A DNA stretch of 64,000 nucleotides. Source: Gemmatimonadales bacterium. GTDB lineage: Bacteria > Gemmatimonadota > Gemmatimonadetes > Gemmatimonadales > GWC2-71-9. The notes below the pieces were generated by a model that was not told the DNA's origin, made no database searches, and saw nothing but the letters and a program-made list of their open reading frames with translations. Within the stretch, counting starts at the first letter, position 1, and the number at the start of each line of letters is the position of its first letter. A program made the translations under genes and the position numbers. This document shows, piece after piece, positions 1 through 64,000 of the stretch. The DNA lies in NCBI GenBank assembly GCA_033764615.1, contig JANRIU010000063.1, positions 2,779 to 66,778 of the forward strand, in the 5' to 3' direction.

Positions 1-801
1 GCCATCGCCCACGGCCTGACGGGGCCGAACAGCACGAACGGCATGAGCTGCGCCTCGGGCGCGATGGCGATCGGGGAGGCGTTCCGCGCCATCCGCCAGG
101 GCGACGCCGACGTGATGCTCGCCGGCGGCGCGGAGGCGCCGCTCGCGCCGCTCTCGTTCGGCGCCTTCGCGCTCATCCGCGCGATGAGCACGCGCAACGA
201 CGACCCCGCCTCCGCCAGCCGCCCCTTCGACCGCGACCGCGACGGCTTCGTGATGGCCGAGGGGGCGGCGGTGCTCGTGCTGGAGGCGTGGCCGCGCGCG
301 GTGGCGCGCGGCGCGCGCATCTACGCCGAACTCACCGGCTACGGCACCACCAACGACGCGCACCACATGACCGCGCCGCGACCCGACGGCGCGCAGGCCG
401 CGCGCGCCATGCGCCTCGCGATGGCCGAGGCGGGCCTCGCGCCCGCGGACGTCGGGTACGTGAACGCGCACGGCTCGTCCACGGGCCTGAACGACCCGAC
501 GGAGTCGCTCGCGATCCGCCTCGCGCTCGGCGCGCGCGCCGACACCGTGCCCGTGAGCGGGACCAAGGGGTTCCACGGCCACGCGCTCGGCGCGTCGGGC
601 GCGTGGGAGGCGGCGATCTGCGCCCTGGCGCTGCACGACGGCTGGCTGCCGCCCACGCACAACCTCGCCGACCCCGATCCGGCGTGCGACCTCCGCTTCG
701 TGCGCGGTGGTGGCCTGCACGCCGAGGTGCGGGACGCGCTCAGCAATTCGTTCGGCTTCGGGGGGATCAACGCGGTCCTCGCCTTCCGGCGCGCGCCGTA
801 G
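1..801 (+). CDS. fabF: beta-ketoacyl-ACP synthase II, C-terminal part (5' end lies outside the window)
   Basis: Frame 1 is open from base 1. Translation has the condensing-enzyme Cys context (NGMSCASG), the His motifs HHMTAP and VNAHGSSTG, and the C-terminal FGFGGINAVL. Confidence 0.85.
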   Translation, partial: AIAHGLTGPNSTNGMSCASGAMAIGEAFRAIRQGDADVMLAGGAEAPLAPLSFGAFALIRAMSTRNDDPASASRPFDRDRDGFVMAEGAAVLVLEAWPRAVARGARIYAELTGYGTTNDAHHMTAPRPDGAQAARAMRLAMAEAGLAPADVGYVNAHGSSTGLNDPTESLAIRLALGARADTVPVSGTKGFHGHALGASGAWEAAICALALHDGWLPPTHNLADPDPACDLRFVRGGGLHAEVRDALSNSFGFGGINAVLAFRRAP

Positions 802-855
802 GACCGTGGCCGAGCCGCGTTACCTTGTCGCCCCGTCCCCTCAGGCGGTCCGCGC

Positions 856-1473
856 ATGGCCAGGCTGCTCACCGAAGCGCTCGGCACCTTCTTCCTCGTG
901 CTGTCCATCTGCCTCGCCACGGCCAGCGGCAACGCCCTGGCGCCGCTGGCGATCGGCGGCACGCTCATGGGCATGGTGTACATGGGCGCGCACGTCTCGG
1001 GCGCCCAGTACAACCCCGCCGTCTCGCTCGCGCTCGCGATCGGCGGGGCGCTGACCCCTGCCGAGATGTTGCGGTACTGGGCGGCGCAGCTCGCGGGCGG
1101 TGCGGCCGCCGCGTTCACCGCGCTCGCGATCACGGGCACGCCGGTGCCGATCCATCCGGGCGCGGGCGTCACGCCGGTGACGGCCGTGCTCGTCGAGGCG
1201 CTCGGCACGTTCGCGCTCGTGCTCGTCGTGCTCAACGTGGCGACCGCGAAGGCGAACGAGGGGAAGGAGTTCTACGGGCTGGCGATCGGGATGACGGTGA
1301 TCGGCGCGGCCTGGACGATGGGAGGCATCTCGGGCGGCGCGTTCAACCCGGCGGTCGGCACGGCGCTCAGCACGGCGGGTGGCGACGGGTTCTCCGACGC
1401 GTGGATCTACTGGGTAGGACCGCTCGCGGGCGCCGCGCTGGCCGCGATGGCGTACCGCGTGCAGCAGGGCTGA
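856..1473 (+). CDS. MIP-family channel (aquaporin/glycerol facilitator-like)
   Basis: 205-aa hydrophobic protein with two NPA boxes (QYNPAVS and AFNPAVG). Strong GC3 bias. Confidence 0.85.
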   Translation: MARLLTEALGTFFLVLSICLATASGNALAPLAIGGTLMGMVYMGAHVSGAQYNPAVSLALAIGGALTPAEMLRYWAAQLAGGAAAAFTALAITGTPVPIHPGAGVTPVTAVLVEALGTFALVLVVLNVATAKANEGKEFYGLAIGMTVIGAAWTMGGISGGAFNPAVGTALSTAGGDGFSDAWIYWVGPLAGAALAAMAYRVQQG

Positions 1474-1496
1474 GCCCGGCGCGCCCGGACTCCCCG

Positions 1497-1631
1497 CTAC
1501 GCGCCGGTGCCGCGACCGACCGCCCGGCCCACGCGCAGGATGAGCCGCAGCGCATACCCGCCCATCACCACGCCGATGATGGCGTACGCGGCGATCATGT
1601 AGCCGGCGTTCTGCGGCGGCCCGTCAGGCAT
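1497..1631 (-). CDS. ccmD: heme exporter protein D (CcmD-like small membrane protein, 44 aa)
   Basis: Not in the ORF track (under 60 aa). Hand translation: MPDGPPQNAGYMIAAYAIIGVVMGGYALRLILRVGRAVGRGTGA, with one TM helix and a basic tail. Its ATG overlaps the ccmC stop (ATGCCTGA), and it follows ccmABC. Confidence 0.6.
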   Translation of the reverse strand: MPDGPPQNAGYMIAAYAIIGVVMGGYALRLILRVGRAVGRGTGA

Positions 1632-2259
1632 CGCGCGCCGCCGCCACGCGGCCGAGCGCATAGCGCGTCGTCACCAGCGCCACGTAGAAGAACGTCCACG
1701 CCGCGAACGACGCGAGCAGCGTCACCAGCATCTCGCTCGAGGCGGTCGGCCCGTCGGGCTTGAGCACCACCGGCTTCGGGTGGATGGTGCGGAACATGTA
1801 CACGGTCATGTGGATGAACGGCACGAGCAGCGCGCCGAGGATCCCCACCACCGCGCTGTAGCGCGCGCGCAGCTCCGGCTCCAGCACCGCCGAGCGGAGC
1901 GAGAGGTACCCCACCATCAGGAAGAAGAGGAAGAGCGTGGAGGTGAGGCGCGGCTCCCACTGCCACCACGCGCCCCACACCGGCTTCCCCCACAGCGGCC
2001 CGCTCACCAGCACCATCGCGGTGAGCAGCACGCCGACCTCCACCGACGCCTCGGAGAAGAGGTCGAGCCGGCGGTCGCCGAGCCACAGGTACAGCCCGCT
2101 GCAGATCCCCACGAGACCGAAGGCGAGGAAGGCGCACCACGCGGCCGGCACGTGGATGTAGAAGATCTTCTGCGCCGGGCCCTGCACCGCCTCGATGGGG
2201 GTGAAGCCGATCGCGCGGACCGCGCACGCCACGACCGCGACGAGGGCCACGACCAGCAT
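1624..2259 (-). CDS. ccmC: heme exporter protein C (cytochrome c maturation)
   Basis: Contains KIFYIHVPAAW and the Trp-rich motif WGKPVWGAWWQWEPRLTS typical of CcmC. Start is uncertain: ATG at 2259 is chosen. GC3 stays coding-like up to about 2310, so a non-ATG start is possible. The ATG at 2370 would overlap ccmB by 59 nt. Confidence 0.8.
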   Translation of the reverse strand: MLVVALVAVVACAVRAIGFTPIEAVQGPAQKIFYIHVPAAWCAFLAFGLVGICSGLYLWLGDRRLDLFSEASVEVGVLLTAMVLVSGPLWGKPVWGAWWQWEPRLTSTLFLFFLMVGYLSLRSAVLEPELRARYSAVVGILGALLVPFIHMTVYMFRTIHPKPVVLKPDGPTASSEMLVTLLASFAAWTFFYVALVTTRYALGRVAAARDA

Positions 2260-2311
2260 GGCGCGCCCCCGCTTCGCGAGCGCGAGCGCATCCGGCAGGT
2301 CGGCCGCGGTG

Positions 2312-2983
2312 CTAATCGCGGACGACGACGGGGAAGACCAGGAGGCAGAGGACAATGAAGATGACGTCATATACGCAAAGTAACCGGAGCCAGCCCGCGA
2401 CCTCCGCCAGCGTCTGCCCACCGAGGAGCCGGCCGGTCACCTGCACCCCGACGACCACGGGGATCACGAGGAACGGCATGACCAGCGTGGGCAGGAGCAG
2501 CTCGGCGTGCTTCGCGCGGGCCGTGATGGCGCCGAAGACGGTGCCGACGGCGGCGAAGCCGAGCGTGGTGAGCGGCAGCAGGAGCGCCATGCCGCCCAGG
2601 ACGGGGCCGAAGTCGACGTTGAAGAAGAGCACGACGAGCGGCACCGCGAGCAGCTCGATGGCGAGCGTGAACGCGACGTTGGCGAGGTACTTCCCGAGGA
2701 AGATCGCCTCTCGGGCGATGGGGGCGAGGAGCAGGCCGTCGATCGCGCCGTGCTCCTTCTCGTGCTGGAACGCGCGGTTGAGCGCGGTCGTCGCCGCGAA
2801 GGCGGCCGTCACCCAGAGCGCGCCGGGTGCCACCAGCGCGGGGGCGACCGCCGTCGGGTCCCGCGCGAAGTAGAGCACGAACAGCACGAGGCACGCGAGC
2901 AGCAGCGCCGACATGAGCGCGGAGCGGCTGCGCAGCTCGGCGCGGAGGTCCTTGGCCGCGAGGGTGAGCGCCGCGCTCAGCAT
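2312..2983 (-). CDS. ccmB: heme exporter permease CcmB
   Basis: 223-aa polytopic membrane protein lying between ccmA and ccmC. N-terminus LAAKDLRAELRSRSAL is typical of CcmB. Confidence 0.8.
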   Translation of the reverse strand: MLSAALTLAAKDLRAELRSRSALMSALLLACLVLFVLYFARDPTAVAPALVAPGALWVTAAFAATTALNRAFQHEKEHGAIDGLLLAPIAREAIFLGKYLANVAFTLAIELLAVPLVVLFFNVDFGPVLGGMALLLPLTTLGFAAVGTVFGAITARAKHAELLLPTLVMPFLVIPVVVGVQVTGRLLGGQTLAEVAGWLRLLCVYDVIFIVLCLLVFPVVVRD

Positions 2984-2987
2984 CGGC

Positions 2988-3722
2988 TCACGCGGGGACC
3001 GCCTCGCGGAAGCGGGCGAGGAACGCGTCGGGCTCGCCGACGCGCGCCTCGTCGAGCGCCCAGCGCCCCCCGCTGAACGCTGCCACCCTGGTGGCGATCT
3101 GCCAGAGCTCGGCCGGCTGGTGCGTCACGGCGACGGCGGCGGCGCCGGCCGCGATGCGCGCCGCCAGGAGCTGCCGGATCCGCTCCTGCCACTCGGCGTC
3201 GAGCCCGGTGAACGGCTCGTCGAGGAGCAGGAGCGCCGGCTGGTGCTGCAGGGCGCGGGCGATCGTGGCGCGCTGCAGCATGCCGCGGCTCAGGTTCCGG
3301 GGCGACTCGCCGGCCTTCGCCTCGAGCCCCACCTCCGCGAGCGCCGCCGTGGCCGCCTCCGCTGGAGCCGGCAGCCCGTAGAGGCGCCCGGCGAAGGCGA
3401 GGTTCTCGTGCAGGGTGAGGTCGTCGTACAGGAGGGAGCGGTGCGAGACGAGGCCGATCGCCCGGCGCACCTCGGGGTCGTCATCGCCGATGGGCCGGCC
3501 AAGGACCAGCACCGTGCCGGCGGAGGGCCGGGCAAGGCCGGCGAGGACGCGCAGCAGCGTGGACTTCCCGGCGCCGTTCGGCCCGACGACCACCAGCACC
3601 TCGTGCGCGCCGAGCAGGAGGTCCACGCCGGCCAGGGCGAGCGTGCGCCCGTAGCGACGCACGAGGCCGCGCGCCTCGATGACGGGCGCGACCGCACCGA
3701 GGACCGGACCGGGAGGGGCCAT
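2988..3722 (-). CDS. ccmA: heme-exporting ABC transporter ATP-binding protein CcmA
   Basis: Walker A GPNGAGKST, signature LSRGMLQR, Walker B LLLLDEP. Lies directly upstream of ccmB. Confidence 0.85.
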   Translation of the reverse strand: MAPPGPVLGAVAPVIEARGLVRRYGRTLALAGVDLLLGAHEVLVVVGPNGAGKSTLLRVLAGLARPSAGTVLVLGRPIGDDDPEVRRAIGLVSHRSLLYDDLTLHENLAFAGRLYGLPAPAEAATAALAEVGLEAKAGESPRNLSRGMLQRATIARALQHQPALLLLDEPFTGLDAEWQERIRQLLAARIAAGAAAVAVTHQPAELWQIATRVAAFSGGRWALDEARVGEPDAFLARFREAVPA

Positions 3723-3766
3723 GAGGCCCGAAAGGTACGTCTCCCGGTCTCGCGGTCCAGCAGCGA

Positions 3767-4075
3767 CTACTCCTCGGTGATCACGAACAGCTCGTCGAGC
3801 TTGGTGAGCGTGAGGAGGTAGCGGATCTCGTCGGTGGGATTGCGCAGCGCCACCTCCAGCCCCCGCTCGATCGCCAGGCGACCGACCGCCATCAGCTCGC
3901 CGAGGCCGGCGGAGTCGACGTCGCGGGTGGGGGAGAGGTCGATGACGAAGCGGCCATCGCCGGGGGCGTGCTCCTCCAGCAGGCGCGTGGCATCCTGCCG
4001 GAAGTCATTGCGGGTCTCGAGGCCAAGGACGGACGGTGCGAGCATGCGGATCTCGGGCGTGAAAGTGTGAGCCAT
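3767..4075 (-). CDS. STAS-domain protein (anti-sigma-factor antagonist-like)
   Basis: 102 aa. DLSPTRDVDSAGLGELM and the C-terminal LLTLTKLDELF resemble SpoIIAA/RsbV-type STAS domains. GGAGG lies upstream of the ATG. Confidence 0.7.
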   Translation of the reverse strand: MAHTFTPEIRMLAPSVLGLETRNDFRQDATRLLEEHAPGDGRFVIDLSPTRDVDSAGLGELMAVGRLAIERGLEVALRNPTDEIRYLLTLTKLDELFVITEE

Positions 4076-4301
4076 GGGTTGCCTGCCTCCCCTAGGCCCG
4101 ATGAGTCACGTCCCTCGCATGCCTGCCACGGCCGGTGCTGCGGACCGTCGCGCCTTCGGCAACCGAGCCATCTCAGGTATCCTTCCCTGCACCAGCACCT
4201 GAGACCTCTGGTTTTGCGGCCCCGGATCGCTCCGGGTGTGCTCTTGTCGGGCGTACCGAACTACGCTTTTGACGACTGACTTCGCCTGCACTTCCCTGCT
4301 G

Positions 4302-4318
4302 AAGCACACCCCGTGCCA
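4302..4318 (-). promoter_or_regulatory. candidate sigma-54 promoter upstream of the STAS-ccmABCD genes
   Basis: The minus strand reads TGGCACGGGGTGTGCTT. GG and GC have the correct 10-nt spacing, with a single deviation from the TGGCACG-N4-TTGCW consensus at -14. It lies about 230 nt upstream of the STAS ATG. Confidence 0.4.
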
Positions 4319-4426
4319 CGTGCGCGGCGCGTTGTGTTTCCAGCACTTGGCCGCCTCCGGCCCCCGGGGGCCCTCCGCCAGCCGTCGCATCCTGCGGCGG
4401 TCCACACCGTCCTGTTCCTGGATACC

Positions 4427-6382
<1,956 letters not shown>

Positions 6383-6474
6383 GGGGGGGCAGGAGGGCAG
6401 GCGGGCCCGACGCCGGAACGGCTGGTGACGCGGCGGGGCCCTCGGCCTCCGGCCCGCCGGCCCCCTTGCCCTCC
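6383..6474. terminator. long imperfect hairpin between convergent acs and kup
   Basis: ggagggcaggcgggcc (left) pairs with ggcccgcc...tgccctcc (right). The units resemble the GGCGGGCA variant octamer of element E. Confidence 0.4.
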
Positions 6475-8444
6475 TACAGCTGGATCTGCGCCCCCATCTC
6501 CACCACGCGGTTGGGCGGCAGCGAGAAGAAGCTCGCGGCGCTCTGCGCGTTGCGCTGCATCAGGATGAACAGCTGCTTCCGCCAGCGCGCCATCTTGGCG
6601 TTGCCGCCGGGGAGCAGCGTCTCGCGGCCCAGGTAGTACGTCGTCTGCATGGGCGGGAGCGTGAGCCCGTGCGCGGCGAGGCCGGTGAGCGTCGCCGGCA
6701 CGTCGGGCACCTCCATGAAGCCGAAGTGCGCGCGGACGCGCACGAAGTCGTTCGGCAGCGTCTCCACGTCGAGGCGCTCGTCGGCGGCGACGTAGGGCAC
6801 TTCCTCGCTCAGCACCGACAGCAGCACGACGCGCTGGTGCAGCACCTTGTTGTGCTTGAGGTGGTGCAGCAGCACGGGCGGCACGTTGCGCGGGTCGGAG
6901 CTGAGGAAGACGGCCACGCCGGGCACGCGCACGCACGCCTGCGGCCCGAGAGTCTCGACGAACTCCGCCAGCGGCATCGCCCCCTCGCTCATCGCGCGCT
7001 GGAGCGCGACGCGTCCCTGCTTCCAGGTGACGAGCAGGGTGAACACGAAGGCCCCCACCACCAGCGGGAACCAGCCCCCCTGCTCCACCTTCACCAGGTT
7101 CGCGCCGAGGAAGGCGAGGTCGATCACGAGCATCGTGCCGGACACGACGGCGGCCTTCCACGGCGCCCAGCGCCACCGCTCGAGCGCCATGCGGTGGAAC
7201 AGGATGGTGGTGATCGCCATCGTGCCGGTGACGGCGATGCCGTACGCCGCCGCGAGCGCGGTGGAGCTGCGGAACCCCAGCACGAGGCCGATGCAGGAGA
7301 CGAGCAGCGCCGCGTTCACCTCGGGGATGTAGATCTGGCCGATCTCGGTCTTCGAGGTGTGGACGATCGTGACGCGCGGCGAGTAGCCGAGCTGGATCGC
7401 CTGCTGCGTGAGCGAGAAGGCGCCGCTGATGAGGGCCTGGCTCGCGATCACCGCCGCCATCGTGCCGAGCACCACGAGCGGGATCAGCAGCGGCGCCGGC
7501 GCCATGGCGTAGAACGGGTTCGACGCGACCGACGGGTCCGTGAGCAGCAGCGCGCCCTGGCCGAGGTAGTTGAGGAAGAGCGCCGGGAGCACGAGGCCGA
7601 ACCACGCGATCCGGATCGGGCGGCGCCCGAAGTGTCCCATGTCGGCGTACAGCGCCTCGCCGCCGGTCACGACCAGCACCACCGCGCCGAGGATGAGGAA
7701 GCCGTGGAAGCCCCCCTCCGCCAGCAGGCGCAGGCCGTGCAGCGGGTTGAGCGCGGCGATGACGCCGGGCGCGTCCATCACGCGGTACACGCCGAGCGCG
7801 GCGATCGCCACGAACCAGAGCGCCATCACCGGCCCGAACACCATGCCGATGCCGGAGGTGCCGCGCCGCTGCACGAGGAAGAGCAGCAGCAGGATGCCGA
7901 CGGTGAGCGGCACCACGGCCGCCTCGGCGGCCGGCGTCACCACCTTCAGCCCCTCGACCGCCGAGAGCACGGAGATCGCCGGCGTGATGACGCCGTCGCC
8001 GTAGAGCAGCGCGGCGCCGAAGAGGCCGAGCATGATGAGGGGGATGCGGTCGCGCGTGGTGCGCGCGGCGGTGGGGCCGTGCCGCACCTGCGCGAGCAGC
8101 GCGAGGATGCCGCCCTCGCCGCGGTTGTCCGCCCGCATCACGTACGAGATGTACTTGACGGAGACGACGAGGTTGAGCGACCAGAAGATGAGCGAGAGCA
8201 CGCCGAGCACGTGCTCGGGCGTGACGGGGAGGCCGTGCTCGCCGCTGAAGCACTCCTTGATGGCGTACAGCGGGCTGGTGCCGATGTCGCCGTAGACCAC
8301 GCCGAGGGCGGCGAGGGAGAGGCCGGCGAGCGAGCTGCCGTGGCCCACGCCGTGGGACGCGTCGCCCTCGGCGGGGGGCGCCGGGGGCGGGGGGGCCGGC
8401 GCCGGCGCGCTGATCGGCGCCGGGCCGGCCTGGGGATCGCTCAC
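6474..8444 (-). CDS. kup: KUP/HAK/KT-family potassium transporter
   Basis: 656 aa with GVVYGDIGTSPLYA near the N-terminus, 12 TM-like segments and a conserved cytoplasmic C-domain. Confidence 0.93.
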   Translation of the reverse strand: MSDPQAGPAPISAPAPAPPPPAPPAEGDASHGVGHGSSLAGLSLAALGVVYGDIGTSPLYAIKECFSGEHGLPVTPEHVLGVLSLIFWSLNLVVSVKYISYVMRADNRGEGGILALLAQVRHGPTAARTTRDRIPLIMLGLFGAALLYGDGVITPAISVLSAVEGLKVVTPAAEAAVVPLTVGILLLLFLVQRRGTSGIGMVFGPVMALWFVAIAALGVYRVMDAPGVIAALNPLHGLRLLAEGGFHGFLILGAVVLVVTGGEALYADMGHFGRRPIRIAWFGLVLPALFLNYLGQGALLLTDPSVASNPFYAMAPAPLLIPLVVLGTMAAVIASQALISGAFSLTQQAIQLGYSPRVTIVHTSKTEIGQIYIPEVNAALLVSCIGLVLGFRSSTALAAAYGIAVTGTMAITTILFHRMALERWRWAPWKAAVVSGTMLVIDLAFLGANLVKVEQGGWFPLVVGAFVFTLLVTWKQGRVALQRAMSEGAMPLAEFVETLGPQACVRVPGVAVFLSSDPRNVPPVLLHHLKHNKVLHQRVVLLSVLSEEVPYVAADERLDVETLPNDFVRVRAHFGFMEVPDVPATLTGLAAHGLTLPPMQTTYYLGRETLLPGGNAKMARWRKQLFILMQRNAQSAASFFSLPPNRVVEMGAQIQL

Positions 8445-8456
8445 ACCCGGGCCGGG

Positions 8457-9146
8457 CTACTTCGCCGCGGACGCGACCGGCGCGATCGAGTCCGCGATCT
8501 GCTTCAGGCGATCGGCCGCGAGGATGCCGGCGAAGAGCCGCCCGCCGATCAGGAACGTCGGCGTGCTGCTCACCCCGGCCGCCATCCCCTCGTTGAGGCT
8601 CGCCTGGATGCGCCCGGCGTGGCGGGTGCTCTGCATGCACGCGTCGTACTTCGCGCGGTCGAGCCCGGCCTGGTCGCCGTAGGAGGCGAAGAGGTCTCCG
8701 GCGTCGCCGGAGCGTTCCCAGTCGGCCTGCCCCGCGTAGATGAGCGCGTGCACGTCCCAGAAGCGGCCCTGCTCGTCGGCGCACGCCGCCGCATGCGCCG
8801 CGAGGCGCGCCCAGCGGTGCTGGTCGAGCGGGAAGTCCCGGTAGCGCCAGCGCACGCGACCCGACTCGATGAGCCGCTGCCGCACGTCGGGGAACTGCAC
8901 CGCCTCGAACTGCGCACACGCCGGGCACTGGTAGTCGGCGTACTCGACCACCTCCACCGGCGCGTCGGCCCGGCCGAGCACGTAACCGCGGAAGCCCGCG
9001 GTGTCGCTGGCCGTCACCGTCACGTTCGCCGGGATCGACGGCGACGTCGGCCGCATGAGCATCCAGCCGATCGCCACCGCACCGACCGCCCCCACCGCAC
9101 CCAGCACCACGAAGAACCGGTTCACCGATCTCCCCCCTGACGCCAT
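8457..9146 (-). CDS. DsbA-family thiol:disulfide oxidoreductase (membrane-anchored)
   Basis: N-terminal TM anchor and a thioredoxin-fold CxxC motif (YQCPACAQF). Ends 12 nt upstream of kup. Confidence 0.8.
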   Translation of the reverse strand: MASGGRSVNRFFVVLGAVGAVGAVAIGWMLMRPTSPSIPANVTVTASDTAGFRGYVLGRADAPVEVVEYADYQCPACAQFEAVQFPDVRQRLIESGRVRWRYRDFPLDQHRWARLAAHAAACADEQGRFWDVHALIYAGQADWERSGDAGDLFASYGDQAGLDRAKYDACMQSTRHAGRIQASLNEGMAAGVSSTPTFLIGGRLFAGILAADRLKQIADSIAPVASAAK

Positions 9147-9427
9147 GTCTCGCCGTCGTCCGGCGCATCCTGGTCCAACGCGAACGGCCGCGACGCCTCG
9201 TCGACGATGCGCCGCGCCTCCGCGACCTCCGGTGTGTCGTACGTGCAGCGCACCTCGTAGTGGAACAGCTCGCTGCGCACCTCGCCGATCAGCCGCTGCA
9301 GGTCCGGATGGCCGTGCAGCAGCGCGCCCCGCGCATCCAGCTCGCCGATCAGCCGGGCCAGCATGCGCAGCAGCGTGCGCAGCCGCTCGCTGCGCGCCTC
9401 GCCCCAGACCTGGTCGTGCTCACCCAT
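9122..9427 (-). CDS. hypothetical protein
   Basis: GC3-rich ORF. ATG at 9427 is preferred over the TTG at 9463. I recognise no family. Confidence 0.4.
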   Translation of the reverse strand: MGEHDQVWGEARSERLRTLLRMLARLIGELDARGALLHGHPDLQRLIGEVRSELFHYEVRCTYDTPEVAEARRIVDEASRPFALDQDAPDDGETWRQGGDR

Positions 9428-9522
9428 CGACGTCACGGCTCCGCGGAGGACATCCCGCGTCAAGCCGCGCGCGGGTCAAGCCGATAAACCTAACGGCATC
9501 CGGTGATACCCCACGCCGGCCC

Positions 9523-9551
9523 CCGGACTTGCACCTTTTGGTGCAAACCGG
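9523..9551. promoter_or_regulatory. palindromic operator-like site TTGCACC-TTTT-GGTGCAA, flanked by CCGG...CCGG
   Basis: A perfect 7-bp inverted repeat at 9529-9546, in the divergent region between two small hypothetical genes. It lies about 20 nt upstream of a TACAAT box (9567-9572). Confidence 0.45.
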
Positions 9552-9611
9552 ATAGGTTGGGCGGTGTACAATAGGTGAACCGGCAGACGCGTCGGCGACA
9601 TGGGAGAGGCG

Positions 9612-9881
9612 ATGACGAAGAAGAAGGGTCGGGAGACGGCGCCTGCGGGCGTCTTCGAGCAGGCGCGGGACGAGTTGTTCAGCCACATCCTCCGCTGCGG
9701 CGTGATCGAGGCGCTGCCGGAGCACCAGAAGGAGTGGTTCGACGACACGATGCAGTACCTCGAGGAGCGGTACGAGGAGCTGGGCGAGGAGGGTCTGCAG
9801 ACGCTGCGGACGCTGGGCGAGAACTACTGCCGCCCGGTGCAGCGCCGCGCCCCCGAGGCGACGACGGCCAGCCCGGGCTGA
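9612..9881 (+). CDS. hypothetical small protein
   Basis: GC3-rich ORF. The ATG at 9612 is preceded by GGGAGAGG; an alternative ATG lies at 9600. I recognise no family. Confidence 0.45.
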   Translation: MTKKKGRETAPAGVFEQARDELFSHILRCGVIEALPEHQKEWFDDTMQYLEERYEELGEEGLQTLRTLGENYCRPVQRRAPEATTASPG

Positions 9882-9939
9882 GCCACGCGCCACGTGCTGA
9901 CAGGGACGGCCCCCACCCGGGGCCGTCCCTTCGTCGTTC

Positions 9940-10350
9940 TCAGGGGTCGAGCACGACGCGGTGCGTGACCACCGTGTCCGGCGCGAGCGTCGCGACGACC
10001 GAGCAGTACTTCTCGAGCGAGAGCGCGACCGCGCGCTCCACCTTCGCGCGCTCGAGCCCCGCGCCCGAGGCGTGGAAGACGAGCTCGAGCGCGACGTACC
10101 GCTTCGGCTCCTCGTCGCGCCGCGTGCCCGCGGCCTCCACCCGCAGCGCGGCCAGCGGCTGCCGCATCTTCTCGAGGATCATCACCACGTCGATGGCGCT
10201 GCAGCCGGCCGCCGCGAGGAGCAGCTGCTCCATGGGCGACGGCCCGGCCTGCCCGTCCCCGTCGAGCACGACAGCGGGCCCGCCGGGGGCCCCGCCTTCG
10301 AAGACGAGGGCGCGGGACCAGCGGAGGGAGGCATGGCGGACAGAGGGCAT
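9940..10350 (-). CDS. OsmC/Ohr-family peroxiredoxin-like protein
   Basis: PMEQLLLAAAGCSAIDVV and LSLEKYCSVVATL carry the two conserved OsmC Cys. ATG at 10350. The upstream part of the tracked ORF is only read-through of the octamer repeat. Confidence 0.8.
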   Translation of the reverse strand: MPSVRHASLRWSRALVFEGGAPGGPAVVLDGDGQAGPSPMEQLLLAAAGCSAIDVVMILEKMRQPLAALRVEAAGTRRDEEPKRYVALELVFHASGAGLERAKVERAVALSLEKYCSVVATLAPDTVVTHRVVLDP

Positions 10351-10373
10351 GGGGGCCAGGGGGCGGGTGAGTG

Positions 10374-10490
10374 GGCGGACTGGCGGACTGGCGGACTGGC
10401 GGACTGGCGGACTGGCGGACTGGCTGCAACGCAACCCGCGTTTCTCGCCGAGTCAACCGTCCGCCCTTCCGCCCGACCGCTCGTCCGCCC
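10374..10490. repeat. octamer inverted-repeat element A: (GGCGGACT)x6, 35-nt spacer, GTCCGCC-unit arm
   Basis: Six perfect tandem GGCGGACT copies at 10374-10421. The opposing arm ccgtccgcccttccgcccgaccgctcgtccgccc lies at 10457-10490, overlapping the 3' end of the phosphatidyltransferase gene. Confidence 0.85.
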
Positions 10491-11040
10491 TCCCCAGTCG
10501 GATCTCCGCCACCCCCGTGAGCTTCTGGTAGTCCCACACCGACCAGCCGGCGAGCAGCGTGGTCACGAGGGCGAGCGGGCGGGTGAGCGGGGTGTCGACG
10601 AGCGCCGAGGCGAGCGTGGCGACCTGCACGAAGGTGACCGACTTGCCGCTCCAGCGCGACGGGACGCTGATCGGCATGCGCTTCGCCCGGCGCACGAAGA
10701 ACGCCATCGACAGGATGAAGTCGCGGAAGAGGCAGCCCGCGGCCTCGGGCCAGGTGAGCCAGCCGTCCCAGGCGAGCGCGCCGAACGCCATCCCCATGAA
10801 CAGCTTGTCGGCGACCGGGTCGAGCAGCGCGCCGAGGCGCGAGGGGCCGAGGCGGCGGGCGAGCCAGCCGTCGGCGACGTCGCTGAGCGCGGCGAACGTG
10901 AGCAGGCCGAGCCGCACCGGCGACGACACGACGAGCACGAACGCGAGACCGACCGGCAGGCGCGAGAGCGTGAGCAGGTCGGCGACGCTCCACCGCGCGT
11001 CGTCTTGCTGGCCTCCCGGCGCCGGGGTACCTTCGGACAT
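10453..11040 (-). CDS. CDP-alcohol phosphatidyltransferase family protein
   Basis: Motif D-x2-DG-x2-AR-x8-G-x3-D-x3-D is present (SDVADGWLARRLGPSRLGALLDPVADK). Multiple TM segments. The C-terminal GRADERSGGRADG is encoded by the repeat arm. Confidence 0.8.
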   Translation of the reverse strand: MSEGTPAPGGQQDDARWSVADLLTLSRLPVGLAFVLVVSSPVRLGLLTFAALSDVADGWLARRLGPSRLGALLDPVADKLFMGMAFGALAWDGWLTWPEAAGCLFRDFILSMAFFVRRAKRMPISVPSRWSGKSVTFVQVATLASALVDTPLTRPLALVTTLLAGWSVWDYQKLTGVAEIRLGRADERSGGRADG

Positions 11041-11074
11041 CCCCGCCCTGTCCTCCGAGGCCGCTGGCGCGACG

Positions 11075-11533
11075 ATGGACATCTCCCTGCTGAAGAACAC
11101 CGCGATCTTTGCCGGGCTCGACGACGACGAGCTGCAGCGCGTCGCCGAGATCTGCCGTCCCCAAAGATACAAGTCGGCCGAGGTGATCTTCAAAGAGGGG
11201 GAGCCGGGCAACCGGCTGTTCATCGTGCAGGAGGGGAGCGTGCGCATCTCCCGCACGATCCCCGGCGTGGGCGAGGAGGCGCTGGCGGTGCTCAAGCCCG
11301 GCGCGTGCTTCGGCGAGATGGCCGTGCTCGACCGCTCCGAGCGCTCCACCGATGCGATCGCCAACGACGCCTGCCTGATCCAGACGATCGCCCGGCCCGA
11401 CTTCGAGATGCTCGTGGACTTCGACCACGAGCTCGGCTACAAGGTCATGAAGGCGGTGGTGCAGCTGCTCTGCTCGCGCCTGCGCGCGACCAACGACAGC
11501 CTGCGCTCCTTCCTCGCCATGAGCATGTTCTGA
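11075..11533 (+). CDS. stand-alone cyclic-nucleotide-binding domain protein
   Basis: 152 aa with cNMP-binding fold signatures (IFKEGEPGNRLFIVQEGSV, GACFGEMAVLD). Confidence 0.8.
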   Translation: MDISLLKNTAIFAGLDDDELQRVAEICRPQRYKSAEVIFKEGEPGNRLFIVQEGSVRISRTIPGVGEEALAVLKPGACFGEMAVLDRSERSTDAIANDACLIQTIARPDFEMLVDFDHELGYKVMKAVVQLLCSRLRATNDSLRSFLAMSMF

Positions 11534-12301
11534 ATGACGATCGACACCGCGGTGATCCCCTGCGGCGGCCTCGGCCGGCGCCTGATGCCGATGACCCGCT
11601 GGCTCCCCAAGGAGCTGCTCCCCGTCGGGCTCAAGCCCTCGCTCTACTGGGCGCTCGACGAGGCGGTGGATGCGGGGATCCACAACGTCGTGCTCGTGGT
11701 GAACCCCCACAAGCCGATGGTCGAGGCCGCGGCCCGCCAGTACCTCGGGCCGCTCTCCATCGAGTTCGTGCCGCAGCCGAAGCCGCAGGGCCTCGGCGAC
11801 GCGCTCCTGCTCTGCCGCGACATCCTCGAAGGGCAGCCGTTCGCGGTGCTCTTCGCCGACCACCTGTTCATGGGTCGCGGCGGCACGCACGCCGTCCTCG
11901 ACGCGTGGCGCACCTTCCGCAAGCCGACCGTGCTCGTCAACGACCCGATGGGGCCGATGCCCGTCGGCGTGACGCGCCGCGCGCGCATCCGGAAGGGGGA
12001 GGACGGGCAGTACCACGTGCGGGCCGTCGGCCGCCGGAACGACGAGGGGCTGCAGCAGAAGGACGGCGCGATGGAGGCGGTGGCGGTCGGCCGGTTCGTC
12101 TACCCCGGCGACGTCTTCGACCGCCTCGCCGCCGAGGATCGCCGCCTCGGCGCCGACGGCGAGCTGAGCGACCTCGCGCTGCTGCGGAAGCTGGCCGAGG
12201 CCGATGAGCTGCGCGCGGTGATGACCAACTCGCAGGTCTTCGACATCGGCACGCCCGAGGGATACCGGACCGCGGTCAGCGCGTTCCCGGCCGTGGCGTA
12301 G
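11534..12301 (+). CDS. sugar-phosphate nucleotidyltransferase (GalU/UDP-glucose pyrophosphorylase-like)
   Basis: N-terminal AVIPCGGLGRRLMPMTRWLPKELLPV matches the nucleotidyltransferase G-x-G-x-R loop. Its start abuts the previous stop (TGAATG). Confidence 0.75.
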   Translation: MTIDTAVIPCGGLGRRLMPMTRWLPKELLPVGLKPSLYWALDEAVDAGIHNVVLVVNPHKPMVEAAARQYLGPLSIEFVPQPKPQGLGDALLLCRDILEGQPFAVLFADHLFMGRGGTHAVLDAWRTFRKPTVLVNDPMGPMPVGVTRRARIRKGEDGQYHVRAVGRRNDEGLQQKDGAMEAVAVGRFVYPGDVFDRLAAEDRRLGADGELSDLALLRKLAEADELRAVMTNSQVFDIGTPEGYRTAVSAFPAVA

Positions 12302-12332
12302 CAGCTCCTCCGAACACACCCCGAAGCCAGTC

Positions 12333-12365
12333 GACGGGCGCCCGGTGAGAATCCGGGCGCCCGTC
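12333..12365 (+). terminator. intrinsic terminator after the nucleotidyltransferase gene
   Basis: A 13-bp perfect GC-rich stem (gacgggcgcccgg / ccgggcgcccgtc) with a 7-nt loop, followed by gtgcgtttctcc. Confidence 0.7.
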
Positions 12366-12419
12366 GTGCGTTTCTCCTGATGCAGGCCAGAAACTCCACA
12401 CCAGCGTTCCGGAGGCACC

Positions 12420-13391
12420 ATGCACTCGACCGTTCGCGGCGCGGTGATGCCGCTCCTGGGCCTTGCCCTCGCCCTGCCCGCCCTCGCGACCGCGCAGCAG
12501 ACGTGGTCGGTGGAGGGGTTCGGGTACTCTCCCGCGCTCTCCACGTTCCTGTTCGATATCGATGGCGCGGGGAAGGACATTCGCAACACGAATGGGACGG
12601 GCGTGGTCACGCGGCGGGACCCGGCGGGGCCGTTCGTTGAGGGGAGGTACTCCGACCCGGAGGCACACGAGGCGAGGGCCAGCGTGCGCCGGTATCTGGG
12701 GGATTACCGCGACCGTCCGATCTACGGCCTGCCGGGCGACCTTCACAGCGCGCAACTCGGCGTGGGCGTCGAGAACAGCAGGGCCGGGATGAGCGGATCC
12801 ACCGACTCCTACGTGCAATTCCAGGACTATCTCACGATCACCGCGTGGGGAGGGTCCGACCAGCGCATCGGCGCGTACTTCCTCGGCAGCTTCACGGGCG
12901 AGTCGTTCTCCATGTATCGCTCGACGGCGAAGATGTCGTTCTGGGTCGAGAACATCACGCAGGGCTGGGTCTCGGGCAGCAACGACGCGGTGCTTGTCCA
13001 GGACGGCGGCGACGGTGCCGACGTTGACATGATCTGCGGCCGTTCGCTCGGCTTCGACCTCCGGTGCGCGGTCGATCCGATCAACCTTAGCCTGGCGCGC
13101 GGGAACTGGCGCTCGCAGATCTGGACCTCGCTCGACGGCCGCACCTTCCAGGGCGACGTGCTCCGAGTCTTCATGCGCATGGCGGTGTCCGTCCCGCCGT
13201 TCATCAGGGCGGGCGCCAACCTGTTCCAGACGGGTGGCATGCTGATCCGCGGCGACGGCATCCAGGTCTCGTCGGCGTCCGGCACGTGGGGCGTGGTGCA
13301 GGCGCCCACCACCGTCGTCCCGGAGCCGTCGACGTACGCGCTCCTCGGCGGCGGGCTGCTGCTGCTCGGCATCGCGAGCCGGCGGCGGTAG
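12420..13391 (+). CDS. PEP-CTERM sorting-domain secreted protein
   Basis: Signal peptide (LLGLALALPALATAQ) and a C-terminal VPEPSTYALLGGGLLLLGIASRRR, which gives the PEP motif, a TM helix and an Arg cluster. Confidence 0.8.
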   Translation: MHSTVRGAVMPLLGLALALPALATAQQTWSVEGFGYSPALSTFLFDIDGAGKDIRNTNGTGVVTRRDPAGPFVEGRYSDPEAHEARASVRRYLGDYRDRPIYGLPGDLHSAQLGVGVENSRAGMSGSTDSYVQFQDYLTITAWGGSDQRIGAYFLGSFTGESFSMYRSTAKMSFWVENITQGWVSGSNDAVLVQDGGDGADVDMICGRSLGFDLRCAVDPINLSLARGNWRSQIWTSLDGRTFQGDVLRVFMRMAVSVPPFIRAGANLFQTGGMLIRGDGIQVSSASGTWGVVQAPTTVVPEPSTYALLGGGLLLLGIASRRR

Positions 13392-13400
13392 ACGCGACAC

Positions 13401-13428
13401 GGGGCGGGGTCGCGATCGACCCCGCCCC
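13401..13428. terminator. bidirectional terminator hairpin between convergent genes
   Basis: Perfect palindrome ggggcggggtcg-cgat-cgaccccgcccc, giving a 12-bp stem. Confidence 0.6.
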
Positions 13429-13483
13429 GGTGGCGGACGGCAGCGGCAGCGGCGCGGGGCGATCGCCCCGCGCCGCGTCGCGT

Positions 13484-14317
13484 TCAGCGCAGCGCCAGCA
13501 GCAGCAGCCCCGCGCCCCCGAGCGCCAGCACCCACCAGTACGCCGCCACCATCTCGACGATCCCGCGGCCGGCCCCGGCCGCGCTCTCGCCCGGCGTGCC
13601 CGCCGGCAGCGCACTCGCGAGGCGCTCGTCGCCCGGCAGCAGGCTGAGGCCGAGCGCGCTGCGCGCGTACGGGTCGGTCGCCTCATGGAGCAGCGCGCCC
13701 ACCTTGTTCTGCTGGCCGAACGGCCCGCTCGTCACCGCGGCCAGGAACTTCCGTTCCTGCGCCAGAACGGGGTGCCCCGGCGCGATCGCCTCGGCGAGCT
13801 TCAGCTGCTCCGCCGCCTCGGCGACGCGGTCCATGCGCACGAGCAGGTGCGCGTAGCGCGCGCGCACGAGCGCGTTCTCCGGCAGGATCCGCAGCGCCTG
13901 CAGGATGGCGCGCTCCGCCGCGTCGAGGTGGTTGAGCTGCGTCTCGCAGTTGCAGAGCAGGTAGTAGAGCGCGCCCGAGTTGGGATGCTTCTCGATCCCC
14001 TGCTGCGTGATCTCGCCCGCCTCGAGGAAGCGCTGGAGCTCGTACAGCGCCTGCCCCCGCATGAACCAGGCGTCCTCGCGCGTGACGGCCTTCTGCCAGA
14101 TGCCGTCCAGCAGCTCGAGCGCCTCCCCCGGCTGGCCCATGGTGAGGGCCTCGCGGATGACGTCCATGATCAGGGAGCGCGCGCCCCCCTCCTCCGGCCG
14201 CGCGACACCGGCCAGCGCGGCACGCGCCGACGCCGACGAGCCCTGACGGGCGGCGCCACGGGAGGCGGGGCGCGGAGCGCCACCGGGCGGCGGACCGCCG
14301 AGCGGGGGGATGGTCAT
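13484..14317 (-). CDS. TPR-repeat protein with C-terminal TM anchor
   Basis: Repeated A/L/Y-rich 34-residue patterns and a hydrophobic C-terminus, VAAYWWVLALGGAGLLLLAL. Confidence 0.6.
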   Translation of the reverse strand: MTIPPLGGPPPGGAPRPASRGAARQGSSASARAALAGVARPEEGGARSLIMDVIREALTMGQPGEALELLDGIWQKAVTREDAWFMRGQALYELQRFLEAGEITQQGIEKHPNSGALYYLLCNCETQLNHLDAAERAILQALRILPENALVRARYAHLLVRMDRVAEAAEQLKLAEAIAPGHPVLAQERKFLAAVTSGPFGQQNKVGALLHEATDPYARSALGLSLLPGDERLASALPAGTPGESAAGAGRGIVEMVAAYWWVLALGGAGLLLLALR

Positions 14318-14386
14318 GCGGGGAGTATCGGCCGGAGCACCCGCTCACCTGAACAGCCGTGACGACAGGCAGCGGCCCGGCGCCGC

Positions 14387-17032
14387 TCAGCGGCCGCCGC
14401 CCGTCCCGCGGACGACGCCCTCGGCGCGGCGCTCGGGGGCGAGTGCCGCGCGGGCGACGGCGAGCACGTCCATCGCCGTGACGGCCCGGTAGGGGGCGCC
14501 GGGGTCGTCGAGCTCCTGCAGCCCCTCGCCCGCGATCCACGCATCCACGATCTCCGCGAGCACCGACGACGCGCTCTGGCGGCTCACCTCGGCCTGGCCC
14601 GCGAGGTAGTTGCGGGCGCGGTCGAGCTCGGCCTCGGTGACGCGCTCGCGGGCGAAGCGGCCGAGCTCGATGAGCATCGCCTCGCGCGCCTCGGCCTCGC
14701 GCTCGGGCGCGGTGGCGATGTAGGTGAGCAGCGCACCGGCGCGCCGCTTCTGCCACGTGGACGCCACGACCGAGTACGCGAGCGATCGCTGATCGCGCAG
14801 CGCCTCGAAGAGCCGCCCGCCGAGCCCGCCGGCGACGGCGGCCCACACCTCGGCAGCCCACCGCTCGGGGGCGCGGCGGTCGGGGCCCATGAACACCATG
14901 GCGAACGCGGACTGCGCCTTCTGCCGCTCGGCCTCGCGCGTGACGGGATGGTCGGTGATCGCATAGAGCTGCGGCGGCGGTGGCGGCGCGGCCTCGGCGG
15001 CGGGGAAGCTGCCGAACGCGGCCGCCAGCGCCTCGCGCGCGCCATCGGGGTCGAGGTCGCCGACGGCGACGACGAGCGGGCGCGCCGCGCGCCACGCGCC
15101 GCGGTGCCAGTCGGCCACGGCGGTGAGGGGGATGCCGGCGAGGGTGTCGGGGAGGCCGCTCGCGGGCAGGCCGTATCCCTCGTCGCCGAACGCGGCGCGG
15201 AAGGCGAGCTGGAACGGGTGGCGGAACATGTCGTCCGCCACCTGCAGCGCCTCCTGCCGCATGAGGCCGCGCTCGGTCTCGACGCTCGACGCCTCGTGGT
15301 GCGGGGCCGCGATCACGTCGGCGAGCAGGTGCGCGGCCTCGCCGAGGTGCTCGCTCAGCACGCTGGTGCCGAAGCCGATCCAGTCGAGGCCGACCGACGG
15401 CGCGAGCGTGCCGCCGAGCCCCTCGAAGGCGAACGCGAGCGCGGCCGCGTCGCGCCCGTTGGCGCCCCGCACCGCCGAGCGCGTCGCGAGCGCCGCGAGC
15501 CCCGCCCACTCGGCGGGCTCGGGGTGCGCGCGGGGGATGTACGCGCCGAGCGCCACGAGCGGCACGCCGCGCTTGGGGCGCACGACGATGTCGGCCCCGG
15601 GGAGCGCGAGCGTCAGCACCCGCGTGGGCGCGCGCGGCGGACGGGCGGACCCGCGGACCGGCGGACGGGAAGCCGGGGAGATGGCGGCGCCCGCGCTCGA
15701 GCCCTCCGCCCGTCCGCCGGTCCGCCCGCCCGCCCCGGCGGCGGCGAACAGGTCGGCCAGCGCCGTCGCATCGACCCCATGCGCCGCCGCCGCAGGCACG
15801 TAGGCCACCGCGCACACCGCCTCGGGCCGCAGCCAGCGCGCGGCGGCGTCGCGGATCTCCTCCGCGGTGGTGCGCTCGAGCGCCGCGAACTCCTCCTCGA
15901 GCAGGTGGAGGCCGCCCATCGCCTCGGCGTTCGCGAGCGAGGAGGCGCGCCCCTCGGTCGCCTCCATGCCGCGCGCCCAGCGCGCGAGGAGCAGCGTGCG
16001 TGCGCGCGCGAGGTCGTCGGCCGTGGGGCCCGCCTCGGCGAGGCGGCGCGTGGCGGCGGCGACGGCGGCGAGCACGTCGGGAAGGCGCGCGGGTTCGAGC
16101 TCGGCGCCGACGGAGAAGACGCCCAGCTCGCTCGGCTGGTAGTGCCATGCGCCGATGGAGGAGGCGAGTCCCGACTCGCGGACGGCGCGCTGCAGCCAGC
16201 TCCCGCGCCCGCTCGCGAGCACGGCGGCGGCGAGGTCGAGCGGCGCGGAATCCGCGTGCGACGGGGGAACGGCGCGCCAGCCGATGGCGAGGTCGGCCTT
16301 GGCGACCTCGCCGCGCAGCGTGCGGGCGCGCACCTCCGCGCGCGGCGGCTCCGCGGGCGAGGCGTCGGCCGAGCCGGGGCGCGCCTCCCAGCCGCCGTAC
16401 GCCTCGCGCGCGAGCGCGGCGGCCTCCGCCACGTCGACGTCGCCGACGATGCTCACGATGGTGCGCTCCGGCACGTAGCGCGAGCGGTAGTAGGTCCAGA
16501 GGTCGTCGCGCGTCATGGCGGCGAGGCCGGCCTCGGTGCCGATGCGCCAGCGGCGGATGCGGTGGTGGTCGAACATCACCTCGTGCAGCGTCTCGTGGCA
16601 GACGGCCGACGGCGTGTCGAGCTTCCGCTTCGCCTCCTGGATGATCACCTGGAGCTCGCGCCGCAGCTCGTCGGCGTCGAGGGCGCAGTGCATCAGCGCG
16701 TCGGCCTGCAGGTCGAGCGCCGTGGCGAGGCCGGAGGCGGGGAGGACGACGAAGTAGCTGGTGCGGTCGTACGAGGTGGAGGCGTTGAGGTAGCCGCCGG
16801 CGGCCTTCGTCTCGCGCGCGAGCGCGCCGGGGCCGCGCCGCGCGGTCCCCTTGAAGTACATGTGCTCGAGGACGTGGGAGATCCCCTGCACCGCGTCGGG
16901 CTCGTCGAAGAAGCCGGCACGCACGTGCGTGACGACCGCGACGGCCGGCGCCGAGGGATCGGCCTGCACGAGGAGCGTGAGCCCGTTCGGCAGCACCTCG
17001 CGGTGCACGCCGGCCGTCCAGCGCGGCGGCAC
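14387..17032 (-). CDS. fused two-module M16 (pitrilysin-family) zinc peptidase
   Basis: The first module has the inverted zinc motif HVLEH. The second module is M16-like without HxxEH. GTG start at 17032 lies 2 nt after the upstream TPR gene's stop. The rest of the 1198-aa tracked ORF overlaps that TPR gene out of frame. Confidence 0.8.
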   Translation of the reverse strand: MPPRWTAGVHREVLPNGLTLLVQADPSAPAVAVVTHVRAGFFDEPDAVQGISHVLEHMYFKGTARRGPGALARETKAAGGYLNASTSYDRTSYFVVLPASGLATALDLQADALMHCALDADELRRELQVIIQEAKRKLDTPSAVCHETLHEVMFDHHRIRRWRIGTEAGLAAMTRDDLWTYYRSRYVPERTIVSIVGDVDVAEAAALAREAYGGWEARPGSADASPAEPPRAEVRARTLRGEVAKADLAIGWRAVPPSHADSAPLDLAAAVLASGRGSWLQRAVRESGLASSIGAWHYQPSELGVFSVGAELEPARLPDVLAAVAAATRRLAEAGPTADDLARARTLLLARWARGMEATEGRASSLANAEAMGGLHLLEEEFAALERTTAEEIRDAAARWLRPEAVCAVAYVPAAAAHGVDATALADLFAAAGAGGRTGGRAEGSSAGAAISPASRPPVRGSARPPRAPTRVLTLALPGADIVVRPKRGVPLVALGAYIPRAHPEPAEWAGLAALATRSAVRGANGRDAAALAFAFEGLGGTLAPSVGLDWIGFGTSVLSEHLGEAAHLLADVIAAPHHEASSVETERGLMRQEALQVADDMFRHPFQLAFRAAFGDEGYGLPASGLPDTLAGIPLTAVADWHRGAWRAARPLVVAVGDLDPDGAREALAAAFGSFPAAEAAPPPPPQLYAITDHPVTREAERQKAQSAFAMVFMGPDRRAPERWAAEVWAAVAGGLGGRLFEALRDQRSLAYSVVASTWQKRRAGALLTYIATAPEREAEAREAMLIELGRFARERVTEAELDRARNYLAGQAEVSRQSASSVLAEIVDAWIAGEGLQELDDPGAPYRAVTAMDVLAVARAALAPERRAEGVVRGTGGGR
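15636..15736. repeat. octamer inverted-repeat element B, embedded in-frame in the M16 peptidase gene
   Basis: Left arm ggcggacgggcggacccgcggaccggcggacggg (15636-15669). Right arm ccctccgcccgtccgccggtccgcccgcccgcccc (15702-15736). The segment gcggaccggcggacgg is matched by a perfect 16-nt complement in the right arm. Confidence 0.8.
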
Positions 17033-17034
17033 CG

Positions 17035-18162
17035 CTAGTGGATGATCCGCAGCACGCCCGCCTCGGCGCTGCCGCGGACGAACGCCTCCGCGCTGGTGAC
17101 GGGGATGACGATGCCGGTCTCGGTCTGGCCGCGCAGCGCCTGGCGCGCCATGAAGTCGCCCATCGAGAGGTGCGACGACTCGCCGTCGTTGGCGCGCATC
17201 TGCGTGACGATCTCGTCCCACGTGCCGCGGAAGGTGAGCCCGTGCACCGTGGTGACGAGGTGGATGTCGCCGGACGCCTGGCCCGGGCGCTTCTTCATCT
17301 CGTTCAGCTCGGTGAGCAGCGTGGCGAAGAGCTCGAGCTGGTTCGGGTCGCGCGTGGAGCCGTCGGGCTGCTGCGCCTCGACCTCGGCGAGCAGCATGTC
17401 GATGTCGTCCGGCTCGCCGCTCACCTCGGCCAGGCGCTCGACCCAGGGGGCGAGCTCGGGGTCGTCGTCGGGGAGGCGGTAGATCGTCTTCTTGAGCTCG
17501 ATGATGCGCCAGAGGCCGAGCTCGTCGAAGTGGTCGTCCGGCTCGGTGCGCTCGAGCTGGTGGAGCGACGCCTCGTACTCGCCGCGGTCGTACAGGATGT
17601 TGGCGAGGTAGATGCGCGCCTCGCCGTAGGTGCACTCGAGCGTCAGCGCGCGCCGGAGCCAGAACAGCGCGGCGGCGTCCTGGTTGAGCCGGTGGCAGGC
17701 GTAGCCCATGCACGCCGAGGCGTCGGCGGAGTCGGGGTGCGCCTGGCTGGCGAGGTCGAAGAACCGGTGCGCGGCCGCGATGTGCCCCTCGCGGAAGAGC
17801 GCGCGGCCGACCTGCAGGAGCAGGTCGTGGTCCTCGGCGAAGCCGAGCTGGAGGATGCGCTCGAAGCAGCGGAGCGCGCTCTCGCGGTGGCCGAGCTTGA
17901 GGAACGTCTCGCCGAGGCCGGCGAGCGCGTCCTCGTGGTCGGGGTCGAGGCCGAGCGCGGCCTCGAAGCTCCGACGGGCCCACGCGTACTCCTCGCGGGC
18001 GAGCTGGGCGTAGGCGCAGCCGACGTGGAGCTCCACCGCATGCGGGTAGACCTCCAGCCCGTCGCGCAGCATGCGCAGGGCGCCGTCGTAGTCGCCTTCG
18101 TTGTAGAGTCGGTGGGCCTGCTCGTCGAAATCGTCGGAACTGCGGAAGGAGGCTTCCGACAT
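17035..18162 (-). CDS. TPR-repeat protein
   Basis: 375 aa with several clear TPR units (AHRLYNEGDYDGALRML..., AWARRSFEAALGLDPDHEDA...). Confidence 0.75.
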   Translation of the reverse strand: MSEASFRSSDDFDEQAHRLYNEGDYDGALRMLRDGLEVYPHAVELHVGCAYAQLAREEYAWARRSFEAALGLDPDHEDALAGLGETFLKLGHRESALRCFERILQLGFAEDHDLLLQVGRALFREGHIAAAHRFFDLASQAHPDSADASACMGYACHRLNQDAAALFWLRRALTLECTYGEARIYLANILYDRGEYEASLHQLERTEPDDHFDELGLWRIIELKKTIYRLPDDDPELAPWVERLAEVSGEPDDIDMLLAEVEAQQPDGSTRDPNQLELFATLLTELNEMKKRPGQASGDIHLVTTVHGLTFRGTWDEIVTQMRANDGESSHLSMGDFMARQALRGQTETGIVIPVTSAEAFVRGSAEAGVLRIIH

Positions 18163-18298
18163 CCCTGGACGGTCTCCGGCGGGGGTTTCCGAACAGTATG
18201 GTTCCCGATGGGCCGGGGCAAGGTGCCGATACAGCCCCGTGGCGCGGCGGACGGGACCGCGCTACCGCTCTCCTCCCTCCCGGCCGATACTCGCCCGC

Positions 18299-18913
18299 AT
18301 GTCCGACGATCCGCTGGTCCTCACCGGGCTCATCGCCCTCGTCTCGTATTTCGGCTGGCAGTGGTGGGGCGACCTGCGCGCGTGGCGCGCGGGGACGCCG
18401 AACCGGGGCGCGCTCCCCGGCGCCACGACCGCGCCTGCCGGCGCCGTGGCGCTCGCCGCTGCCGTCTCGCTCGCGATCCTCGGCGCGGAGGTCGGCGGCG
18501 AGTACGCGCTCGGCATCGTGGGCGAACAGTCGCGCCTCGGCTACCTGCTGGCGCTCTACACCCTGTTCGCGGCGTTCGTGGAGGAGCTCATCTTCCGCGG
18601 GCTGCTGTGGGACTGGGCGTCGGAGCGGGTCGGCGAACGGCTCGGGACGGCGGCGCTGGCCGTGGTGCTGTCACTCGTCTTCGCGCTGCTGCATCCGTTC
18701 CTGTGGGAGTGGAAGGACGGCGGCGTGCAGGTGCACCTGACGGTGAAGGCGTGGTTCAGCACGGCGATCACCTTCGTGAGCTCGCTCTGGTTCTACTGGG
18801 CGCGGCTGGCGGCGTGGAATCCCGAGCGGTCGCTGATCCCGCCGGTGGCGGCGCACCTGGCGCGGAACGCGGGGGTGATCGTGGTGAAGGGGGTGCAGGG
18901 GTTCCTGGGCTAG
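18299..18913 (+). CDS. CPBP-family intramembrane glutamic endopeptidase (CAAX protease-like)
   Basis: EELIFRG motif, a later FALLHP motif, and multiple TM segments. Confidence 0.8.
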   Translation: MSDDPLVLTGLIALVSYFGWQWWGDLRAWRAGTPNRGALPGATTAPAGAVALAAAVSLAILGAEVGGEYALGIVGEQSRLGYLLALYTLFAAFVEELIFRGLLWDWASERVGERLGTAALAVVLSLVFALLHPFLWEWKDGGVQVHLTVKAWFSTAITFVSSLWFYWARLAAWNPERSLIPPVAAHLARNAGVIVVKGVQGFLG

Positions 18914-18934
18914 GGGGCCGGGAGCCGGGAGCCA

Positions 18935-18975
18935 GGGGCCGGGGGCGACGCGTGGCAGCGGTCGCACCCGGCCCC
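18935..18975 (+). terminator. terminator-like hairpin after the CPBP protease gene
   Basis: A 15-bp stem with one mismatch (ggggccgggggcgac / gtcgcacccggcccc) and an 11-nt loop. It is preceded by heptamer-like GCCGGGA repeats. Confidence 0.5.
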
Positions 18976-19007
18976 TCGGCATATTGTGAGGATGCACGGA
19001 TGCGGAA

Positions 19008-19124
19008 GGCGGACGAGCGGACGGGCGTGCGGGCGGACCGTGGCCATGTGCCGGAGGATGGCATCCGGGGCGCTGGCGCTCCTCCTCGTCCAGACCGCCG
19101 CTCCGCCCGTCCGCCTGACCGCCC
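19008..19124. repeat. octamer inverted-repeat element C, flanking the TolC-like start codon
   Basis: Left arm ggcggacgagcggacgggcgtgcgggcggacc (19008-19039). Right arm ccgccgctccgcccgtccgcctgaccgccc (19095-19124). The ATG at 19046 lies in the spacer. Confidence 0.75.
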
Positions 19125-20386
19125 AAGCTGCCGAGGCCGGGCCGGCGGCCACCGGCCCGCTCTCCCTTGCCGATGCCATCCGCATCGGGCGCGAGCGTGG
19201 GGTGGCGGCGCAGCTGGCGCGTCTGCAGGCGCGGGCGGCGGAGACGCGCATCGGCCAGCGGCAGGCCGACCTGCTGCCGTTCGTCGCCGGCGGCGGCTCG
19301 ATCGTGCGGCAGACGCTCAACCTCGACGAGTTCGGCATCCCGGTGGCGCGCGGGGCGACGCCGGCGTTCTCGGTGTGGCGCTGGAACGTGCGCGCGCAGC
19401 AGGCGCTCGTCGACCCGGCGGCGTTCGCGCGCGTGCGCGCGGCGCGCGAGCAGGCGACCGCGGCCGGGCTCGACGCGGAGGCGGCGGGCGAGCTCGCGGG
19501 CGCGCTCGCGGGCGGGGCGTGGCTGCGCGCCATCTCCGCCGACGAGACGGTGCGCGCGCGCGCGGCCGACTCCGCGGTGGCCGCGGCGCTCCTCGGGCAG
19601 GCGCGCGAGCTGGTGCGGGCGGGAGTGAGCCCGGCGATCGACGCGACGCGCAGCGAGGTGGCGTTCCAGGCGGTGCGCACGCAGCTCGCGCTGGCGCGCA
19701 ACCAGCGCGACCGCGCGCGGCTCGACCTCCTGCGTGCGCTCGACGAGCCGCCCGGCGCCACGCTCACGCTCGCCGACACCGCGCTCGGCGAGGTCGGCGC
19801 GCTGCTCCCCTCGAGCGTCGACGAGGCGGTGGCCGCGGCGCTCGCGAGCCGGGGCGACGTGCGCGCGGAGGGCGCGCGCGCGGACGCGGCGCGGCGGCAG
19901 CTGGGCGCCATCCGCCGGGAGTTCCTGCCGTCGGTGGTGGGCGCCGGCCAGCTGAACGAGAGCGGCCGCAGCCTCGACTCGCTCCGCTTCACCTGGTCGG
20001 CGCAGCTGGCCGTGACGGTGCCGCTGCTCGACGGCTTCCGCCGCCAGCGGCGCGTGGCGGAGCAGCAGGCGCTGCTCGAGGCGCAGGCGGTGCGCGAGCG
20101 CGACGTCCGGCGCCAGGCCGAGACGGACGCGCGCCAGGCGTGGCTCGACCTCGCCTCCGCCGACGAGCAGGTGGCGATCGCGGGCGAGCGCGTGCGGCTC
20201 GCCGAGCAGGAACTGGCGCAGGCGCAGGAGCGATTCACGGCCGGCATCGCCGGCTCCGTGGAGACGACGCAGGCGCAGGCGTCGGTCATCGCCGCGCGCG
20301 ACGCGCTGATCCAGTCCCGCGTCGCCCGCGGGTCGGCGCGCGTGGCGCTGCTGCGCGCGGTGGGGAGGATCGAGGCGGTGCGGTAA
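19046..20386 (+). CDS. TolC-family outer membrane efflux protein
   Basis: Signal peptide followed by LSLADAIRIGRERG and two repeated coiled-coil/beta halves typical of outer membrane factor (OMF) proteins. Start could be 19046 or 19058. Confidence 0.8.
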   Translation: MCRRMASGALALLLVQTAAPPVRLTAQAAEAGPAATGPLSLADAIRIGRERGVAAQLARLQARAAETRIGQRQADLLPFVAGGGSIVRQTLNLDEFGIPVARGATPAFSVWRWNVRAQQALVDPAAFARVRAAREQATAAGLDAEAAGELAGALAGGAWLRAISADETVRARAADSAVAAALLGQARELVRAGVSPAIDATRSEVAFQAVRTQLALARNQRDRARLDLLRALDEPPGATLTLADTALGEVGALLPSSVDEAVAAALASRGDVRAEGARADAARRQLGAIRREFLPSVVGAGQLNESGRSLDSLRFTWSAQLAVTVPLLDGFRRQRRVAEQQALLEAQAVRERDVRRQAETDARQAWLDLASADEQVAIAGERVRLAEQELAQAQERFTAGIAGSVETTQAQASVIAARDALIQSRVARGSARVALLRAVGRIEAVR

Positions 20387-20402
20387 GCGGCGGCGGGGTG
20401 CG

Positions 20403-20427
20403 GGGGCGGCGTGCCGTGCGCCGCCCC
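20403..20427. terminator. hairpin between convergent TolC-like and OMP genes
   Basis: A 9-bp stem: ggggcggcg - tgccgtg - cgccgcccc. Confidence 0.45.
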
Positions 20428-20438
20428 GGGGCAGCACC

Positions 20439-20948
20439 TCAGAAGCCGATGAGGAAGCCGATCGCCAGCTCGGTGCGCTGCAGCCAACTCCTCTCTCCGC
20501 GCATTTCGCGATGCCGGAGTTCGAGCCGTAACTCGCTGTGCTCCCCGACGCGCGGCCGGAAGCCGACGGCGGCGTGCACGGTCAGGCCCGTGTGGCGTGG
20601 AAACTCGAATCGCGCCACGCCGAGGCCCGCGGCCGCGAACGGACGCGAACCCCGCTCGGGACTCACCATCGCGGAGCAGTCGGCCAGGAACCGCACGTCG
20701 GACCCGGACGGGCCCAGGGTCAGCGACGGCTCGAGGGAAAGCGCCCCGCGCACGGGCAGGGCGAGCCGAAGGCGCGACCGGGTCCTTGAAGCCCGTCGAA
20801 CGCCTCTCCCACGACGATTCCAAGCGCGGGACGGGCGTGGGCGTGGTGACCGACTCGGGTTGGCTGCTGAGCAAAGGCCACGGTCGTGCCACCGGAGGTC
20901 AACACCACCGCCGCGGCGCCGAGCGCCGCACGCAACGACCAGATCATC
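20439..20948 (-). pseudogene. small outer-membrane beta-barrel protein gene interrupted by a 1-nt frameshift
   Basis: The signal peptide MIWSLRAALGAAAVVLTSGGTTVAFAQQ is in one frame (stop at 20720). The beta-barrel body, ending in the OMP signature AIGFLIGF, is in the -1 frame (20439 to about 20790). The junction lies near 20770-20800. Confidence 0.5.
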
Positions 20949-21120
20949 GGAGTCCCCCTGTCGTGGCCTCGTGAAGGCGGCGGCGCAGGCTGCCGCCTCG
21001 CACCGCCGATAACGCGAAGCCACTCCAAGAAAAAACAGGAAGTCAAGCCGTCAGCCTTACGGGCCCACGCCTGCCATGCCGCGTGACGCTGACGAGCGGC
21101 TCGCGGGGAGCCGCCCCCGC

Positions 21121-22755
21121 TCACCCCCCCGCCGCCAGCAGCATCTCGTACGCCGGCAGGGTGAGGAAGTCGGCGAGGTCGTCCGCCGTGACGAGCCGGT
21201 CGAGCAGCGCGGCGGCGCGGGCGACCTGGCGGCCGCTGGGGCGGTCGTTGAGCGCCACGTGCACGCGGCGCAGCTCCTCGTCGAAGCAGTGGCGGTACAG
21301 CGCGCGCGTGAGCGGGCGGCCGTCGTCCAGCACCGCGGCCTGACGCAGCCACTGCCAGAGCTGGGTGCGCGAGATCTCGGCGGTCGCCGCGTCCTCCATC
21401 AGGTGATGGATCGGCACCGCGCCCTGCCCGTCCAGCCAGGCGGCGAGGTACCGGATGGCGACCTCGATGTTGAGCCGCACGCCGCGCTCCGTCGGCGCCC
21501 CCTCGGGGAGGCGGAGCAGCTCCGTGGCGCCGATCCGCACGTCCTCCCTAAGCCGGTGCTGCTGGTGGGACCGGCCGTCGAGCGCCGCGTCGAAGATGGC
21601 GCGCACCGGCGCGACGAGCGACGGATGCGCCACCCACGTGCCGTCGTGGCCGTCCCCCGCCTCGCGCGTCTTGTCGGCGACGACGCGCGCGAGCGCCGCG
21701 GCGTTCGCCGCCTCGTCCCCCTTCACCGGCAGCTGCGCCGCCATGCCGCCGATCGCGTGCGCACGGCGGCGATGGCACGTCTTCACCGCCAGCTGCGCGT
21801 ACGCTCGGAGGAAGCCCTGGTCCATCGTGATGCGCCCGCGGTCGGGGAGCCGCACACCCGGGCGCGCGCGCAGCGACTTGATCGCCGAGAAGATGTAGTC
21901 CCACCGGCCGCAGTTCAGGCCCGCGCTCCGCGCGCGCAGCTCCCAGAGGATCTCGTCCATCTGGAACGCCGCCGGGAGCGTCTCGATGAGCACCGTGCAC
22001 TTCACGACGCCGAGCGGCAGCCGGAGCCGCTCCTCCACGAACGCGAGCACCTCGGCCCAGAGCCGCGCCTCGAGGTGGTGCTCGAGCTTCGGAAGGTAGA
22101 GGAGCGGCCCCTCGCCGCGCGCGTGGAGCGCCTGCGCGTTATGGAACAGGAAGAGCGCGGCGTCCGTGAAGCCGCCGGCGAGCGGCGCGCCGCCGGCCCA
22201 GAGGTGGCGCTCGTCCAGGTGCAGCCCGCGCGGGCGCACCGCGAGCAGCGCGCGCGTCTCGCCGAGGGCGTAGCGGCGGCCGTCGGGCGCCGTCCACGCG
22301 ATGGTGCCCTGTACCGCGTCGCGCAGGTGCGCCTGGCCTCCGAGGATGTTGGCCCAGGTGGGGCTCGTGGCATCCTCGAAGTCGGCCATGAAGACGTTCG
22401 CGCCCGAGTTGAGCGCGTTGATGATCATCTTCCGGTCGACGGGACCGGTGATCTCGACGCGCCGGTCGTCCAGCGCGCGCGGCATGCGCGCGACGACCCA
22501 CTCGGCGTCCCGCACGTGTGCCGTCTCGGGGAGGAAGTCGAGCTCGGCGCCCGCGTCGAGCGCCGCCTGCCGCGCGCGGCGCGACTCGAGCACCGCCTGC
22601 CGCGCCCCCTCGAACCGGTCGTGCAGCTCGGCCAGCAGGGCGAGCGCGCCGGGCGTGAGGATCCCGGTCGCCTCCTCCAGGCGCGGTCCGCGCACGAGCA
22701 CGGGGGGGACGGCCGGCTGGGGTGCGGACCGCGGCTTCGGCAGGACGGCCGTCAT
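21121..22755 (-). CDS. aceB: malate synthase A
   Basis: Full-length match to malate synthase A: VEITGPVDRKMIINALNSGANVFMADFEDA, NCGRWDYIFS, AHPSLV. ATG at 22755. The upstream part of the tracked 997-aa ORF is antisense to the kinase gene. Confidence 0.95.
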   Translation of the reverse strand: MTAVLPKPRSAPQPAVPPVLVRGPRLEEATGILTPGALALLAELHDRFEGARQAVLESRRARQAALDAGAELDFLPETAHVRDAEWVVARMPRALDDRRVEITGPVDRKMIINALNSGANVFMADFEDATSPTWANILGGQAHLRDAVQGTIAWTAPDGRRYALGETRALLAVRPRGLHLDERHLWAGGAPLAGGFTDAALFLFHNAQALHARGEGPLLYLPKLEHHLEARLWAEVLAFVEERLRLPLGVVKCTVLIETLPAAFQMDEILWELRARSAGLNCGRWDYIFSAIKSLRARPGVRLPDRGRITMDQGFLRAYAQLAVKTCHRRRAHAIGGMAAQLPVKGDEAANAAALARVVADKTREAGDGHDGTWVAHPSLVAPVRAIFDAALDGRSHQQHRLREDVRIGATELLRLPEGAPTERGVRLNIEVAIRYLAAWLDGQGAVPIHHLMEDAATAEISRTQLWQWLRQAAVLDDGRPLTRALYRHCFDEELRRVHVALNDRPSGRQVARAAALLDRLVTADDLADFLTLPAYEMLLAAGG

Positions 22756-22908
22756 GCGCTGCTCCTCGAACGGGGGTGGGGCCCGGCACGCGAAACGCGC
22801 CCCTCCGGGGCGCGCCCGAGTGATTATGGGCCCGGCCCCATGAAGCAATGATGAGGACCGCCCCAAGGCGCCTTGCCCCTCCGCCCGCGCCCCGGCTTCA
22901 TTCGCGCC

Positions 22909-24365
22909 ATGTCCGTCCGCCTGCGCGTCCTGCTCGGCTTCGCGCTCATGCTCGTGCCCGTCCTGCTGCTGGGCGCCGTCGCGCTGCGCGCCAACAGCGC
23001 CGAGCGGGCGGCGCTGGAGCAGCTGGGCGAGGGACTCGCACGGACGCGGACGTTCGCCGAGCTGGAGGCGGCGCTGCAGGCGCAGGCGGAGGTGGTGTGG
23101 CGCGGGCTCTCCGGCCGCGACGCCGGTGCCCGGCGCGAGCACGCACTCGCGCGCGAGGTGACGGCCGCTCGCGAGGCGGCGTGGCGCGCCGTGCTCCGCC
23201 CCGACGAGCAGCCGCTCGCCACGCGGCTCGACCGCGCGCGCGGCGCGCTCGACGCGGCGGCCGACACGATGTTCGCGATGATGGCGCGCGGCGACACGGC
23301 GGCGGCGTGGCGCGTGGCGCAGGGGGAGTTCCGCACGCTGGTGCTGCCGCTGCTGCAGCTGACGAGCCGCGAGATCTACGCGCAGCTGCGGCAGACGTCG
23401 GTGCGCGGCGCGTTCACGCGGCTGGAGCAGATCCTCGCGAGCGAGCGGCGCGCGCTCGTGCTCATCGTGGTGCTGGCGCTCGGGCTCGGTGTCGCGGCAT
23501 CGTGGCGCATCGCGCGCGACGTGGCGTCGCCGCTGGCGCAGCTGGCCGACGCGATGCGCCTCGTGGGCGAGGGGCAGCTCGACGCGCCGCTCCCGCCCGC
23601 CGGCGACGACGAGGTCGGCCGCCTCGCCGCCGCGTTCGGCCGCATGCGCGACAACCTGCGCGCCGCCCTCGGCCGCGCGGTGCAGGCGGAGCGGCTCGCC
23701 TCCATCGGCCAGATGGCGGCGTCGGTGGCGCACGGGCTGCGCAACCCGCTGGCGGGCGTCCGCGCCAGCGCGCAGGCCGCGATGGCGCTGCCGCCGGGCT
23801 CCGCCGCCTTCCGCGAGATGCTCGACGGCATGGTCGCCGAGGTGGACCGGCTGGACCGGCGGATCACGCACCTGCTCAGCTTCTCCCGCCCCGCGCCGCA
23901 CCGCCCGCTGCGCGACCGGCCGGCCGCGCTCGTCGAGGGCGCGCTCTCCGCGCTCGGCGAGGGGCTGCGCGCCCGCGGCATCGCGCTCGAGACGACGCTC
24001 GACCCCGCGCTCCCCGAGGTGCTGGTGGACCCGATGCAGCTGGAGCAGGTGCTCGTGGAGCTCGTCTCCAACGCGATGCAGGCGATGCCCGCGGGCGGCA
24101 CGATCGGCGTGCACGCCCGCCCCGAGGGGGACGAGGTGGTGCTCGAGGTGGCGGACGACGGCGAGGGGATCCCCGCCGACGTGCTGCCGCAGGTGACGGA
24201 GCTCTTCTTCACCACGCGCGCCGACGGCACGGGGCTCGGCCTTGCCATCGCGCGGCGCTTCACCGAGCAGAACGGCGGCCGCCTCGAGATCGAGAGCGCG
24301 CCCGGCGCCGGGACCCGCGCACGCATCCGGCTCCCGGCCGCCGCGGCGCCGGCGGGGGCGGCCGC

Positions 24366-24369
<4 letters not shown>
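22909..24369 (+). CDS. sensor histidine kinase (periplasmic sensor, HAMP, HisKA, HATPase)
   Basis: Two TM segments, a HAMP region, the H-box MAASVAHGLRNPL, and N/G boxes (ELVSNAMQAM, DDGEGIP, GTGLGLAI). Confidence 0.85.
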
Positions 24370-25772
<1,403 letters not shown>

Positions 25773-25829
25773 GTGAGGTGGGTGATTTGGCGCAGTTGGG
25801 TGGGTGAGGGGTCGGGAATCGCGGCTCTC

Positions 25830-25897
25830 GGTCGCGGGTCAGCTTGGCGATAGCGACCCGCAAGTTGTTCGAGGAGAACGACTTGCAACCCGCGACC
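25830..25897. promoter_or_regulatory. nested palindromes upstream of pqqA (possible enhancer-binding sites)
   Basis: GGTCGCGGGT (25830-25839) is the perfect reverse complement of ACCCGCGACC (25888-25897). Between them lies the inner palindrome GCAAGTTGTT-N7-AACGACTTGC (25860-25886). Confidence 0.3.
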
Positions 25898-25913
25898 CGC
25901 TGCCCTCTCCGCA

Positions 25914-25930
25914 CGGCATACTCCCTGCTT
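25914..25930 (+). promoter_or_regulatory. weak sigma-54-like -24/-12 element upstream of pqqA
   Basis: cGGCATactccCTGCTt has GG and GC correctly spaced, with a partial match to TGGCAC-N5-TTGC. It lies about 62 nt upstream of the pqqA ATG. Confidence 0.3.
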
Positions 25931-25990
25931 TCTCCGAAGGCACAGGGTCGCCCCAGACCCGCCTGACCAATCACACCCGAGGAGAAGCAC

Positions 25991-26065
25991 ATGTCCTGGA
26001 ACAAGCCGCAGGCCGAGGTCGTCGCCGTCACGATGGAAGTCACCGCGTACGTCGCCACGCTGTAA
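25991..26065 (+). CDS. pqqA: PQQ precursor peptide PqqA (24 aa)
   Basis: Not in the ORF track. Hand translation is MSWNKPQAEVVAVTMEVTAYVATL, with the conserved W-x-K-P and E-V-T-x-Y (Glu-x3-Tyr) core. GGAGAAG lies 4 nt upstream, and pqqB is immediately downstream. Confidence 0.85.
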   Translation: MSWNKPQAEVVAVTMEVTAYVATL

Positions 26066-26075
26066 GCTGGCCGCG

Positions 26076-26103
26076 CGCGAGGCCCCCGCTCGGGGGCCTC
26101 GCG
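26076..26103 (+). terminator. stem-loop immediately after pqqA (attenuator or mRNA-stabilising hairpin)
   Basis: A 12-bp perfect stem (cgcgaggccccc - gctc - gggggcctcgcg) lying between pqqA and pqqB. Confidence 0.55.
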
Positions 26104-26131
26104 TGTCTTCCCTCCTGCTGCGTCTCCGCTC

Positions 26132-27049
26132 ATGCACGTGATCCTGCTCGGCACGGCCGCGGGCGGCGGCTATCCCCAGTGGAACTGCTGGCTTCCCGTC
26201 TCGTCGGCCGCGCGCGCGGGCGATGGGCGGGCGACGCCGCGCACCCAGTCATGCGCGGCCGTGAGCGCCGACGGCGTGCACTGGTTCCTGCTGAACGCCT
26301 CGCCTGACATCCCGCGGCAGCTGCGCCGCCTGCCCGCGGCGCCGGCCGGCGCCGCCCGGCACGTGCCGTTCGAGGGCGTGGTGCTCACGGACGCCGAGGT
26401 GGACCACTCGCTGGGGCTCGTGCTGCTGCGCGAGGCGCGGCACCTGCCGCTCTGGTGCACGCCCGCGGTGCACCGGATCCTGCGCGAGGACTCGGGCGTG
26501 CTGCGCATGGTGGAGGCGTTCGCCGAGGTGCCGTGGACGCCGCTGGCGGCCGGTGTCGCGCAGCCGCTCGCGCGGCGCGACGGGTCGCCGAGCGGGCTCA
26601 CGGTCGAGGCGTTCGGCGTCGCGGCCGACCCGCCGCGCTTCGCGACGCGTGCGGAGCCGCTCCACACCGTGGGGCTCGAACTCCGCGACGCGAGCGGCGC
26701 CCGGCTCGTGTACGCGCCCGGCATCGGCGACCTGGACGAGCCGTTCCTCGCGCGGGCGCGCGGCGCCGACCTGGTGCTGGTCGACGGCACCTTCTGGACC
26801 GACGACGAGATGATCGCGCTCGGCGTGGGCACGCGCACCGCGCGCGCGCTCGACCACGTGCCGATGAGCGGGCCCGACGGCTCGCTGGAGCGCCTGAAGC
26901 GGATCGGCGGCACGCGCACCGTCTACGTGCACATCAACACCACCAACCCCGCCCTCCTCGCCGACAGCGAGGCGCGCCGCGCCATCGAGGCGGCGGGGAT
27001 CGCCGTCGGCCACGACGGCATGGAGTTCCACCTGACCGGGAGCCGCTGA
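26132..27049 (+). CDS. pqqB: PQQ biosynthesis protein B (metallo-beta-lactamase fold)
   Basis: N-terminal ILLGTAAGGGYPQWNC and overall PqqB-like sequence. Position in the pqq operon. Confidence 0.9.
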   Translation: MHVILLGTAAGGGYPQWNCWLPVSSAARAGDGRATPRTQSCAAVSADGVHWFLLNASPDIPRQLRRLPAAPAGAARHVPFEGVVLTDAEVDHSLGLVLLREARHLPLWCTPAVHRILREDSGVLRMVEAFAEVPWTPLAAGVAQPLARRDGSPSGLTVEAFGVAADPPRFATRAEPLHTVGLELRDASGARLVYAPGIGDLDEPFLARARGADLVLVDGTFWTDDEMIALGVGTRTARALDHVPMSGPDGSLERLKRIGGTRTVYVHINTTNPALLADSEARRAIEAAGIAVGHDGMEFHLTGSR

Positions 27050-27804
27050 TGCCCGCCACGCTCGAGCCGCCCGCCGCCACGCTCGCCGCCCCGCCGCGGC
27101 CGCCGATCCCCGCGCTCGCGGCGCCGCTCACGCCCGACGAGCTGGAGGCGGCCCTCCGCGCGTTCCAGGGTTCGTACTACGTGGAGCACCCGTTCCACCG
27201 GCGGATGTACGACGGCACGCTGACGCGGCGGCAGTTCCAGGGCTGGGCCGCCAACCGGCTCGCGTACCAGCGCGTGATCCCGCGGAAGGACGCGGCGATC
27301 CTCTCCAACTGCCCCGACCAGGCCGTGCGCCGCGCCTGGATCGGCCGCATCACCGACCACGACGGCACCGGGCCCGGCACCGGCGGCATCGAGAAGTGGA
27401 TCGCGCTCGGCGTGGCGCTCGGCCTGACGCGCGAGGAGATGGAGGACGAGCGGCACGTGCTGCCCGGCGTGCGGCTCATCTGCGAGAGCTACGTGCACTT
27501 CTGCCGCACGAAGCCGTGGGTGCAGGCGTGCGCGTCGTCGCTGACCGAGCTGTTCGCGCCGCGCATCCACGCGGAGCGGATGGAGAGCTTCCCGCGGCAC
27601 TACCCGTGGATCCCGCCGGAGGGGCTCGACTACTTCCGCAGCCGCCTGACGCAGGCGCCGCGTGACGTGGAGCACGGCCTCGCCATCGTGCGGCGCCACT
27701 GCACCACGGTCGACACGCAGCGGCAGGCGTTCGAGGCGCTCGCCTTCAAGCTGGAGATGCTCTGGGCCATGATCGACGCCATCCACCACGCCTACCCCGC
27801 GTGA
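27049..27804 (+). CDS. pqqC: pyrroloquinoline-quinone synthase
   Basis: YYVEHPFHRRMYDGTLTRRQFQGWAANR and downstream PqqC motifs. The ATG overlaps the pqqB TGA by 1 nt. Confidence 0.9.
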   Translation: MPATLEPPAATLAAPPRPPIPALAAPLTPDELEAALRAFQGSYYVEHPFHRRMYDGTLTRRQFQGWAANRLAYQRVIPRKDAAILSNCPDQAVRRAWIGRITDHDGTGPGTGGIEKWIALGVALGLTREEMEDERHVLPGVRLICESYVHFCRTKPWVQACASSLTELFAPRIHAERMESFPRHYPWIPPEGLDYFRSRLTQAPRDVEHGLAIVRRHCTTVDTQRQAFEALAFKLEMLWAMIDAIHHAYPA

Positions 27805-28100
27805 CCGGCGGCGACGAGGCCGGGGCGCGGGTCCCCCGGCTGTGGCGGCTCGCGAAGCTCGCGCACGACGACGTGCGGCAGCGGCCCGTGCTGCTGTATC
27901 CGGAGGGGGCGGTGCTGCTCAACGACACGGGCCGCGCCATCCTCGACCTGGTGGACGGGACCCGCACCATCGACGCCATCGCGGCGATCCTCGCCGCGCG
28001 CTACGGCGCCGACGTGCGCGCCGACGTGATCGACTACCTCGACCTCCTCGAGCGGCAGGAGCTGCTCTCCTATGCCCAAGGCCCCTCCGCCGTCGGCTGA
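27801..28100 (+). CDS. pqqD: PQQ biosynthesis peptide chaperone PqqD
   Basis: 99-aa PqqD/RRE-like sequence (LLYPEGAVLLNDTGRAILDLVDG). GTGA overlap with pqqC. Confidence 0.85.
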   Translation: MTGGDEAGARVPRLWRLAKLAHDDVRQRPVLLYPEGAVLLNDTGRAILDLVDGTRTIDAIAAILAARYGADVRADVIDYLDLLERQELLSYAQGPSAVG

Positions 28101-29208
28101 CGGCCCCGCGCGCGCCGAGCGGCGGCCGACGACGCTGCTCGCCGAGCTGACGCACCGCTGCCCGCTGCACTGCCCGTACTGCTCGAACCCGATCGACCTG
28201 ATCCGGGCCGAGCGGGAGCTCTCGACCGACGACTGGAAGCGCGTCTTCACCGAGGCCAGGGCGCTCGGCGTGCTGCAGCTCGGCCTCTCCGGCGGCGAGC
28301 CGCTGGTGCGGAAGGACCTCGAGGCGCTCGCGACGCACGCGCACGGCCTCGGCCTGTACCAGACGCTCGTCACCTCCGCGCTGGGCCTCACGCGCCAGCG
28401 CGCCGAGGCGCTGCGCGCCACGGGGCTCGAGCACGTGCAGATCTCGCTGCAGGACGCGGACGACGCGAACGCGGAGCGGATCGCCGGCGTCTCGTCGGTG
28501 AGGCAGAAGAAGGCCGCGGCCGGGTACGTGCGGGAGCTCGGCTTCGCGTTCACGGTGAACGTGGTGCTGCACCGGCAGAACCTCGACCGGATCGGCGCGC
28601 TGATCGACCTCGCCGCCGAGATGGGCGCCGACCGGCTGGAGCTGGCGAACACCCAGTACTACGGCTGGGGCCTGCGGAACCGCGACTGGCTGATGCCGAC
28701 GCGCGCGCAGCTCGACGCGGCGCAGCCGGTGGTGGAGGCGGCGATGCGGGCGCACAAGGGGCGCATGCAGATCCTCTACGTGCTCCCCGACTACCATCAG
28801 GCGTTCCCGAAGCCGTGCTACGGCGGCTGGGGGAACTTCTACATCGTGCTCGCGCCCGACGGGCGCGCGCTTCCCTGCCACGGCGCGACGGAGCTCGACT
28901 TCCTGACCCTCGACAGCGTGCGCGAGCACAGCCTCCAGTGGATCTGGGAGGCGTCCCCCGCCTTCAACGCGTTCCGCGGCGATGCGTGGATGGCGGAGCC
29001 GTGCCGCAGCTGCGAGCGGAAGGCGCTCGACTTCGGCGGCTGCCGCTGCCAGGCGTATGCGCTGACGGGCGACGCGCGCAACGGCGACCCCGTGTGCACG
29101 AAGGTGCCGCACCGCCCGCTCATCGACGCCGCGCTCGCCGCGGCCGACGGCACCGACTTCCGGTACCGCGGCTTCGCCGACGCGCGGGACGCGGCCGCCC
29201 TCCCCTGA
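28072..29208 (+). CDS. pqqE: PQQ biosynthesis radical SAM/SPASM enzyme PqqE
   Basis: CPLHCPYCSN radical-SAM cluster motif and a C-terminal Cys-rich SPASM region (CRSCERKALDFGGCRCQAY). Confidence 0.92.
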   Translation: MPKAPPPSADGPARAERRPTTLLAELTHRCPLHCPYCSNPIDLIRAERELSTDDWKRVFTEARALGVLQLGLSGGEPLVRKDLEALATHAHGLGLYQTLVTSALGLTRQRAEALRATGLEHVQISLQDADDANAERIAGVSSVRQKKAAAGYVRELGFAFTVNVVLHRQNLDRIGALIDLAAEMGADRLELANTQYYGWGLRNRDWLMPTRAQLDAAQPVVEAAMRAHKGRMQILYVLPDYHQAFPKPCYGGWGNFYIVLAPDGRALPCHGATELDFLTLDSVREHSLQWIWEASPAFNAFRGDAWMAEPCRSCERKALDFGGCRCQAYALTGDARNGDPVCTKVPHRPLIDAALAAADGTDFRYRGFADARDAAALP

Positions 29209-30137
29209 GCGACGCCCCCGCCATCGAGGCGCGCGGCCTGGGCCGCGACCATGGCGGGCGGCCCGCGCTGCACGCGCTCGACCTCGCCGTGCCGGCCGGC
29301 GCGCTCGTCGGCCTGCTCGGCCCGAACGGCGCGGGCAAGACCACCACCATGCTGCTGCTCGCCACGCTGCTCGCGCCGACGCGCGGGCGCGCGGCGCTGT
29401 TCGGGCACGACGTGACGCGCGAGCGGCGCCGCGCCCGCGAGGCGCTTGGCCTCGTCTTCCAGGAGCCGTCGGTCGACGGGCTGCTGACGGTGCGCGAGAA
29501 CCTCGCGTTCGCGCTCGCGCTCGCCGGGCTGGCGGACGGGGGAGCGGGCGGGCGGATCGACGCGGCGCTCGCCGCGAGCGGCCTCGCGCGCTTCGCGGGC
29601 CAGCAGGCGCGCACGCTCTCGGGCGGCTGGCGGCGGCTGCTCGACATCGTGCGGGCCACGCTGCACGGGCCGAGGCTCCTCATCCTCGACGAGCCGACGG
29701 TCGGCCTCGACCCCGAGCACCGCGACGCGATGTGGCACCTGCTCGACGCGGAGCGGCGCGCACGCGGCACCACGGTGCTCTTCTCCACGCACTACCTCGA
29801 GGAGGCGGCGGACGCCGACCGCGTGGTGCTGCTCGCGGCGGGGCGGGTCGTGGCCGACGGGGCGCCCGCGGAGCTGGCGGCGGAGGTCGGCACGCTGGTG
29901 GCGGAGGTGGACGGACCCGGCGCGGCGCGCGTCGCGGAGGCGCTCGACGCGGCGGGCGCGACGGTGATCGCGCGCACGGCGCGCGGCGTGCGCCTCGGGC
30001 TCCGGGCCGGTGGCGAGCGGCTCGCCGAGGTCGCGACGCCGGAGCGGGGCGTCACGCGGCTCGTGGTGCGCGCGCCGTCGCTGGATGACGCCTACCTCCT
30101 GCACACGCAGGCGGCGCGCGCGGAGGGCGCCGCGTGA
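29205..30137 (+). CDS. ABC transporter ATP-binding protein (ABC-2/DrrA-like)
   Basis: Walker A GPNGAGKTT, signature LSGGWRR, Walker B LLILDEP. No in-frame ATG/GTG/TTG is close to the conserved N-terminus (AIEARGL). The only candidate is a CTG overlapping the pqqE stop (CTGA). Confidence 0.8.
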   Translation: MSDAPAIEARGLGRDHGGRPALHALDLAVPAGALVGLLGPNGAGKTTTMLLLATLLAPTRGRAALFGHDVTRERRRAREALGLVFQEPSVDGLLTVRENLAFALALAGLADGGAGGRIDAALAASGLARFAGQQARTLSGGWRRLLDIVRATLHGPRLLILDEPTVGLDPEHRDAMWHLLDAERRARGTTVLFSTHYLEEAADADRVVLLAAGRVVADGAPAELAAEVGTLVAEVDGPGAARVAEALDAAGATVIARTARGVRLGLRAGGERLAEVATPERGVTRLVVRAPSLDDAYLLHTQAARAEGAA

Positions 30138-30895
30138 GCGCGCTCGTCGTGGTGCGCGGCATCGTCGTGCGCGACGCGCGGCGCTGGCTGCGGCAGGGGA
30201 GCCGCCTCGCGGCCGGCCTCGGGCGCCCGTTCCTCTGGGTGCTGTTCGTCGGGCTCGGCTTCCAGGGGATCGCGCGGGTGGACGAGGGGATCCCGTACTC
30301 GGCATACGCCTACCCCGGCGGCATCGCGATGGGCGTGCTGTTCGGCGGCATGCTCACGGCGATCAGCACCGTGTACGACCGCGAGTTCGGCATGCTGCGG
30401 CTCATGCTCGCGAGCCCGGCCGGCACGCTCCCCGTGCTCGCGGGGCGCACCCTCTCGGCGGCGCTGGTGGGGACGCTCCAGGGGCTGGTGGTCCTCGCCG
30501 CGGCGCCGCTCGCGATGCCGGTGGGTCCGGCGCAGCTCGCGGCAGGCGCGCTGGCGGTGGTGGCGGGCGCCCTCGCGAGCGCCGCGCTCGGGCTCCTCGT
30601 CGCGAGCCGGCTCACCTCGGTCGAGAACTTCGGCGGCGTCATCAACGTCGTGCTCTTCCCCATGCTCTTCCTCAGCGGCGCCCTCGCCCCGCTCGACCGG
30701 ATGCCGGCCGCGTTCCGCGTGGCGGCGCTCGCCAACCCGGTCACCTACCTGCTCGACCTGCTGCGCCATGCGCTCGGCCAGCGCGCGGCGTTCGGCGTCG
30801 CGACCGACCTGCTGGCGCTCGCACTGGCGTTCGCGCTCGCGTTCGGCGGTGCGGCGCTGCTCTTCGACCCCGAGCGGCGCTTCCTCCGCCGCTGA
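30134..30895 (+). CDS. ABC-2 type transporter permease
   Basis: 253 aa with six hydrophobic segments. The GTG start overlaps the ATPase stop (GTGA). Confidence 0.8.
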   Translation: MSALVVVRGIVVRDARRWLRQGSRLAAGLGRPFLWVLFVGLGFQGIARVDEGIPYSAYAYPGGIAMGVLFGGMLTAISTVYDREFGMLRLMLASPAGTLPVLAGRTLSAALVGTLQGLVVLAAAPLAMPVGPAQLAAGALAVVAGALASAALGLLVASRLTSVENFGGVINVVLFPMLFLSGALAPLDRMPAAFRVAALANPVTYLLDLLRHALGQRAAFGVATDLLALALAFALAFGGAALLFDPERRFLRR

Positions 30896-30933
30896 CGGCG
30901 ACCCGAGAGCGCCGGGCGGGGTAGCATCCGCGC

Positions 30934-31785
30934 ATGCCGCCGCGCTGGCTCCGCCTCACGCTCCTCCTCGCCGTCCTGCTCTACGCGACCTGGGCCTGGC
31001 TGCTGTACGGCGGCCAGCGGCAGATGCTGTACCCGGGGGCCTGGATGACGCGCGACACCCCCCCGCCCCCCCCGCCCGCCGACGCGGTCGTCCTCCAGCT
31101 GCCGACCTCCGCCGGACGCGTGGAGGCGTGGTACCTGCCGCCGCGCGTCGCGGGGGCGCGGGTGCCCGCCCTGCTCCTCTTCCACGGCAACAACGAGACG
31201 GTCGACCGGTGGCTGGAGGAGACGTCGACGCTGCGCGCGCGCGGCATCGCGGTGCTGCTCACCGAGTACCCGGGCTACGGCCGGAGCGAGGGGAAGCCGG
31301 AGCTCGCGAACATCATGGAGACCGCGCGCGCCGCCTACGACGCGCTCGTGGCGCGCCCCGAGGTCGACCCGGCGCGCATCATCGTGATGGGGCACTCGCT
31401 CGGCGGGGGGCCGGCGAGCGCGCTCACGCGCGAGCGGCCGGTCGCGGCGCTGGTGCTGCTCTCGACCTACACGCGGATCACCGAGTTCGCGGCGAGCTAC
31501 CTGCTCCCCGCGTTCCTCGTCGAGGAGCGGTGGGACAACCTCTCGGCGGTGCAGGCGTACGCGGGGCCGGTGTTCATCGCGCACGCGCCCGCGGATCCGG
31601 TGGTGCCGTTCGCGCACGCGGAGGCGCTCGCGCGCGCGGCGCGGCGCGGGCGGCTGGTGCCGCTGGCGTGCACCCATGGCGACTGCCCGCCCGACTGGCC
31701 GGCGTTCGAGGGTGAGCTGGTGCGGTGGCTGGCGGAGGCGGGAGTGGCCGTCGGCACGCAACCGTTGCACGACGCCAGGCGCTGA
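30934..31785 (+). CDS. alpha/beta-fold hydrolase
   Basis: N-terminal TM or signal segment, nucleophile elbow GHSLGG, and later D and H candidates (HAPADPVVPF, CTHGDC). Confidence 0.75.
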   Translation: MPPRWLRLTLLLAVLLYATWAWLLYGGQRQMLYPGAWMTRDTPPPPPPADAVVLQLPTSAGRVEAWYLPPRVAGARVPALLLFHGNNETVDRWLEETSTLRARGIAVLLTEYPGYGRSEGKPELANIMETARAAYDALVARPEVDPARIIVMGHSLGGGPASALTRERPVAALVLLSTYTRITEFAASYLLPAFLVEERWDNLSAVQAYAGPVFIAHAPADPVVPFAHAEALARAARRGRLVPLACTHGDCPPDWPAFEGELVRWLAEAGVAVGTQPLHDARR

Positions 31786-31832
31786 CGTCCCGCGCCGCGC
31801 GAAGCATGCAACGGCGAACCCATGCACTCGGT

Positions 31833-31848
31833 TGGCACGGCGATTGCA
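31833..31848 (+). promoter_or_regulatory. sigma-54 promoter upstream of the PEP-CTERM gene 32021..32701
   Basis: TGGCACGGCGATTGCA is an exact match to the TGGCACG-N4-TTGCA consensus. It is intergenic and correctly oriented. Confidence 0.7.
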
Positions 31849-32020
31849 GCCCTTCAATGGACGTGCGGGCATTCTGCCCCAACGCAACACCCAACAACCG
31901 ACGTGATGCCATCAACACCCCTAACCCGCCCTTCCCGCCGTGGCGCCGTTGCAACACCAAGGTGGGCGTTGTCACAACACCCTGGGCCGTCCGTGCCCGC
32001 ACTCGCAGGAGGAGTTTCTC

Positions 32021-32701
32021 ATGAAGCGGTACCTGTTCACCGCCGCGCTGGTCACGCTCGCCGTGCCCGCGCAGGCCCAGACGCTGGTCACGTCGAACTT
32101 CGGCGGCACCGTCGCGACGAACTTCTCGCAGCTCGCGGCCGACCCCTGCTACAACGGGTCGTACTGCTTCACGTTCGGTCCGAAGCCGGTCGGGGCGAAC
32201 GGCTACAACGTCACCTTCACCTCGGCCGTCACGAACTCGAACAGCCCGCTCGGCTCGGCGATCGGCAACGGCGGCTATGGCCTCAACGCGAACGGATTCT
32301 GGAGCGGCGTCTGGTTTGCCAGCACGGACGGCGGCAACGGCTTCATCCGCTTCTCCTTCACCGCGCCGGTCCGCCGCTTCGGCGGCTTCATGAACTACGC
32401 GCCGGGCTCCGGTCCGGCCTCGACGATCCGCGCGCTCGACCAGCTCAACAACGTCATCGCGAGCTACGACATCGAGGCGCTGGCGCCGATTTCCACGCCC
32501 GGCGGCAACAACGCCGGCGCGTTCCGCGGCATCGAGTTCGCCACGGCGGAGATCTGGTCGCTCGAGATCGGCAACAGCTACCTGCTCATGCAGGACATGG
32601 TCGTGGACGGCCAGTCGGTCGTGCCGGAGCCGGGCACGGTGGTGCTCATGGGCACGGGCCTCCTCGGCCTCGTCGCCGCGGCGCGCCGTCGCGCGCGCTG
32701 A
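32021..32701 (+). CDS. PEP-CTERM sorting-domain secreted protein
   Basis: AGGAGGAG lies upstream of the ATG at 32021. Signal peptide LVTLAVPAQAQ and C-terminal VPEPGTVVLMGTGLLGLVAAARRRAR. Confidence 0.8.
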   Translation: MKRYLFTAALVTLAVPAQAQTLVTSNFGGTVATNFSQLAADPCYNGSYCFTFGPKPVGANGYNVTFTSAVTNSNSPLGSAIGNGGYGLNANGFWSGVWFASTDGGNGFIRFSFTAPVRRFGGFMNYAPGSGPASTIRALDQLNNVIASYDIEALAPISTPGGNNAGAFRGIEFATAEIWSLEIGNSYLLMQDMVVDGQSVVPEPGTVVLMGTGLLGLVAAARRRAR

Positions 32702-32764
32702 ACCGCTCCGCCACCGCCTGACGCGGGCGCCGCCCTCCGGGGCGGCGCCCGTTACGTTCCGGGG

Positions 32765-33520
32765 GTGTCCACCCCCGCCTTCGCCGACGCGCTCCGCGCC
32801 CGGCGCCCGCTCCTCGGCTGCATCGTCACGCAGCCCGTCCCCGACTTCGCCGAGCTGTATGCCGCCGCCGGGTGGGACTGGCTGCTGCTCGACCTCGAGC
32901 ACGGCCTGCTCGACCTCGCCGACTGCCAGCGCCTCGACCAGGCCGCCCCCGCGCTCGCCAGCGTGGTGCGCGTCCCGTCGCTGGAGGGGAACTGGCTCGC
33001 GCGCGCGCTCGACACCGGCGTCGCCGGGGTGATGGTGCCGCGCATGCAGGACGCGGCGCAGGCGGCCGCCGCCGTGCGGCAGGCGAAGTACCCGCCGCTC
33101 GGCGAGCGCGGCGTCGGCCTCGCGCGCGCGACACGCTGGGGCGCGGCGATCCCCGGCGTCGTCACCGAGGCGAACCGCGCCACGGCGCTGCTCCTGCAGA
33201 TCGAGGACGCGACCGGCGTCGCCCATGCCGACGCCATCGCGCGCACCCCCGGCGTCGACGCGCTCTTCCTCGGGCCGTTCGACCTCTCCACCTCGCTCGG
33301 CGTGCCCGGCCAGCTCGACGCCCCCGTCGTCCGTGAGGCGGTCGCGCGCGTGCGCACGGCGGCGGAGGCGGCGGGGCTCCCGCTCGGCATCCTCGCGCCG
33401 ACCGCCGCGGGCGCGCGGCAGGCGATCGCGGAGGGGTACACGCCGCTCCTCGTCGGCGCCGACCTCCCGATGCTCGCCGGCGCGGCGCGCGCGCTGCGCG
33501 AGGCGATCGGCGACGCCTGA
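32765..33520 (+). CDS. HpcH/HpaI-family aldolase
   Basis: LLLDLEHG, VRVPS, GVMVPRM and KYPPLGERG motifs of class II 2-keto-3-deoxyacid aldolases. GTG start. Confidence 0.8.
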   Translation: MSTPAFADALRARRPLLGCIVTQPVPDFAELYAAAGWDWLLLDLEHGLLDLADCQRLDQAAPALASVVRVPSLEGNWLARALDTGVAGVMVPRMQDAAQAAAAVRQAKYPPLGERGVGLARATRWGAAIPGVVTEANRATALLLQIEDATGVAHADAIARTPGVDALFLGPFDLSTSLGVPGQLDAPVVREAVARVRTAAEAAGLPLGILAPTAAGARQAIAEGYTPLLVGADLPMLAGAARALREAIGDA

Positions 33521-33523
33521 GCG

Positions 33524-34798
33524 ATGCCGGCCTGGTTCGACACCGCACTCGCCGTCGCGGCCGGCCTCGGCCTCGCGGCCGCATGCGGCTTCCGCGTGTT
33601 CGTGCCGCTCCTCGTCGCCTCCGCGGCGCACCGGCTCGGCCACCTGCCGCTCGCCGACGGCATGGCATGGCTCGGCTCGGACATGGCACTCGCCGCGCTC
33701 GCGCTCGCGACCGTGCTGGAGGTGGGGGCGTTCTACGTGCCGTGGCTCGACCACGCGCTCGACCTGGCGGCGACGCCGGCCGCGGTGCTCGCCGGCATCG
33801 TCGCGGCCGCGGCGCCGCTCGTCGACCTGCCACCGGCGCTCCGCTGGGTGGTGGCCGTCATCGGCGGCGGCGCGGCCGCGGGGCTGATGCAGGGGGCGAC
33901 CGTGTTGCTGCGCATGAAGAGCACGGCGACCACCGCGGGCGCGGGGAACGCCGTGGTCGCCACGGGCGAGGTGGCGGGCGCGCTGGTGCTCGCGGCGTGC
34001 GCGGTGCTCGTGCCGCTCGCCGCGCTCGCGTTCGCGGCGGTGCTGCTCTGGTTCGGCGCGCGCGCCACGGGCCGCCTGCTCTTCGGCCGTCGCGCGCGGG
34101 GCGCGGCGGCGGCCGCCCTCCTGCTGCTCGTCGGCGTGGCCGATGCAGGCGCCCAGGCCGTGGCCCCCGGCGACGCCGCGGTGGACGGCCGGCGGCTCGC
34201 CGCCGAGACGACGCGGTGGCGCTGGGTGATGGTGCGGCCCGACGGGCAGGAGTCGCCGGTCGGCGCGCTGGTGGACGAGCTCGTGCGGGTGGAGGCGCCG
34301 GGCGGTCGCGCCGAGTGGCGGCGGGTGCTGAGCGTGCGGCGCGGGCCGAGCATGCTGGTCGACACGACATGGAGCGATGCCGCGACGCTGGCCCCGCGGG
34401 CGCATCGCTCGTGGCAGCCGCTCCGCACGCTCGCATACGACGTCGCCGGCGCGCGCGTGACCGGCGCGGTGAGCCCGAAGGGGGGCGCACCGCAGCCGAT
34501 CGACACGACGCTTCCGGGCCCCCGCTTCGACAGCGGCAACTGGGACCTCGTCGCGCGCGCGCTGCCGCTCGCCGAGGGGTACGCGACGGCGCTCGAGGTG
34601 TGGGATCCCGACCAGGGGGCCACGCGGATCACCCTCCGGGTCACGCGGCGCGAGGCCGGGCCCGGGGGCGCGTGGGTCGTGGTCGCCGAGATCGGCGGCG
34701 CGCCGGCGACGCTCCGCATCGACCCCGCGACGCGGGCGGTGCTCGGGCTCGACGTGTCGATGGGTGGGGGGACGCTCCGCCAGCGGCGCGAGGAGTGA
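33524..34798 (+). CDS. membrane protein: DUF4126-like N-terminal domain fused to an uncharacterised soluble domain
   Basis: The N-terminal ~190 aa are Gly/Ala-rich TM segments resembling DUF4126 (GLAAACGFRVFVPLL). The C-terminal ~220 aa have no family I recognise. Confidence 0.6.
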   Translation: MPAWFDTALAVAAGLGLAAACGFRVFVPLLVASAAHRLGHLPLADGMAWLGSDMALAALALATVLEVGAFYVPWLDHALDLAATPAAVLAGIVAAAAPLVDLPPALRWVVAVIGGGAAAGLMQGATVLLRMKSTATTAGAGNAVVATGEVAGALVLAACAVLVPLAALAFAAVLLWFGARATGRLLFGRRARGAAAAALLLLVGVADAGAQAVAPGDAAVDGRRLAAETTRWRWVMVRPDGQESPVGALVDELVRVEAPGGRAEWRRVLSVRRGPSMLVDTTWSDAATLAPRAHRSWQPLRTLAYDVAGARVTGAVSPKGGAPQPIDTTLPGPRFDSGNWDLVARALPLAEGYATALEVWDPDQGATRITLRVTRREAGPGGAWVVVAEIGGAPATLRIDPATRAVLGLDVSMGGGTLRQRREE

Positions 34799-34831
34799 CC
34801 GCATCGGGACGGGGCGCTGGTAGCTTGGAGC

Positions 34832-35092
34832 ATGTCCGCCGCCCACGACGCCGATCGCCTCGTCCGGATCCGCGTCTGCCACCAGCAGCCCGACCTCCGC
34901 GCCCGCGCCGACGAGCTCATCGCCCGGCTCGCGGGCACGCTCGGCGTGGCCGCCGAGGCGATCCCGGGCCGGCTCGGCGAGTTCAGCGTGCTCGTCGGCA
35001 ACGAGATGGTCGCGAAGAAGGGGTGGCTGGGCGTGCCGTCCACCGCGCGGCTCGTGGCCGCCGTCCGCGCCGCGCTGCCGCGCGGCGCGTGA
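34832..35092 (+). CDS. hypothetical protein, Rdx/SelW-like fold suspected
   Basis: The pattern V-R-I-R-V-C...RA..L...L....G.FSV.V....V.KK resembles bacterial Rdx-family proteins, but only one Cys sits where CxxC/CxxU is expected. Confidence 0.4.
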   Translation: MSAAHDADRLVRIRVCHQQPDLRARADELIARLAGTLGVAAEAIPGRLGEFSVLVGNEMVAKKGWLGVPSTARLVAAVRAALPRGA

Positions 35093-35123
35093 TCACCGGA
35101 ACCCGAACGGGGTACCTCCCGAC

Positions 35124-35594
35124 ATGACCGTCCGACCGCTCCTCCTGCTCGCCGCCCTCGCGGCCGCTCCCGGCACCGCCACCGCGCAGGGCACCGGCCG
35201 CGCCGTCGCCACCGCCCCCGCCGCCACGATGACCGTCTACAAGAGCCCCACGTGCGGCTGCTGCGCCAAGTGGGTGGACCACGCGAAGGCGGCGGGACTC
35301 AAGGCGAAGGTGGTCGAGATGACCGACGCGGAGCTGGACGAGACGAAGGCCGCGATGGGCGTGGCACCGAAGCTCCAGTCGTGCCACACGGCGATCATCG
35401 ACGGCTACGTCTTCGAGGGCCACGTGCCGGCCGACCTGGTGCTCAAGGTGCTGAAGGAGCGCCCGAGGATCGCCGGCCTCGCGGTGCCCGGGATGCCGCA
35501 GGGTTCGCCGGGCATGGAGACGGGCACGAAGGACAGGTACGACGTGATCGCATTCGAGAAGAACGGCACCACGCGCGTCTTCGCGACGCGCTGA
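35124..35594 (+). CDS. DUF411/CopG-like periplasmic metal-binding protein
   Basis: Signal peptide, YKSPTCGCCAKW, CHTAIIDGYVFEGHVPA, and GLAVPGMPQGSPGME. Confidence 0.75.
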   Translation: MTVRPLLLLAALAAAPGTATAQGTGRAVATAPAATMTVYKSPTCGCCAKWVDHAKAAGLKAKVVEMTDAELDETKAAMGVAPKLQSCHTAIIDGYVFEGHVPADLVLKVLKERPRIAGLAVPGMPQGSPGMETGTKDRYDVIAFEKNGTTRVFATR

Positions 35595-35613
35595 CCCCAC
35601 CGCCCCGAAGACC

Positions 35614-36090
35614 ATGCCCCAGCCCCTGATCGACATCGGCATCCCCGCCCCGCAGCGCGAGGCGATCGCCGCCGGCCTCGGCCGGCTCCTCGCCGACTCC
35701 TACACGCTGCTGCTCAAGACGCACGGCTACCACTGGAACGTGGAGGGCCCGATGTTCAACACCCTGCACGAGATGTTCAGCGTGCAGTACGTGGAGCTCC
35801 AGACGGCGGTCGACGAGATCGCGGAGCGCATCCGCGCCCTCGGCGTGAAGGCGCCGGGGTCGCTCGGCGCCTTCGCGGGGCTGTCGAGCATCGGCGAGCC
35901 GGGGGCGGCGCCCAGCGCCGAACAGATGATCGCCGACCTGCTGGCGGGGAACGAGGCGGTGGTGCGGACCGCGCGCGCGGTGCTGCCGCTGGCGCAGGAG
36001 GCGCGGGACGAGTCGAGCACCGACCTGCTGATCGAGCGGATGCGGCTCCACGAGAAGACGGCCTGGATGCTGCGCTCGATGCTCGCGTAG
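35614..36090 (+). CDS. dps: Dps-family DNA-protecting ferritin-like protein
   Basis: YTLLLKTHGYHWNVEGPMFNTLHEMF and DEIAERIRALG are ferroxidase-site motifs of Dps. Confidence 0.85.
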   Translation: MPQPLIDIGIPAPQREAIAAGLGRLLADSYTLLLKTHGYHWNVEGPMFNTLHEMFSVQYVELQTAVDEIAERIRALGVKAPGSLGAFAGLSSIGEPGAAPSAEQMIADLLAGNEAVVRTARAVLPLAQEARDESSTDLLIERMRLHEKTAWMLRSMLA

Positions 36091-36101
36091 GGCATCGCGC
36101 G

Positions 36102-36896
36102 TCAGCGGCCCGGCGGCAGCCGCCGCAGCGTGGTCCGCCGCGCCACCACGCTCGCCACGGGCACCCGCACCGGCCCGCCCTTCGGGACCATGCCGCGCAC
36201 CTCCTCCTCGCGCGTCCACGCGAGGAGCCCCGCCCCGGCGCGCCACGCCACCGTCCCCCGCTCGCTCCACTCCTCGCTCCCGCGCACGCGCAGCGTGTCG
36301 GCCGCCGGCCCGGCGGGGGCGACGCGGCGGCCGCTGCGCTCGATGCGATACCGCTCGACGGGGTCGGCACCGGGAAGGGAATCCGGCAGGCGGGTGATGC
36401 GCGTGCCGCGGCGGTCGTCCCAGCGCTCGCCGGGAGCGAGCGCGCGGCCCGGCAGCGGCGGCAGCAGGTCGTCCAGCAGCGCCGCGAAGTCGTGCACCTC
36501 GGCGAGCTCGTCGGGGATGAACGGCGCCGCCTCGCGGCTCCAGCCGCCCGCGGCACCGAGCGTCCCGCGCCAGCGGCCGCCGACGAGCCCGTCGGTGTCG
36601 GGGGCGAGGGTCGTCCCCTCGGCGCTCCGCACCGCGGCGAGCGAGTCGTACCACGCCTCCAGGCGCTGCGCGCCACCGGGCATCTCGCCGAGCCGCCGCA
36701 GCACCAGCACCCCCTCGCGCGCGAGCTCCACGCGCAGCGCCCCCTCGCCCTGCCCCACCACCGCGGCGACGCGCGCCTCCTCGGCGAACCGCGCGCCATC
36801 GAGCCACGCCCCGTAGCGCGGCGCCTCCTGCGCACCGAGCCCGGTCGCCGCCGCGAGGAGCGGCACGAGGGCGGCGGCCGGCGCGCCCCGCGTCAC
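36102..36896 (-). CDS. hypothetical secreted protein
   Basis: The GTG start overlaps the gcvP stop (GTGA). Signal-peptide-like [18 protein letters not shown]. No family recognised. Confidence 0.5.
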
Positions 36897-39814
36897 GACT
36901 GCCCCGCGTACGCCTCCATCGGCGGGCAGGTGCAGACGAGGTTGCGGTCGCCCCAGGCACCGTCGATGCGGGTGACGGCGGGCCACTGCTTGCGGAGGCG
37001 CGTCTCGGCGCTCGGGAACGCCGCCTCCTCGCGCGAGTACGGGCGGTCCCACGCGGTCGCGGCCACCTGCAGCAGCGTGTGCGGCGCGAGCCTCAGCACG
37101 TTGCGGTCGCGGTCGGCACGGCCGTCCTCGATCGCGCGGATCTCCTCGCGGATGGCGAGCATCGCGTCGCAGAAGCGGTCGAGCTCCTCCTTCGGCTCGC
37201 TCTCGGTCGGCTCGATCATCAGCGTGCCCGCCACGGGGAACGAGACCGTCGGCGGGTGGAAGCCGTAGTCGATGAGCCGCTTCGCGACGTCCTCGACGTC
37301 GATCCCGGCGGACGCCTTGAACGGCCGGAGGTCGATGATGCACTCGTGGGCGACGAGCCCCTGCGCGCCGGTGTAGAGCACCGGGTACGCGCCGGCGAGG
37401 CGCTTCGCGACGTAGTTGGCGGCGAGGATCGCCACCTTGCTGGCGAGTGCGAGGCCGTCGGGCCCCATGAGGCGGATGTAGGCCCACGAGATGGGGAGGA
37501 TCGAGGCGCTTCCCCACGGCGCCGCGGAGACGACGGCCTCGCCGCCGTCGCCGCCGACCGGGACCACCGGATGCGTGGGCAGGAACGGGGCCAGGCGCGG
37601 CGCGGCGCAGATCGGCCCCATGCCGGGACCGCCGCCGCCGTGCGGGATGCAGAACGTCTTGTGCAGGTTGATGTGGCAGACGTCGGCGCCGAAGTCGCCC
37701 GGGCGGCAGAGGCCGACCATCGCGTTGAGGTTGGCGCCGTCGAGGTAGACGAGCCCGCCCGCCTCATGGACGAGCGCGCACAGCTCGCGGATGCCGCCCT
37801 CGAAGACGCCGTAGGTCGACGGGTACGTCACCATCAGCGCCGCGACGCGGCCGGCGTGCTCCGCGAGCTTCGCGCGGAGGTCGTCGAGGTCGACGTCGCC
37901 ACGCTCGGCGTGCGTGCGCACGACCACCACCTCGAAGCCCGCCATGACGGCGCTGGCGGGATTGGTGCCGTGCGCCGACTGCGGGATGAGGCAGACGCGG
38001 CGGTGGTCCTCACCGCGCGACCGGTGCCACCCGCGGATGGCGAGGAGGCCGGCGTACTCGCCCTGGCTGCCCGCGTTGGGCTGGAGCGAGACGTGCGGCA
38101 GCCCGGTCACCTCGCCGAGCCACGCCTCGAGCTGGCGGAACAGCTCGTGGTAGCCGCGCGCCTGCTCGGGGGGGCAGAACGGGTGGAGCCGCTGGAAGCG
38201 CGGCCACGTGACGGGCGCGAGCTCGCTCGTGGCGTTGAGCTTCATCGTGCACGAGCCGAGCGGGATCATCGTGTGCGTGAGCGAGAAGTCGCGCGCCTCG
38301 AGCTCGCGCATGTAGCGGAGCATCGCCGTCTCGGAGCGGTTCCGGTGGAAGACCGGGTGCGTGAGGTACGGCGACGCGCGACGGAGCGCGGGCGGCAGGC
38401 GGTGCTCCGCGGCGCCGAGGCGCTCGGGCGTGCCGTGGCTGCCGAACGCGGCGAGGAGGTCGGCGAGGTCCTGCTCGCTCACCGTCTCGTCGAGGGCGAT
38501 GCCGAGGCGCGTGGGCCCGAGGTCGCGCACGTTGATGCGCCGCTCGCGCAGCGCGGCGTCGATCCCCCAGCGCCGGCTCGGCGCCACCTCGACGACGATC
38601 GTGTCGAACCAGTGCGCGTGCACGATGCGGTGGCCGAGCGCCTCGAGCCCCCTGGCGAGGCGGAGCGTGCGGCGGTGCACGCCGAGCGCGATGCGCTCCA
38701 GCCCCTCGGGGCCGTGGTACACCGCGTACATCCCCGCCATCACCGCGAGCAGCACCTGCGCCGTGCAGACGTTGCTGGTCGCCTTCTCGCGGCGGATGTG
38801 CTGCTCGCGCGTCTGGAGCGCCATGCGCAGGGCGAGGCGGCCGTCGCGGTCCTTCGAGACGCCGATGAGGCGGCCCGGCAGGTGCCGCTTGTGCTCGTCG
38901 CGCGTGGCGAAGAACGCCGCGTGCGGGCCGCCGAAGCCGAGCGGCACGCCGAAGCGCTGGGAGGAGCCGACGCAGATGTCGGCGCCCCACTCGCCGGGCG
39001 GCGTGAGCAGCGTGAGCGCCAGCAGGTCGGCGGCGGCGGTGACGAGCGCGCCGTGCGCGTGCGCCTGCACGCACAGCTCGCGGTAGTCCTCCACGGCGCC
39101 CTCGGTCGTCGGGTACTGCACCAGCGCGCCGATCACGTCGCCCCCGAAGCGGAACCCGGCCACCGGCCCCGTCACCACGCGGACGCCGCGCGCCTCGGCG
39201 CGAGTGCGCAGCACGGCGATCGTCTGCGGGTGGCAGCTGTCGGCGACGAGGAAGACGGGCGCGCGGCGCGGCGGCAGCACCGCGAGCGTGAGCGCCATCG
39301 CCTCCGCGGCCGCCGTCGCCTCGTCGAGCAGCGACGCGTTGGCCAGCGGGAGCCCCGTGAGGTCGCTCACCATCGTCTGGTAGTTGAGCAGCGCCTCGAG
39401 CCGCCCCTGCGAGATCTCGGGCTGGTACGGCGTGTACGCCGTGTACCAGCGCGGCGACTCGAGGATGTTGCGCGTGATCATCGGCGGCGTGAAGCAGTCG
39501 TGGTACCCCATGCCGATGAACGAGCGCCACACCTCGTTGCGCTTGCTGAGCTCCTGCAGCTCGCGGATCATCGCCACCTCGGTCTTCGCCGCGGGGATCG
39601 CGAGCGGCCGCCCGAGGCGGATCGGCTCGGGGATCGCCGCGTCCACCAGCGCGTCGAGCGAGCGGTGGCCGAGGAGCTCCAGCATGTCGGCGAGGTCGGT
39701 CGGCTGCGGGCCGATGTGGCGGGACGCGAACGGCACCGCGGCCAGGTGCGTCTCGCCGGGCTGCGCCGCCACCTCGCCGGTCGCGGCGTCGAACGTCTCC
39801 TTCACCGCGCCCAT
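36893..39814 (-). CDS. gcvP: glycine dehydrogenase (decarboxylating), single-chain P protein
   Basis: 973-aa full-length match, including [20 protein letters not shown] and the PLP-site region [16 protein letters not shown]. Confidence 0.95.
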
Positions 39815-39815
39815 G

Positions 39816-40196
39816 TCACCCTCCCACGAGCGCGCGGTACTCGTCCGCGCTCTTCAGGGCCGCCGCCTGCGCGGGATCGGCCGGCCGGATCCGGAGCATC
39901 CAGCCCTCGCCGTAGCACGCCTGGTTCACCAGCTCCGGATGGTCCGCCAGGCCGGCGTTCACCCCCACCACCTCGCCGTCCACCGGCGCGACCAGCTCGC
40001 TCACCGACTTCACCGACTCCACCGTGCCGAACGGCGCCCCCGCGAACAGCCGCGTGCCGGGCTGCGGCAGGTCGACGTACACCACGTCGCCCAGCTGGTC
40101 CACCGCGAACGCGGTGATCCCCACCACCGCCTCCGCCCCCTCCGCGCGCAGCCACTCGTGGTCGGCGGTGTACCTGAGGTCGCTCGGGAACTCCAT
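39816..40196 (-). CDS. gcvH: glycine cleavage system H protein
   Basis: YTADHEWL and the lipoyl-Lys motif [13 protein letters not shown] at 40196. Confidence 0.92.
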
Positions 40197-40215
40197 GATC
40201 GGTCTCCTGCCCCGT

Positions 40216-41321
40216 TCAGGCGGGGCGGCGATGGAACGGGGTGGACACCACGTCGGCGGCGACGGCCTGATCCCGGATCCGCACCTCCAGCCGCGAACCG
40301 GGCGCCGACACCTCCGCTGGAACATAGGCAAGCCCTATGGCCTGATTGAGCGTCGGACTCATCGTCCCGCTGGTGACGAGGCCGCACGCCTCGCCGCCCC
40401 GGCGGCAGACCGCGTACCCCGGCCGGGCGATGCCGCGGCCGGCGAGCCGGAGGCCGACCAGGCGGCGCGCGGGCGCGTCGGCGCCGGGCGCCTCGAGCGC
40501 GGCGCGACCGACGTAGTCGCCCGGCTTGTCGCGCTTCACGAGCCGGCCGAGGCCCGCCTCGAACGGCGTCGTGGTGGCGTCGAGCTCCTGGCCGTAGAGC
40601 GGCATCGCGGCCTCGAGGCGCAGCGTGTCGCGCGCGGCGAGACCGCAGGGGACGAGGCCGTGCGGCCGGCCGGCGGCGAGGAGCGCGTCCCACACGGCCG
40701 GCGCGGCATCCCAGTCGACCGCGATCTCGAAGCCGTCCTCGCCGGTGTAGCCGGTGCGCATCACCCACGCCGCATGACCGGCCACCTGCCCGGCCGTGAT
40801 GGCGTAGTAGCGGAGCGCCGCGGGGTCGGGGACGCACGCCGCGGCGACGATGGCGGCGGCGCGCGGCCCCTGCACGGCGATGAGCGCGGTGCGGCCGCCG
40901 GCGTCGTCCACGAGCGCATCATGCCCCACCGCGCGCGCCGCGAGCTCGGCGGCGACTCGGTCGGCGTTCGCCGCGTTCGCGACGACGAGCCACCGCTCGG
41001 CGTCGAGGCGGTACACGATGAGGTCGTCGAGGACGCCGCCAGCGTCGTTGAGCAGCAGCGTGTACTGCGCGCGCCCGTCCGCGAGGCGGCGCGGGTCGGT
41101 GAGGAGCGCGTAGGCGAGCGCGTCGCCCGCGCCGGGGCCCGTCACCCAGAGCTCGCCCATGTGCGAGAGGTCGAACAGCCCCGCCGACGCGCGAACGGCC
41201 CGGTGCTCCTCGAGCACCGAGCCGTACTGGAGCGGCATGCGCCAGCCCGCGAACGGGGTGAAGCGCGCGCCGAGCGCGGCGTGCGCCGCGGCGAGCGGGG
41301 TCTCGCGGAGCGGCGCGTCGG

Positions 41322-41325
<4 letters not shown>
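40216..41325 (-). CDS. gcvT: glycine cleavage system aminomethyltransferase T
   Basis: FAGWRMPLQY, GLFDLSHMG and TGYTGEDGFEI motifs. ATGA overlap with pruA. Confidence 0.92.
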
Positions 41326-42940
<1,615 letters not shown>

Positions 42941-42944
<4 letters not shown>

Positions 42945-43924
42945 GGGAACACTCCGAGCGGCGCGGGCCCGACGGGCGCGATGGGCCACATCACGTCCAG
43001 GCCGTTGCGGGTGAGGATCGCGCGCCCCTCGGGCGAGAAGAGGAAGCGCGTGAACGCCTTCGCCGCCTCCGGGTTGGGCGCGCGGCGCGGGATGGTGAAG
43101 CCGTAGGCGATCGGCTCGCCGGTGAGCGTGAGCGTCGTCCCCTTCGGCCCGCGCACCTTCACGAGCGCGAGGGAATACTGCCGGGCGAGGCGCGACTCCG
43201 AGAGGTCGACCGCGGGGCCGAGGCGCAGCATGCGGAGCCCGGGCGTGACGCCGGCGATGGAGGCGTAGCTCCACGCGTAGTCGAGCTCGCCGGCCTGCAG
43301 CAGCGCGATGAGGTCGGCCTCCTTCGGCCGCATGTACTTCGGTGGCATCGCGCGCTCGAGCTGCAGCCCGAGCCCGATCTCGCCCGTGGCGGCCTCGAGC
43401 AGCTGCAGCACCATGAGCGTGCGGTAGCCGTTCGGGTCGAGCGCGGGGTCGGAGCGGCCGGTGCGCACGTCCGGCCGCGTCAGCACGCGCCACCAGTTGT
43501 CCTGGCGGATCTCGCGCGCGTACTTCGACCGGTCGGTGTAGGCGAGCACCATCGCATTCCTCGCGAAGACGGCGTGCCACGAGGCGTGCTCGGGCTCGAG
43601 CAGGCGGGGGATGAGCTGGTAGTCGGCGAGGAGCACCACGTCGGGCACCTTGCCGAGGTCGGTGATCTTCCGCACCGTCTCGAGCGACCCGGCGTTCTCC
43701 TGCCGCGTGTCCACCTTCGGGAAGCGCGCCTTGAACGCCTTCAGCACCTCGCCCACCGGCCGCGCGAGCGAGCCCGCGTTGAACACCGTGAGCGGGCCCT
43801 GCTGCGCGAGGGCGGACGGGCGGTCCGGCGGACTGGCGGACAGCAGCGCGACGAGCGGCAGCAGCCGGCGGAGCAGCGCGCCCCCGGTCCGCCCGTCCGA
43901 CCGTCCGCCCGTCCGCCCCTTCAC
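42941..43924 (-). CDS. periplasmic substrate-binding protein, ModA/WtpA (molybdate/tungstate)-like
   Basis: LTVFNAGSL, ENAGSLE, DVVLLADY and DPALDPNGYRT resemble oxyanion-binding PBPs. The only canonical start is a GTG overlapping the upstream stop (GTGA), so the N-terminal KGRTGGRSDGRTGG is encoded by the repeat arm. Confidence 0.7.
43809..43918. repeat. octamer inverted-repeat element D, between the prolyl oligopeptidase stop and the binding-protein signal peptide
   Basis: Left arm gggcggacgggcggtccggcggactggcggac (43809-43840). Right arm ggtccgcccgtccgaccgtccgcccgtccgccc (43886-43918). Confidence 0.8.
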
Positions 43925-46065
43925 GGCACCGGCGCCGTCACGCCCAGGTTGGCGAGCGTGAACGCATAGAGGTCGGCCGTCTCCTCGATCACCTTGCCCG
44001 TCGGCTTGCCGCCGCCGTGGCCGGCCTTCGTCTCGATGCGGATGAGCGCGGGCCGCCGGCCGGCCGACGCCGCCTGCAGCGCCGCCGCGAACTTGAAGCT
44101 GTGCCCCGGCACCACGCGATCGTCGTGGTCGGCGGTGGTGACGAGCGTGGCCGGGTAGTCGGTCCCCGGCTTCAGGTTGTGCAGCGGCGAGTACTTCGCG
44201 AGGTACGGGAACTGGCTCGCGCTGTCGGCGCTGCCGTACTCGGGCACCCAGCCCCAGCCCACCGTGAAGCGGTGGTAGCGCAGCATGTCCATCACGCCCA
44301 CCGCGAGGAGCGCCACGCCGAACAGCTCGGGCCGCTGCGTCATCACCGCGCCGACGAGCAGCCCGCCGTTCGACCCGCCCTGGATCGCGAGCCGCCGCGG
44401 GTTCGTGTAGCCCTCGCGCACGAGGTACTCCGCCGCGCCGATGAAGTCGTCGAAGACGTTCTGCTTGCGGTCGAGCATGCCGGCCTGGTGCCACCGCTCG
44501 CCGTACTCGCTCCCGCCCCGCAGGTTCGGCACGGCGTACAGCCCGCCCTGCTCCATCCACACGATGCGCGCCGGCGAGAACGACGGCAGCACGTTCACGT
44601 TGAAGCCGCCATACGCATACAGCAGCGTCGGCGTCACGCCCTCCCGCGGGAGCCCCTTCCGCCCCGTGATGAACATCGGGACGCGCGTCCCGTCCTTCGA
44701 CGTGTAGAACACCTGCGTCGTCTCGAACGCCGACGGGTCGAAGTCCACCGTCGGCGCCTTGAAGACGCGCGTGCGGCCGGTCACGAGGTCGAGGCGGAAG
44801 ATCGTCGTGGGGTAGAGGAACGACGAGAAGCCGAAGAACAGCTCGCGGTCGCCGCGCTTCGCGCTCACGCCGCCCACCGCGCCGATGCCCGGCAGCGCCA
44901 CGTCCGGCAGCGGCTTCCCCGCCAGCGTCACGCGGCGGATCACCGACTTCACGTCGCTCAGGTAGCCGATGACGAACTGGTCGCCGACGAGCGCCGCGAA
45001 CTGGATCGGCTCCTGCCGCTCGGGCACGATCTCCTGCCACGCCGACGGCTCGGGGCGGCCGAGCTCGATCGCCACGATCCGCTTGTTGGGCGCGCCCTGG
45101 TCGGTCGAGAAGTAGAAGCGCGTGCCGTCGTTGCCGAGCACGTCGTACGCGGCGTCGAACGCCTCGAGGAACGGGCGCACCGGCTGGTCGAGCCGCGGCG
45201 CCTTCGGGTCGCGCAGGTCCAGCACGTACACGCGGTCCCGCCGGTCGGTCCCCTCGTTGGCGTAGATGAGCAGGTACCGGCCGTCCTCGGTCAGCGTCGC
45301 GCGGATGTACCACAGCGGCTGGTCGGGCCGCTCGTAGATCAGCCGGTCGGCCGACTGGGGGTCGCCGAGGCGGTGGTACCAGACCTGCTGGTTCCGCGTC
45401 TGCGCGCTCATCCCCTTGCCGTCGGCCGGCGCGGGGAAGCGCGAGTAGAAGAAGCCCTTGCCGTCCTTCGTCCATTCCGCGGCCGAGAACTTGAGCCAGC
45501 GGAGCACGTCGGGGCGGTCCTGCCCCGTGCGCACGTCGCGGACGCGCAGCTCCTGCCAGTCCGAGCCCGACGCCGAGCGGCCCCACGCCAGTAGCGAAGC
45601 ATCGGGGCTCGGCGAGAGGTTCGTGAGCGCCACGGTGCCGTCGGACGAGAGCGTGTTGGGGTCGATCAGCACGCGCGGCGTGCCGGCGAGCCCGCGCTGC
45701 ACGTACAGCACCGACTGGTTCTGGAGCCCGTCGTTCCGGCTGTAGAAGTAGGTGCCGGCCTCCGAGAAGGGGACGCCGTACCGCTCGTAGTTCCAGAGCT
45801 TCGTGAGCCGCTCGCGCAGCGCCTGGCGGCGCGGGAGGCGCGCGAGGTAGTCGAACGTGACCGCGTTCTGCGCCGTCACCCACTCGGCGGTGGGCGCCCC
45901 GTCCTGGTCCTCCAGCCACCGGTACGGGTCGGCGACCTTCGTGCCGTGGTAGTCGTCCACCTGCTCCACCTGGCGCGTCGGCGGCGGCGTCGGCACGGGG
46001 ATCTGCGCCGCGAGCGGCGGCGCGAGCAGGACGGCGGCGGCGGCGAGTGACGGGAGGCGGACCAT
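43921..46065 (-). CDS. prolyl oligopeptidase (S9A family), secreted
   Basis: Signal peptide, DPYRWLED, a beta-propeller region, and a catalytic domain with GGSNGGLL and HGGG. Confidence 0.9.
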   Translation of the reverse strand: MVRLPSLAAAAVLLAPPLAAQIPVPTPPPTRQVEQVDDYHGTKVADPYRWLEDQDGAPTAEWVTAQNAVTFDYLARLPRRQALRERLTKLWNYERYGVPFSEAGTYFYSRNDGLQNQSVLYVQRGLAGTPRVLIDPNTLSSDGTVALTNLSPSPDASLLAWGRSASGSDWQELRVRDVRTGQDRPDVLRWLKFSAAEWTKDGKGFFYSRFPAPADGKGMSAQTRNQQVWYHRLGDPQSADRLIYERPDQPLWYIRATLTEDGRYLLIYANEGTDRRDRVYVLDLRDPKAPRLDQPVRPFLEAFDAAYDVLGNDGTRFYFSTDQGAPNKRIVAIELGRPEPSAWQEIVPERQEPIQFAALVGDQFVIGYLSDVKSVIRRVTLAGKPLPDVALPGIGAVGGVSAKRGDRELFFGFSSFLYPTTIFRLDLVTGRTRVFKAPTVDFDPSAFETTQVFYTSKDGTRVPMFITGRKGLPREGVTPTLLYAYGGFNVNVLPSFSPARIVWMEQGGLYAVPNLRGGSEYGERWHQAGMLDRKQNVFDDFIGAAEYLVREGYTNPRRLAIQGGSNGGLLVGAVMTQRPELFGVALLAVGVMDMLRYHRFTVGWGWVPEYGSADSASQFPYLAKYSPLHNLKPGTDYPATLVTTADHDDRVVPGHSFKFAAALQAASAGRRPALIRIETKAGHGGGKPTGKVIEETADLYAFTLANLGVTAPVP

Positions 46066-46138
46066 GACGGGTGACCTCGGGGCGGAGCACGGCGGGCGGG
46101 GTGGTCGAGCCAAGATAGCCCCCTCCCGTACCCCGGTG

Positions 46139-46144
46139 TATACT
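46139..46144 (+). promoter_or_regulatory. candidate -10 box (GGTG-TATACT) for the lipoprotein-cutA-yip1 operon
   Basis: TATACT preceded by CGGTG lies 52 nt upstream of the ATG at 46196. The same CGGTGTAyA context occurs at 9563-9572. Confidence 0.25.
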
Positions 46145-46195
46145 CTTCGCCGCTTTGTGCCACCGGACCCTCGGCATCGACAGGACCCGACTCGC

Positions 46196-46576
46196 ATGCG
46201 CCTCTTCCTGACCGCCCTCGTCGCCACCGTCGCCCTCGCCGGCTGCCGTCGATACGAGCAGTGGCCCGCGCTCGCCGACCAGGACGGCCTGATGAACGCC
46301 GACCAGTACGCCGGCTACGGCGCCGAGCAGGCGCAGAAGATCGCCATGGGGCGGAAGCTCGCCGAGCTGTACCAGGGCGACAGCTGGGAGGCCCGGGCGA
46401 AGCAGGTGGAGCAGGCGGTCGCCTACGCGAAGTCGCTGCCGGACGTCGCCGACGTGAAGGCCGACACCACCGGCTACTGGCTCACCGTGAAGTTCAAGAG
46501 CGGCTGGCGCGCGGCCGTCCTGCCGATCAAGGACGGGGTCGCGGCCGACGCGACGCCGGGCCTGACGAAGAAGTGA
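46196..46576 (+). CDS. hypothetical lipoprotein
   Basis: Lipobox VALAGC after a short signal peptide. GC3-rich. Confidence 0.55.
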   Translation: MRLFLTALVATVALAGCRRYEQWPALADQDGLMNADQYAGYGAEQAQKIAMGRKLAELYQGDSWEARAKQVEQAVAYAKSLPDVADVKADTTGYWLTVKFKSGWRAAVLPIKDGVAADATPGLTKK

Positions 46577-46911
46577 GCGGGCTGGCCCCGGCGACCACGG
46601 TCGTCGAGGTCGTCACCACCCTGCCCGACCGTGCGGCGGCCGAAGCGATGGCCGCCGCGCTCGTTTCCGGGCGCCTCGCCGCGTGCGTGCAGGTGGACGG
46701 CCCCGTCCGCTCGGTCTACCGGTGGCAGGGCGCCGTCGAGTCCGCCGAGGAGTGGCGGCTCACCTGCAAGACGGCGCACACGCGCCTCGAGGCGCTGGCC
46801 GACACCATCCGTGCGCGCCACCCGTACGACGTGCCCGAGCTGCTGGTCCGCCCGCTGCTCGCGGGCGGCGCCGCATACGTGCAATGGATCCTCGACGAGA
46901 CGACGCCATGA
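46573..46911 (+). CDS. cutA: divalent-cation tolerance protein CutA
   Basis: LAACVQ, SVYRWQG.VE...E and HPYDVPE motifs. GTGA overlap with the upstream gene. Confidence 0.8.
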   Translation: MSGLAPATTVVEVVTTLPDRAAAEAMAAALVSGRLAACVQVDGPVRSVYRWQGAVESAEEWRLTCKTAHTRLEALADTIRARHPYDVPELLVRPLLAGGAAYVQWILDETTP

Positions 46912-47720
46912 CCGACTTCAACCCGGCGGACCGGGCGCCCAGGCCGCCGGTGCCGACACCGCCCCCGCCCCCCGGGCCCCCGGCCCCCGGCGCCGAGCCC
47001 TTGCCCCCCCCCGACGCCCCGCCCGGCCCCGGCGACTTCCTCGAGCTCTTCTGGGCGCCGACCGACGTCTTCCGCCGCCGGCGCGACGCGGGCTTCGGCC
47101 TGCCGCTCCTCGTCCTCACCGTGCTGTTCGTCGCGCTGTACTACCTCACGCTGCCGGCCGCGCAGGCGGTGTGGGACGCGGAGTTCGCCAAGGGGATGCA
47201 GCAGGCGCTGGCGGACAACCCGCAGCTCAAGCCGGAGCAGCTGGACGCGATGAAGGGGGTCCAGCAGAAGTTCGCGGGAGCGATCTTCGCCGTCTCCGTC
47301 CCCCTGATCGCGCTCTGCCTCGGCCTCACCGTCTGGCTCGCCGGGTCGCTCGTCGGGGCGAAGCAGACGTTCACGCAGGCGGCGAACCTGGCGACGCTTG
47401 CCTATTTCCCGCGCCTGCTCGAGTTCCTTGCGAACGCGGTGCAGGGCGTCCTGCTCGACGACGCGGCGATCGCCGGCGTCGAGTCGGTGAACCTCGGCGT
47501 CGCGCGCCTGCTGCCGGCCGGCAGCGACGCCGCGCTGCTCGCGTTCTGCGGCCGGATCGACCTGTTCACGCTGTGGGTGACGGCGCTCATCGCGCTCGGG
47601 CTCGTGGCGATGACGAAGGGCCGCGTCCGCGCCCCGCAGGCGTGGCTCGCGGCCGGCCTCGTCTGGTTCGTCGGCGCGCTGCCGCGCGTGCTGCCGCCGC
47701 TGCTGCGCGGCATGGAGTGA
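46908..47720 (+). CDS. Yip1-domain membrane protein with Pro-rich N-terminus
   Basis: Five hydrophobic segments and a Yip1-like organisation. ATGA overlap with cutA. Confidence 0.6.
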   Translation: MTDFNPADRAPRPPVPTPPPPPGPPAPGAEPLPPPDAPPGPGDFLELFWAPTDVFRRRRDAGFGLPLLVLTVLFVALYYLTLPAAQAVWDAEFAKGMQQALADNPQLKPEQLDAMKGVQQKFAGAIFAVSVPLIALCLGLTVWLAGSLVGAKQTFTQAANLATLAYFPRLLEFLANAVQGVLLDDAAIAGVESVNLGVARLLPAGSDAALLAFCGRIDLFTLWVTALIALGLVAMTKGRVRAPQAWLAAGLVWFVGALPRVLPPLLRGME

Positions 47721-47733
47721 GCCGGGCGGCGCC

Positions 47734-49497
47734 TCACGGCACCGCCACGCCCCCCATCCGCTCCACCCCGCCCATGTGATCGGCCATCATCGCCCAGTGC
47801 GCGGCGTCGATGGTGTCGCGGTCGCCGCGCTGGAAGGCGTCGAGCTGGCGCCGGATCTCCGCGCCCTTCTCCCGCCGCGGCACGCGCGGGTCGACGAGCA
47901 CGTCCGAGATGATGTCGTGCATCATGTGCAGGTTGTCGAAGATCATTGCTGCGCGCGGGTGCCGCGCGGCGAAGCGCGGCGCGACGGCCGCGGTCATCGG
48001 CATCACCGACGGCAGCGCCGTGGAGTCGCCATCCACCATCACGAGGAAGCGCCGCACCACGTCGTCCACCAGCCGCCGCTGCGCCGCCGTGTCGGCCGTC
48101 GCGAGGAACGGCTCGTACAGCCCCACCTGCAGCCAGTGGTACGCCCAGATGAGGCCGTTGAAGCGCGGGTAGCCGCGGCGGAACGACTGGCTGAACGGCT
48201 GCTCGTCCATCAGCTCCATCGCCTTCGGTTCCGGCGTGAACGCGTCGCGCACGTTGGCGAGGTAGTGGTCCGTGAGCCGCTCGATCTCCGCGGCGCGCGC
48301 CGAGTCGGAGCGCCCCGGCTCGGCGTAGATGTCGTAGATCTGCCGGTGCAGCACGTGCGCCCAGTCGAACATCCGTGCCGCGCGGTACGCGATGCGGTCG
48401 TACGCCGGGAAGACCGCCTCCTCCGCCACCGGCAGTGCCGGGGGCCGGCGCAGAAGGTCGGTGGCGAGGAAGGCGTACTCCGCGCTGTCGAGCGCGGCGC
48501 GCGGCAGGCCGGGCTCGTTCCAGAGCCGCTCGTAGAGGATCGCGTGCCCGTAGTCGAACGCGTTGAACAGCCGCGCGGCATCGGGGAAGCGGCGGAGGAA
48601 CGCCCAGTTGAACGCGCCCGCCGGGTACATCCGGTCGTCGTGCACGACGACGGCCGGCTCGCTGGCGGGCGGCGTGGCGGCGCCGCGCTGGCGCGGGCGC
48701 GGCCCGAGACGCTGCGTCGGCCAGCTCCACGCGAGGCCCGCCGTGACACCCAGGTCGGGGCCGGTGGCGCGGAGCCGGCGCGTCACGCCGGCATCGAGCA
48801 CGACGTGCGGATCGAGCTGCCAGCGGAGCCCCGCACCGACGTTCACCTGCACCGGCGCCCCGTCGACGGGCCGCGTGGCGATCGCCTCCGCGCCGATGAG
48901 CAGCGCGCGACGCCAGAGCGTGTGGTCGACCGCGAGCGAGGTCGTCCAGCGGTGCGGCGCCTCCAGCGGGAGGCCGGCCGCGGTCCCCGCGCCGAACGTC
49001 CACGCCGCGTTCACGTGCACGCGTGACGCGCCCAGCGAGCGCGTCGCGATCCCCTTGAGCTGCGCCGTCACGCGCCGCCCGCCGACCACGCCACCGAGCG
49101 GCACGCCGACGTCGGCGCGGACGCTGAGCGCCGGCAGCGTCGCCGACTCGCCCCGCAGGTTGGCGAAGGCGAGCAGCTCGGCGGACGCGGGCCCCCACCG
49201 CCGGAGCGAGGCGGGGGACTCGGCGGTGACCAGCGGCAGCTTGAGGCCGAGGTGCCCGCCGCGGAACGCGCCCCACATGAGCTCGGGGAAGGCGGCGACC
49301 TGCGCGGCCGCGCCGCGCGACCGGTCGGCGCGGAGCGGCAGCATCAGCTCGAGCGCGCCGCGCTCGATCGGCAGCGCATCCTCGGTGAGGAGCGGCCGGT
49401 CGTCGTCGAGGTTGCGATAGTCCTTCTGGGCGGCAGCGGGCGTGGCGAGGCACGCGAGCCCGGCCGCGAGCGCCCAGCGGGCGCGCGGGTACGGCAT
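47734..49497 (-). CDS. hypothetical secreted protein: N-terminal beta-barrel-like half fused to a helical C-terminal half
   Basis: Signal peptide LACLATPAAAQ. Residues ~25-280 show alternating beta-strand patterns. Residues ~290-587 are His/Trp/Arg-rich and helical, with no family recognised. Confidence 0.6.
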   Translation of the reverse strand: MPYPRARWALAAGLACLATPAAAQKDYRNLDDDRPLLTEDALPIERGALELMLPLRADRSRGAAAQVAAFPELMWGAFRGGHLGLKLPLVTAESPASLRRWGPASAELLAFANLRGESATLPALSVRADVGVPLGGVVGGRRVTAQLKGIATRSLGASRVHVNAAWTFGAGTAAGLPLEAPHRWTTSLAVDHTLWRRALLIGAEAIATRPVDGAPVQVNVGAGLRWQLDPHVVLDAGVTRRLRATGPDLGVTAGLAWSWPTQRLGPRPRQRGAATPPASEPAVVVHDDRMYPAGAFNWAFLRRFPDAARLFNAFDYGHAILYERLWNEPGLPRAALDSAEYAFLATDLLRRPPALPVAEEAVFPAYDRIAYRAARMFDWAHVLHRQIYDIYAEPGRSDSARAAEIERLTDHYLANVRDAFTPEPKAMELMDEQPFSQSFRRGYPRFNGLIWAYHWLQVGLYEPFLATADTAAQRRLVDDVVRRFLVMVDGDSTALPSVMPMTAAVAPRFAARHPRAAMIFDNLHMMHDIISDVLVDPRVPRREKGAEIRRQLDAFQRGDRDTIDAAHWAMMADHMGGVERMGGVAVP

Positions 49498-49542
49498 CGA
49501 TCGGCTCCATCGTCGTCTGGGTCGGGCGGAACGGCACGGACG

Positions 49543-49923
49543 TCAGGCGAGCGGGGCGATCGGCGGCGGCGTCGGCGGGGTGCGGGGATGGTCGGCGGGG
49601 AGGCGGAGCGCCGCGCCGAGCGGCGCGGCGGCGACGCGCACCGGGAGCAGGGCCGCGCGCGTGACGTGCTCGGCGGCGAGCGTCGCGCCGGCGCTGGTGC
49701 CGCACGGGGCGAGGTCGCAGCGCGGGCACTCGGCCGGGTGTTCCGGGGCGGGCGCGTCGTCGGGCGCGTGATGGTGCGCGTGCGCCGAGGCGTCCTCCGC
49801 AGCGGGCAACGCGACGGCGCCGTGCCCCCCGCGCTCGCACGCCTGCAGCGCCGGCGCGGCGAGGCCGAGCCAGAGGGCGAGCGAGAGGGCGAGCGAGAGG
49901 GCGACGGCGACGATGCGACGCAT
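49543..49923 (-). CDS. hypothetical secreted His/Cys-rich protein
   Basis: Signal peptide followed by HAHHHAPDDAPAPEHPAECPRCDLAPC. GC3-rich. Lies 45 nt upstream of 47734..49497. Confidence 0.5.
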   Translation of the reverse strand: MRRIVAVALSLALSLALWLGLAAPALQACERGGHGAVALPAAEDASAHAHHHAPDDAPAPEHPAECPRCDLAPCGTSAGATLAAEHVTRAALLPVRVAAAPLGAALRLPADHPRTPPTPPPIAPLA

Positions 49924-49947
49924 GCGGGACAAGTTTACCCTTGATTC

Positions 49948-50217
49948 ATGAAGCGCGGAACTCTCGTCACCATCATCCTCTTCGTCGCCCTCGGCGCCTT
50001 CCTCGTGCTCCGCACCCTCGGCAGCCAGCGCACCGAGTGCGAGGTCACCGTGGAGTACGAGGGACGGCGGAACTCGGCACGCGCCAGCGGCGCCACGGAG
50101 CAGGAGGCGGCGCAGCAGGCCCAGACCACCGCCTGCGGCCCCATCGCCGCCGGCATGAACGCCACGATCGCCTGCACGAACCGGCGGCCCGTGGAAAAGA
50201 GCTGCAGGGCGAAGTAG
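49948..50217 (+). CDS. hypothetical small membrane-anchored protein (4 Cys)
   Basis: 89 aa with an N-terminal TM helix (LVTIILFVALGAFLVL). Strong GC3 bias. Confidence 0.5.
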   Translation: MKRGTLVTIILFVALGAFLVLRTLGSQRTECEVTVEYEGRRNSARASGATEQEAAQQAQTTACGPIAAGMNATIACTNRRPVEKSCRAK

Positions 50218-50261
50218 GCGGGCAGGCGGGCAGGCGGGCAGGCGGGCAGGCGGGGCGGACC
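50217..50261. repeat. tandem octamer array (GGCGGGCA)x4 followed by GGCGGGGCGGACC (variant element E; right arm degenerate or absent)
   Basis: Four perfect GGCGGGCA copies at 50217-50248, immediately after the stop of the 89-aa gene. Only weak cccgcc motifs lie downstream (about 50300-50345). Confidence 0.7.
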
Positions 50262-50500
50262 GATACCACGAGCTGTCGCACGATGCCGACAGCGGCGTAC
50301 CCTCCCGCCCACGGCCCCGGGCTCCAGGCCCTCGGCCACCCGCCATTCATGAACCCCCATTCACACTGATTTCATCATCGCAGTGTCCACCATGATCGCA
50401 GCTTTGGGGGTACAATCGCTCGTGGGCCATGCGGTTACGGTGTCCACGATGCGAGCGGCCACTCGCGCGCCGCATGAAGCAGCGGGGGTGGGGCACTTTC

Positions 50501-50515
50501 TGGCACCACAGTTGC
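50501..50515 (+). promoter_or_regulatory. sigma-54 promoter upstream of the GNAT gene
   Basis: TGGCACCACAGTTGC has exact TGGCAC-N5-TTGC spacing and core. It lies 61 nt upstream of the ATG at 50576. Confidence 0.7.
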
Positions 50516-50575
50516 TCTCCCATTGGCAGGACCCCTGCACGCCGGCCTCCCTGGCAGCCGGCACTGGAGGACACG

Positions 50576-51004
50576 ATGGGCGAGACGAACATCCGCGAGG
50601 TCACGCGCGACGACGAGTTCCGCGACTGGTTCGAGGAGCTGCTCGAGCGCGAGGACGCGTCGTATGACGCCGACGCGCACGCGGAGGAGCGGTGGCTCGT
50701 GGCGTCGAACGCGATCGGCGACTGGATCGGCGGCGTGCATTACCACCTGCGCGGCGGGGTGTCGCACCTGCTGGAGCTGGCGGTCGCTCCTGCCGAGCGG
50801 CATCAGGGGCATGCGCATGAGCTGCTGGCCGCGTTCGAGGAGCACAGCCTCGAGGCCGGCGCGCACGTGGTCGAGTTCTGGACCGAGGACACGCGTTCGC
50901 TCGCGCTGCTCGGCGCGCTCGGCTGGACGCCGGTGCTGGCCCGGCCGAACTACATCGGCGGGCGGACGTGGCACCTGATGGAGAAGCGCCTCGACGCCGC
51001 CTGA
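50576..51004 (+). CDS. GNAT-family N-acetyltransferase
   Basis: 142 aa. ELAVAPAERHQGHAHELL resembles the acetyl-CoA binding motif A region. GGAGGA lies upstream of the ATG at 50576. Confidence 0.65.
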   Translation: MGETNIREVTRDDEFRDWFEELLEREDASYDADAHAEERWLVASNAIGDWIGGVHYHLRGGVSHLLELAVAPAERHQGHAHELLAAFEEHSLEAGAHVVEFWTEDTRSLALLGALGWTPVLARPNYIGGRTWHLMEKRLDAA

Positions 51005-51171
51005 GCGCAGGTGCGGCGTCCCGGCCATTCCGCCGGGACGCCCACGGCGGTATCGTGGAGGGCTGGGCGCCTGGCGTCCGGCCCTCGTGTGCATGGGGGC
51101 CGGAGGCCCGCTGCCGCATCCCGCTCCCGGCGGCGCCGGGTCCCACTGGTCCCTGAGGAGTCGCATCGACG

Positions 51172-52146
51172 ATGAGCCTGACCGACGCCGCGCGCACGCT
51201 GGGTCGCAAGATCGAGGTCCTGAAGGACCTGGAGGGCCTCGTCGCCGAGATGATGGCGACGCATGAGGCGAAGCGCGAATTGTGGATGCCGTCGGACCTC
51301 ATCGGACCCGCGCCGGATGCCTGCCCCGACACGCACCGCAAGACGATGCGCGAGCGTGCGGCCGGCATCCCGGACCATGCGCGCGCGGCGCTGGCGCTCA
51401 ACCTGCTGACCGAGGAGGGGCTGCCGCACTTCCACCGCCTCCTCGCGGTGCACCTCCCGGACGACAGCCACTGGCGGAACTGGAACAACCTGTGGACCGC
51501 CGAGGAGGACCGCCACGGCGCGGTGCTGCACGACTACATGCATGACACCAGCATCCTCGACCAGCGGAAGCTGGAGGAGATGCAGTTCGAGTACATCAAG
51601 GCGGGCTTCAACCCGGACTGGGACCACGATCCGTACCGCGTCTTCGCCTACACGACGGTGCAGGAGCGCGCGACGCAGGTCTCGCACGCGAACACCGGCA
51701 AGCTGGCCGGCGAGTACGAGCCGATGCTCGGCATGGTGCTCGAGCGCGTGGCGATGGAGGAGGCGCGGCACTTCACGTTCTACCGCCGGGTGTTCGAGGC
51801 GATCCTCGAGCGCGACGCCGACGAGGCGCTCGAGTCGGCGAGCTTCATCCTCCCCGGAATCCAGATGCCCGGCTTCACGATGCCGAGCTTCCGCGACTTC
51901 GCCGACGTCGTCCGGCGCAGCGGCATCTACGGCCCGCGCGACTACATCCGCATCGTGCAGGACCAGATCCGCTACTGGCGCATCGAGCAGCTCACCGGGC
52001 TGGGCGAGGTGGGGCGGAAGGCGCAGGAGAAGATCCTCGCGATCCCGGACCGGCTGAAGAAGCTCGCCGACTACGTCGAGGCGCGGAGCCGCGCGAAGAG
52101 CTTCGCGTTCGACGTGGTGTTCAAGCGGGAGTTCGCCCTGTCGTGA
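51172..52146 (+). CDS. soluble acyl-ACP desaturase (di-iron, DesA-like)
   Basis: WTAEEDRHG and MEEARHFTFY di-iron motifs. Length and order match the FA_desaturase_2 family. Confidence 0.85.
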   Translation: MSLTDAARTLGRKIEVLKDLEGLVAEMMATHEAKRELWMPSDLIGPAPDACPDTHRKTMRERAAGIPDHARAALALNLLTEEGLPHFHRLLAVHLPDDSHWRNWNNLWTAEEDRHGAVLHDYMHDTSILDQRKLEEMQFEYIKAGFNPDWDHDPYRVFAYTTVQERATQVSHANTGKLAGEYEPMLGMVLERVAMEEARHFTFYRRVFEAILERDADEALESASFILPGIQMPGFTMPSFRDFADVVRRSGIYGPRDYIRIVQDQIRYWRIEQLTGLGEVGRKAQEKILAIPDRLKKLADYVEARSRAKSFAFDVVFKREFALS

Positions 52147-52586
52147 GGCGCCGCGCGGGGCTGCTCGCCGCGCTGGCCCTCGCGGCCGCCTGCGCCGGGC
52201 GGGAGAAGCCGGCGGCGGCGGACGACGCCGCGCCGCCGGCGCCGGACGCGCAGGCCGACGCCGACCGGCTCGGTCGCGAGCTGTTCGAGCTCGCCGACCG
52301 CACCGACAGCTACCGGGCCACGCACAAGCGGATGGCGAAGTCGTTCCGGGACATCGGCATCGACTCGCTGACGCCCGAGACGGCGCGGCGGCTCGCCGTG
52401 TCGGGGAAGGCGTTCCGCATCACCGTGGAGTTCCGCCAGGTCGAGGGACACCTGCTCCGCTCCTGCGAGGGGGACGAGCGGGTCATCGAGGAGGCGGCGC
52501 TCCACGAGGGCGTCTTCCCGCTCGAATGCACCCTGCTCGACGGCACGCGCGAGCGGCGGCTGGTCGGCGGCTCGAAGGGCGCCTGA
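52143..52586 (+). CDS. hypothetical lipoprotein
   Basis: The GTG start overlaps the desaturase stop (GTGA). Lipobox-like LALAAAC. Confidence 0.5.
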   Translation: MRRRAGLLAALALAAACAGREKPAAADDAAPPAPDAQADADRLGRELFELADRTDSYRATHKRMAKSFRDIGIDSLTPETARRLAVSGKAFRITVEFRQVEGHLLRSCEGDERVIEEAALHEGVFPLECTLLDGTRERRLVGGSKGA

Positions 52587-52589
52587 GGC

Positions 52590-53171
52590 GTGTGGCCCGA
52601 CGTGCTGGAGCGCGCCGCCCAGGTGGTGGCGGCCGGCGGTTTCGCGTACGCGGCGGTCGTCTTCGGCACCACGTGGGCGGTGCGGCAGGGGCACCTGCAG
52701 CCGTTCGGCGCGTGGCCCCGCCTCGTCCGCTCGCTCGGCGACCCCCTGCTCAAGCCGCTCGAACGCCGCCTGCTCCGGAGTGGCGGCAACCCGGTCGACG
52801 CGCCGCTCTGGCTCTTCGGCAGTTCGATCGTCGTGGGCCTCGTGCTGGTCACGGCCACCCGCTGGCTCATCTCGCTGTACTTCCAGTTCGCCGGCCTCGC
52901 CACGGCCGGGCCGAGGATGCTGGCCGCGAGCGTGGCGGCGCTGGTGTTCAACGTGCTGCAGTTCGCCCTGCTCATCCGCGTGCTCGGCAGCTGGTTCGGG
53001 ATCACGGGCGAGGAGTCGTGGATGCGTCCCGTGCGCATCCTGACCGACTGGCTGCTCGACCCCCTCCGGCGCATCATCCCGCCGTTCGGCCCCTTCGACC
53101 TGACGCCGCTGGCCGCGTACTTCGCGCTCAGGATCGCGGGGGACGCGCTCGTGCGGGCGCTGGCTGGGTAG
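52590..53171 (+). CDS. YggT-family membrane protein
   Basis: Two YggT-like halves, with ALLIRVLGSWFGI and LDPLRRIIPPFGPFDLTPL. Confidence 0.65.
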   Translation: MWPDVLERAAQVVAAGGFAYAAVVFGTTWAVRQGHLQPFGAWPRLVRSLGDPLLKPLERRLLRSGGNPVDAPLWLFGSSIVVGLVLVTATRWLISLYFQFAGLATAGPRMLAASVAALVFNVLQFALLIRVLGSWFGITGEESWMRPVRILTDWLLDPLRRIIPPFGPFDLTPLAAYFALRIAGDALVRALAG

Positions 53172-53174
53172 GAG

Positions 53175-53285
53175 GCGGGGCGGACGGGCGGACGGGCGGA
53201 CTGGCGGACCGGCGGACTGGGCATCGTGCACGCACGGCCGCCCGCCCACGAAGCCGCCTTCCGCCCGTCCGCTCGCCCGCCCCCC
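53175..53285. repeat. octamer inverted-repeat element F (yggT / metF intergenic)
   Basis: The left arm (53175-53221) has five GGCGGAC units. The right arm ccgcccgcccacgaagccgccttccgcccgtccgctcgcccgcccccc lies at 53238-53285. Confidence 0.8.
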
Positions 53286-53357
53286 GAGCGGCACTTTCCT
53301 TGCAGCACGCGGTATTCATGGCTAGCCTTCCGCCGTCCGATAATCGACGTCCGGCGT

Positions 53358-53400
53358 CGTGGCGATTTGTGCAGCTTGCGGCCACGTAAAACAACCGCTA
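53358..53400 (+). ncRNA. candidate H-type pseudoknot riboswitch (SAM-II/SAM-V-like) in the metF-metH leader
   Basis: P1 is CGUGGC (53358-63) pairing with GCCACG (53381-86). The U-rich L1 is GAUUUGUGCAGC. The loop 3' end UUGCGG can pair with the downstream CCGCUAA. The A-rich L3 is UAAAACAA. The GAUUU...GCUUG segment resembles SAM-II conserved positions. Confidence 0.3.
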
Positions 53401-53408
53401 AACCGCGC

Positions 53409-53433
53409 GCCCGGGGCGGTTCTCTCCCCGGGC
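53409..53433 (+). terminator. GC-rich hairpin in the metF leader (possible expression platform)
   Basis: An 8-bp stem (gcccgggg - cggttctct - ccccgggc) followed by aagccgtttcc. Confidence 0.35.
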
Positions 53434-53462
53434 AAGCCGTTTCCAGGGCAGGTACAGGACCG

Positions 53463-54349
53463 ATGCTGATTCCCTCCGCACCGCAGGACCTCAAGGTCTC
53501 GTTCGAGTTCTTCCCCCCCAAGTCGGCCGAGATGGAGGAGGCGCTGTGGCGCTCCATCAAGCGGCTGGAGCCGCTCGGGCCGCAGTTCGTCTCGGTGACG
53601 TACGGCGCGGGCGGCAGCACGCGCGAGCGGACGCACAACACGGTGCGCCGGATCGTGAAGGAGACGACGCTGCAGCCGGCCGCGCACCTGACGTGCGTGG
53701 CGGCGACGCAGGGCGAGCTCGACCAGGTGGCGGACGCATACTGGGGCGCGGGCGTGCGGCACATCGTGGCGCTCCGCGGCGACCCGCCGGGCGGGCAGGA
53801 GCGGTACACGCCGCATCCGGGCGGCTACGCCTGGACCGTCGACCTCATCGAGGGGCTCCGCCGCCTGCACGACTTCGAGATCACCGTCGCGTGCTTCCCG
53901 GAGGTGCACCCGGAGGCGCTCTCCGCCGAGGCCGACCTGGACAACCTGAAGCGGAAGATCGACGCCGGCGCCACGCGGGCGATCACGCAGTTCTTCTTCG
54001 ACAACGACGTGTACCTGCGCTTCGTCGACCGGGCGCGCGCGGCCGGCATCCACATCCCGATCCTGCCGGGGATCATGCCGGTCACGAACTTCAGGATGAT
54101 GGGCGTCTTCGCCGCGAAGGCGGGCGCCTCCGTCCCGGCGTGGCTCGGCACGCTGTTCGACGGGCTCGACGACGACGCCGAGACGCGGAAGCTCGTGGCG
54201 GCGACGGTGTGCGCCGAGCAGGTCCGCAAGCTGGAGGAGGCTGGGGTGCGCGAGTTCCACTTCTACACCTTGAACCGGGCCGATCTCTCCTACGCGATCT
54301 GCCACATCCTCGGCGTCCGGCCGGCCGCGGTGGCGGCGGGGAGCGCGGC

Positions 54350-54353
<4 letters not shown>
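53463..54353 (+). CDS. metF: 5,10-methylenetetrahydrofolate reductase
   Basis: [29 protein letters not shown] and ITQFFFD motifs. Confidence 0.92.
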
Positions 54354-58140
<3,787 letters not shown>

Positions 58141-58141
<1 letters not shown>

Positions 58142-58277
58142 GCGGACGGGCGGACGAGCGGACGAGCGGACGGGAACCAGAGCGTGAAGAGACGTGGGCG
58201 CGAGGGACGCCCCGTCGCCCTGACCGGACGTGCCCACCGGACGTCCGCCTGACCGCCCGTCCGCTCGTCCGCCTCCC
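58141..58277. repeat. octamer inverted-repeat element G (metH / acyl-CoA dehydrogenase intergenic)
   Basis: Left arm ggcggacgggcggacgagcggacgagcggacggg starts at the last base of the metH stop codon. Right arm cgtccgcctgaccgcccgtccgctcgtccgcctccc lies at 58242-58277. Confidence 0.8.
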
Positions 58278-58315
58278 TAGATTTCCCCCGCCCCCCGACC
58301 GGAGCCCCGCCCGCC

Positions 58316-59476
58316 ATGACCACGCTCGCCGCCCCCCAGCCGCTGTCGCTCCTCTCCGAGGAGGAGCAGATGTTCCGCGACGCGGTGCGCGAGTTCGCCG
58401 AGAGCGAAGTCCGCCCGCACGTCTCCGGGATGGACGAGGCGGGCGCGTTCCGCGCCGACCTCGTCGCGAAGTTCTTCGAGCAGGGGCTGATGGGGATCGA
58501 GGTGCCGGAGCGGTTCGGCGGCGCCGGCGCATCCATCTTCCTCGCGACGCTCGCCATCGAGGAGCTCGCGCGCGTGGACGCCTCCGCGGCGATCTACGTC
58601 GACGTGCACAACACGCTCGTCAACAACGCCTTCCTCAAGTGGGGGACGCCGGCCCAGCACGAGGCGTGGTTCCCCCGGCTCACGGGCGGCCTGCTCGGCG
58701 CGTTCGCGCTCTCCGAGCCGGGCAGCGGCTCCGACGCCTTCGCGCTGGCCACGCGCGCCGTGCAGCACGACGACCACTGGTCGCTCACGGGGCGGAAGCT
58801 CTGGATCACGAACGGCGCCGAGGCCGGCGTCTTCATCGTGTTCGCGAACGTCGACCCGTCGAAGGGCTACAAGGGGATCACCGCGTTCCTCGTCGAGCGC
58901 GACACCCCCGGCTTCACGGTCGGCAAGAAGGAGAACAAGCTCGGCATCCGCGCCTCCAGCACCACGGAGCTGATCCTCGAGGACGCGAAGGTGCCCGCGG
59001 CCAACGTGCTCGGCCCCGTCGGCCAGGGCTACAAGATCTCCATCGAGACGCTCAACGAGGGGCGCATCGGCATCGGCGCGCAGATGCTCGGCATCGCGCG
59101 CGGCGCGCTGGAGGCGGCGACCGCGTACGTGAAGGAGCGGAAGCAGTTCGGGAAGGCGATCGGCGAGTTCCAGGGGGTGCAGTTCCAGCTCGCCGAGATG
59201 GCGACCGACCTCGAAGCCGCGCGCCTGCTGGTGTACAACGCCGCGCGCCTCAAGGACGCGGGGAAGCCGTTCGTGCAGGAGGCGGCGATGGCGAAGCTCT
59301 TCGCCTCGCGCATGGCGGAGCGCGTCACCTCGATGGCGATCGAGCTGTTCGGCGGGAATGGCTACTCGAAGGAGTACCCGGTCGAGAAGTTCTGGCGCGA
59401 TGCCAAGATCGGCCAGATCTACGAGGGGACCAGCAACATGCAGCTGCAGACGATCGCGAAGGGGTTGCTCCGCTAG
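58316..59476 (+). CDS. acyl-CoA dehydrogenase (short/branched-chain type)
   Basis: ALSEPGSGSDA, ITNG, and the catalytic-base region YEGTSNMQ near the C-terminus. Confidence 0.92.
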   Translation: MTTLAAPQPLSLLSEEEQMFRDAVREFAESEVRPHVSGMDEAGAFRADLVAKFFEQGLMGIEVPERFGGAGASIFLATLAIEELARVDASAAIYVDVHNTLVNNAFLKWGTPAQHEAWFPRLTGGLLGAFALSEPGSGSDAFALATRAVQHDDHWSLTGRKLWITNGAEAGVFIVFANVDPSKGYKGITAFLVERDTPGFTVGKKENKLGIRASSTTELILEDAKVPAANVLGPVGQGYKISIETLNEGRIGIGAQMLGIARGALEAATAYVKERKQFGKAIGEFQGVQFQLAEMATDLEAARLLVYNAARLKDAGKPFVQEAAMAKLFASRMAERVTSMAIELFGGNGYSKEYPVEKFWRDAKIGQIYEGTSNMQLQTIAKGLLR

Positions 59477-59483
59477 AGGGGGT

Positions 59484-59525
59484 GCCGGCGGGCCGGGCGC
59501 ATGTTATGCCGCCCGGCCCGCCGGC
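59484..59525. terminator. bidirectional terminator between the acyl-CoA dehydrogenase and fasciclin genes
   Basis: A perfect 16-bp stem (gccggcgggccgggcg / cgcccggcccgccggc) with a 10-nt AT-containing loop, catgttatgc. Confidence 0.65.
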
Positions 59526-59541
59526 CCTCATGCCGCCCTGC

Positions 59542-60039
59542 TCAGGGCATGACCACCGCGTCGATCACGTGGATCACGCCGTTCGAGGCCATGATGTCGG
59601 CCTTCACGACGTTCGCCGCCATCCCCTTGCCCACGTGCACCGCCTTGCCGGCGAGGTGGATCGGCAGCTCGCTGCCCTCGACCGTCTTCGGCTTCACGTT
59701 GCCGTCCTTGTCGGCGAGCTTCGTCAGGTCGCCGGCGTGCACCATGCCGGGCACCACGTGGTACGTCAGCACCTTCGTCAGCTTCGCCTTGTCCTTGAGC
59801 AGCGCCTCGAGCGCCGCCTTCGGCACCTTCGCGAACGCCTCGTCCGTCGGCGCGAAGACGGTGAACGGCCCCTTGCCCTTCAGCGTCTCGACGAGGCCGG
59901 CGGCCTGGAGCGCCGTGGCGAGCGTCTTGAAGCTGCCGGCGGCGACGGCCGTCTCGACGATGTCCTTCTGCTGGGCCGCCGACGGCGCGGCGACGGCGAA
60001 CGCCGCGACCGCGGCCAGGGCGAGCGAACGAATGCGCAT
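59542..60039 (-). CDS. fasciclin (FAS1) domain secreted protein
   Basis: Signal peptide, [17 protein letters not shown] and [11 protein letters not shown] motifs. Confidence 0.85.
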
Positions 60040-60202
60040 CTTCTTCTCCGGTAACGCGTTGTAGGGGGGCACACCGCCACCCCGCTTCGGGGTGACGAAT
60101 CATGTACCCGACCGCACCGCTCGGGTTCCCGGCTTGGCACCGTTCCTGCCCTTCCGATATCCAGCCTTGACCAACAGCGTTCCGGAGGCGGAAGTTTCTG
60201 CC

Positions 60203-61675
60203 ATGTTACCGTCCAAGAGCCATGCTGCCGTGTCCTGCGCCGTGCTGGCGGTCGTCCTGGCGGCGCCAGCGCGCGCGCAGGACCGCGCGGAGCTCGTCAA
60301 GACGATGGACAGCTGGTACCGCGGCGCCGAGAAGCGGGCGCGGGGCCAGTGGGGGATTGCGATCGCCGACCAGTCGGGGCGCGTGCTGTGGGAGGTGGGG
60401 GCGCGCGAGCCGATGGTGCCGGCCTCCACGGTGAAGGTGCTCACGACCGGCTTCGCGCGGACGATGCTCGGCGGCGACGCGCGCCGGCCGACGCGCGTGC
60501 TGGGCCAGGGCGAGGTCGACCCGCAGACGGGGGACTGGCTCGGCACCTGGGCGCTGGAGCTCAACGGCGACCCGACGCTCGAGCGCGAGGAGCTCGCAGG
60601 CCCGACGCTCGCCGACCTCGCGCAGCAGCTGCGCGCGCGCGGCATCCGCCGCCTGACCGGGCCGCTGCAGGTGCGGAGCGCGGAGGGGCCGGCCGAGGCG
60701 TCGTACCCGTCGGTCTGGTCGCCGAAGCACTGGGGGCGGTGGTTCGCGCCGCTCGTCGGTTCGCTCATCGTGCGCGAGAACGCGATCAGCATCGCCGTAG
60801 GCCCCGGCGGCAAGGCGGGGGCGCCGGCGCGCATCGTCGGCGAGGAGCCGCGCGGCGTCGGCTCGCTGGTGACGATCCGCGCGAAGACGGTGGCGGGGCG
60901 CCGCTCGCGGCTCGCGCTCTCGCGGCGCGATGGCGGCGGCTGGGTGCTGGCGGGGACGATCGGCAGCCGCGCGCTGCCGCGGCGGCTGCAGGCGATGTCG
61001 CACGACCCGCGCGCCGTGCTGCGGGCCTCGTGGGCCGCGGCGCTCCGCCAGGCGGGGATCGACTGGCTCCCGGCCGACGCGCTCTCCGCCACGGCGCCGA
61101 CGCGCGAGGTGGTGGTGCTCGGCGAGGTTCGCTCGCCGACGCTCGACTCGATCGCCGTCGCCGTCAACCGCAAGTCGATCAACCTCGGCGCCGAGGCGCT
61201 GCTGCGCTGGGCCGGCGGCCCGGAGCGCCCCGCCGAGCTGCTCACCGAGCACGTGCGCACGGTGACGGGCGAGGAGTCGGTCATGCTCGTGGACGGCTCC
61301 GGCCTCTCCTACGACGACCGCGTCAGCCCGTTCGCCTTCGTCCAGTACCTCGCCCGCTTCCCCGCCACGCCCGCGGGCCGGAACTTCGCGGCGCTGCTGC
61401 CGGCCAACGGCACGGGCACCCTCTGGCGCATGCGTCGCGGCCTCCCCGGCGCCGGCGTGGTGCGCGCGAAGACGGGCACGCTCAACGAGGTGGCGACGCT
61501 CGTCGGCTACCTCGGGCGCGAGAACGAGGTGCTGCTCTTCTCCCTCATGTACAACGGCCCGGTCCCCTGGACGGCGCGCGCCGAGCAGTGGCGGCTGTTC
61601 CGCATGCTCGGCGCGCGGATGACGCCGGTGGAGATGGAGACGCCGGTGGACGAGGGGGACCTGCTCGGGGGCTGA
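60203..61675 (+). CDS. dacB: D-alanyl-D-alanine carboxypeptidase/endopeptidase (PBP4, S13 family)
   Basis: Signal peptide, the SxxK motif PASTVK, DGSGLS (SxN-like) and KTGTL. Confidence 0.85.
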   Translation: MLPSKSHAAVSCAVLAVVLAAPARAQDRAELVKTMDSWYRGAEKRARGQWGIAIADQSGRVLWEVGAREPMVPASTVKVLTTGFARTMLGGDARRPTRVLGQGEVDPQTGDWLGTWALELNGDPTLEREELAGPTLADLAQQLRARGIRRLTGPLQVRSAEGPAEASYPSVWSPKHWGRWFAPLVGSLIVRENAISIAVGPGGKAGAPARIVGEEPRGVGSLVTIRAKTVAGRRSRLALSRRDGGGWVLAGTIGSRALPRRLQAMSHDPRAVLRASWAAALRQAGIDWLPADALSATAPTREVVVLGEVRSPTLDSIAVAVNRKSINLGAEALLRWAGGPERPAELLTEHVRTVTGEESVMLVDGSGLSYDDRVSPFAFVQYLARFPATPAGRNFAALLPANGTGTLWRMRRGLPGAGVVRAKTGTLNEVATLVGYLGRENEVLLFSLMYNGPVPWTARAEQWRLFRMLGARMTPVEMETPVDEGDLLGG

Positions 61676-61685
61676 GGGCGCCGCG

Positions 61686-61793
61686 GGGCGGACTGGCGGA
61701 CTGGCGGACTGGCGCAGAGGGACGCCCGAACCGGCACGTCCTCAGTGTGCTCCAGTGGCCGCCCGCCCGTCCGCCCGTCCGCTCGTCCGCCGC
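61686..61793. repeat. octamer inverted-repeat element H (between convergent dacB and the RND pump)
   Basis: Left arm ggggcggactggcggactggcggactggcg (61686-61714). Right arm ccgcccgcccgtccgcccgtccgctcgtccgccgc (61759-61793), overlapping the 3' end of the RND gene. Confidence 0.8.
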
Positions 61794-64000
61794 TCCACCC
61801 ACGCGTAGAGCGTCGGCACCACCAGCAGCGTCAGCAGCGTCGCGGTCACGAGGCCGCCGATCACCACCACCGCGAGCGGGCGCTGCAGCTCGGCGCCGGC
61901 GGACTGCGACGTCGCCATCGGCACGAAGCCGAGGCCGGCGACGGCCGCGGTCATGAGCACGGGCCGGAGCCGCTGCGCGGCGCCGTGCACGACGGCGACC
62001 TCGAGCGGCTCGCCGTGGGCGCGGCGATCGTTGACGGCGGTGACGAGCACGACGCCGTTCAGCACCGCGATCCCGAACAGCGCGATGAAGCCGATGAGCG
62101 CGCTCACCGAGAGGTCGAGCCCCGCGAGCCAGAGCGCCATGACGCCGCCGACGAGGGCGAACGGCACGTTGGTCATGATGAGCAGCGGGTGGCGCACGGT
62201 GCGGAACGCGGCCCACAGCAGCAGCAGGATGGCGAGGATCGACAGCGGCACGAGGATGCGGAGGCGCGCCGCCGCGGTCTGCTGGTGCGTGTACTGCCCG
62301 CCCCACTCGTAGCGGTAGCCGACGGGGAGCGGCACCTGGCGCGCGAGGCGCGCCCGCGCATCGTCCACGAAGCCCACCACGTCGCGCCCGCGGATGTTGG
62401 CGCCCACCACCACCAGCCGCTGCCCGCCCTCGTGCGCGAACGTCTCGGGCGCGTCGACCACCGCGAGCCGCGCCACGGCCTGCAGCGGCACGCGCGCCCC
62501 CGCGGGCGTGGGCACCGGGAGGAGGCCGAGCAGCGGCGGGTCGAGCCGGTTCGCGTCGGGGATGCGCACGGCGATGCCGATGCGCCGGGGCCCGTCCACC
62601 ACCTGCGAGGCGATGCTGGCGCCGAGCGCGCGCTCGAGCTCGCCGGCGATCGCGTCCACCGTGACGCCGAGCCGAGCCATGGCGGGGCGGTCGAGCGTGA
62701 TCGCGAGCTGCTTCACGCGGTTGGCGGCGTTCGCCTTCACGTCGGCGGCGCCCGGCACGTCGCGCAGCACCGCCTCCACGCGGCGCGCGAGCCGCGCGAG
62801 CTCCTCCACGTCGGGGCCGAAGATGCGGACGCCGACGTCCGTCGTGATCCCCGTCTCGGCCTCGTCGAGCCGCATCTGGATCGGCTGCGTGAACGCCACG
62901 GCGAGCCCCGGCACCTCCCGCAGCGCCGAGTCCATCGCCGCCACGAGCGCCGCCTTCCCCCCGGGGCGCCACGTGGCGCGATCCCGCAGCATGATGTACG
63001 TGTCGCTCTCGTAGGCGCCCATCGCGTCGGTGGCGAGGTCGGGCCGGCCGAGCTTGCTCACGACGGTCGACACCTCGGGCATGGCGGCCAGCTTCCGCTC
63101 GATGGCGAGCGAGTACTGGACGCCGTCGCCGATGGCGGTGGACGGGAGGCGGCGCGACTGCACGAGCACGGCGCCCTCGTCGAGGCGCGGCATGAACTCG
63201 AGGCCGAGATGGCTGCCGGCCCAGACCGCCGCGCCGACGAGCGCCACCGCGCCGCCCACCACGAGGCGCCGGTGCCGCAGGGTGTCGTGCAGCAGCCGCT
63301 CGTAGCGCGCGCGGAACCGGTCGAAGGCGGGGCTGTGCGGCTCCTCCGCATGCTCGAGGAAGGTGCGCGCGGCCGCCGGCACCACGGTGAGCGCGAGCAG
63401 GAGCGAGCCGAGCACCGCGGCGACCACCGTGAACGCCATCGGGATGAACATCCGTCCCTCGAGCCCCTCGAGCGCGAAGAGCGGGACGTAGACGGCGATG
63501 ATGATCCCGATGCCGAACACCACCGGGCGCCCCACCTCCAGCGTGGCGGCGGCCATCCGCTCGGCGACGCTCCCCGCGCGGTCGTGCGCGCGGCGCATGA
63601 CGTTCTCGACCACCACCACCGACCCGTCGACCAGCAGCCCGAAGTCGAGCGCGCCGAGCGACATGAGGTTCGCCGAGTAGCCGAAGAGCCGCATGGCGAC
63701 GAACGCCCAGAGCATCGAGAGCGGGATCACGACCGCGACGATGAGGCCCGCCGCGACCGACCGCAGGAACGCCCAGAGCAGCATCACCACGAGGGTGCCG
63801 CCGAGGAGCAGGTTCTTGCTGATGGTGTGGGTGGTGCGGGCGACGAGCTCGGCCTGGTCGTAGAACGGCACGAGCTCCACGCCGGGCGGGAGCGTCGCGC
63901 GGAGCTCGGCGACGCGCGCCTGCACGCGCGCGATGACGTCGCGCGCGTTCTCGCCCTTGCGCATGATCACCATGCCGGCGACGACCTCGCCGCGGCCGTT
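61742..64000 (-). CDS. CzcA/CusA-type heavy-metal RND efflux pump, C-terminal ~750 aa (5' end outside the window)
   Basis: The reading frame stays open to the window edge. Typical RND periplasmic/TM alternation and HME-type sequence. The C-terminal ERRTSGRADGRAA is encoded by the repeat arm. Confidence 0.9.
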   Translation of the reverse strand, partial: NGRGEVVAGMVIMRKGENARDVIARVQARVAELRATLPPGVELVPFYDQAELVARTTHTISKNLLLGGTLVVMLLWAFLRSVAAGLIVAVVIPLSMLWAFVAMRLFGYSANLMSLGALDFGLLVDGSVVVVENVMRRAHDRAGSVAERMAAATLEVGRPVVFGIGIIIAVYVPLFALEGLEGRMFIPMAFTVVAAVLGSLLLALTVVPAAARTFLEHAEEPHSPAFDRFRARYERLLHDTLRHRRLVVGGAVALVGAAVWAGSHLGLEFMPRLDEGAVLVQSRRLPSTAIGDGVQYSLAIERKLAAMPEVSTVVSKLGRPDLATDAMGAYESDTYIMLRDRATWRPGGKAALVAAMDSALREVPGLAVAFTQPIQMRLDEAETGITTDVGVRIFGPDVEELARLARRVEAVLRDVPGAADVKANAANRVKQLAITLDRPAMARLGVTVDAIAGELERALGASIASQVVDGPRRIGIAVRIPDANRLDPPLLGLLPVPTPAGARVPLQAVARLAVVDAPETFAHEGGQRLVVVGANIRGRDVVGFVDDARARLARQVPLPVGYRYEWGGQYTHQQTAAARLRILVPLSILAILLLLWAAFRTVRHPLLIMTNVPFALVGGVMALWLAGLDLSVSALIGFIALFGIAVLNGVVLVTAVNDRRAHGEPLEVAVVHGAAQRLRPVLMTAAVAGLGFVPMATSQSAGAELQRPLAVVVIGGLVTATLLTLLVVPTLYAWVERRTSGRADGRAATGAH

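Follow-up and report, generated by a model that had tools for sequence, protein, structure and literature searches.

Rickettsia palindromic elements are MITEs whose in-frame translation as part of a protein is tolerated; their sequence is conserved over its full length, and their arms are not microsatellite arrays. The heptamers of the cyanobacterial STRR (short tandemly repeated repetitive) sequences can extend a helix. Some STRR heptamers make hairpins, such as those lying between hupS and hupL and upstream of hoxW, and a role in transcript stability or in the coupling of translation has been put forward (PMC2670836). The 'global regulator' sites of Geobacter metallireducens, sorted in classes 1-3, comprise three to five tandem units of 7-9 nt, GTTGCTYN, TCTCCGTS[Y] or MTYCTGA (Aklujkar et al., 2009; PMC2700814). 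They are paired on opposite strands at variable distance, exist in tens of copies, with at least one intergenic pair (proB-proA), and are specific to the species, G. sulfurreducens having none; they were read as putative binding sites of the IHF/HU type (PMC2700814). Finally, Beggiatoaceae, Cyanobacteria and Bacteroidetes have TAACTGA direct repeats, tandem heptamers that abound between genes and are located just 5' of start codons, with 169 direct sets against a single indirect one (MacGregor, 2015; PMC4679880).

The 64-kb stretch analysed here, the window in what follows, belongs to the MAG of a Gemmatimonadales soil bacterium. An earlier note had listed in it eight hairpins made of GGCGGAC octamers and a ninth, variant hairpin. 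Period-8 arrays were found by TRF at every listed coordinate. Seven of the eight are hairpins indeed, and the variant folds as well, whereas only a solitary array lies at 50217-50261, giving a tally of seven GGCGGACN/NGTCCGCC hairpins, one variant and one solitary array. With at most one mismatch allowed, the window contains 34 matches to the unit GGCGGACNGGCGGAC, where dinucleotide-preserving shuffles, the chance model that the note had proposed, predict 0.45. Co-occurrence of left and right arms above composition was borne out too: when at least two exact GGCGGAC units had to precede at least two exact GTCCGCC units by no more than 200 nt, the window gave five convergent pairs and no divergent pair, and 200 order-3 Markov simulations produced none. 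The hairpins are real dispersed palindromes of a Gemmatimonadales genome, well above chance. Among GTDB representative genomes, matches to three successive GGCGGACN units come mostly from Gemmatimonadales, where 21 of 63 arrays have at least two exact reverse-complement units downstream and none has them upstream; no such units lie downstream of any of the 45 arrays from other phyla. Logan contigs end within the arrays, which is consistent with a multicopy element.

The GGCGGAC elements of the window have arms of about three to six tandem GGCGGACN units, inverted around a spacer, and in all of them the G-rich array is the 5' arm (Table 1). The spacers, 32-68 nt between TRF-defined arms, are unstructured and, as previously claimed, not conserved; no internal sequence shared among GGCGGAC copies was found. 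The predicted long hairpins reach -67 to -86 kcal/mol at the seven loci, with z-scores of -3.8 to -7.4 in six of them. Arrays may be perfect (the 6.4 copies at 10374-10424 are 100% identical in TRF), their edges are sharp, and copy number is unequal between arms. The array at 50216-50254 has no complementary arm, and the fold of 50205-50345 gives z = +0.57. No Rfam family was found for the elements.

Table 1. Tandem-unit elements of the window, with predicted folds and neighbouring genes.
Feature	Position	Strand	Units and arms	Fold (kcal/mol)	z	Gene context
Variant hairpin	6383-6474		GGGGGGCA/GGAGGGCA/GGCGGGCC-type units; arms 6384-6415 and 6443-6474, 81% complementary	-67.8	-3.05	Occupies gap of convergent stops: acs (+, stop at 6382), kup (-, stop at 6474)
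Hairpin	10374-10490		G-rich arm (GGCGGACT) x6.4 10374-10424; spacer 10425-10456; C-rich arm 10457-10490	-74	-7.4	CDP-alcohol phosphatidyltransferase (-) and OsmC (-) (Pfam)
Hairpin, in frame	15635-15736	read on -	Arms 15635-15666, 15701-15735	-76.1	-4.6	Encodes interdomain linker of two-domain M16 peptidase, ORF 14387-17035 (Pfam M16, M16_C)
Solitary G-rich heptamer array	18913-18946	+	(GGGGGCC) x4.9 (TRF)			Begins at stop codon of Rce1-like gene
Hairpin	19008-19124		Arms 19008-19038, 19102-19124	-68.2	-1.8 (weakest of set)	Rce1-like gene (+) and outer-membrane efflux protein (+)
Hairpin	43809-43918		Arms 43810-43841, 43887-43918	-80.7	-6.0	2 nt past stop (43921-43923) of S9 prolyl oligopeptidase (-)
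Solitary array	50216-50254	+	(AGGCGGGC) x4.9 (TRF)			Starts within TAG stop of a small ORF
Hairpin	53175-53286		Arms 53178-53222, 53261-53286	-82.3	-5.7	Begins 3-6 nt past stop (53171) of YGGT-family gene; 3' of it, SAM-II riboswitch 53349-53425, then metH operon
Hairpin	58141-58277		Arms 58141-58174, 58242-58273	-86.4	-5.7	First G is final base of metH TAG stop; 39 nt from its end to acyl-CoA dehydrogenase ATG (58316)
Hairpin	61686-61793		Arms 61687-61714, 61759-61791	-67.2	-3.8	Convergent S13 peptidase (+, stop 61675) and RND-type transporter (-, stop 61742-61744)

Placement at gene boundaries, as the note had it, holds for most elements, with exceptions: 15636-15736 lies inside the M16 peptidase ORF, and those at 43809 and 19008 overlap signal-peptide codons. 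The M16 linker is just 6 to 15 residues above the 45-residue median, although elements cover 34-43 codons, and the GC3 frame runs unbroken through this one; a protein 100% identical to the 881-residue peptidase is annotated in NCBI, in a Gemmatimonadales MAG. The 19008 spacer holds the likely ATG of the efflux protein (19046 or 19058) together with the hydrophobic core of its signal peptide, and the C-rich arm codes for residues up to the AQA site. For the solute-binding protein downstream of the 43809 element, the sole plausible start is GTG 43924, which overlaps the stop codon of the S9 prolyl oligopeptidase; if this is the start, the full element makes the signal peptide and its spacer the hydrophobic core. 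C-terminal tails come from two elements. At 10374 the stop codon of the transferase (10453-10455) falls inside the spacer, so that the arm lengthens the protein by about 12 residues; at 61686 arm and spacer encode the final 16 residues or so of the RND-type transporter. What is overwritten is unconstrained sequence: intergenic DNA, C-terminal tails, flanks of signal peptides and, in frame, an interdomain linker. Overlap of several elements with coding starts, ends or a linker, units of 7 or 8 nt that are not multiples of 3, and the presence of perfect, therefore hypermutable, arrays would suit contingency loci, where the number of 8-nt units shifts the reading frame of neighbours or the spacing of their expression signals. 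Phase variation is nevertheless highly improbable: most copies are purely intergenic, downstream of genes, and the genes concerned are housekeeping ones (metH, acs, the M16 peptidase) rather than genes for surface variation.

The earlier note spoke of one family. An interspersed hairpin family does exist, but the GGCGGAC elements are only one member of a wider Gemmatimonadales class, previously undescribed in that order, in which the units repeated in tandem along the arms are 7 or 8 nt long and diverse in sequence. Of 57 array pairs, 36 have a period of 8, 20 of 7 and one of 6; the G-rich arm is 5' in 49 pairs against 2, arms hold about 3 to 17 copies, and some 40% of arrays are solitary. Density varies from 0 to 12 elements per 22 kb across genomes. 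The related genome L201 carries about 12 in 22.7 kb, with at least six different units, whereas syntenic segments of L202 and L203 (22 kb each) have none. Comparison of orthologous sites, as the note had suggested, shows filled and empty ones. The CDP-OH|OsmC junction spans 102 nt including the element in the window; in L202 the two genes overlap by 4 nt, in L203 they are 6 nt apart, and the C-terminal tail of the CDP-OH protein is 12 residues longer in the window than in orthologs; conversely, the TPR|M16 junction is 2 nt in the window and 116 nt, hairpin included, in L201. The syntenic metH|acd junction of L193 is also without element. In L201, three unlinked copies of one unit family share the loop GGCCrGTGGAGGAwTCACGGCCGA and an adjacent variant unit.

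The best reading, to which we give a probability of about 40%, is that the elements are dispersed repeats acting at the level of DNA, copied between loci and then remodelled by replication slippage. They would be self-propagating and largely non-adaptive, in the sense of REP, MITE or STRR sequences. Dispersal is demonstrated for the L201 family with the common loop; we infer it for the elements of the window. The unit array might be copied from locus to locus by a transposase, by template switching or by recombination between arrays. Arms would lengthen and shorten by slippage, as perfect arrays and unequal arm lengths suggest, and template switching within the palindrome probably maintains their complementarity. 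These processes, combined with deletion, would replace unconstrained neighbouring sequence, reaching the stop codon or even entering it. As a side effect, any transcript crossing an element would carry, immediately past the stop codon, a stem-loop with a folding energy of -67 to -86 kcal/mol, which may terminate transcription despite lacking a U-tract or shield the 3' end of the transcript. Gain and loss in relatives, dispersal in L201, signs of slippage, overwriting and lack of an RNA-strand signal all count for this reading. By contrast, the unit is identical across many deeply diverged genomes, with unshared spacers, and neutral drift is not sufficient for that.

This same constancy, GGCGGAC being retained in many Gemmatimonadales species with spacers free to vary, together with the fixed period of 7-8 nt, would be expected if the tandem units were recognized by a protein that binds DNA or RNA, such as a nucleoid-associated protein or a global regulator, with inverted pairs for a dimeric or bridging protein. 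Sites of equal architecture were interpreted in this way in Geobacter metallireducens (PMC2700814), binding of a post-transcriptional regulator was suggested for the start-proximal heptamers of Beggiatoaceae (PMC4679880), and an interacting protein for Nostoc heptamer repeats near start codons (bioRxiv 10.1101/2022.06.06.494920). Yet the six or more unrelated units in one L201 segment would ask for many proteins, none of which has a candidate, copies per arm vary several-fold and syntenic relatives do without the sites, which makes this explanation improbable.

A more serious competitor, though still the less likely one, sees in the elements RNA hairpins that have a function and are under selection where genes end, as terminators devoid of U-tract (possibly bidirectional), protectors of 3' ends against exonucleases or intercistronic elements of stability and coupling, in the manner of E. 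coli REPs in operons or of the role proposed for the hupS-hupL STRR hairpin (PMC2670836). In 24 of 45 cases no more than 6 nt separate the start of the arm from a stop codon, predicted stability is very high, and other genes of the window end with small ordinary GC hairpins in the equivalent position. No canonical terminator, a hairpin followed by a T-run, was found at 50-64 kb, so that the organism must terminate its transcripts by other means. As the G-rich arm leads, Rho would never find C-rich RNA exposed. Divergent promoter regions also hold somewhat fewer elements than the background would give (about 4 of 35, compared with 26%), as a terminator role would likewise predict. G-rich arrays are anchored at stop codons of the sense strand in 26 of 69 cases against 2 of 69, and TAG is over-represented at the anchored stops (odds ratio 3.2, p = 7e-5). 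Such anchoring and the strict chirality of the pairs count against a neutral DNA model, and could be signs of function. Against selected RNA hairpins stand the missing U-tract, the elements located within ORFs or separating genes that are adjacent or overlapping in relatives, their complete absence from syntenic related genomes and the large share of solitary arrays. Nor is there a bias between sense and antisense RNA, either in G-U pairs (109 against 113) or in stability, the sense strand being the more stable in 18 of 38 cases.

Likeness to REP or MITE sequences, proposed in the note, stands in part. The elements are extragenic, palindromic, multicopy, interspersed and lineage-specific, with sites filled or empty; the L201 family has a conserved core, and a TAG, often after G, at the 5' boundary is reminiscent of the GTAG head of REPs. 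Strict REP/REPIN or MITE status, with mobilization in trans by a RAYT (IS200/IS605 Y1) or a DDE transposase encoded elsewhere, is unlikely all the same. Unlike REP units, the arms are not palindromic in themselves, GGCGGAC copies have no conserved interior, and G precedes TAG in just 11 of 17 cases, about as expected from G/C-rich third codon positions. No RAYT, nor any transposase-like gene flanked by arrays of the same family, was found in the 570 kb of Gemmatimonadales loci examined, and no target-site duplication was seen at the elements, two results that also count against the dispersed DNA repeats preferred here.

Contrary to the note's view that arms of this design match no recognized family, the architecture has precedents. 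The closest are found in cyanobacteria, as STRR hairpins made of heptamers (PMC2670836), and in Geobacter metallireducens, as paired tandem-octanucleotide sites (PMC2700814). Judged by its published description, the latter shares tandem 7-9-nt units paired on opposite strands; unit sequences and phylum differ, and hairpin energetics, stop-codon anchoring, chirality and coding overlaps are Gemmatimonadales features unreported there. STRR repeats are likewise dispersed intergenic tandem units, some forming hairpins, but in AT-richer hosts, with other sequences, mostly of 7 rather than 8 nt, and neither a consistently G-rich 5' arm nor anchoring at stop codons has been described for them; our literature search met no report of them in Gemmatimonadota. 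TAACTGA repeats also lie a few bases from a coding boundary and have a patchy phylogenetic distribution; unlike the present elements, they sit near start, not stop, codons and make no hairpins. With REP, BIME and REPIN sequences the elements share their location at gene 3' ends and between genes of operons, and the long hairpins made by inverted pairs, whereas a REP, mobilized by RAYT, is in itself a 20-40-nt imperfect palindrome headed by a conserved GTAG or CGTC, and the Gemmatimonadales arms are non-palindromic tandem 8-mers in variable number. As in Rickettsia palindromic elements, dispersed palindromes are here read in frame, in the M16 linker and terminal tails, but their arms are microsatellite arrays, and it is not the full length that is conserved.

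The hairpin family stands far above chance, as the earlier note had proposed. The window contains 34 matches to GGCGGACNGGCGGAC with at most one mismatch, against 0.45 expected from dinucleotide-preserving shuffles. Counting as a pair at least two exact GGCGGAC units followed, at most 200 nt away, by at least two exact GTCCGCC units, we found five convergent and no divergent arm pairs, and none at all in 200 order-3 Markov simulations. Shuffle counts and simulations together rule out chance or base composition (the window has 73.7% G+C) as the cause. Tandem Repeats Finder (TRF) gives period-8 arrays at each of the loci that had been proposed (6.4 copies at 100% identity in 10374-10424, for example), and arm-to-arm complementarity is 76-92% across 24-36 nt. 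Eight loci of one architecture had been claimed. Seven of them are GGCGGAC hairpins, with fold energies of -67 to -86 kcal/mol and z-scores of -3.8 to -7.4 in six (the one at 19008 is weaker, -1.8), while the eighth, at 50217, is a solitary (AGGCGGGC) array of 4.9 copies without partner arm (fold z = +0.57). The variant hairpin that had been noticed between acs and kup does fold (-67.8 kcal/mol, z = -3.05). An assembly artefact is ruled out by independent Logan contigs that match parts of the arrays at 100% identity, and it is further contradicted by the presence of the same architecture in many metagenome-assembled genomes (MAGs), long contigs included. That independent contigs end within arrays implies that the repeats break assemblies.

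Genes were placed by GC3 frame analysis, six-frame translations and Pfam. The placement of elements at gene boundaries, claimed for almost all copies, holds with some nuances: the element at 15636 lies inside the M16 peptidase ORF, and those at 19008 and 43809 overlap signal-peptide regions. The M16 protein of the window (881 aa) is 100% identical to NCBI 'pitrilysin family protein [Gemmatimonadales bacterium]', and its best homologues after that one have about 62-64% identity. Away from the elements, a 24-codon, PqqA-like ORF (25991-26065) would probably escape gene callers. The ORFs just after it, at 26132-29208, are probably pqqB-E, a label taken from L201-L204, the syntenic loci of other Gemmatimonadales genomes, where this small ORF has Lactamase_B_2, TENA_THI-4, PqqD and radical-SAM genes beside it.

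Elements, neighbouring features and comparison loci (window coordinates unless a locus is named; elements of the main family by their start)
Position	Feature	Setting
4155-4252 (-)	c-di-GMP-I riboswitch, 54.8 bits	351-nt divergent region, upstream of small ORF 3767-4075 (-)
6383-6474	variant element	occupies the whole interval from the acs stop to the kup stop (convergent genes)
10374	element	CDP-alcohol phosphatidyltransferase / OsmC, both - strand; transferase ORF runs across one arm, with its stop codon in the spacer
10395-15725	L001, same-strain short-read Logan contig, 100% identical	both ends inside octamer arrays
10395-13501	L002, same-strain Logan contig, 100% identical	starts within same array as L001
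15636	element	in-frame linker of two-domain M16 peptidase
19008	element	signal-peptide region of outer-membrane efflux protein; spacer encodes hydrophobic core
20387-21120	734 nt, no gene by GC3-based caller	between convergent genes
20439-21023 (-)	194-aa ORF, in ORF list	within 20387-21120
25991-26065 (+)	24-codon ORF MSWNKPQAEVVAVTMEVTAYVATL with PqqA motif E-x-x-x-Y	just 5' of ORFs at 26132-29208
43809	element	signal-peptide region of solute-binding protein; spacer encodes hydrophobic core
53175	element	begins 3-6 nt past stop codon
53349-53425 (+)	SAM-II riboswitch (Rfam SAM_alpha, 40.9 bits; gathering score 36)	directly 3' of element 53175, 5' of operon 53463-54353 / metH (54350-58141)
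58141	element	begins within metH stop; first G of element is G of TAG
61686	element	convergent genes; last ~16 residues of RND-type transporter come from element
L010 4616-4695, 7198-7268	CGGGAAA-unit hairpins	end of each of two tandem paralogous genes
L201 14108-15158	inositol phosphatase gene	between CDP-OH transferase and OsmC; missing from syntenic genomes
L201 19512-20221	DUF411 gene	between kup and acs; missing from syntenic genomes
L204 651-739, 9879-10000	other REP-like palindrome (GGGCGGCCACGAGGGCCGCCC), several copies	genome with few array hairpins

The window finding is one family within a larger class. A search for (GGCGGACN)x3 in one genome per GTDB species gave at least 118 stretches, mostly in Gemmatimonadales MAGs. 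Among the matches listed, 21 of 63 Gemmatimonadales arrays are followed, over the next 160 nt, by at least two exact reverse-complement units, and none is preceded by them; when up to one mismatch is allowed, our own tally of the same matches puts the share with a partner arm at about 57%. The 45 listed arrays of other phyla, mainly Streptomyces and Kitasatospora, are all solitary. Of the GGCGGAC hairpins at all loci, 24 have convergent arms and one, in Streptomyces, has divergent arms; the 24 spacers have no common sequence. In L201 (68% G+C) most of the longer intergenic regions carry a hairpin armed with tandem repeats, built from another set of units (GGCGGCTC, GGGGAAC/GGGAGAAC, GGCGTTGA, GAATGGCG, GGTGAAAG and GGGCCGA), and one of these elements occupies the M16 linker, as in the window. 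A TRF-based search of all collected loci yielded 57 pairs of an array with its reverse complement: 49 in 570 kb of Gemmatimonadales, one in 326 kb of other phyla and seven in 573 kb of unclassified metH loci. Their period is 8 (n=36), 7 (n=20) or 6 (n=1), and no array of period 9-10 in these loci formed a pair. The 5' arm has more G than C in 49 pairs and less in two (p = 1e-12), so that the G-rich array comes first on either strand. Viral contigs gave seven matches, each solitary, and none of the hairpin type. Two IMG/VR contigs (L206/L207) carry very long solitary arrays, such as mixed GGCGGACG/GGTGGACG runs over about 350 nt, with adjacent (CCTGCC)n, (GGCGGACA)9 and (CTATCGGA)n arrays also among the examples.

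Elements are often anchored at stop codons. Of 45 arms that face the 3' end of a gene, 24 start at most 6 nt from its stop, and the stop often lies within the first unit (TA directly followed by GGCGGAC) or is carried by the unit itself, as in TGAATGG, GGTGAAA, CTAGACGG and GATAGCC. Solitary G-rich arrays behave in the same oriented manner: 26 of 69 have a sense-strand stop directly at the 5' end, and two of 69 an antisense stop at the 3' end. TAG is the codon at 30 of 57 array-adjacent stops, compared with 97 of 377 elsewhere (odds ratio 3.2, p = 7e-5); it is preceded by G at about 11 of the 17 junctions read, which is near what G/C-rich third codon positions would give. Gemmatimonadales hairpins lie between tandem genes in 25 cases, convergent genes in five and divergent genes in five (one of these really tandem), with nine intragenic and five at contig edges; background intergenic regions of at least 60 nt comprise 110 tandem, 51 divergent and 33 convergent ones.

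A terminator or 3'-end hairpin role, as a secondary or alternative function, is kept alive by this location directly after stop codons, by the partial depletion of elements from divergent regions and by the lack of canonical terminators (0 sites in a scan of 50000-64000). Reading the sequence, we saw no T-run after any window element. Selection for RNA made from the sense strand is unsupported: G-U pairs number 109 in the sense and 113 in the antisense orientation, with the sense fold the more stable one in 18 cases and the antisense fold in 20. Nor is the spacer an older terminator hairpin that arrays have extended, its mean z-score being -0.18 against -0.31 in control segments. A promoter within the spacer, giving mRNAs with complementary ends, was rejected as well: at 53175 the sole promoter-like sequence, found by eye, follows the C-rich arm, and a consensus scan of 50000-64000 gave no promoter-like site. 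Shine-Dalgarno-like or GGA (CsrA-like) content was seen in the units of some families only, and is therefore no general explanation.

That sites are filled in some genomes and empty in others, which the earlier note had proposed to look for, is borne out at three junctions. Between TPR and M16 there are 2 nt in the window (TAGcgGTG) and 116 nt, with a hairpin, in L201. CDP-OH and OsmC overlap by 4 nt in L202, and are separated by 6 nt in L203, 53 nt in L204 and 102 nt, with an element, in the window; there the relatives' protein end coincides exactly with the start of the G-rich arm, and the window protein is 12 residues longer. The junction of metH and the acyl-CoA dehydrogenase gene is empty in L193, a related metH locus. 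No array hairpin lies in the syntenic 22 kb of L202 or of L203, and L204 has two small array elements. A metagenome scan for close relatives with the MetH C-terminus gave 77% identity at best, and exact-protein look-ups for two element-flanking proteins returned no match.

Within proteins, arrays substitute more than they add. A few of 104 M16 homologues have array-coded peptides in the linker (P0001, P0019/P0051, P0119 and perhaps P0104). Their linkers exceed the 45-residue median by only 6-15 residues, and the elements span 34-43 codons, which implies that arrays mostly replace linker sequence, with little addition. Signal peptides and C-termini are alike in that constrained residues are kept in the spacer, with the arrays on unconstrained flanks.

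Dispersal is directly visible in L201, where the GGCGGCTC family has three unlinked copies (one between two genes, one in the M16 linker, one between convergent genes). All three have the loop GGCCrGTGGAGGAwTCACGGCCGA and the same adjacent variant unit, and they vary in the number of outer units: the copies did disperse, and their arms then changed in length. In the GGCGGAC family of the window the unit alone is common to the copies. Slippage is indicated by the perfect arrays and by the unequal length of the arms. The polarity of decay was of no help in locating the site of array growth, both edges being abrupt and the inner gradient reflecting a partial last unit only. At L010, another locus, two hairpins have identical 31-nt left arms, whereas the coding DNA beside them has diverged (mean column identity 83% when the entire alignment is counted) and their loops cannot be aligned. 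Transposition is rejected here since the flanking genes are tandem paralogues, hence a segmental duplication; the pair suggests that arms are homogenised or conserved and loops free to change.

We favour a DNA-level, largely non-adaptive repeat, because a sense-strand RNA signal and a transposase-like gene are lacking, spacers are unstructured, the distribution is patchy and elements overlap coding sequence. The association with a transposase of the RAYT kind, raised in the earlier note, was not found: in 570 kb of Gemmatimonadales loci, none of the genes flanked by arrays is transposase-like. Four genes lie there between arrays of the same unit, labelled from translation starts or Pfam as hydrophobic membrane-type, having a signal-peptide-like start, inositol phosphatase and DUF411. 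The last two are the extra genes of L201, each with complete hairpins of one unit family on both sides, which suggests that array hairpins may mark or mediate single-gene insertions.

Neither the DNA-repeat nor the RNA-hairpin view explains the chirality or the conservation of the unit across deep lineages. A bolder idea, which we hold to be improbable, is that the arrays arise from, or serve as substrate for, an active process that is particular to the lineage and linked to gene ends. A reiterative, telomerase-like or slippage-synthesis activity could add G-rich 7-8-nt repeats 3' of stops; if true, this would explain the (G-rich)n-(C-rich)n chirality, reminiscent of telomere fusions, the 7-8-nt period and the sharp array edges. 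Otherwise, recombination at portable hairpin sites could carry single genes about as cassettes, an option prompted by the extra genes of L201, each sitting between two hairpins of the same family.

If the class is as widespread in Gemmatimonadales as the samples suggest, it has several consequences: it is a major unannotated intergenic component in an abundant soil phylum, with up to one element every 2 kb in one of the genomes, and its arrays break short-read assemblies, mislead gene callers on starts, stops and protein termini, and put low-complexity peptides into real proteins. The syntenic Gemmatimonadales genomes, with 0 to 12 elements per 22 kb, make a natural comparative system that could reveal a responsible enzyme or a selective benefit.

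How do these elements compare with known systems? Membership in REP/RAYT, in strict MITEs or among intrinsic terminators fails on the defining features tested. The REP/REPIN unit is an imperfect palindrome of 20-40 nt, whereas here the tandem GGCGGACN arms have no self-complementarity and pair only with one another. A REP unit is also headed by GTAG or CGTC; beside the arrays TAG is enriched, with the preceding G at the frequency already given. REPs typically flank a RAYT (Y1 transposase) gene; our view of this genome spans 64 kb, and the genes between same-unit arrays in the Gemmatimonadales loci are the four given above. MITEs share terminal inverted repeats with our complementary arms, but no flanking direct repeat, as from target-site duplication, was seen at the junctions read (visual inspection only), and a conserved interior is absent from the GGCGGAC family though present in the L201 family, with its 24-nt loop core in three copies. 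The GC-rich stem-loop just 3' of a gene recalls an intrinsic terminator, yet the U-tract after the stem is absent. Rfam has no match at or above the gathering score at the elements, its sole matches in the window being c-di-GMP-I and SAM_alpha, and a literature search on Gemmatimonas/Gemmatimonadetes repeats found nothing. The earlier note's remark that it did not recognise such a family overstates the novelty of the architecture, which has precedents. In Geobacter metallireducens, sites made of 3-5 tandem units of 7-9 nt are paired on opposite strands, with a varying distance between partners; 24, 21 and 8 such pairs are described, and they have been read as binding sites of global regulators (PMC2700814). 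They resemble the window elements in architecture only, since unit sequences differ. Cyanobacterial STRR heptamers form intergenic hairpins (PMC2670836): like the window elements they are intergenic short-unit tandem arrays, some hairpin-forming, but with consensus heptamers and a cyanobacterial host in place of the 8-nt GGCGGACN and Gemmatimonadales. In Beggiatoaceae, TAACTGA heptamers adjoin start codons (PMC4679880). The G-rich-first rule, the 7-8-nt period and the anchoring at stops offer handles on all these cyanobacterial, Beggiatoaceae and Geobacter short tandem repeats. What is new here is the phylum and a set of defined rules, with a mechanism that we infer, for a kind of repeat already known, in uncharacterised form, elsewhere.

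Follow-up and report, generated by a model that had tools for sequence, protein, structure and literature searches.

A hairpin repeat translated in the tether of a Gemmatimonadales M16 peptidase, probably as a tolerated passenger

How does a long palindromic repeat come to be read in frame in the middle of an intact peptidase gene, exactly where its two halves meet? The question is raised by a stretch of 64,000 nucleotides from a Gemmatimonadales contig (the window), in which one M16 peptidase gene encloses a complete copy of a tandem-octamer hairpin. A sequence-only reading had offered two answers: that a non-coding repeat had been inserted into, or exapted by, proteins, or that two adjacent M16 genes had at some time fused across an intergenic copy. 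What follows considers in turn the peptidase, its relatives, the repeat family to which the copy belongs, and the several ways in which it might have arrived.

The peptidase and its hairpin

The features of the gene are these.

14387-17032, minus strand: M16 (pitrilysin-family) peptidase gene, 881 aa, GTG start, a single uninterrupted frame
15794-17008, minus strand: N-terminal half, residues 9-413, containing HVLEH and matching active M16B subunits (3amj_C, E = 3e-44)
14405-15616, minus strand: C-terminal half, residues 473-876, without HxxEH and matching inactive M16B subunits (7v4y_B, 5hxk_A, 3amj_B)
15630-15741: complete hairpin element within the gene, core 15636-15735, encoding peptidase residues 431-468
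15704-15735, minus strand: arm that the gene reads first, a G-rich array (GGCGGRCN)x4, translated GAGGRTGGRAEG
15668-15703, minus strand: spacer of this copy, unlike the spacers of other copies, translated as about SSAGAAISPA
15636-15667, minus strand: arm that the gene reads second, a C-rich array (NGTCCGCC)x4, translated SRPPVRGSARPP

The reading frame begins with the GTG at 17032 and ends with the stop at 14387. Its product matches a protein deposited for a Gemmatimonadales MAG (P0001, 'pitrilysin family protein') at 100% identity, the next-best homologue being only 62-65% identical. Peptidase_M16 (PF00675) and M16_C (PF05193) are each found twice by Pfam; HVLEH, at residues 53-57 (window 16862-16876), is the sole HxxEH in the protein, and H53, E56 and H57 are invariant across the alignment of homologues. 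The AlphaFold2 model (pLDDT 85.9, pTM 0.86) has just one long segment with pLDDT <50, residues 433-470, and this is devoid of secondary structure. With Foldseek the whole model aligns with clamshell M16 enzymes (9ldy_A, TM 0.75; IDE, TM ~0.72), sequence identity to the solved single-chain enzymes being 14-17%. Motif, paired modules and predicted fold together point to a four-domain clamshell M16 metallopeptidase, and the gene belongs, intact, to a family that is conserved in its fused form; it is no recent chimera.

The sequence-only reading had placed the repeat at 15636-15736, in the gene and between the HxxEH-containing module and the inactive one, and this is borne out: the sequence at 15636-15735 is as described and the linker peptide quoted for it, GGRTGGRAEGSSAGAAISPASRPPVRGSARPP, is encoded at 15635-15730 on the minus strand. 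The left arm (15636-15667) consists of the units GGCGGACG GGCGGACC CGCGGACC GGCGGACG and the right arm (15704-15735) of CTCCGCCC GTCCGCCG GTCCGCCC GCCCGCCC. TRF reports period-8 arrays in both, an inverted-repeat search returns 36-nt arms that are 86% complementary with 33 nt between them, and base pairing continues outwards to 15630-15741. Folded in the mRNA sense, the element reaches -92.5 kcal/mol (z = -4.6), a stability matched by none of 200 shuffles. The encoded peptide, Gly/Arg/Ala-rich and then Pro/Arg/Ser-rich, is predicted to be disordered.

GGLADWRT and SPPVRQSA are, as had been stated, the cyclic translations of the GGCGGACT unit, and freedom from stop codons in all six frames extends to every unit variant and to the M16 copy itself. 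To regard this freedom as a special property would be mistaken, since it is a by-product of 74% GC: tandem arrays of 83% of all 8-mers in the window are likewise stop-free in six frames, and 73% of random 100-nt window segments are open in a given frame (14% in all six). What matters is that, with a unit of 8 nt, every one of the three frames reads the same cyclic 8-residue peptide, and that inverted-repeat symmetry keeps the peptide order in either orientation.

The tether in related peptidases

Do relatives carry two separate M16 genes here? None of those compared does: the gene is fused at 80/80 related genomic loci, and the best 120 protein matches (867-905 aa) are all fused. The fusion is therefore far older than the window copy, and the proposal of a joining of adjacent genes across an intergenic element is not supported; sequence comparison indicates that active and inactive M16B subunits did fuse, long before the element arrived. 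The modal tether, at 44 of the 80 loci and in 68 of 202 proteins, is 36 aa long and is found in several separate clades of the neighbour-joining (NJ) tree, its edges being conserved (AVTxL ... EAxVxHT). As a group the 36-aa tethers give no hairpin signal (median z = -0.24, with windows of the same gene as reference). The outliers among tethers are those of the window protein (Q, z = -3.4), L018 (-6.7) and L043 (-4.0). Nor is there the clean indel of 30-35 aa that insertion had led one to expect, for some 37 residues of the window tether come from the element, in place of some 26 native ones. The net gain over the modal tether is only 11 aa, and so there was either a simple insertion followed by deletion or an overwriting of native sequence.

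Separate octamer arrays occupy this tether in other Gemmatimonadales lineages as well. L018, L081, L043, L082, L083 and L017 have a common (GGCGGCTC)n...(GAGCCGCC)n element at one tether junction, the loop of the L018 copy being common to two other copies in the same genome; the window protein is on its own deep branch of the NJ tree, outside the L018 clade. The arms in that clade are near-perfect arrays though the proteins are only 70-79% identical, from which it follows that homogenisation or selection has been at work, and this weighs against strict neutrality. At the protein level, P0020 and P0050 have GGCGGACN-type arms in the tether, and in the P0020/P0108/P0100 group a C-rich arm occurs without a G-rich arm in tethers of normal length: P0100 and P0108 have C-arm arrays only, while P0020 and P0050, 90-91% identical to them, carry both arms. 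A C-arm without its G-arm fits stepwise, local assembly better than the insertion of a ready-made unit.

The repeat family in the window

The window holds eight copies in its 64 kb, with the architecture 5'-(GGCGGACN)3-6, non-conserved spacer, (NGTCCGCC)3-6-3'. The three-unit pattern, allowing up to 3 mismatches, occurs 35 times against 0.09 expected; every occurrence is within the eight elements, the left arm always on the plus strand and the right arm always on the minus strand. Every copy folds into a long hairpin (z = -2.3 to -6.6), with stabilities of -69 to -92 kcal/mol. Besides the M16 copy, the elements are placed as follows.

10374-10490: copy E1, at the junction of CDP-alcohol phosphatidyltransferase and OsmC genes
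19008-19124: copy E3, in an OEP/TolC-like gene, its right arm encoding TAAPPVRLTAQ
43811-43918: copy E4, 2 nt past the stop of a prolyl oligopeptidase gene (43921-46227, minus strand)
50217-50254, plus strand: variant array (GGCGGGCA)x4.9, its partner arm weak or absent
53179-53282: copy E6, 7 nt past a YGGT stop codon, with a SAM riboswitch 67 nt downstream of the copy
58141-58274: copy E7, overlapping the final base of the TAG stop of a methionine synthase gene (53546-58141)
61687-61792: copy E8, between convergent genes, beginning 11 nt past the stop of an S13 peptidase gene

Two C-termini had been attributed to repeat arms, correctly in both cases. The right arm of E1 forms the final 13 codons of the phosphatidyltransferase, which ends in GRADERSGGRADG* (stop at 10453), and that of E8 encodes RTSGRADGRAA in the tail of an RND (CzcA-like) pump (stop at 61742). 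In relatives the phosphatidyltransferase gene abuts OsmC, and it is there that the tail is extended here; the native tail (RRVGG*) is already GGCGG-rich, and in different genomes unrelated unit sequences are present at the same gene junction. In homologous CzcA proteins the tail is anywhere from 5 to 40 aa long. A further in-frame copy, absent from the earlier reading, contributes to the OEP signal peptide (19008-19124), its spacer holding the start codon (19046 or 19058) and the hydrophobic core. Coding overlaps are restricted to unconstrained protein segments. Within the window a normally non-coding repeat contributes translated sequence, in frame, to the M16 tether, the two C-terminal tails and this signal peptide, which bears out the suggestion that proteins have taken up such a repeat.

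The hairpins are GC-rich but do not qualify as intrinsic (Rho-independent) terminators: no T-run is present in the element flanks, and no terminator-like sites were found in 50000-62500, a region that holds four copies.

The family in soil metagenomes

A scan of soil metagenomes returned at least 120 complete copies of the GGCGGACN family, which normally starts immediately after a stop codon: the distance from stop to element is -2 to +5 nt in 42 of 60 measured copies, and stop-proximal starts are also seen around L018 and in the window. By analogy with REPs, extragenic copies may act as 3'-end RNA hairpins. Yet 17 of the 120 sampled copies (about 14%) are in frame inside genes, so that what had been proposed for proteins of the window holds generally. 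They fall in seven different genes. Six of these hosts are named by Pfam (acetoacetyl-CoA-synthetase-like, PGM/PMM, PabB/TrpE-like, ATP synthase gamma, DnaX and acetolactate synthase), and in all six the site is an inter-domain linker or loop. A seventh, in L176, is an FAD-binding subunit by its PDB matches, with a conserved LxIGA motif inside the spacer and a net change of only +3 or +4 aa; an eighth host gene is in L203.

Spacers range from 5 to 71 nt, and 59 of 87 are singletons, the clusters of related spacers being orthologous loci. No target-site duplication was found, the best direct repeat from flank to flank being no longer than in shuffled pairings, and the element flanks hold no conserved motif. 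A MITE mobilised by a DDE transposase was considered and rejected, the combination of terminal inverted repeats with target-site duplication being absent.

How the copy may have arrived

We consider it probable that the M16 copy is a tolerated, translated copy of a REP/RPE-like hairpin repeat in an ancestral tether. It is most likely a passenger, presumably selfish or neutral DNA, and neither an adaptation nor the seam of a recent fusion. Tolerance would come easily: the tether needs length and flexibility but no specific sequence; the octamer gives the same cyclic peptide in any frame (GGRADGRT-type, then SARPPVRP-type); the palindromic layout keeps the order whichever way the element lies; and stop codons are rare at 74% GC. 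Arrival would have been by overwriting of native GC-rich sequence and not by cut-and-paste with target duplication, perhaps through ectopic conversion or template switching between GGCGG/CCGCC-rich stretches or, alternatively, through a REPIN-like single-strand mechanism.

Might the arrays instead have arisen on the spot? Slippage in GC-rich Pro/Arg/Gly codons would have generated octamer arrays, quasi-palindrome template switching would have written the other arm, and gene conversion would have followed. The small net length changes (+11 aa here, +3 or +4 aa in L176) are as such a local origin would have them, as are spacers that can be native coding sequence (E3, L176), the solitary C-arms of P0100/P0108 beside the paired arms of the 90-91%-identical P0020/P0050, the missing target-site duplications and unrelated spacers, the GGCGG-richness already present in the native phosphatidyltransferase tail, and the unrelated units at one gene junction in different genomes. 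We nevertheless hold it to be unlikely. The eight window copies and at least 120 metagenomic ones share octamer and polarity, which excludes independent slippage unless there was a common template or strong exchange between copies, and three L018 copies share even their loop.

There is also an outside chance that octamer arrays are not ordinary mobile elements but are written by an undescribed hairpin-writing process involving templated overwriting or 3'-end repeat addition at breaks. Such a process would account jointly for a polarity that is fixed, with the G-rich arm 5' whichever strand is read, the lack of target duplications, spacers that are unrelated or native-coding, the small net length changes, arms appearing singly, unrelated units at the same junction, and start points a few nt from stop codons. 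If it were real, Gemmatimonadota would have a mechanism, so far undescribed, for placing hairpins at 3' ends, and the rewriting of protein linkers would be its by-product.

That the copy serves a function, its mRNA hairpin pausing ribosomes between the halves, setting a product ratio or providing an internal 3' end, or its peptide being selected, seems to us improbable. The hairpin is highly stable and, lying in mid-ORF, might influence expression; effects on translation have been reported for REP hairpins close to stop codons; several lineages have the same tether occupied; and in the L018 clade the arrays persist across 70-79% protein identity. However, 44 of the 80 loci manage with a plain 36-aa tether, of a kind that as a group gives no hairpin signal, unit sequences and spacers vary between lineages, and the peptide is predicted to be disordered. 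The same element is found in unrelated enzymes and after unrelated genes, which makes a gene-specific role less likely.

A fusion scar, in which active and inactive genes were joined when reading continued past the stop codon of a first M16 gene and through an intergenic copy behind it, is very improbable. The family's habit of lying directly after stop codons would suit it, as would the match of the halves to separate subunits of heterodimeric M16B enzymes and the location of the element exactly between them, but the related loci and best-matching proteins are fused already, with tether length and edges conserved. The 36-aa state, free as a group of hairpin signal, is spread over the tree, and element-bearing tethers are confined to particular lineages.

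Finally, it is scarcely credible that the copy is an assembly or sequencing artefact of a MAG, with a repeat mis-joined or collapsed and the true gene split or element-free: the source is indeed a MAG, and contigs of related MAGs often end in such arrays (L005, L008, L074, L079), so that the repeats do disturb assembly, but the flanks belong to a single orthologous gene, one half each, correctly ordered and in frame within conserved synteny, independent assemblies (long-read MAG contigs of 0.5-3 Mb included) have analogous in-frame arrays in the same tether, and it is the unit number alone that could plausibly be wrong.

Comparison with known systems

Taking the M16 copy, then, as a tolerated passenger of a dispersed repeat family, with what may enzyme and repeat be compared? 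In the heterodimeric M16B enzyme of Sphingomonas A1 (3amj) the active subunit resembles the N-terminal half here and the inactive subunit the C-terminal half, and on the single-chain clamshell enzymes (IDE, PqqL, FusC, 9ldy) the whole model superposes at TM 0.72-0.75; what differs from known clamshell M16 peptidases is that the tether here is encoded by a genomic repeat.

The family resembles REPs and REPINs (PMC3116915; PMC3733652) in its inverted conserved ends, variable spacer, hairpin and mostly extragenic distribution, in its preference for positions downstream of genes and between convergent genes with occasional intragenic copies, in the lack of target-site duplication, and in different families being present in different genomes. 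REPs themselves occur both within and downstream of genes (PMC3733652), and the present elements are inverted doublets with a spacer, forming hairpins and located mainly outside genes at their 3' side. Each REP is by itself a short and imperfect palindrome, tagged GTAG or CGTC, whereas the arms here are direct tandem 8-nt arrays of variable copy number; CGTC occurs within CGTCCGCC-type units, as paired stem and not as an unpaired terminal tag. REPIN spacers are of conserved length, in contrast to the 5 to 71 nt found here, and some copies here enclose native coding sequence. Work cited in PMC12306157 (its ref. 17) is reported to show that a REP lying no more than 15 nt from a stop codon makes terminating ribosomes stall and reduces expression. 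The present family is similarly stop-proximal, with 42 of 60 measured copies at -2 to +5 nt, and its hairpins are much longer and more stable.

Foldback elements are eukaryotic, kilobase-sized, encode or depend on a transposase, and make target duplications. The Foldback/Galileo transposons of Drosophila (PMC3573991) share with the present family inverted arms of short tandem sub-repeats, with arm lengths and middle both variable, a resemblance that implies no homology. The tandem repeats of Borgs (PMC9879509) are likewise fast-evolving and translated into new disordered segments. Those repeats are direct, with in-gene units in multiples of 3 nt, whereas here an 8-nt unit is set out in paired inverted arrays. 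Mycobacterial interspersed repetitive units (MIRU) are also short GC-rich repeats at operon gene junctions, with frames that connect with the flanking genes; they are direct tandem repeats of 40-100 bp and not inverted octamer arrays. No described family is known to join tandem-octamer arms, the lack of a conserved core and the lack of target duplication with starts 0-5 nt from stop codons and the occasional enclosure of native coding sequence. Octamer repeats of this sort are also a practical trap for those who call genes in, or assemble, Gemmatimonadota genomes: they create spurious ORFs, break contigs and leave odd low-complexity inserts.

The best-known examples of translated palindromic repeats come from Rickettsia and are tied to genome decay. 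In the account of Ogata et al. 2000 given by a review (PMC10969869), Rickettsia palindromic elements (RPE) of ~100-150 bp are translated in frame in unrelated housekeeping genes. The likeness is close: a dispersed palindromic repeat of ~100-150 bp, read in frame at a site that the fold tolerates, and the M16 copy is just such a member of a dispersed hairpin family, leaving the frame unbroken at a structurally permissive site (pLDDT <50). RPE copies are conserved over their full length with a conserved peptide, whereas copies here share their arms only, and those arms, unlike RPE, are tandem octamers. The hosts of RPE are reduced intracellular genomes; comparable in-frame repeats are now found in a free-living, high-GC soil phylum, as about 14% of the copies sampled, and their recurrence in genes as different as those for ATP synthase gamma, DnaX and acetolactate synthase makes the family a recurrent source of new disordered linkers.

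The repeat element in the M16 gene and its copies in the window

At 15636-15735, within the gene for an M16 peptidase, the window (74% GC) carries tandem arrays of 8-nt units, four of GGCGGACN type and, beyond a 36-nt spacer, four of the complementary type, NGTCCGCC. An inverted-repeat search returns arms of 36 nt that are 86% complementary, TRF finds period-8 arrays on both sides of the spacer, base pairing reaches 15630-15741, and RNA in the gene sense has a folding energy of -92.5 kcal/mol (z = -4.6). The units, the arms, the TRF result and the continuous ORF bear out an earlier sequence-only reading, which had located a repeat at 15636-15736 in this gene, and every peptide that it quoted is present at the place it gave. 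A three-unit pattern with up to 3 mismatches matches the window 35 times (0.09 expected from shuffles); all 35 matches fall in eight elements and, without exception, the left arm is on the plus strand and the right arm on the minus strand. The inventory rests on a consensus-based scan together with the pattern search.

Element copies and a variant array in the window
15630-15741: copy in the M16 gene, full hairpin by pairing and fold; core 15636-15735
10374-10490: copy E1
19008-19124: copy E3
43811-43918: copy E4
53179-53282: copy E6
58141-58274: copy E7
61687-61792: copy E8
50217-50254: variant array, perfect (AGGCGGGC)x4.9, starting at the last base of the TAG that closes a coding-like ORF

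The variant array has no convincing partner arm and is possibly half an element. The element matches no Rfam family. Nor did canonical terminators turn up: the interval 50000-62500, 12.5 kb with four element copies and several gene ends, holds no intrinsic-terminator-like site (shuffles expect 3.1); sigma-70-like promoters were likewise not found in that interval.

Riboswitches are also present in the window. A c-di-GMP-I aptamer lies at 4155-4252 on the minus strand (54.8 bits versus a gathering score of 35), and a SAM_alpha riboswitch (RF00521, 40.9 bits), of a family named for Alphaproteobacteria and here in a Gemmatimonadales genome, lies at 53349-53425 on the plus strand upstream of the gene for B12-dependent methionine synthase (53546-58141), with a repeat copy 67 nt upstream of it.

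An old fusion with a later hairpin

The M16 ORF runs on the minus strand from a GTG at 17032 to a stop at 14387 and encodes 881 aa; a Gemmatimonadales MAG has the identical protein under the name 'pitrilysin family protein'. The Peptidase_M16 and M16_C domains occur twice each in it, and the HxxEH motif once. Its N half (residues 9-413) matches 3amj_C, the active partner in heterodimeric M16B peptidases, and its C half matches the inactive subunits 7v4y_B, 5hxk_A and 3amj_B. Clamshell enzymes made of a single chain can be superposed whole on the AlphaFold2 model (pLDDT 85.9, pTM 0.86), 9ldy_A at TM 0.75 and IDE at about 0.72; the model's sole long low-confidence stretch is residues 433-470, which are without secondary structure. 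Residues 433-466 come from the element core, and 431-468 from the hairpin in its full extent; both spans lie in the tether that joins the two halves. In the protein collection the next-best match is only 62-65% identical, so that no close relative, with or without the element, is available there for comparison.

It had been suggested from the sequence, as one possibility, that two adjacent M16 genes fused across an intergenic element. However, the best 120 protein homologues, 867-905 aa in length, are already fused, as are all 80 loci kept for analysis from a species-representative genome scan of 401 relatives. Measured between the invariant anchors F429 and L477 (numbering of the window's protein), tether length is 36 aa at 44 of the 80 loci and for 68 of 202 proteins, against 47 aa in the window's protein; its edges are conserved (AVTxL ... 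EAxVxHT) and its middle varies. Tethers of 36 aa are scattered over several separate clades of an NJ tree, in which the window's protein stands alone on a deep branch. When the MFE of each tether was set against windows of its own gene, the 36-aa tethers as a group had no excess folding energy (median z = -0.24 versus same-gene windows), and the outliers were the window's protein (-3.4) and the related loci L018 (-6.7) and L043 (-4.0). An RNA hairpin conserved in all M16 tethers is thereby rejected. Since homologues and loci are fused throughout, the 36-aa tether crosses clades and the group gives no hairpin signal, these comparisons indicate that the fusion of active and inactive subunits is old and that the hairpin was added in a particular lineage; fusion across the element is rejected on homologues, loci, tether lengths and tree alike.

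Repeated occupation of the tether

About 37 element-encoded residues stand where the usual tether has about 26. The indel of 30-35 aa that the check proposed with the sequence-only reading predicted is absent, the net gain being 11 aa, and alignment and tether lengths reject a clean 33-aa insertion. Six related loci (L018, L081, L043, L082, L083 and L017), with M16 proteins 70-79% identical to one another, have a common tether element, (GGCGGCTC)n ... (GAGCCGCC)n, with the same start junction directly after AVTEL; its arrays range from near-perfect to decayed among the members, and the spacers vary. The L018 tether copy has even its loop in common with two other copies of the same genome. Arrays built of other units, in part with a period of 9 nt that keeps the frame, occupy the tether in L039, L071, the homologous proteins P0130 and P0139, and others. 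Arms of GGCGGACN type are seen at the protein level in P0020 and P0050; P0108, 91% identical to these, has the C-rich arm only, and P0100 (79% identical) has a four-unit C-arm array within a normal 37-aa tether (L205:4345-4392). The separate array-bearing lineages and the C-arm found without a G-arm mean that arrays came to occupy this tether independently on at least two occasions and that the two arms need not come together.

Direct repeats, not inverted octamers, are found in frame in the M16 tethers of L035 (12-nt period, PPARPPARPPAGPPARP, 11282-11401) and L039 (9-nt period, GTVGTVETVG ... PSRPSR, 10817-10954). Several unit families coexist in the L018 genome, namely GGCGGCTC, GGGAGAAC, GGAATGGC and ACGCCTTG (3851-4182, 8648-8687, 9867-9934), with the GGGAGAAC pair enclosing a 150-nt core that contains the palindrome TGTCATTCCGAGGAAGCGAAGCGACCGAGGAATCCC.

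Overlap with native coding sequence

Copy E1 lies where the CDP-alcohol phosphatidyltransferase gene meets the OsmC gene. Among 65 relatives the two genes mostly adjoin each other directly (-4 to +7 nt), with the transferase ending ...WDYYRVAPRAxRRVGG*; in the window the gap is 102 nt and the transferase tail is GRADERSGGRADG*. At four related loci the same junction holds analogous inverted arrays of unrelated 7-9-nt units.

Arrays at the phosphatidyltransferase/OsmC junction of relatives
L071:16250-16347
L073:5623-5721
L032:14354-14616
L039:15896-16190

The units at those junctions are GTACCGA (7 nt), CGCAGAGG, CAGAGAAC and CGTTCCNC; the CAGAGAAC arrays are nested with another pair, and those of CGTTCCNC have CCCGTCTC and ACTTCTCA arrays inside them.

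At E8 the RND pump tail is within the natural variation of CzcA tails (5-40 aa). The spacer of E3 encloses the start codon and signal-peptide hydrophobic core of a TolC-like outer-membrane efflux gene, the signal peptide being homologous in position to those of orthologues; with its left arm in the 5' UTR and its right arm coding for the residues about the predicted cleavage site, the hairpin could sequester the translation start. In the metagenomic locus L176 the element occupies residues ~65-100 of a minus-strand gene (1069-2091) for a CoxM/HcrB-type dehydrogenase FAD-binding subunit, its spacer encoding the conserved LxIGA..T motif with an arm on either side. The net length difference from the solved homologues 1rm6_B and 1ffv_C is +3 or +4 aa, so the arms appear to have replaced native segments of almost equal length. 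Taken together, the overlaps at E1, E8, E3 and L176 indicate that a segment can be kept while the arms overwrite the native sequence to either side of it.

The family in metagenomes

A metagenome scan for complete GGCGGACN-type copies gave at least 120 stretches.

Position of the listed metagenomic copies (of at least 120)
Within a gene, in frame: 17
Coding-like ORF with its stop codon at most 60 nt away or inside an arm: 54
Gene end not detected: 37
Near a contig edge, class not assigned: 12

Copies adjoin stop codons both in the window and around L018, and among the matches listed the stop-to-element distance is -2 to +5 nt in 42 of 60 measured. Hosts of in-frame copies named by Pfam are acetoacetyl-CoA-synthetase-like, PGM/PMM, PabB/TrpE-like, ATP synthase gamma, DnaX and acetolactate synthase genes, and in all six the element is in a linker or loop; the L176 subunit (by PDB match) and a gene in L203 are further hosts. 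In the DNA searched for element-free orthologues of these hosts, there were only paralogues or element-bearing copies. At family copies neither target-site duplications nor a conserved flank motif was found, and there is no conserved spacer or core: 59 of 87 spacers are singletons, clusters are orthologous loci, and spacers of paralogous copies are unrelated. Contigs of related MAGs start or finish in octamer arrays (L005:1-37, L008:1-107, L074:1-31, L079:12701-12728), so that the repeats appear to act as assembly breakpoints.

Tolerance of translation and relation to known repeats

That the octamer is stop-free in six frames, as the sequence-only reading stressed, is real, though trivial at this base composition; the useful property is the arithmetic of the 8-nt unit. 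Because its three frames cycle every 24 nt, the same cyclic 8-residue peptide is encoded in every frame, and because the repeat is inverted the G-rich arm comes first and the C-rich arm second in either orientation. By this symmetry every in-frame copy reads as a GGRADGRT-type stretch, a spacer and a SARPPVRP-type stretch, of hydrophilic, flexible composition.

The M16 copy is best regarded as belonging to a REP/RPE-like family of hairpin repeats and as being translated, and tolerated, in a disordered tether. What survives of the initial interpretation is the normally non-coding repeat read in frame within proteins, and not the fusion across it. As to how copies arise, templated overwriting or template switching would better fit the native spacers, small length changes and stepwise arms; REPIN-like single-strand transposition would be compatible with a hairpin doublet that has no duplications beside it.

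A literature search, by concept and by literal sequence, found no description of these arrays. Work cited in PMC12306157 reports that REP hairpins lend stability to 3' ends and hinder ribosomes at termination; extragenic copies sit at corresponding positions and, by analogy, may have the same role at 3' ends or on ribosomes. Taken by itself the M16 example is moderately interesting, and the family's overall behaviour more so. Hairpin repeats within genes are already known, both RPEs (PMC10969869) and REPs (PMC3733652).

Follow-up and report, generated by a model that had tools for sequence, protein, structure and literature searches.

An ABC-2 transporter coupled to pqqE as a candidate inner-membrane PQQ exporter in Gemmatimonadota

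The pqq operon of a Gemmatimonadales bacterium continues past pqqE into two overlapping genes, an ABC ATPase (29205-30137) and an ABC-2 permease (30134-30895). We interpret the pair as a type V (ABC-2) exporter that forms the coupled tail of a putatively sigma-54-controlled pqqABCDE operon and exports PQQ, a reading to which we give a probability of roughly 0.5. PQQ export is the function best supported by the genomic context, from which both the substrate and the direction of transport are deduced.

PQQ is a planar tricarboxylate anion, and this 330-Da tri-anion is unable to cross the inner membrane unaided. Bacteria synthesise it in the cytoplasm but employ it in the periplasm (PMC12124388). 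In the literature searched for a confirmed exporter of PQQ we found hypotheses and candidates only, and the old proposal that PqqB is the exporter is still being repeated. A full-text search, with the 2012 survey of pqq distribution (doi 10.1021/bi201763d) lying outside its scope, turned up no account of an ABC-2 pump linked to pqq in Gemmatimonadota. The pqqE-attached pump would be a testable candidate for the missing inner-membrane step of PQQ export. As it is always tied to pqqE in two deeply diverged clades, it offers a concrete gene pair that could be transferred together with pqqABCDE into a heterologous host, and testing it would bear on bacterial cofactor trafficking, on PQQ as a common good of soil communities and on the engineering of PQQ overproduction.

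The pqq operon and its transporter genes

The window, that is, the whole 64,000-nucleotide stretch analysed, carries a pqqABCDE set on its forward (+) strand, on which all features below lie unless marked (-). PqqB (26132-27049; TIGR02108, 341 bits against a cutoff of 245), PqqC (27049-27804; TIGR02111, 312 against 240), PqqD (27801-28100; TIGR03859, 70 against 46) and the radical-SAM/SPASM enzyme PqqE (28072-29208; TIGR02109, 500.8 against 381) all score above their NCBIfam equivalog cutoffs. Upstream of pqqB, pqqA (25991-26065) encodes the precursor peptide MSWNKPQAEVVAVTMEVTAYVATL with its Glu-x3-Tyr core, and near-identical peptides occur in 51 relatives. The pqqC gene starts at ATG 27049 in a TGATG overlap with the pqqB stop, and pqqD overlaps pqqC by GTGA; the coordinates of pqqA and the start of pqqC given here are slight corrections. 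The gap between pqqA and pqqB holds a 15-bp G+C stem-loop (26073-26106) with a folding energy of -40.2 kcal/mol (z = -4.19 against shuffles). Neither a PQQ-dependent dehydrogenase nor pqqF was found among the scanned open reading frames of the window; an M16 peptidase (14387 to ~17000, -) was rejected as PqqF at 78 bits against a 320-bit cutoff.

Upstream of the operon lie a sensor histidine kinase (22873-24369; Pfam HAMP, HisKA and HATPase_c) and a sigma-54-dependent response regulator (24366-25772; Pfam Response_reg, Sigma54_activat and HTH_8). The regulator domains were found on a longer open reading frame (22848-25772), and the start at 24366 is taken from the GTGA overlap with the 3' end of the kinase gene. 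By locus comparison, the kinase and regulator pair also stands 5' of pqqA in relatives, the response regulator in most clade-1 and clade-2 loci. A sigma-54-type promoter motif, GGCAT-N6-CTGCT (-24 GG, -12 GC; 25915-25929), assigned by motif match, lies 62 nt 5' of pqqA, and a GGCAY-N5/6-CTGC motif occupies the same side of pqqA in 43 of 51 distinct relatives. Scans of 25700-32000, which are weak evidence for this phylum, gave no sigma-70 promoters or intrinsic terminators; the same scans and the folding of the junctions, which fold no better than shuffles, gave neither a promoter nor a terminator belonging to the ATPase and permease pair.

The ATPase (PF00005, 102 bits; 310 codons counted from CTG 29205) keeps all of its motifs intact in translation: Walker A, Q-loop, LSGG signature, Walker B with the catalytic Glu, and H-loop. 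It matches the clade consensus at all but 2 of 116 conserved columns and is closest to the nucleotide-binding domains of ABCA transporters. Its stop codon (TGA 30135-30137) overlaps the canonical start of the 253-residue permease (GTG 30134; PF01061, 101 bits) as GTGA, just as originally described, and the permease start is preceded by GGAGGG, with a Shine-Dalgarno duplex energy of -10.0 kcal/mol. An AlphaFold2 model of the permease (pLDDT 85.6, pTM 0.87) finds its best Foldseek matches in the PDB among KpsM, ABCG1/2/5/8/25, ABCH, TarG and NosY; as modelled, the protein has the transmembrane fold of type V exporters. No substrate-binding protein gene was found beside the pair, either in the window or in the loci of relatives. 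Together, the separate ABC ATPase, the ABC2_membrane permease of type V fold and the lack of a neighbouring binding-protein gene define a type V (ABC-2) exporter.

In the permease, 9 of 110 conserved columns carry a residue other than that of the clade consensus, Y185A and E219A among them. We considered that the pump might be decaying after losing its start codon, and reject this, since the lineage is equally divergent in its pqq genes, ATPase and permease: the distance ratios of the window lineage to the clade are 1.23-1.41 for pqqB-E, 1.31 for the ATPase and 1.35 for the permease, and the ATPase motifs are intact.

In the window the pair is flanked by pqqE on the 5' side and by genes for an alpha/beta hydrolase, a PEP-CTERM protein and an aldolase on the 3' side. 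The hydrolase (30934-31785) does carry the GHSLGG motif that had been noted (residues 153-158), and the suggestion that it could serve the pathway as an accessory peptidase or esterase had to be dropped: tblastn found no homologue in 171 related loci, and the gene adjoins the module without being part of it, within a genome-specific insertion of ~5.2 kb between the permease and a conserved convergent gene (36117-36803, -).

Linkage to pqqE among relatives

Among the relatives with upstream DNA, all of them metagenome-assembled genomes, pqqE lies directly 5' of the pump without exception, in 73 of 73 permease-homologue loci of species-representative genomes and in 11 of 11 context look-ups. The pump was never found without pqq among the relatives. 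The linked pair spans two divergent Gemmatimonadota clades and a few Acidobacteriota, and all six of the closest ATPase homologues on long contigs show the order HK-RR-(pqqA)-pqqBCDE-ATPase-permease with 4-nt overlaps. In clade 2 the permease is 39-47% identical, the ATPase is only 250-257 residues long and pqqB has been relocated upstream of the regulators; the pqqE-ATPase overlap there is ATGA (5 of 5 unbiased look-ups). Across the family, a canonical start overlaps the pqqE stop in ~72 of 76 distinct clade-1 relatives (~67 GTGA, 4 TTGA, 1 ATGA) and in 8 of 8 clade-2 loci. The synteny on which the original prediction had staked itself is therefore strongly borne out and, because the 4-nt stop/start overlap is also the family norm, the pair acts as the sixth and seventh genes of the pqq operon.

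Shine-Dalgarno-like pairing across the family is at background level before the ATPase (-3.3 against -3.0 kcal/mol) and averages -6.0 kcal/mol before the permease. We envision that ribosomes ending pqqE at the overlapping stop would resume translation at the ATPase gene without the aid of a Shine-Dalgarno sequence, and that the permease would then be initiated from its own SD-like GGAGGG at the second GTGA overlap. Through this coupled translation from pqqE, the pump would be made in step with the PQQ pathway, and it would move finished PQQ through the inner membrane to the quinoproteins that use it in the periplasm. The termination-reinitiation originally proposed fits the family-wide overlap and ATPase starts that lack a Shine-Dalgarno sequence; the CTG codon to which it had been attached is not part of the system. 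A fuller claim, which we hold tentatively and at somewhat less than even odds, is that the pair is the first identified dedicated inner-membrane PQQ exporter, that it represents a Gemmatimonadota/Acidobacteriota subfamily confined to physical and translational linkage with pqqE, and that it is expressed in this genome by termination-reinitiation at CTG.

The linkage runs one way. Three pqq operons with a pqqE 65-71% identical to that of the window (L092, L095, L101) lack the pump, and their pqqE abuts the same convergent gene; in three other loci (L090, L096, L099) the pump is missing and unrelated genes lie 3' of pqqE, a clade-2-like locus (L102) also lacks it, and no pump was found 3' of pqqE in about 55 more distant pqqE loci. 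Since some closely related pqq operons do without it, the pump is dispensable or replaceable, and we regard it from these loci as an accessory, not a universal route. The pump needs pqq and not the reverse, as is expected of an accessory that acts on the product of the pathway.

The start of the ATPase gene

The pqqE stop occupies 29206-29208, and a CTG at 29205 forms CTGA with it, the sole in-frame start-like codon right at the junction. As the original prediction had it, the ATPase frame begins at the pqqE stop and no ATG, GTG or TTG occurs for about 110 nt upstream; this is exact, with GTG 29094 the nearest upstream and GTG 29289 the next downstream. The other start-like codons near the junction are ATC 29223 and CTG 29238. 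Read from 29205, the ATPase begins L-SDAPAIEARGLGRD...GPNGAGKT; its homologues begin MSDAPAIE.. or VSDAPAVE.., which places CTG 29205 at the homologous initiator position, and from this we infer which codon starts the gene. By comparison with relatives, the codon reads as a one-base G-to-C change from an ancestral GTG, a synonymous substitution within pqqE (Pro, CCG to CCC).

What does not hold is the view of the CTG as a feature of the system. It is the exception of a single genome among the GTGA and TTGA junctions of clade 1 and the ATGA junctions of clade 2, at a position where a canonical ATG, GTG or TTG is otherwise the rule, and CTG is a poor initiator in model bacteria. Either the ATPase of this genome is inefficiently reinitiated at a weak CTG codon, or assembly introduced a wrong base here. 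Taken alone, the CTG start matters little, apart from showing that the public model of the ATPase gene is probably mis-started.

It is somewhat unlikely that the C at 29205 was miscalled or misassembled, or represents a minority variant in a metagenome-assembled genome, and that the real junction is GTGA. Only one base is concerned, it sits within a CCCC run on a sequence carried by one contig, and a G there would leave pqqE unchanged while restoring the layout of the ~67 GTGA junctions of clade 1; the ATPase, moreover, has not decayed. Against this, the data bear no sign of low quality at that position, and one other junction (L052) is naturally CTGA, although there a GTG two codons further on offers rescue. 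The protein collection held no near-identical sister sequence covering base 29205, the best non-self ATPase match being 69% identical.

The NCBI annotation of the same contig starts the gene at GTG 29094, giving a 347-residue product (P0001) that begins MHEGAAPPAHRRRARR... and overlaps pqqE by 115 nt. This is the nearest in-frame canonical start, and public annotation chose it, but we consider it improbable. Its 37 additional Arg-rich residues (29094-29204) are read out of frame from the 3' end of pqqE, and the GTG itself derives from the GTGTG of the pqqE Pro-Val-Cys codons. The extension is present in 0 of 119 homologues, whose starts lie 36-55 residues before Walker A, against 75 in this model, and the codon lacks an SD-like sequence (-2.1 kcal/mol). 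Since the codon bias of the ATPase frame begins at 29205 (GC3 0.977 from there on, against 0.595 over 29094-29204), the NCBI start is probably wrong and the extension is unlikely to be real coding sequence. A slip of the ribosome by -1 on C_CCC_UGA (29202-29208), which would fuse PqqE to the ATPase and make a start codon unnecessary, is purely speculative and highly improbable: in CTC CCC TGA the tRNA-Pro could shift back by one base to a perfect match (CCC 29202-29204), decoding would then go on in the ATPase frame with CTG 29205, and slippage is favoured when a stop codon occupies the A site, but no fused protein occurs among the homologues, the junction has no stimulatory RNA structure (z = 0.05) and the slippery run is absent from relatives.

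Candidate substrates and comparison with known transporters

The pump could in theory export some other substance of the pathway, such as remnants of the PqqA peptide, an intermediate, a side product, or a toxic quinone whose expulsion would shield the cytoplasm; we consider this unlikely. Synteny fits any pathway-derived substrate equally well, the loss of the pump from some intact pqq operons is easier to reconcile with clean-up than with essential delivery, and ABC exporters of RiPP clusters often handle peptides (PMC3023750). However, PQQ itself must cross the inner membrane and is the simplest substrate, and the solved ABC-2 pumps of this fold transport lipids, glycans and small molecules of amphipathic or anionic character, not peptides.

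PedA1A2BC is the ABC system of PQQ-dependent alcohol dehydrogenase clusters, required in P. putida for lanthanide-dependent growth (PMC6839425), and like the present pair it joins an ABC-2 permease and an ATPase that are genetically tied to PQQ biology. It would be a poor bet, in our judgement, that the pump is likewise a PedBC-like transporter for a quinoprotein metal, lanthanide or calcium, instead of PQQ. Among named permease families, PedC comes nearest to the other pqq-linked pairs, whose permeases score best against TIGR03861 (159-165 bits, slightly above DrrB), while the window permease ties at 136.2 bits against 136.9 for DrrB, and the ATPases rank TIGR03864 second or third. All of these scores are well under the cutoffs and no better than those for DrrAB. 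The window pair falls short at 205.6 against 302.25 bits (TIGR03864) and 136.2 against 241.35 bits (TIGR03861), as do the other pqq-linked pairs; the ranges are 206-242 against 302 bits for the ATPases and 136-165 against 241 bits for the permeases. The Ped system was argued to be an importer because of its substrate-binding protein PedA1 and beta-propeller partner PedA2, and it adjoins dehydrogenase genes (PMC6839425); it has been assigned to lanthanide uptake (PMC6839425; PMC12997753), whereas the pump described here follows pqqE, to which it is coupled in place of a dehydrogenase gene, and lacks those partners.

Returning to PQQ export, META1p2359 of M. extorquens is an ABC transporter essential for growth on methanol that was proposed as a possible PQQ exporter (PMC7391723). 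It too would, as proposed, deliver PQQ to the periplasm without a binding protein, but it is described as a fused ATPase-membrane protein encoded outside the pqq operon, and the proposal was built on how mutants grow and not on PQQ assays. PqqU, a TonB-dependent receptor, and PqqT, a periplasmic binding protein, are dedicated PQQ transport proteins (PMC12124388); they belong to unrelated families and serve its uptake, in the outer membrane and the periplasm; inner-membrane export is not their role.

Structurally, the permease model matches the type V exporters KpsMT, ABCG2, ABCG25, TarGH and NosFY, with TM-scores of 0.6-0.7 and a Foldseek probability of 1.00, and ABCG2 and ABCG25 export small aromatic or carboxylate compounds. 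At only 12-19% identity and with unrelated substrates, the likeness is one of fold, not of subfamily.

DrrAB, the daunorubicin-resistance ABC-2 exporter, is the best or joint-best NCBIfam match of the window pair, although the scores (210.6 against 312.45 bits for TIGR01188, 136.9 against 223.05 bits for TIGR01247) are under cutoff, so the pair is not assigned to DrrAB. Both systems combine a split ATPase with a six-helix ABC-2 permease and no binding protein, both are encoded inside the biosynthetic cluster of a planar aromatic compound (which DrrAB exports and which our pump would export), and the clade-1 ATPases have a C-terminal extension of the same length as that of DrrA, unlike the clade-2 ATPases, which lack the C-terminal domain. 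The difference lies in what the cluster makes: not an antibiotic, but a cofactor for the cell's own periplasm.

A pump at a fixed site in the pqq locus

A complete PQQ locus surrounds the pump in the window, where G+C content is 73.7%. Plus-strand genes for a HAMP histidine kinase (22873-24369) and a sigma-54-dependent response regulator (24366-25772), assigned from Pfam and, for the regulator, also from the junction sequence, are followed by a promoter-like GG-N10-GC sequence motif (25915-25929, +) and by pqqA (25991-26065, +), identified from its sequence, with the product MSWNKPQAEVVAVTMEVTAYVATL. Directly after pqqA lies a 15-bp G+C stem-loop (26073-26106; z = -4.2 against shuffled sequences) with a pyrimidine-rich tail on its 3' side, which could determine how abundant the pqqA transcript is relative to the downstream one. 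pqqB, pqqC, pqqD and pqqE each score above their own NCBIfam equivalog cutoff, and the pqqE stop codon (TGA, 29206-29208, +) leads into the ATPase and permease genes. These two encode proteins identical to those annotated on a 69-kb Gemmatimonadales MAG contig.

The kinase and sigma-54 regulator lie directly 5' of pqqA in the window (22873-25929) and in related loci of other genomes (L001-L087), and a -24/-12-like motif, GGCAY-N5/6-CTGC, occurs 75-120 nt 5' of pqqA in 43 of 51 distinct relatives. Regulator and motif together suggest sigma-54 control of PQQ synthesis in the clade; the regulator is absent at three Acidobacteriota loci.

The original prediction, that the pump belongs to the pqq operon, held up when synteny was surveyed from the pump side. 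All six of the closest ATPase homologues on long contigs share the order kinase-regulator-(pqqA)-pqqBCDE-ATPase-permease. A scan for permease relatives, with one genome per species, returned 135 stretches; among the best 80, pqqE stands immediately 5' of the permease-bearing pair in 73 of the 73 loci with upstream DNA, the other seven being cut off on that side by a contig end. The hosts are almost all Gemmatimonadales, with a few Acidobacteriota (Luteitalea, Vicinamibacteria). One locus of the window's own pump group (clade 1), L083, is labelled "uncultured Bifidobacteriaceae bacterium"; given that its permease is 59% identical to Gemmatimonadales ones, it looks like a mis-binned contig. A second, divergent group (clade 2), labelled Gemmatimonadota by NCBI, has permeases 39-47% identical to that of the window and ATPases of 250-257 aa. 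These shorter ATPases (L168-L174, L109) lack the C-terminal domain, their genes overlap pqqE by ATGA, and a Yip1-domain gene lies convergently downstream; in L168 and L169, pqqB lies 5' of the kinase and regulator rather than after pqqA. The pqqE-ATPase overlap was retained in all five clade-2 loci looked up, which were picked solely for the length of their contigs.

A reverse search recovered 80 metagenome loci with a pqqE 47-73% identical to that of the window. Here the pump follows pqqE in four close relatives and eight clade-2 loci, and is missing after pqqE in seven close relatives with downstream DNA and in about 55 more distant loci. In 75 other loci, the permease is followed by a convergent gene that lacks a Pfam match and encodes about 276 aa (for example 9651-10481 (-) in L004), and in the pump-less loci L092, L095 and L101 pqqE abuts this same gene; likewise, pqqE of pump-less L102 adjoins the Yip1-domain gene, its counterpart neighbour in clade 2. 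Presence or absence of the pump is a clean polymorphism at one site in both clades (L092, L095, L101 and L102 versus L088, L091 and others); the pump is thus a cassette, carried or missing at one fixed site. Across the loci examined, the pump was never seen without pqq, and pqq was sometimes seen without the pump.

In the window, the homologue of the convergent gene (36117-36803, -; 40% identical) is displaced by about 5.2 kb by seven plus-strand ORFs (30934-36090): an alpha/beta hydrolase, a PEP-CTERM protein, an HpcH aldolase, a DUF4126/DUF3108 protein, an 86-aa ORF with no Pfam match (34832-35092), a DUF411 protein and a ferritin-like protein. The hydrolase (30934-31785), which carries GHSLGG and an N-terminal hydrophobic segment, had been proposed as an accessory of the pathway; we reject it as a module member, as it has no homologue at any related locus and is the first gene of this separating stretch. 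PEP-CTERM sorting motifs end two proteins (12420-13391 and 31940-32701, both +), implying an exosortase system in the organism. Elsewhere in the window, Rfam gives a c-di-GMP-I riboswitch match (4155-4252, -; 54.8 bits, gathering score 35) 5' of a small ORF (3767-4075, -), and a SAM_alpha (SAM-II) riboswitch match (53349-53425, +; 40.9 bits, gathering score 36) just 5' of a B12-dependent methionine synthase gene. The latter is slightly unexpected in Gemmatimonadales, because the family is known mainly from Alphaproteobacteria.

Start of the ATPase and its probable coupling to pqqE

The ATPase frame does open at the pqqE stop with the predicted CTG: around the junction, start-like codons are limited to GTG 29094, CTG 29205, ATC 29223 and CTG 29238, and the next canonical one, GTG 29289, is already within the nucleotide-binding fold. 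Translated from 29205, the protein reads LSDAPAIEARGLGRD...GPNGAGKT. In the 119 best ATPase homologues (57-69% identical, 302-336 aa), 36-55 residues precede Walker A, and several begin MSDAPAIE... or VSDAPAVE...; with N-termini at a matching distance, the CTG occupies the homologous initiator position. In the ATPase frame, third-codon-position G+C (GC3) is 0.977 from 29205 onward but 0.595 over 29094-29204, no different from the level of a non-coding frame farther 5' (0.548). Of the distinct junctions in clade 1, 76 in all, about 67 read GTGA, four TTGA and one ATGA, with short gaps in a few, and clade 2 has ATGA in eight of eight. CTGA recurs only at L052, which has a GTG two codons on, where the window has GAC. 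Homologue N-termini, junctions, the L052 comparison and GC3 all point to 29205 as the true start. NCBI instead places the start at GTG 29094 (347 aa, MHEGAAPPAHRRRARR...), adding 37 Arg-rich residues; this model is probably wrong, because this extension has no counterpart in any of the 119 homologues, and homologue N-termini and GC3 would place its start 111 nt too far upstream. The absence of a canonical start codon probably forced the mis-annotation.

The CTG itself is an anomaly of one genome, either a weakly reinitiating codon or a base error. Base 29205 is the third position of the last pqqE codon, and since CCC and CCG both encode Pro, a GTG-to-CTG change is silent for pqqE; the protein collection contains no near-identical sequence against which to check this base, which may reflect a true mutation or a consensus error. 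A -1 slip on C_CCC_TGA (29202-29208), a potential slippery run opening straight onto the ATPase frame, is unlikely to carry ribosomes there from pqqE, as the run is missing from relatives.

With a generic anti-Shine-Dalgarno (SD) sequence assumed, SD-like pairing 5' of the ATPase start has a mean of -3.3 kcal/mol in 75 relatives, no different from that at random positions within pqqE (-3.0); permease starts average -6.0 (-10.0 in the window, where GGAGGG precedes the GTGA overlap, confirmed at 30134-30137, +). The lack of an SD, together with the near-universal 4-nt overlap, suggests that ATPase synthesis in this family is tied to ribosomes terminating pqqE. At the junctions, scans and folding, which constitute weak evidence, detected neither a sigma-70-like promoter nor a terminator, and no RNA structure out of the ordinary.

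Pump type, substrate and known systems

Pfam assigns the ATPase to ABC_tran and the permease to ABC2_membrane. For the window and five other pqq-linked proteins, the top NCBIfam matches are the DrrA/DrrB and PedB/PedC models, all below cutoff, and the solved structures nearest to the ATPase by sequence are ABCA nucleotide-binding domains. Modelled with AlphaFold2 from an 87-sequence alignment (pLDDT 85.6, pTM 0.87), the permease matches KpsM, ABCG1/2/5/8/25, ABCH, TarG and NosY (TM-scores 0.6-0.7), and its predicted fold is that of a type V exporter. No binding-protein gene lies beside the pair. Compared with its relatives, the window lineage has diverged further throughout (distance ratios 1.23-1.41 for pqqB-E, 1.31 for the ATPase, 1.35 for the permease), and departs from the clade consensus at 2 of 116 conserved ATPase columns and 9 of 110 permease columns, including Y185A and E219A. 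We read the pump as functional, not decaying.

Judged from sequence, these data show that PQQ biosynthesis has an ABC-2 pump of exporter type as an obligate appendage, and suggest translational coupling of this pump; at the genomic level, an operon-embedded exporter is strongly supported. The distribution of the pump follows pqq, and ABC-2 pumps embedded in clusters, such as DrrAB, export the product of their own cluster. For these reasons, and because the product of the PQQ pathway has to exit the cytoplasm (PMC12124388), we put the probability that the pump exports PQQ, as genomic context would have it, at about one half. Against this stands its dispensability in some lineages. Rival readings are that it exports pathway by-products or peptide fragments, or that it has a Ped-like metal role, lanthanide uptake being the role assigned to PedA1A2BC (PMC6839425; PMC12997753).

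Two peptidase genes of the window could process PqqA: an M16 (insulinase-type) gene (14387 to about 17000, -) about 9 kb 5' of pqqA, scoring 78 bits for PqqF against a 320-bit cutoff, and an S9 prolyl-oligopeptidase-family gene (43921-46227, -) about 13 kb 3' of the permease. Both are unlinked to the operon in the relatives examined.

The searchable literature, whose coverage of pqq surveys is incomplete, yielded no account of an ABC-2 pump within a pqq operon, and the reading of an exporter embedded in the operon is apparently undescribed. Among known systems, PqqU and PqqT are uptake proteins for PQQ (PMC12124388), a Gluconobacter omics study, as cited there, names candidate transporters, and a fused ABC protein of M. 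extorquens has been hypothesised to be a PQQ exporter (PMC7391723).

Follow-up and report, generated by a model that had tools for sequence, protein, structure and literature searches.

The window analysed here, a 64,000-nucleotide stretch of a Gemmatimonadales contig, has a gap of 291 nt between a YGGT-family gene and metF, and this raises the question of which RNA element lies in the gap and how it could control the genes behind it. An initial annotation had proposed a SAM-II/SAM-V-like pseudoknot in front of metF and metH, hedged as a divergent variant, an element for a different ligand, or nothing at all. The metF-metH context that it named was borne out by Pfam and NCBIfam, with these genes at the locus:

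52590-53171, YGGT-family gene (Pfam)
53463-54353, + strand, metF, methylenetetrahydrofolate reductase of 296 aa (Pfam MTHFR, E=1.9e-94; NCBIfam NF006950, 387 bits vs 382)
54350-58141, + strand, metH, cobalamin-dependent methionine synthase (five MetH Pfam domains; NCBIfam NF007024, 2111 bits)

The metH ATG at 54350, a start read from the translation, overlaps the metF stop codon as ATGA, and metF and metH are therefore a single operon behind the leader. The aptamer, the GC hairpin and all of the named parts described below were located in the 291-nt gap.

We scanned the whole 64-kb window with the 4227 families of Rfam 15 at gathering thresholds, which gave two matches in all. One of these is RF00521 (SAM_alpha / SAM-II), scoring 40.9 bits where the gathering score is 36 (E=8.9e-06 for the 64-kb window and 4227 families). 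The covariance-model search suggested by the initial annotation thus matched this family, over the full length of the model, and the RF00521 alignment matches the blocks GAUUUG, GCUUGC, CCACGU, AAACAA and CGCUAAA in the window. A second, permissive Rfam scan of 53200-53600 at E<=10 returned four rows, namely RF00521, RF01726 and two at chance level. RF01726 (“SAM-II long loop”) reached only 22 bits vs a cut-off of 44, with an alignment at 53353-53411, and the SAM-V, SAM/SAH and SAH models had no match in 53200-53600 at E<=10. SAM-V and RF01726 have the pseudoknot/triplex logic and the ligand in common with the window element, which is set apart from RF01726 by score and from SAM-V by the lack of any row at that threshold; the SAM-II half of the original proposal stood and the SAM-V half fell. 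The initial annotation had also reported a canonical 3' AAAGCU as missing. The 3' block of the family is CGCUAAA, which is exact in the window, and AAAGCU was a mistaken motif.

The best explanation of the locus is, with high confidence, a canonical SAM-II (metA-motif, RF00521) SAM riboswitch in the 5' leader of the metF-metH operon, and the identity as SAM-II, taken alone, is close to certain. The aptamer is an ordinary member of a class known since 2005, not a new RNA class or a divergent variant; the earlier hedge was dropped because it is a canonical family member. Its parts are as follows:

53349-53425, + strand, full extent of the RF00521 match (model positions 1-79 of 79)
53358-53363, + strand, P1 5' strand CGUGGC (sequence and Rfam alignment)
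53364-53380, loop enclosed by P1, GAUUUGUGCAGCUUGCG, 17 nt, starting with GAUUUG
53364-53368, + strand, U-rich L1, GAUUU, matching the consensus GAUUUG
53376-53380, + strand, P2 5' strand UUGCG (U76 and U77 in P2b; G78, C79 and G80 in P2a)
53381-53386, + strand, P1 3' strand GCCACG (sequence and Rfam alignment)
53387-53394, + strand, A-rich L3 linker UAAAACAA, matching the consensus UUAAAcAA
53395-53402, + strand, P2 3' strand CCGC-U-AAA, matching the consensus CGCUAAA
53395-53401, CCGCUAA portion of the aptamer tail CCGCUAAA

Judged by its sequence, this RNA can form an H-type pseudoknot. P1 (CGUGGC/GCCACG) reads as six pairs, and the pseudoknot adds five: G53378-C53398, C53379-G53397 and G53380-C53396, then U53377-A53400 and U53376-A53401, with U53399, the equivalent of U44, left unpaired within it. 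The P1, U-rich loop, A-rich linker, CCGCUAA tail and GC hairpin of the initial annotation are all present in the sequence, and its two stems are the P1 and P2 of the SAM-II family. Its loop length of 18 nt is corrected to 17 nt, since G53381 had been counted in both loop and stem.

In the solved SAM-II structure, as described in PMC3303485, L1 occupies the major groove of P2 (P2b), the adenine of SAM pairs with the unpaired U44 in the 3' strand of P2b, and the sulfonium contacts carbonyl oxygens of the L1 and P2b uridines. The residues of this pocket have counterparts in the window at U53366-68 (L1), U53376-77 (P2b) and the unpaired U53399, and all of the pocket features (L1 uridines, P2b UU, the unpaired U of the GCUAAA tail and the A-rich L3) align to the consensus. 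That structure, the Sargasso Sea metX riboswitch (2QWY, PMC3303485), shares with the window the H-type pseudoknot, the L1 uridines for a major-groove triplex and the equivalent of the unpaired U44. The metX riboswitch has its Shine-Dalgarno sequence within the P2 3' strand, giving direct control of translation (PMC3303485), whereas in the window the start codon is 61 nt past the tail, with a separate hairpin between. The likeness also extends to the SAM-II elements of Corbino et al. 2005 (PMC1273637), in the features given there: P1, L1, the pseudoknot and the CGCUAAA tail are held in common, both stand before methionine-pathway genes, and the GC hairpin between P2 and the ORF is found in many members.

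Covariation in both stems had been sought in relatives, and it was found for one P2 pair in an aptamer that is otherwise nearly invariant in the clade. Among 33 clade aptamers, 98.6% of the cells for the 11 proposed pairs are paired, and for P1 the figure is 100%. Nine of the 11 pairs are invariant, so the clade alone says little on P1. Four of the five P2 pairs are invariant as well, and the fifth, G53380-C53396, covaries. In a set of 53 aptamers, the equivalents of this last P2a pair are G-C in 27, A-U in nine, C-G in one and G-U in one; a Watson-Crick pair is made via a 1-nt bulge in 14, and one has no pair. The count of direct Watson-Crick pairs at this position, 37, was reached by 0/2000 shuffles (shuffled mean 23.0), a count that is not a probability because the sequences are related. 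At P1, the closing pair of the 53-aptamer set varies among U-G, C-G and U-A, and the distant member L114 has the outer pair swapped from C-G to G-C. Both helices covary family-wide according to PMC1273637. PMC2258182 predicted that the final nucleotide of the loop forms a Watson-Crick pair with a position further downstream, and this is probably the last P2a pair that covaries here.

We then asked how widely the aptamer occurs. The source genome has two RF00521 matches above cut-off. A match was found in 33/41 genomes of the same family and order and in 99/141 genomes of an even sample of the phylum, where it was above cut-off in 93; these tallies take in two unpublished genomes (G082 and G119), both with a match. 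By family, the phylum sample gave 57/62 in f1, 31/31 in f2, 1/15 in f7 and 0/13 in f10, and RF00521 was found in none of 14 control genomes. Downstream genes were tallied for 30 other loci, comprising the second copy of the source genome (L002) and 29 from relatives. Of these loci, 21 have metH as their first long downstream ORF, two have metF, one has a fused homocysteine-methyltransferase/MTHFR, three have a thrC-like PLP enzyme and one has an O-succinylhomoserine sulfhydrylase (NCBIfam), while the remaining two have aminotransferases 255-318 nt away. Counting the thrC-like genes, a methionine-pathway gene is the first long ORF in 28/30. SAM-II homologues thus stand before methionine genes throughout the order, mostly metH. 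The window match is more than chance, given its RF00521 score and E-value and the recurrence of the same motif before methionine genes in relatives; with conservation added to score and gene context, chance can be all but dismissed as the source of the match.

The most similar MetF proteins from named genomes come from two Gemmatimonadota MAGs (72% and 71% identity). The next 78, of the best 80 taken, are mostly from Alphaproteobacteria, at 60-69% identity. A joint transfer of riboswitch and metF from Alphaproteobacteria was considered and rejected. By nhmmer on all 80 loci, the aptamer lies upstream of metF only in the two Gemmatimonadota MAGs, and Rfam on 20 of the 80 gave two matches, again these MAGs. 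With just 2/80 similar metF loci carrying the aptamer, both of them from Gemmatimonadota, the riboswitch was therefore not carried in with an alphaproteobacterial metF.

Known SAM-II members have Proteobacteria or Bacteroidetes as hosts, whereas the window host belongs to the Gemmatimonadota. The window element also differs in what it controls, metF-metH, as “metF” has no occurrence in the text of PMC1273637. No mention of SAM-II in Gemmatimonadota was found in the literature searched, which lay outside subscription journals and the Rfam taxonomy pages. The class is thus known, and its lineage and gene context were not found in print. A class named for the alpha-proteobacteria is common across a different phylum (99/141 genomes sampled). 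For the operon itself, the result is a predicted textbook riboswitch giving SAM feedback on metF-metH, which is mostly annotation tidying.

How the aptamer could act on the operon depends on the leader between the tail and metF, which contains the following:

53349-53362, + strand, candidate antiterminator 5' half (leader plus P1 5' strand), pairing with 53403-53417
53403-53417, + strand, candidate antiterminator 3' half, covering the whole hairpin 5' arm
53409-53416/53426-53433, + strand, GC-rich hairpin GCCCGGGG/CCCCGGGC (8 G-C pairs, 9-nt loop, -18.1 kcal/mol)
53450-53453, + strand, second Shine-Dalgarno candidate, AGGU, as read from the sequence
53456-53459, + strand, possible Shine-Dalgarno sequence AGGA, 3 nt before the AUG, likewise a reading

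By analogy with the known mechanism of the family, SAM would bind in the L1/P2b triplex and pair with the unpaired U53399. This binding would lock P1 and P2 and turn the operon down at plentiful SAM, making the element an OFF switch. SAM-II elements are described as preceding methionine genes, with terminators in many members and OFF-switch behavior (PMC1273637), and they are most often paired with terminators according to PMC2258182. In the window, the sequence 3' of the hairpin is AAGCCGUUUCC, a degenerate U-tract with no more than three U among 8 nt, and a consensus scan of the leader, window hairpin included, found no terminator. This differs from terminator-type members such as the S. meliloti metZ element described in PMC9373788. 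The hairpin was also considered as a dispersed repeat, which was rejected on its single occurrence in the 64-kb window.

Relatives help to interpret this hairpin. A GC-rich hairpin lies <=30 nt from the tail in 31/33 leaders, and the next 8 nt hold >=4 U in 25/33 and >=5 U in 17/33. For four of the six leaders with low U counts (L002, L015, L016 and L022), the script picked a hairpin that is not the right one, and inspection by eye shows a U-run behind an imperfect stem. On this sequence comparison, the window hairpin occupies the same position as the intrinsic terminators of relatives, with the U-tract absent. It may serve as the expression platform, as had been suggested, since it lies where relatives have their terminators, though with no such U-tract.

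In the attenuation route, 53349-53362 would pair with 53403-53417 when SAM is absent, sequestering the hairpin 5' arm and preventing the hairpin. With SAM bound, P1 would be locked, the hairpin at 53409-53433 could form, and transcription would be attenuated before metF. Because no U-tract follows the window hairpin, attenuation is inferred here, and we lean modestly towards it. The minimum-energy fold of 53349-53425, the RNA made before the hairpin 3' arm, is the 53349-53362/53403-53417 helix of 13 bp. Its duplex energy is -22.8 kcal/mol vs -17.1 +/- 2.8 for shuffles, and 11/300 shuffles reach it in a comparison where more than one hypothesis was tried. An antiterminator of this type is not conserved, with z<-2 in only three of 33 loci and a mean z of -0.1. 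The modelled support for this helix as the antiterminator of the window is thus marginal. The whole leader is no stabler than shuffles (z=-0.09), a value that is uninformative because minimum-energy folding cannot show a pseudoknot. A long-range helix in the leader fold between 53352-53359 and the start-codon region at 53461-53468 was rejected as a mechanism, because SAM would then turn the operon on and because the metF leaders of relatives that were inspected showed no obvious counterpart.

Several relatives appear to use another arrangement. In 9/33 (the metH leaders L006, L007, L014, L016, L017, L019, L020, L022 and L028), the tail GCUAAAACG is complementary to a conserved CGUUUU(A/G)GC in the terminator loop, and only 0-5/300 shuffles were as good. 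Judged by complementarity, these leaders seem to have a simple antiterminator in which the tail competes with the terminator, and SAM binding would disable it. A tail-to-loop antiterminator was rejected for the window copy (z=-0.4, 97/300 shuffles as good). The relatives provide clear sequence evidence on a SAM-II tail competing with a terminator, a mechanism that PMC2258182 called experimentally unestablished in 2007; the effects of SAM-II on gene expression were still called unstudied in 2022, in PMC9373788.

The strongest rival to attenuation keeps the same SAM-II aptamer and gives it a non-intrinsic output, through Rho-dependent termination or pausing, mRNA stability, or translation at a distance. 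A window hairpin with no U-tract would fit such an output, and there are precedents. In the S. meliloti metA leader, the Shine-Dalgarno sequence under SAM-II control is one used 74 nt downstream, and no riboswitch-driven antiterminator was predictable for the metA terminator, as reported in PMC9373788. Some bacteria, in turn, terminate at structures with no canonical U-tail (PMC2258182). Against this output, the Shine-Dalgarno candidates of the window (53450-53459) are ~50 nt past the pseudoknot and outside P2, and the hairpin occupies exactly the position at which, in at least 25/33 relatives, a U-rich tract comes after the hairpin. We consider a non-intrinsic output unlikely, though worth keeping in view.

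The next rival is that the aptamer is intact and the switch is decaying: the U-tract would have been lost, metF-metH would no longer be regulated, and the hairpin would be a remnant. Of the 33 leaders, the window copy and L003 are the two that combine a strong hairpin with no more than three U behind it, no hairpin is left in L009 and L025, and the 40.9 bits of the window copy is the lowest RF00521 score among 30 loci from the family and order search. However, the window keeps every conserved nucleotide of the aptamer, and both the 8-bp all-G-C hairpin and the 13-bp alternative helix are retained; pure decay would be expected to cost aptamer positions too. Decay is accordingly an improbable reading. 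SAH riboswitches occur before metF/metH-type genes. The metF-metH context would also suit an SAH-responsive element, but a SAM-II look-alike whose ligand is SAH, a SAM analogue or some other compound is very improbable given that no SAH, SAM/SAH or SAM-V match was found at E<=10 and that the ligand contacts described in PMC3303485 (L1 uridines, P2b UU and the unpaired U of GCUAAA) are conserved.

Returning to a SAM-II riboswitch that would act by attenuation, a broader reading is that SAM-II is the core methionine regulator of a non-proteobacterial order, probably the Gemmatimonadales, serving metH, metF-metH, metZ and a MetM/MetO-type operon with two interchangeable antiterminator designs. 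This is possible but somewhat doubtful. If it is true, one design would be the pairing of the tail GCUAAAACG with the terminator loop (9/33), and the other, in the window, would pair the leader and P1 5' strand with the 5' arm of a terminator lacking a U-tract.

Upstream of the aptamer, a consensus scan of the leader found no sigma-70-like promoter. One candidate can be read by eye:

53300-53328, + strand, putative promoter TTGCAG (53300-53305), 17-nt spacer, TAGCCT (53323-53328)

A TTGnnn-17-TAnnnT arrangement is readable upstream of the aptamer in L002, L029 and L032 too. Most of the leaders L001-L033 also have a conserved ACAAYYGA motif 3-6 nt before P1, and from its placement this motif might indicate where the transcript starts. 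The window form is ATAATCGA (53340-53347), ~10 nt from P1, and the extra bases between it and P1 supply the candidate antiterminator strand.

Further upstream, directly after the yggT stop, the octamer GGCGGACN is present in 5-6 tandem copies at 53171-53220, with an inverted partner at 53257-53289. The repeats and their partner (53171-53289) fold into a ~110-nt hairpin of -86.3 kcal/mol (z=-4.2, 0/200 shuffles as stable). Going by this predicted fold, the hairpin probably shields the metF leader from transcription of yggT.

The second SAM-II copy of the source genome is at G000:C95:35413-35487 on the - strand (read as L002 and L112), with a score of 40.3 bits. Three genes follow it on the - strand of L112: a threonine-synthase homologue at 3520-4827 (TIGR00260, 248 bits), a 91-aa ThiS-family protein at 3243-3518 and a protein with ThiF plus rhodanese domains at 2058-3239. 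By gene content, this operon appears to encode the MetM/MetO/MoeZ thiocarboxylate pathway, which converts O-phosphohomoserine to homocysteine and is described in the GapMind 2026 preprint. Predicted SAM control of the operon supports a role in methionine, not threonine, synthesis. SAM-II in the source genome would thus also front a thiocarboxylate-type homocysteine pathway. A thrC-like gene follows the aptamer in the relatives L004 and L026 as well.

The source genome also has a full-length match to SAM-I (RF00162) that falls just short of the cut-off, at 41 vs 44.4 bits (E=8.5e-8 for the genome). It is located at G000:C38:32523-32635 on the - strand (read as L133 2224-2336), with no Pfam-recognised gene within ~1.1 kb downstream, beyond which the first is a subtilase. 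If real, this match would place a SAM-I-like element and SAM-II in one genome. As of 2007, the two classes had not been seen together in a single species, as stated in PMC2258182. In the window itself, a c-di-GMP-I riboswitch (RF01051) was matched at 4155-4252 on the - strand, with 54.8 bits vs a cut-off of 35.
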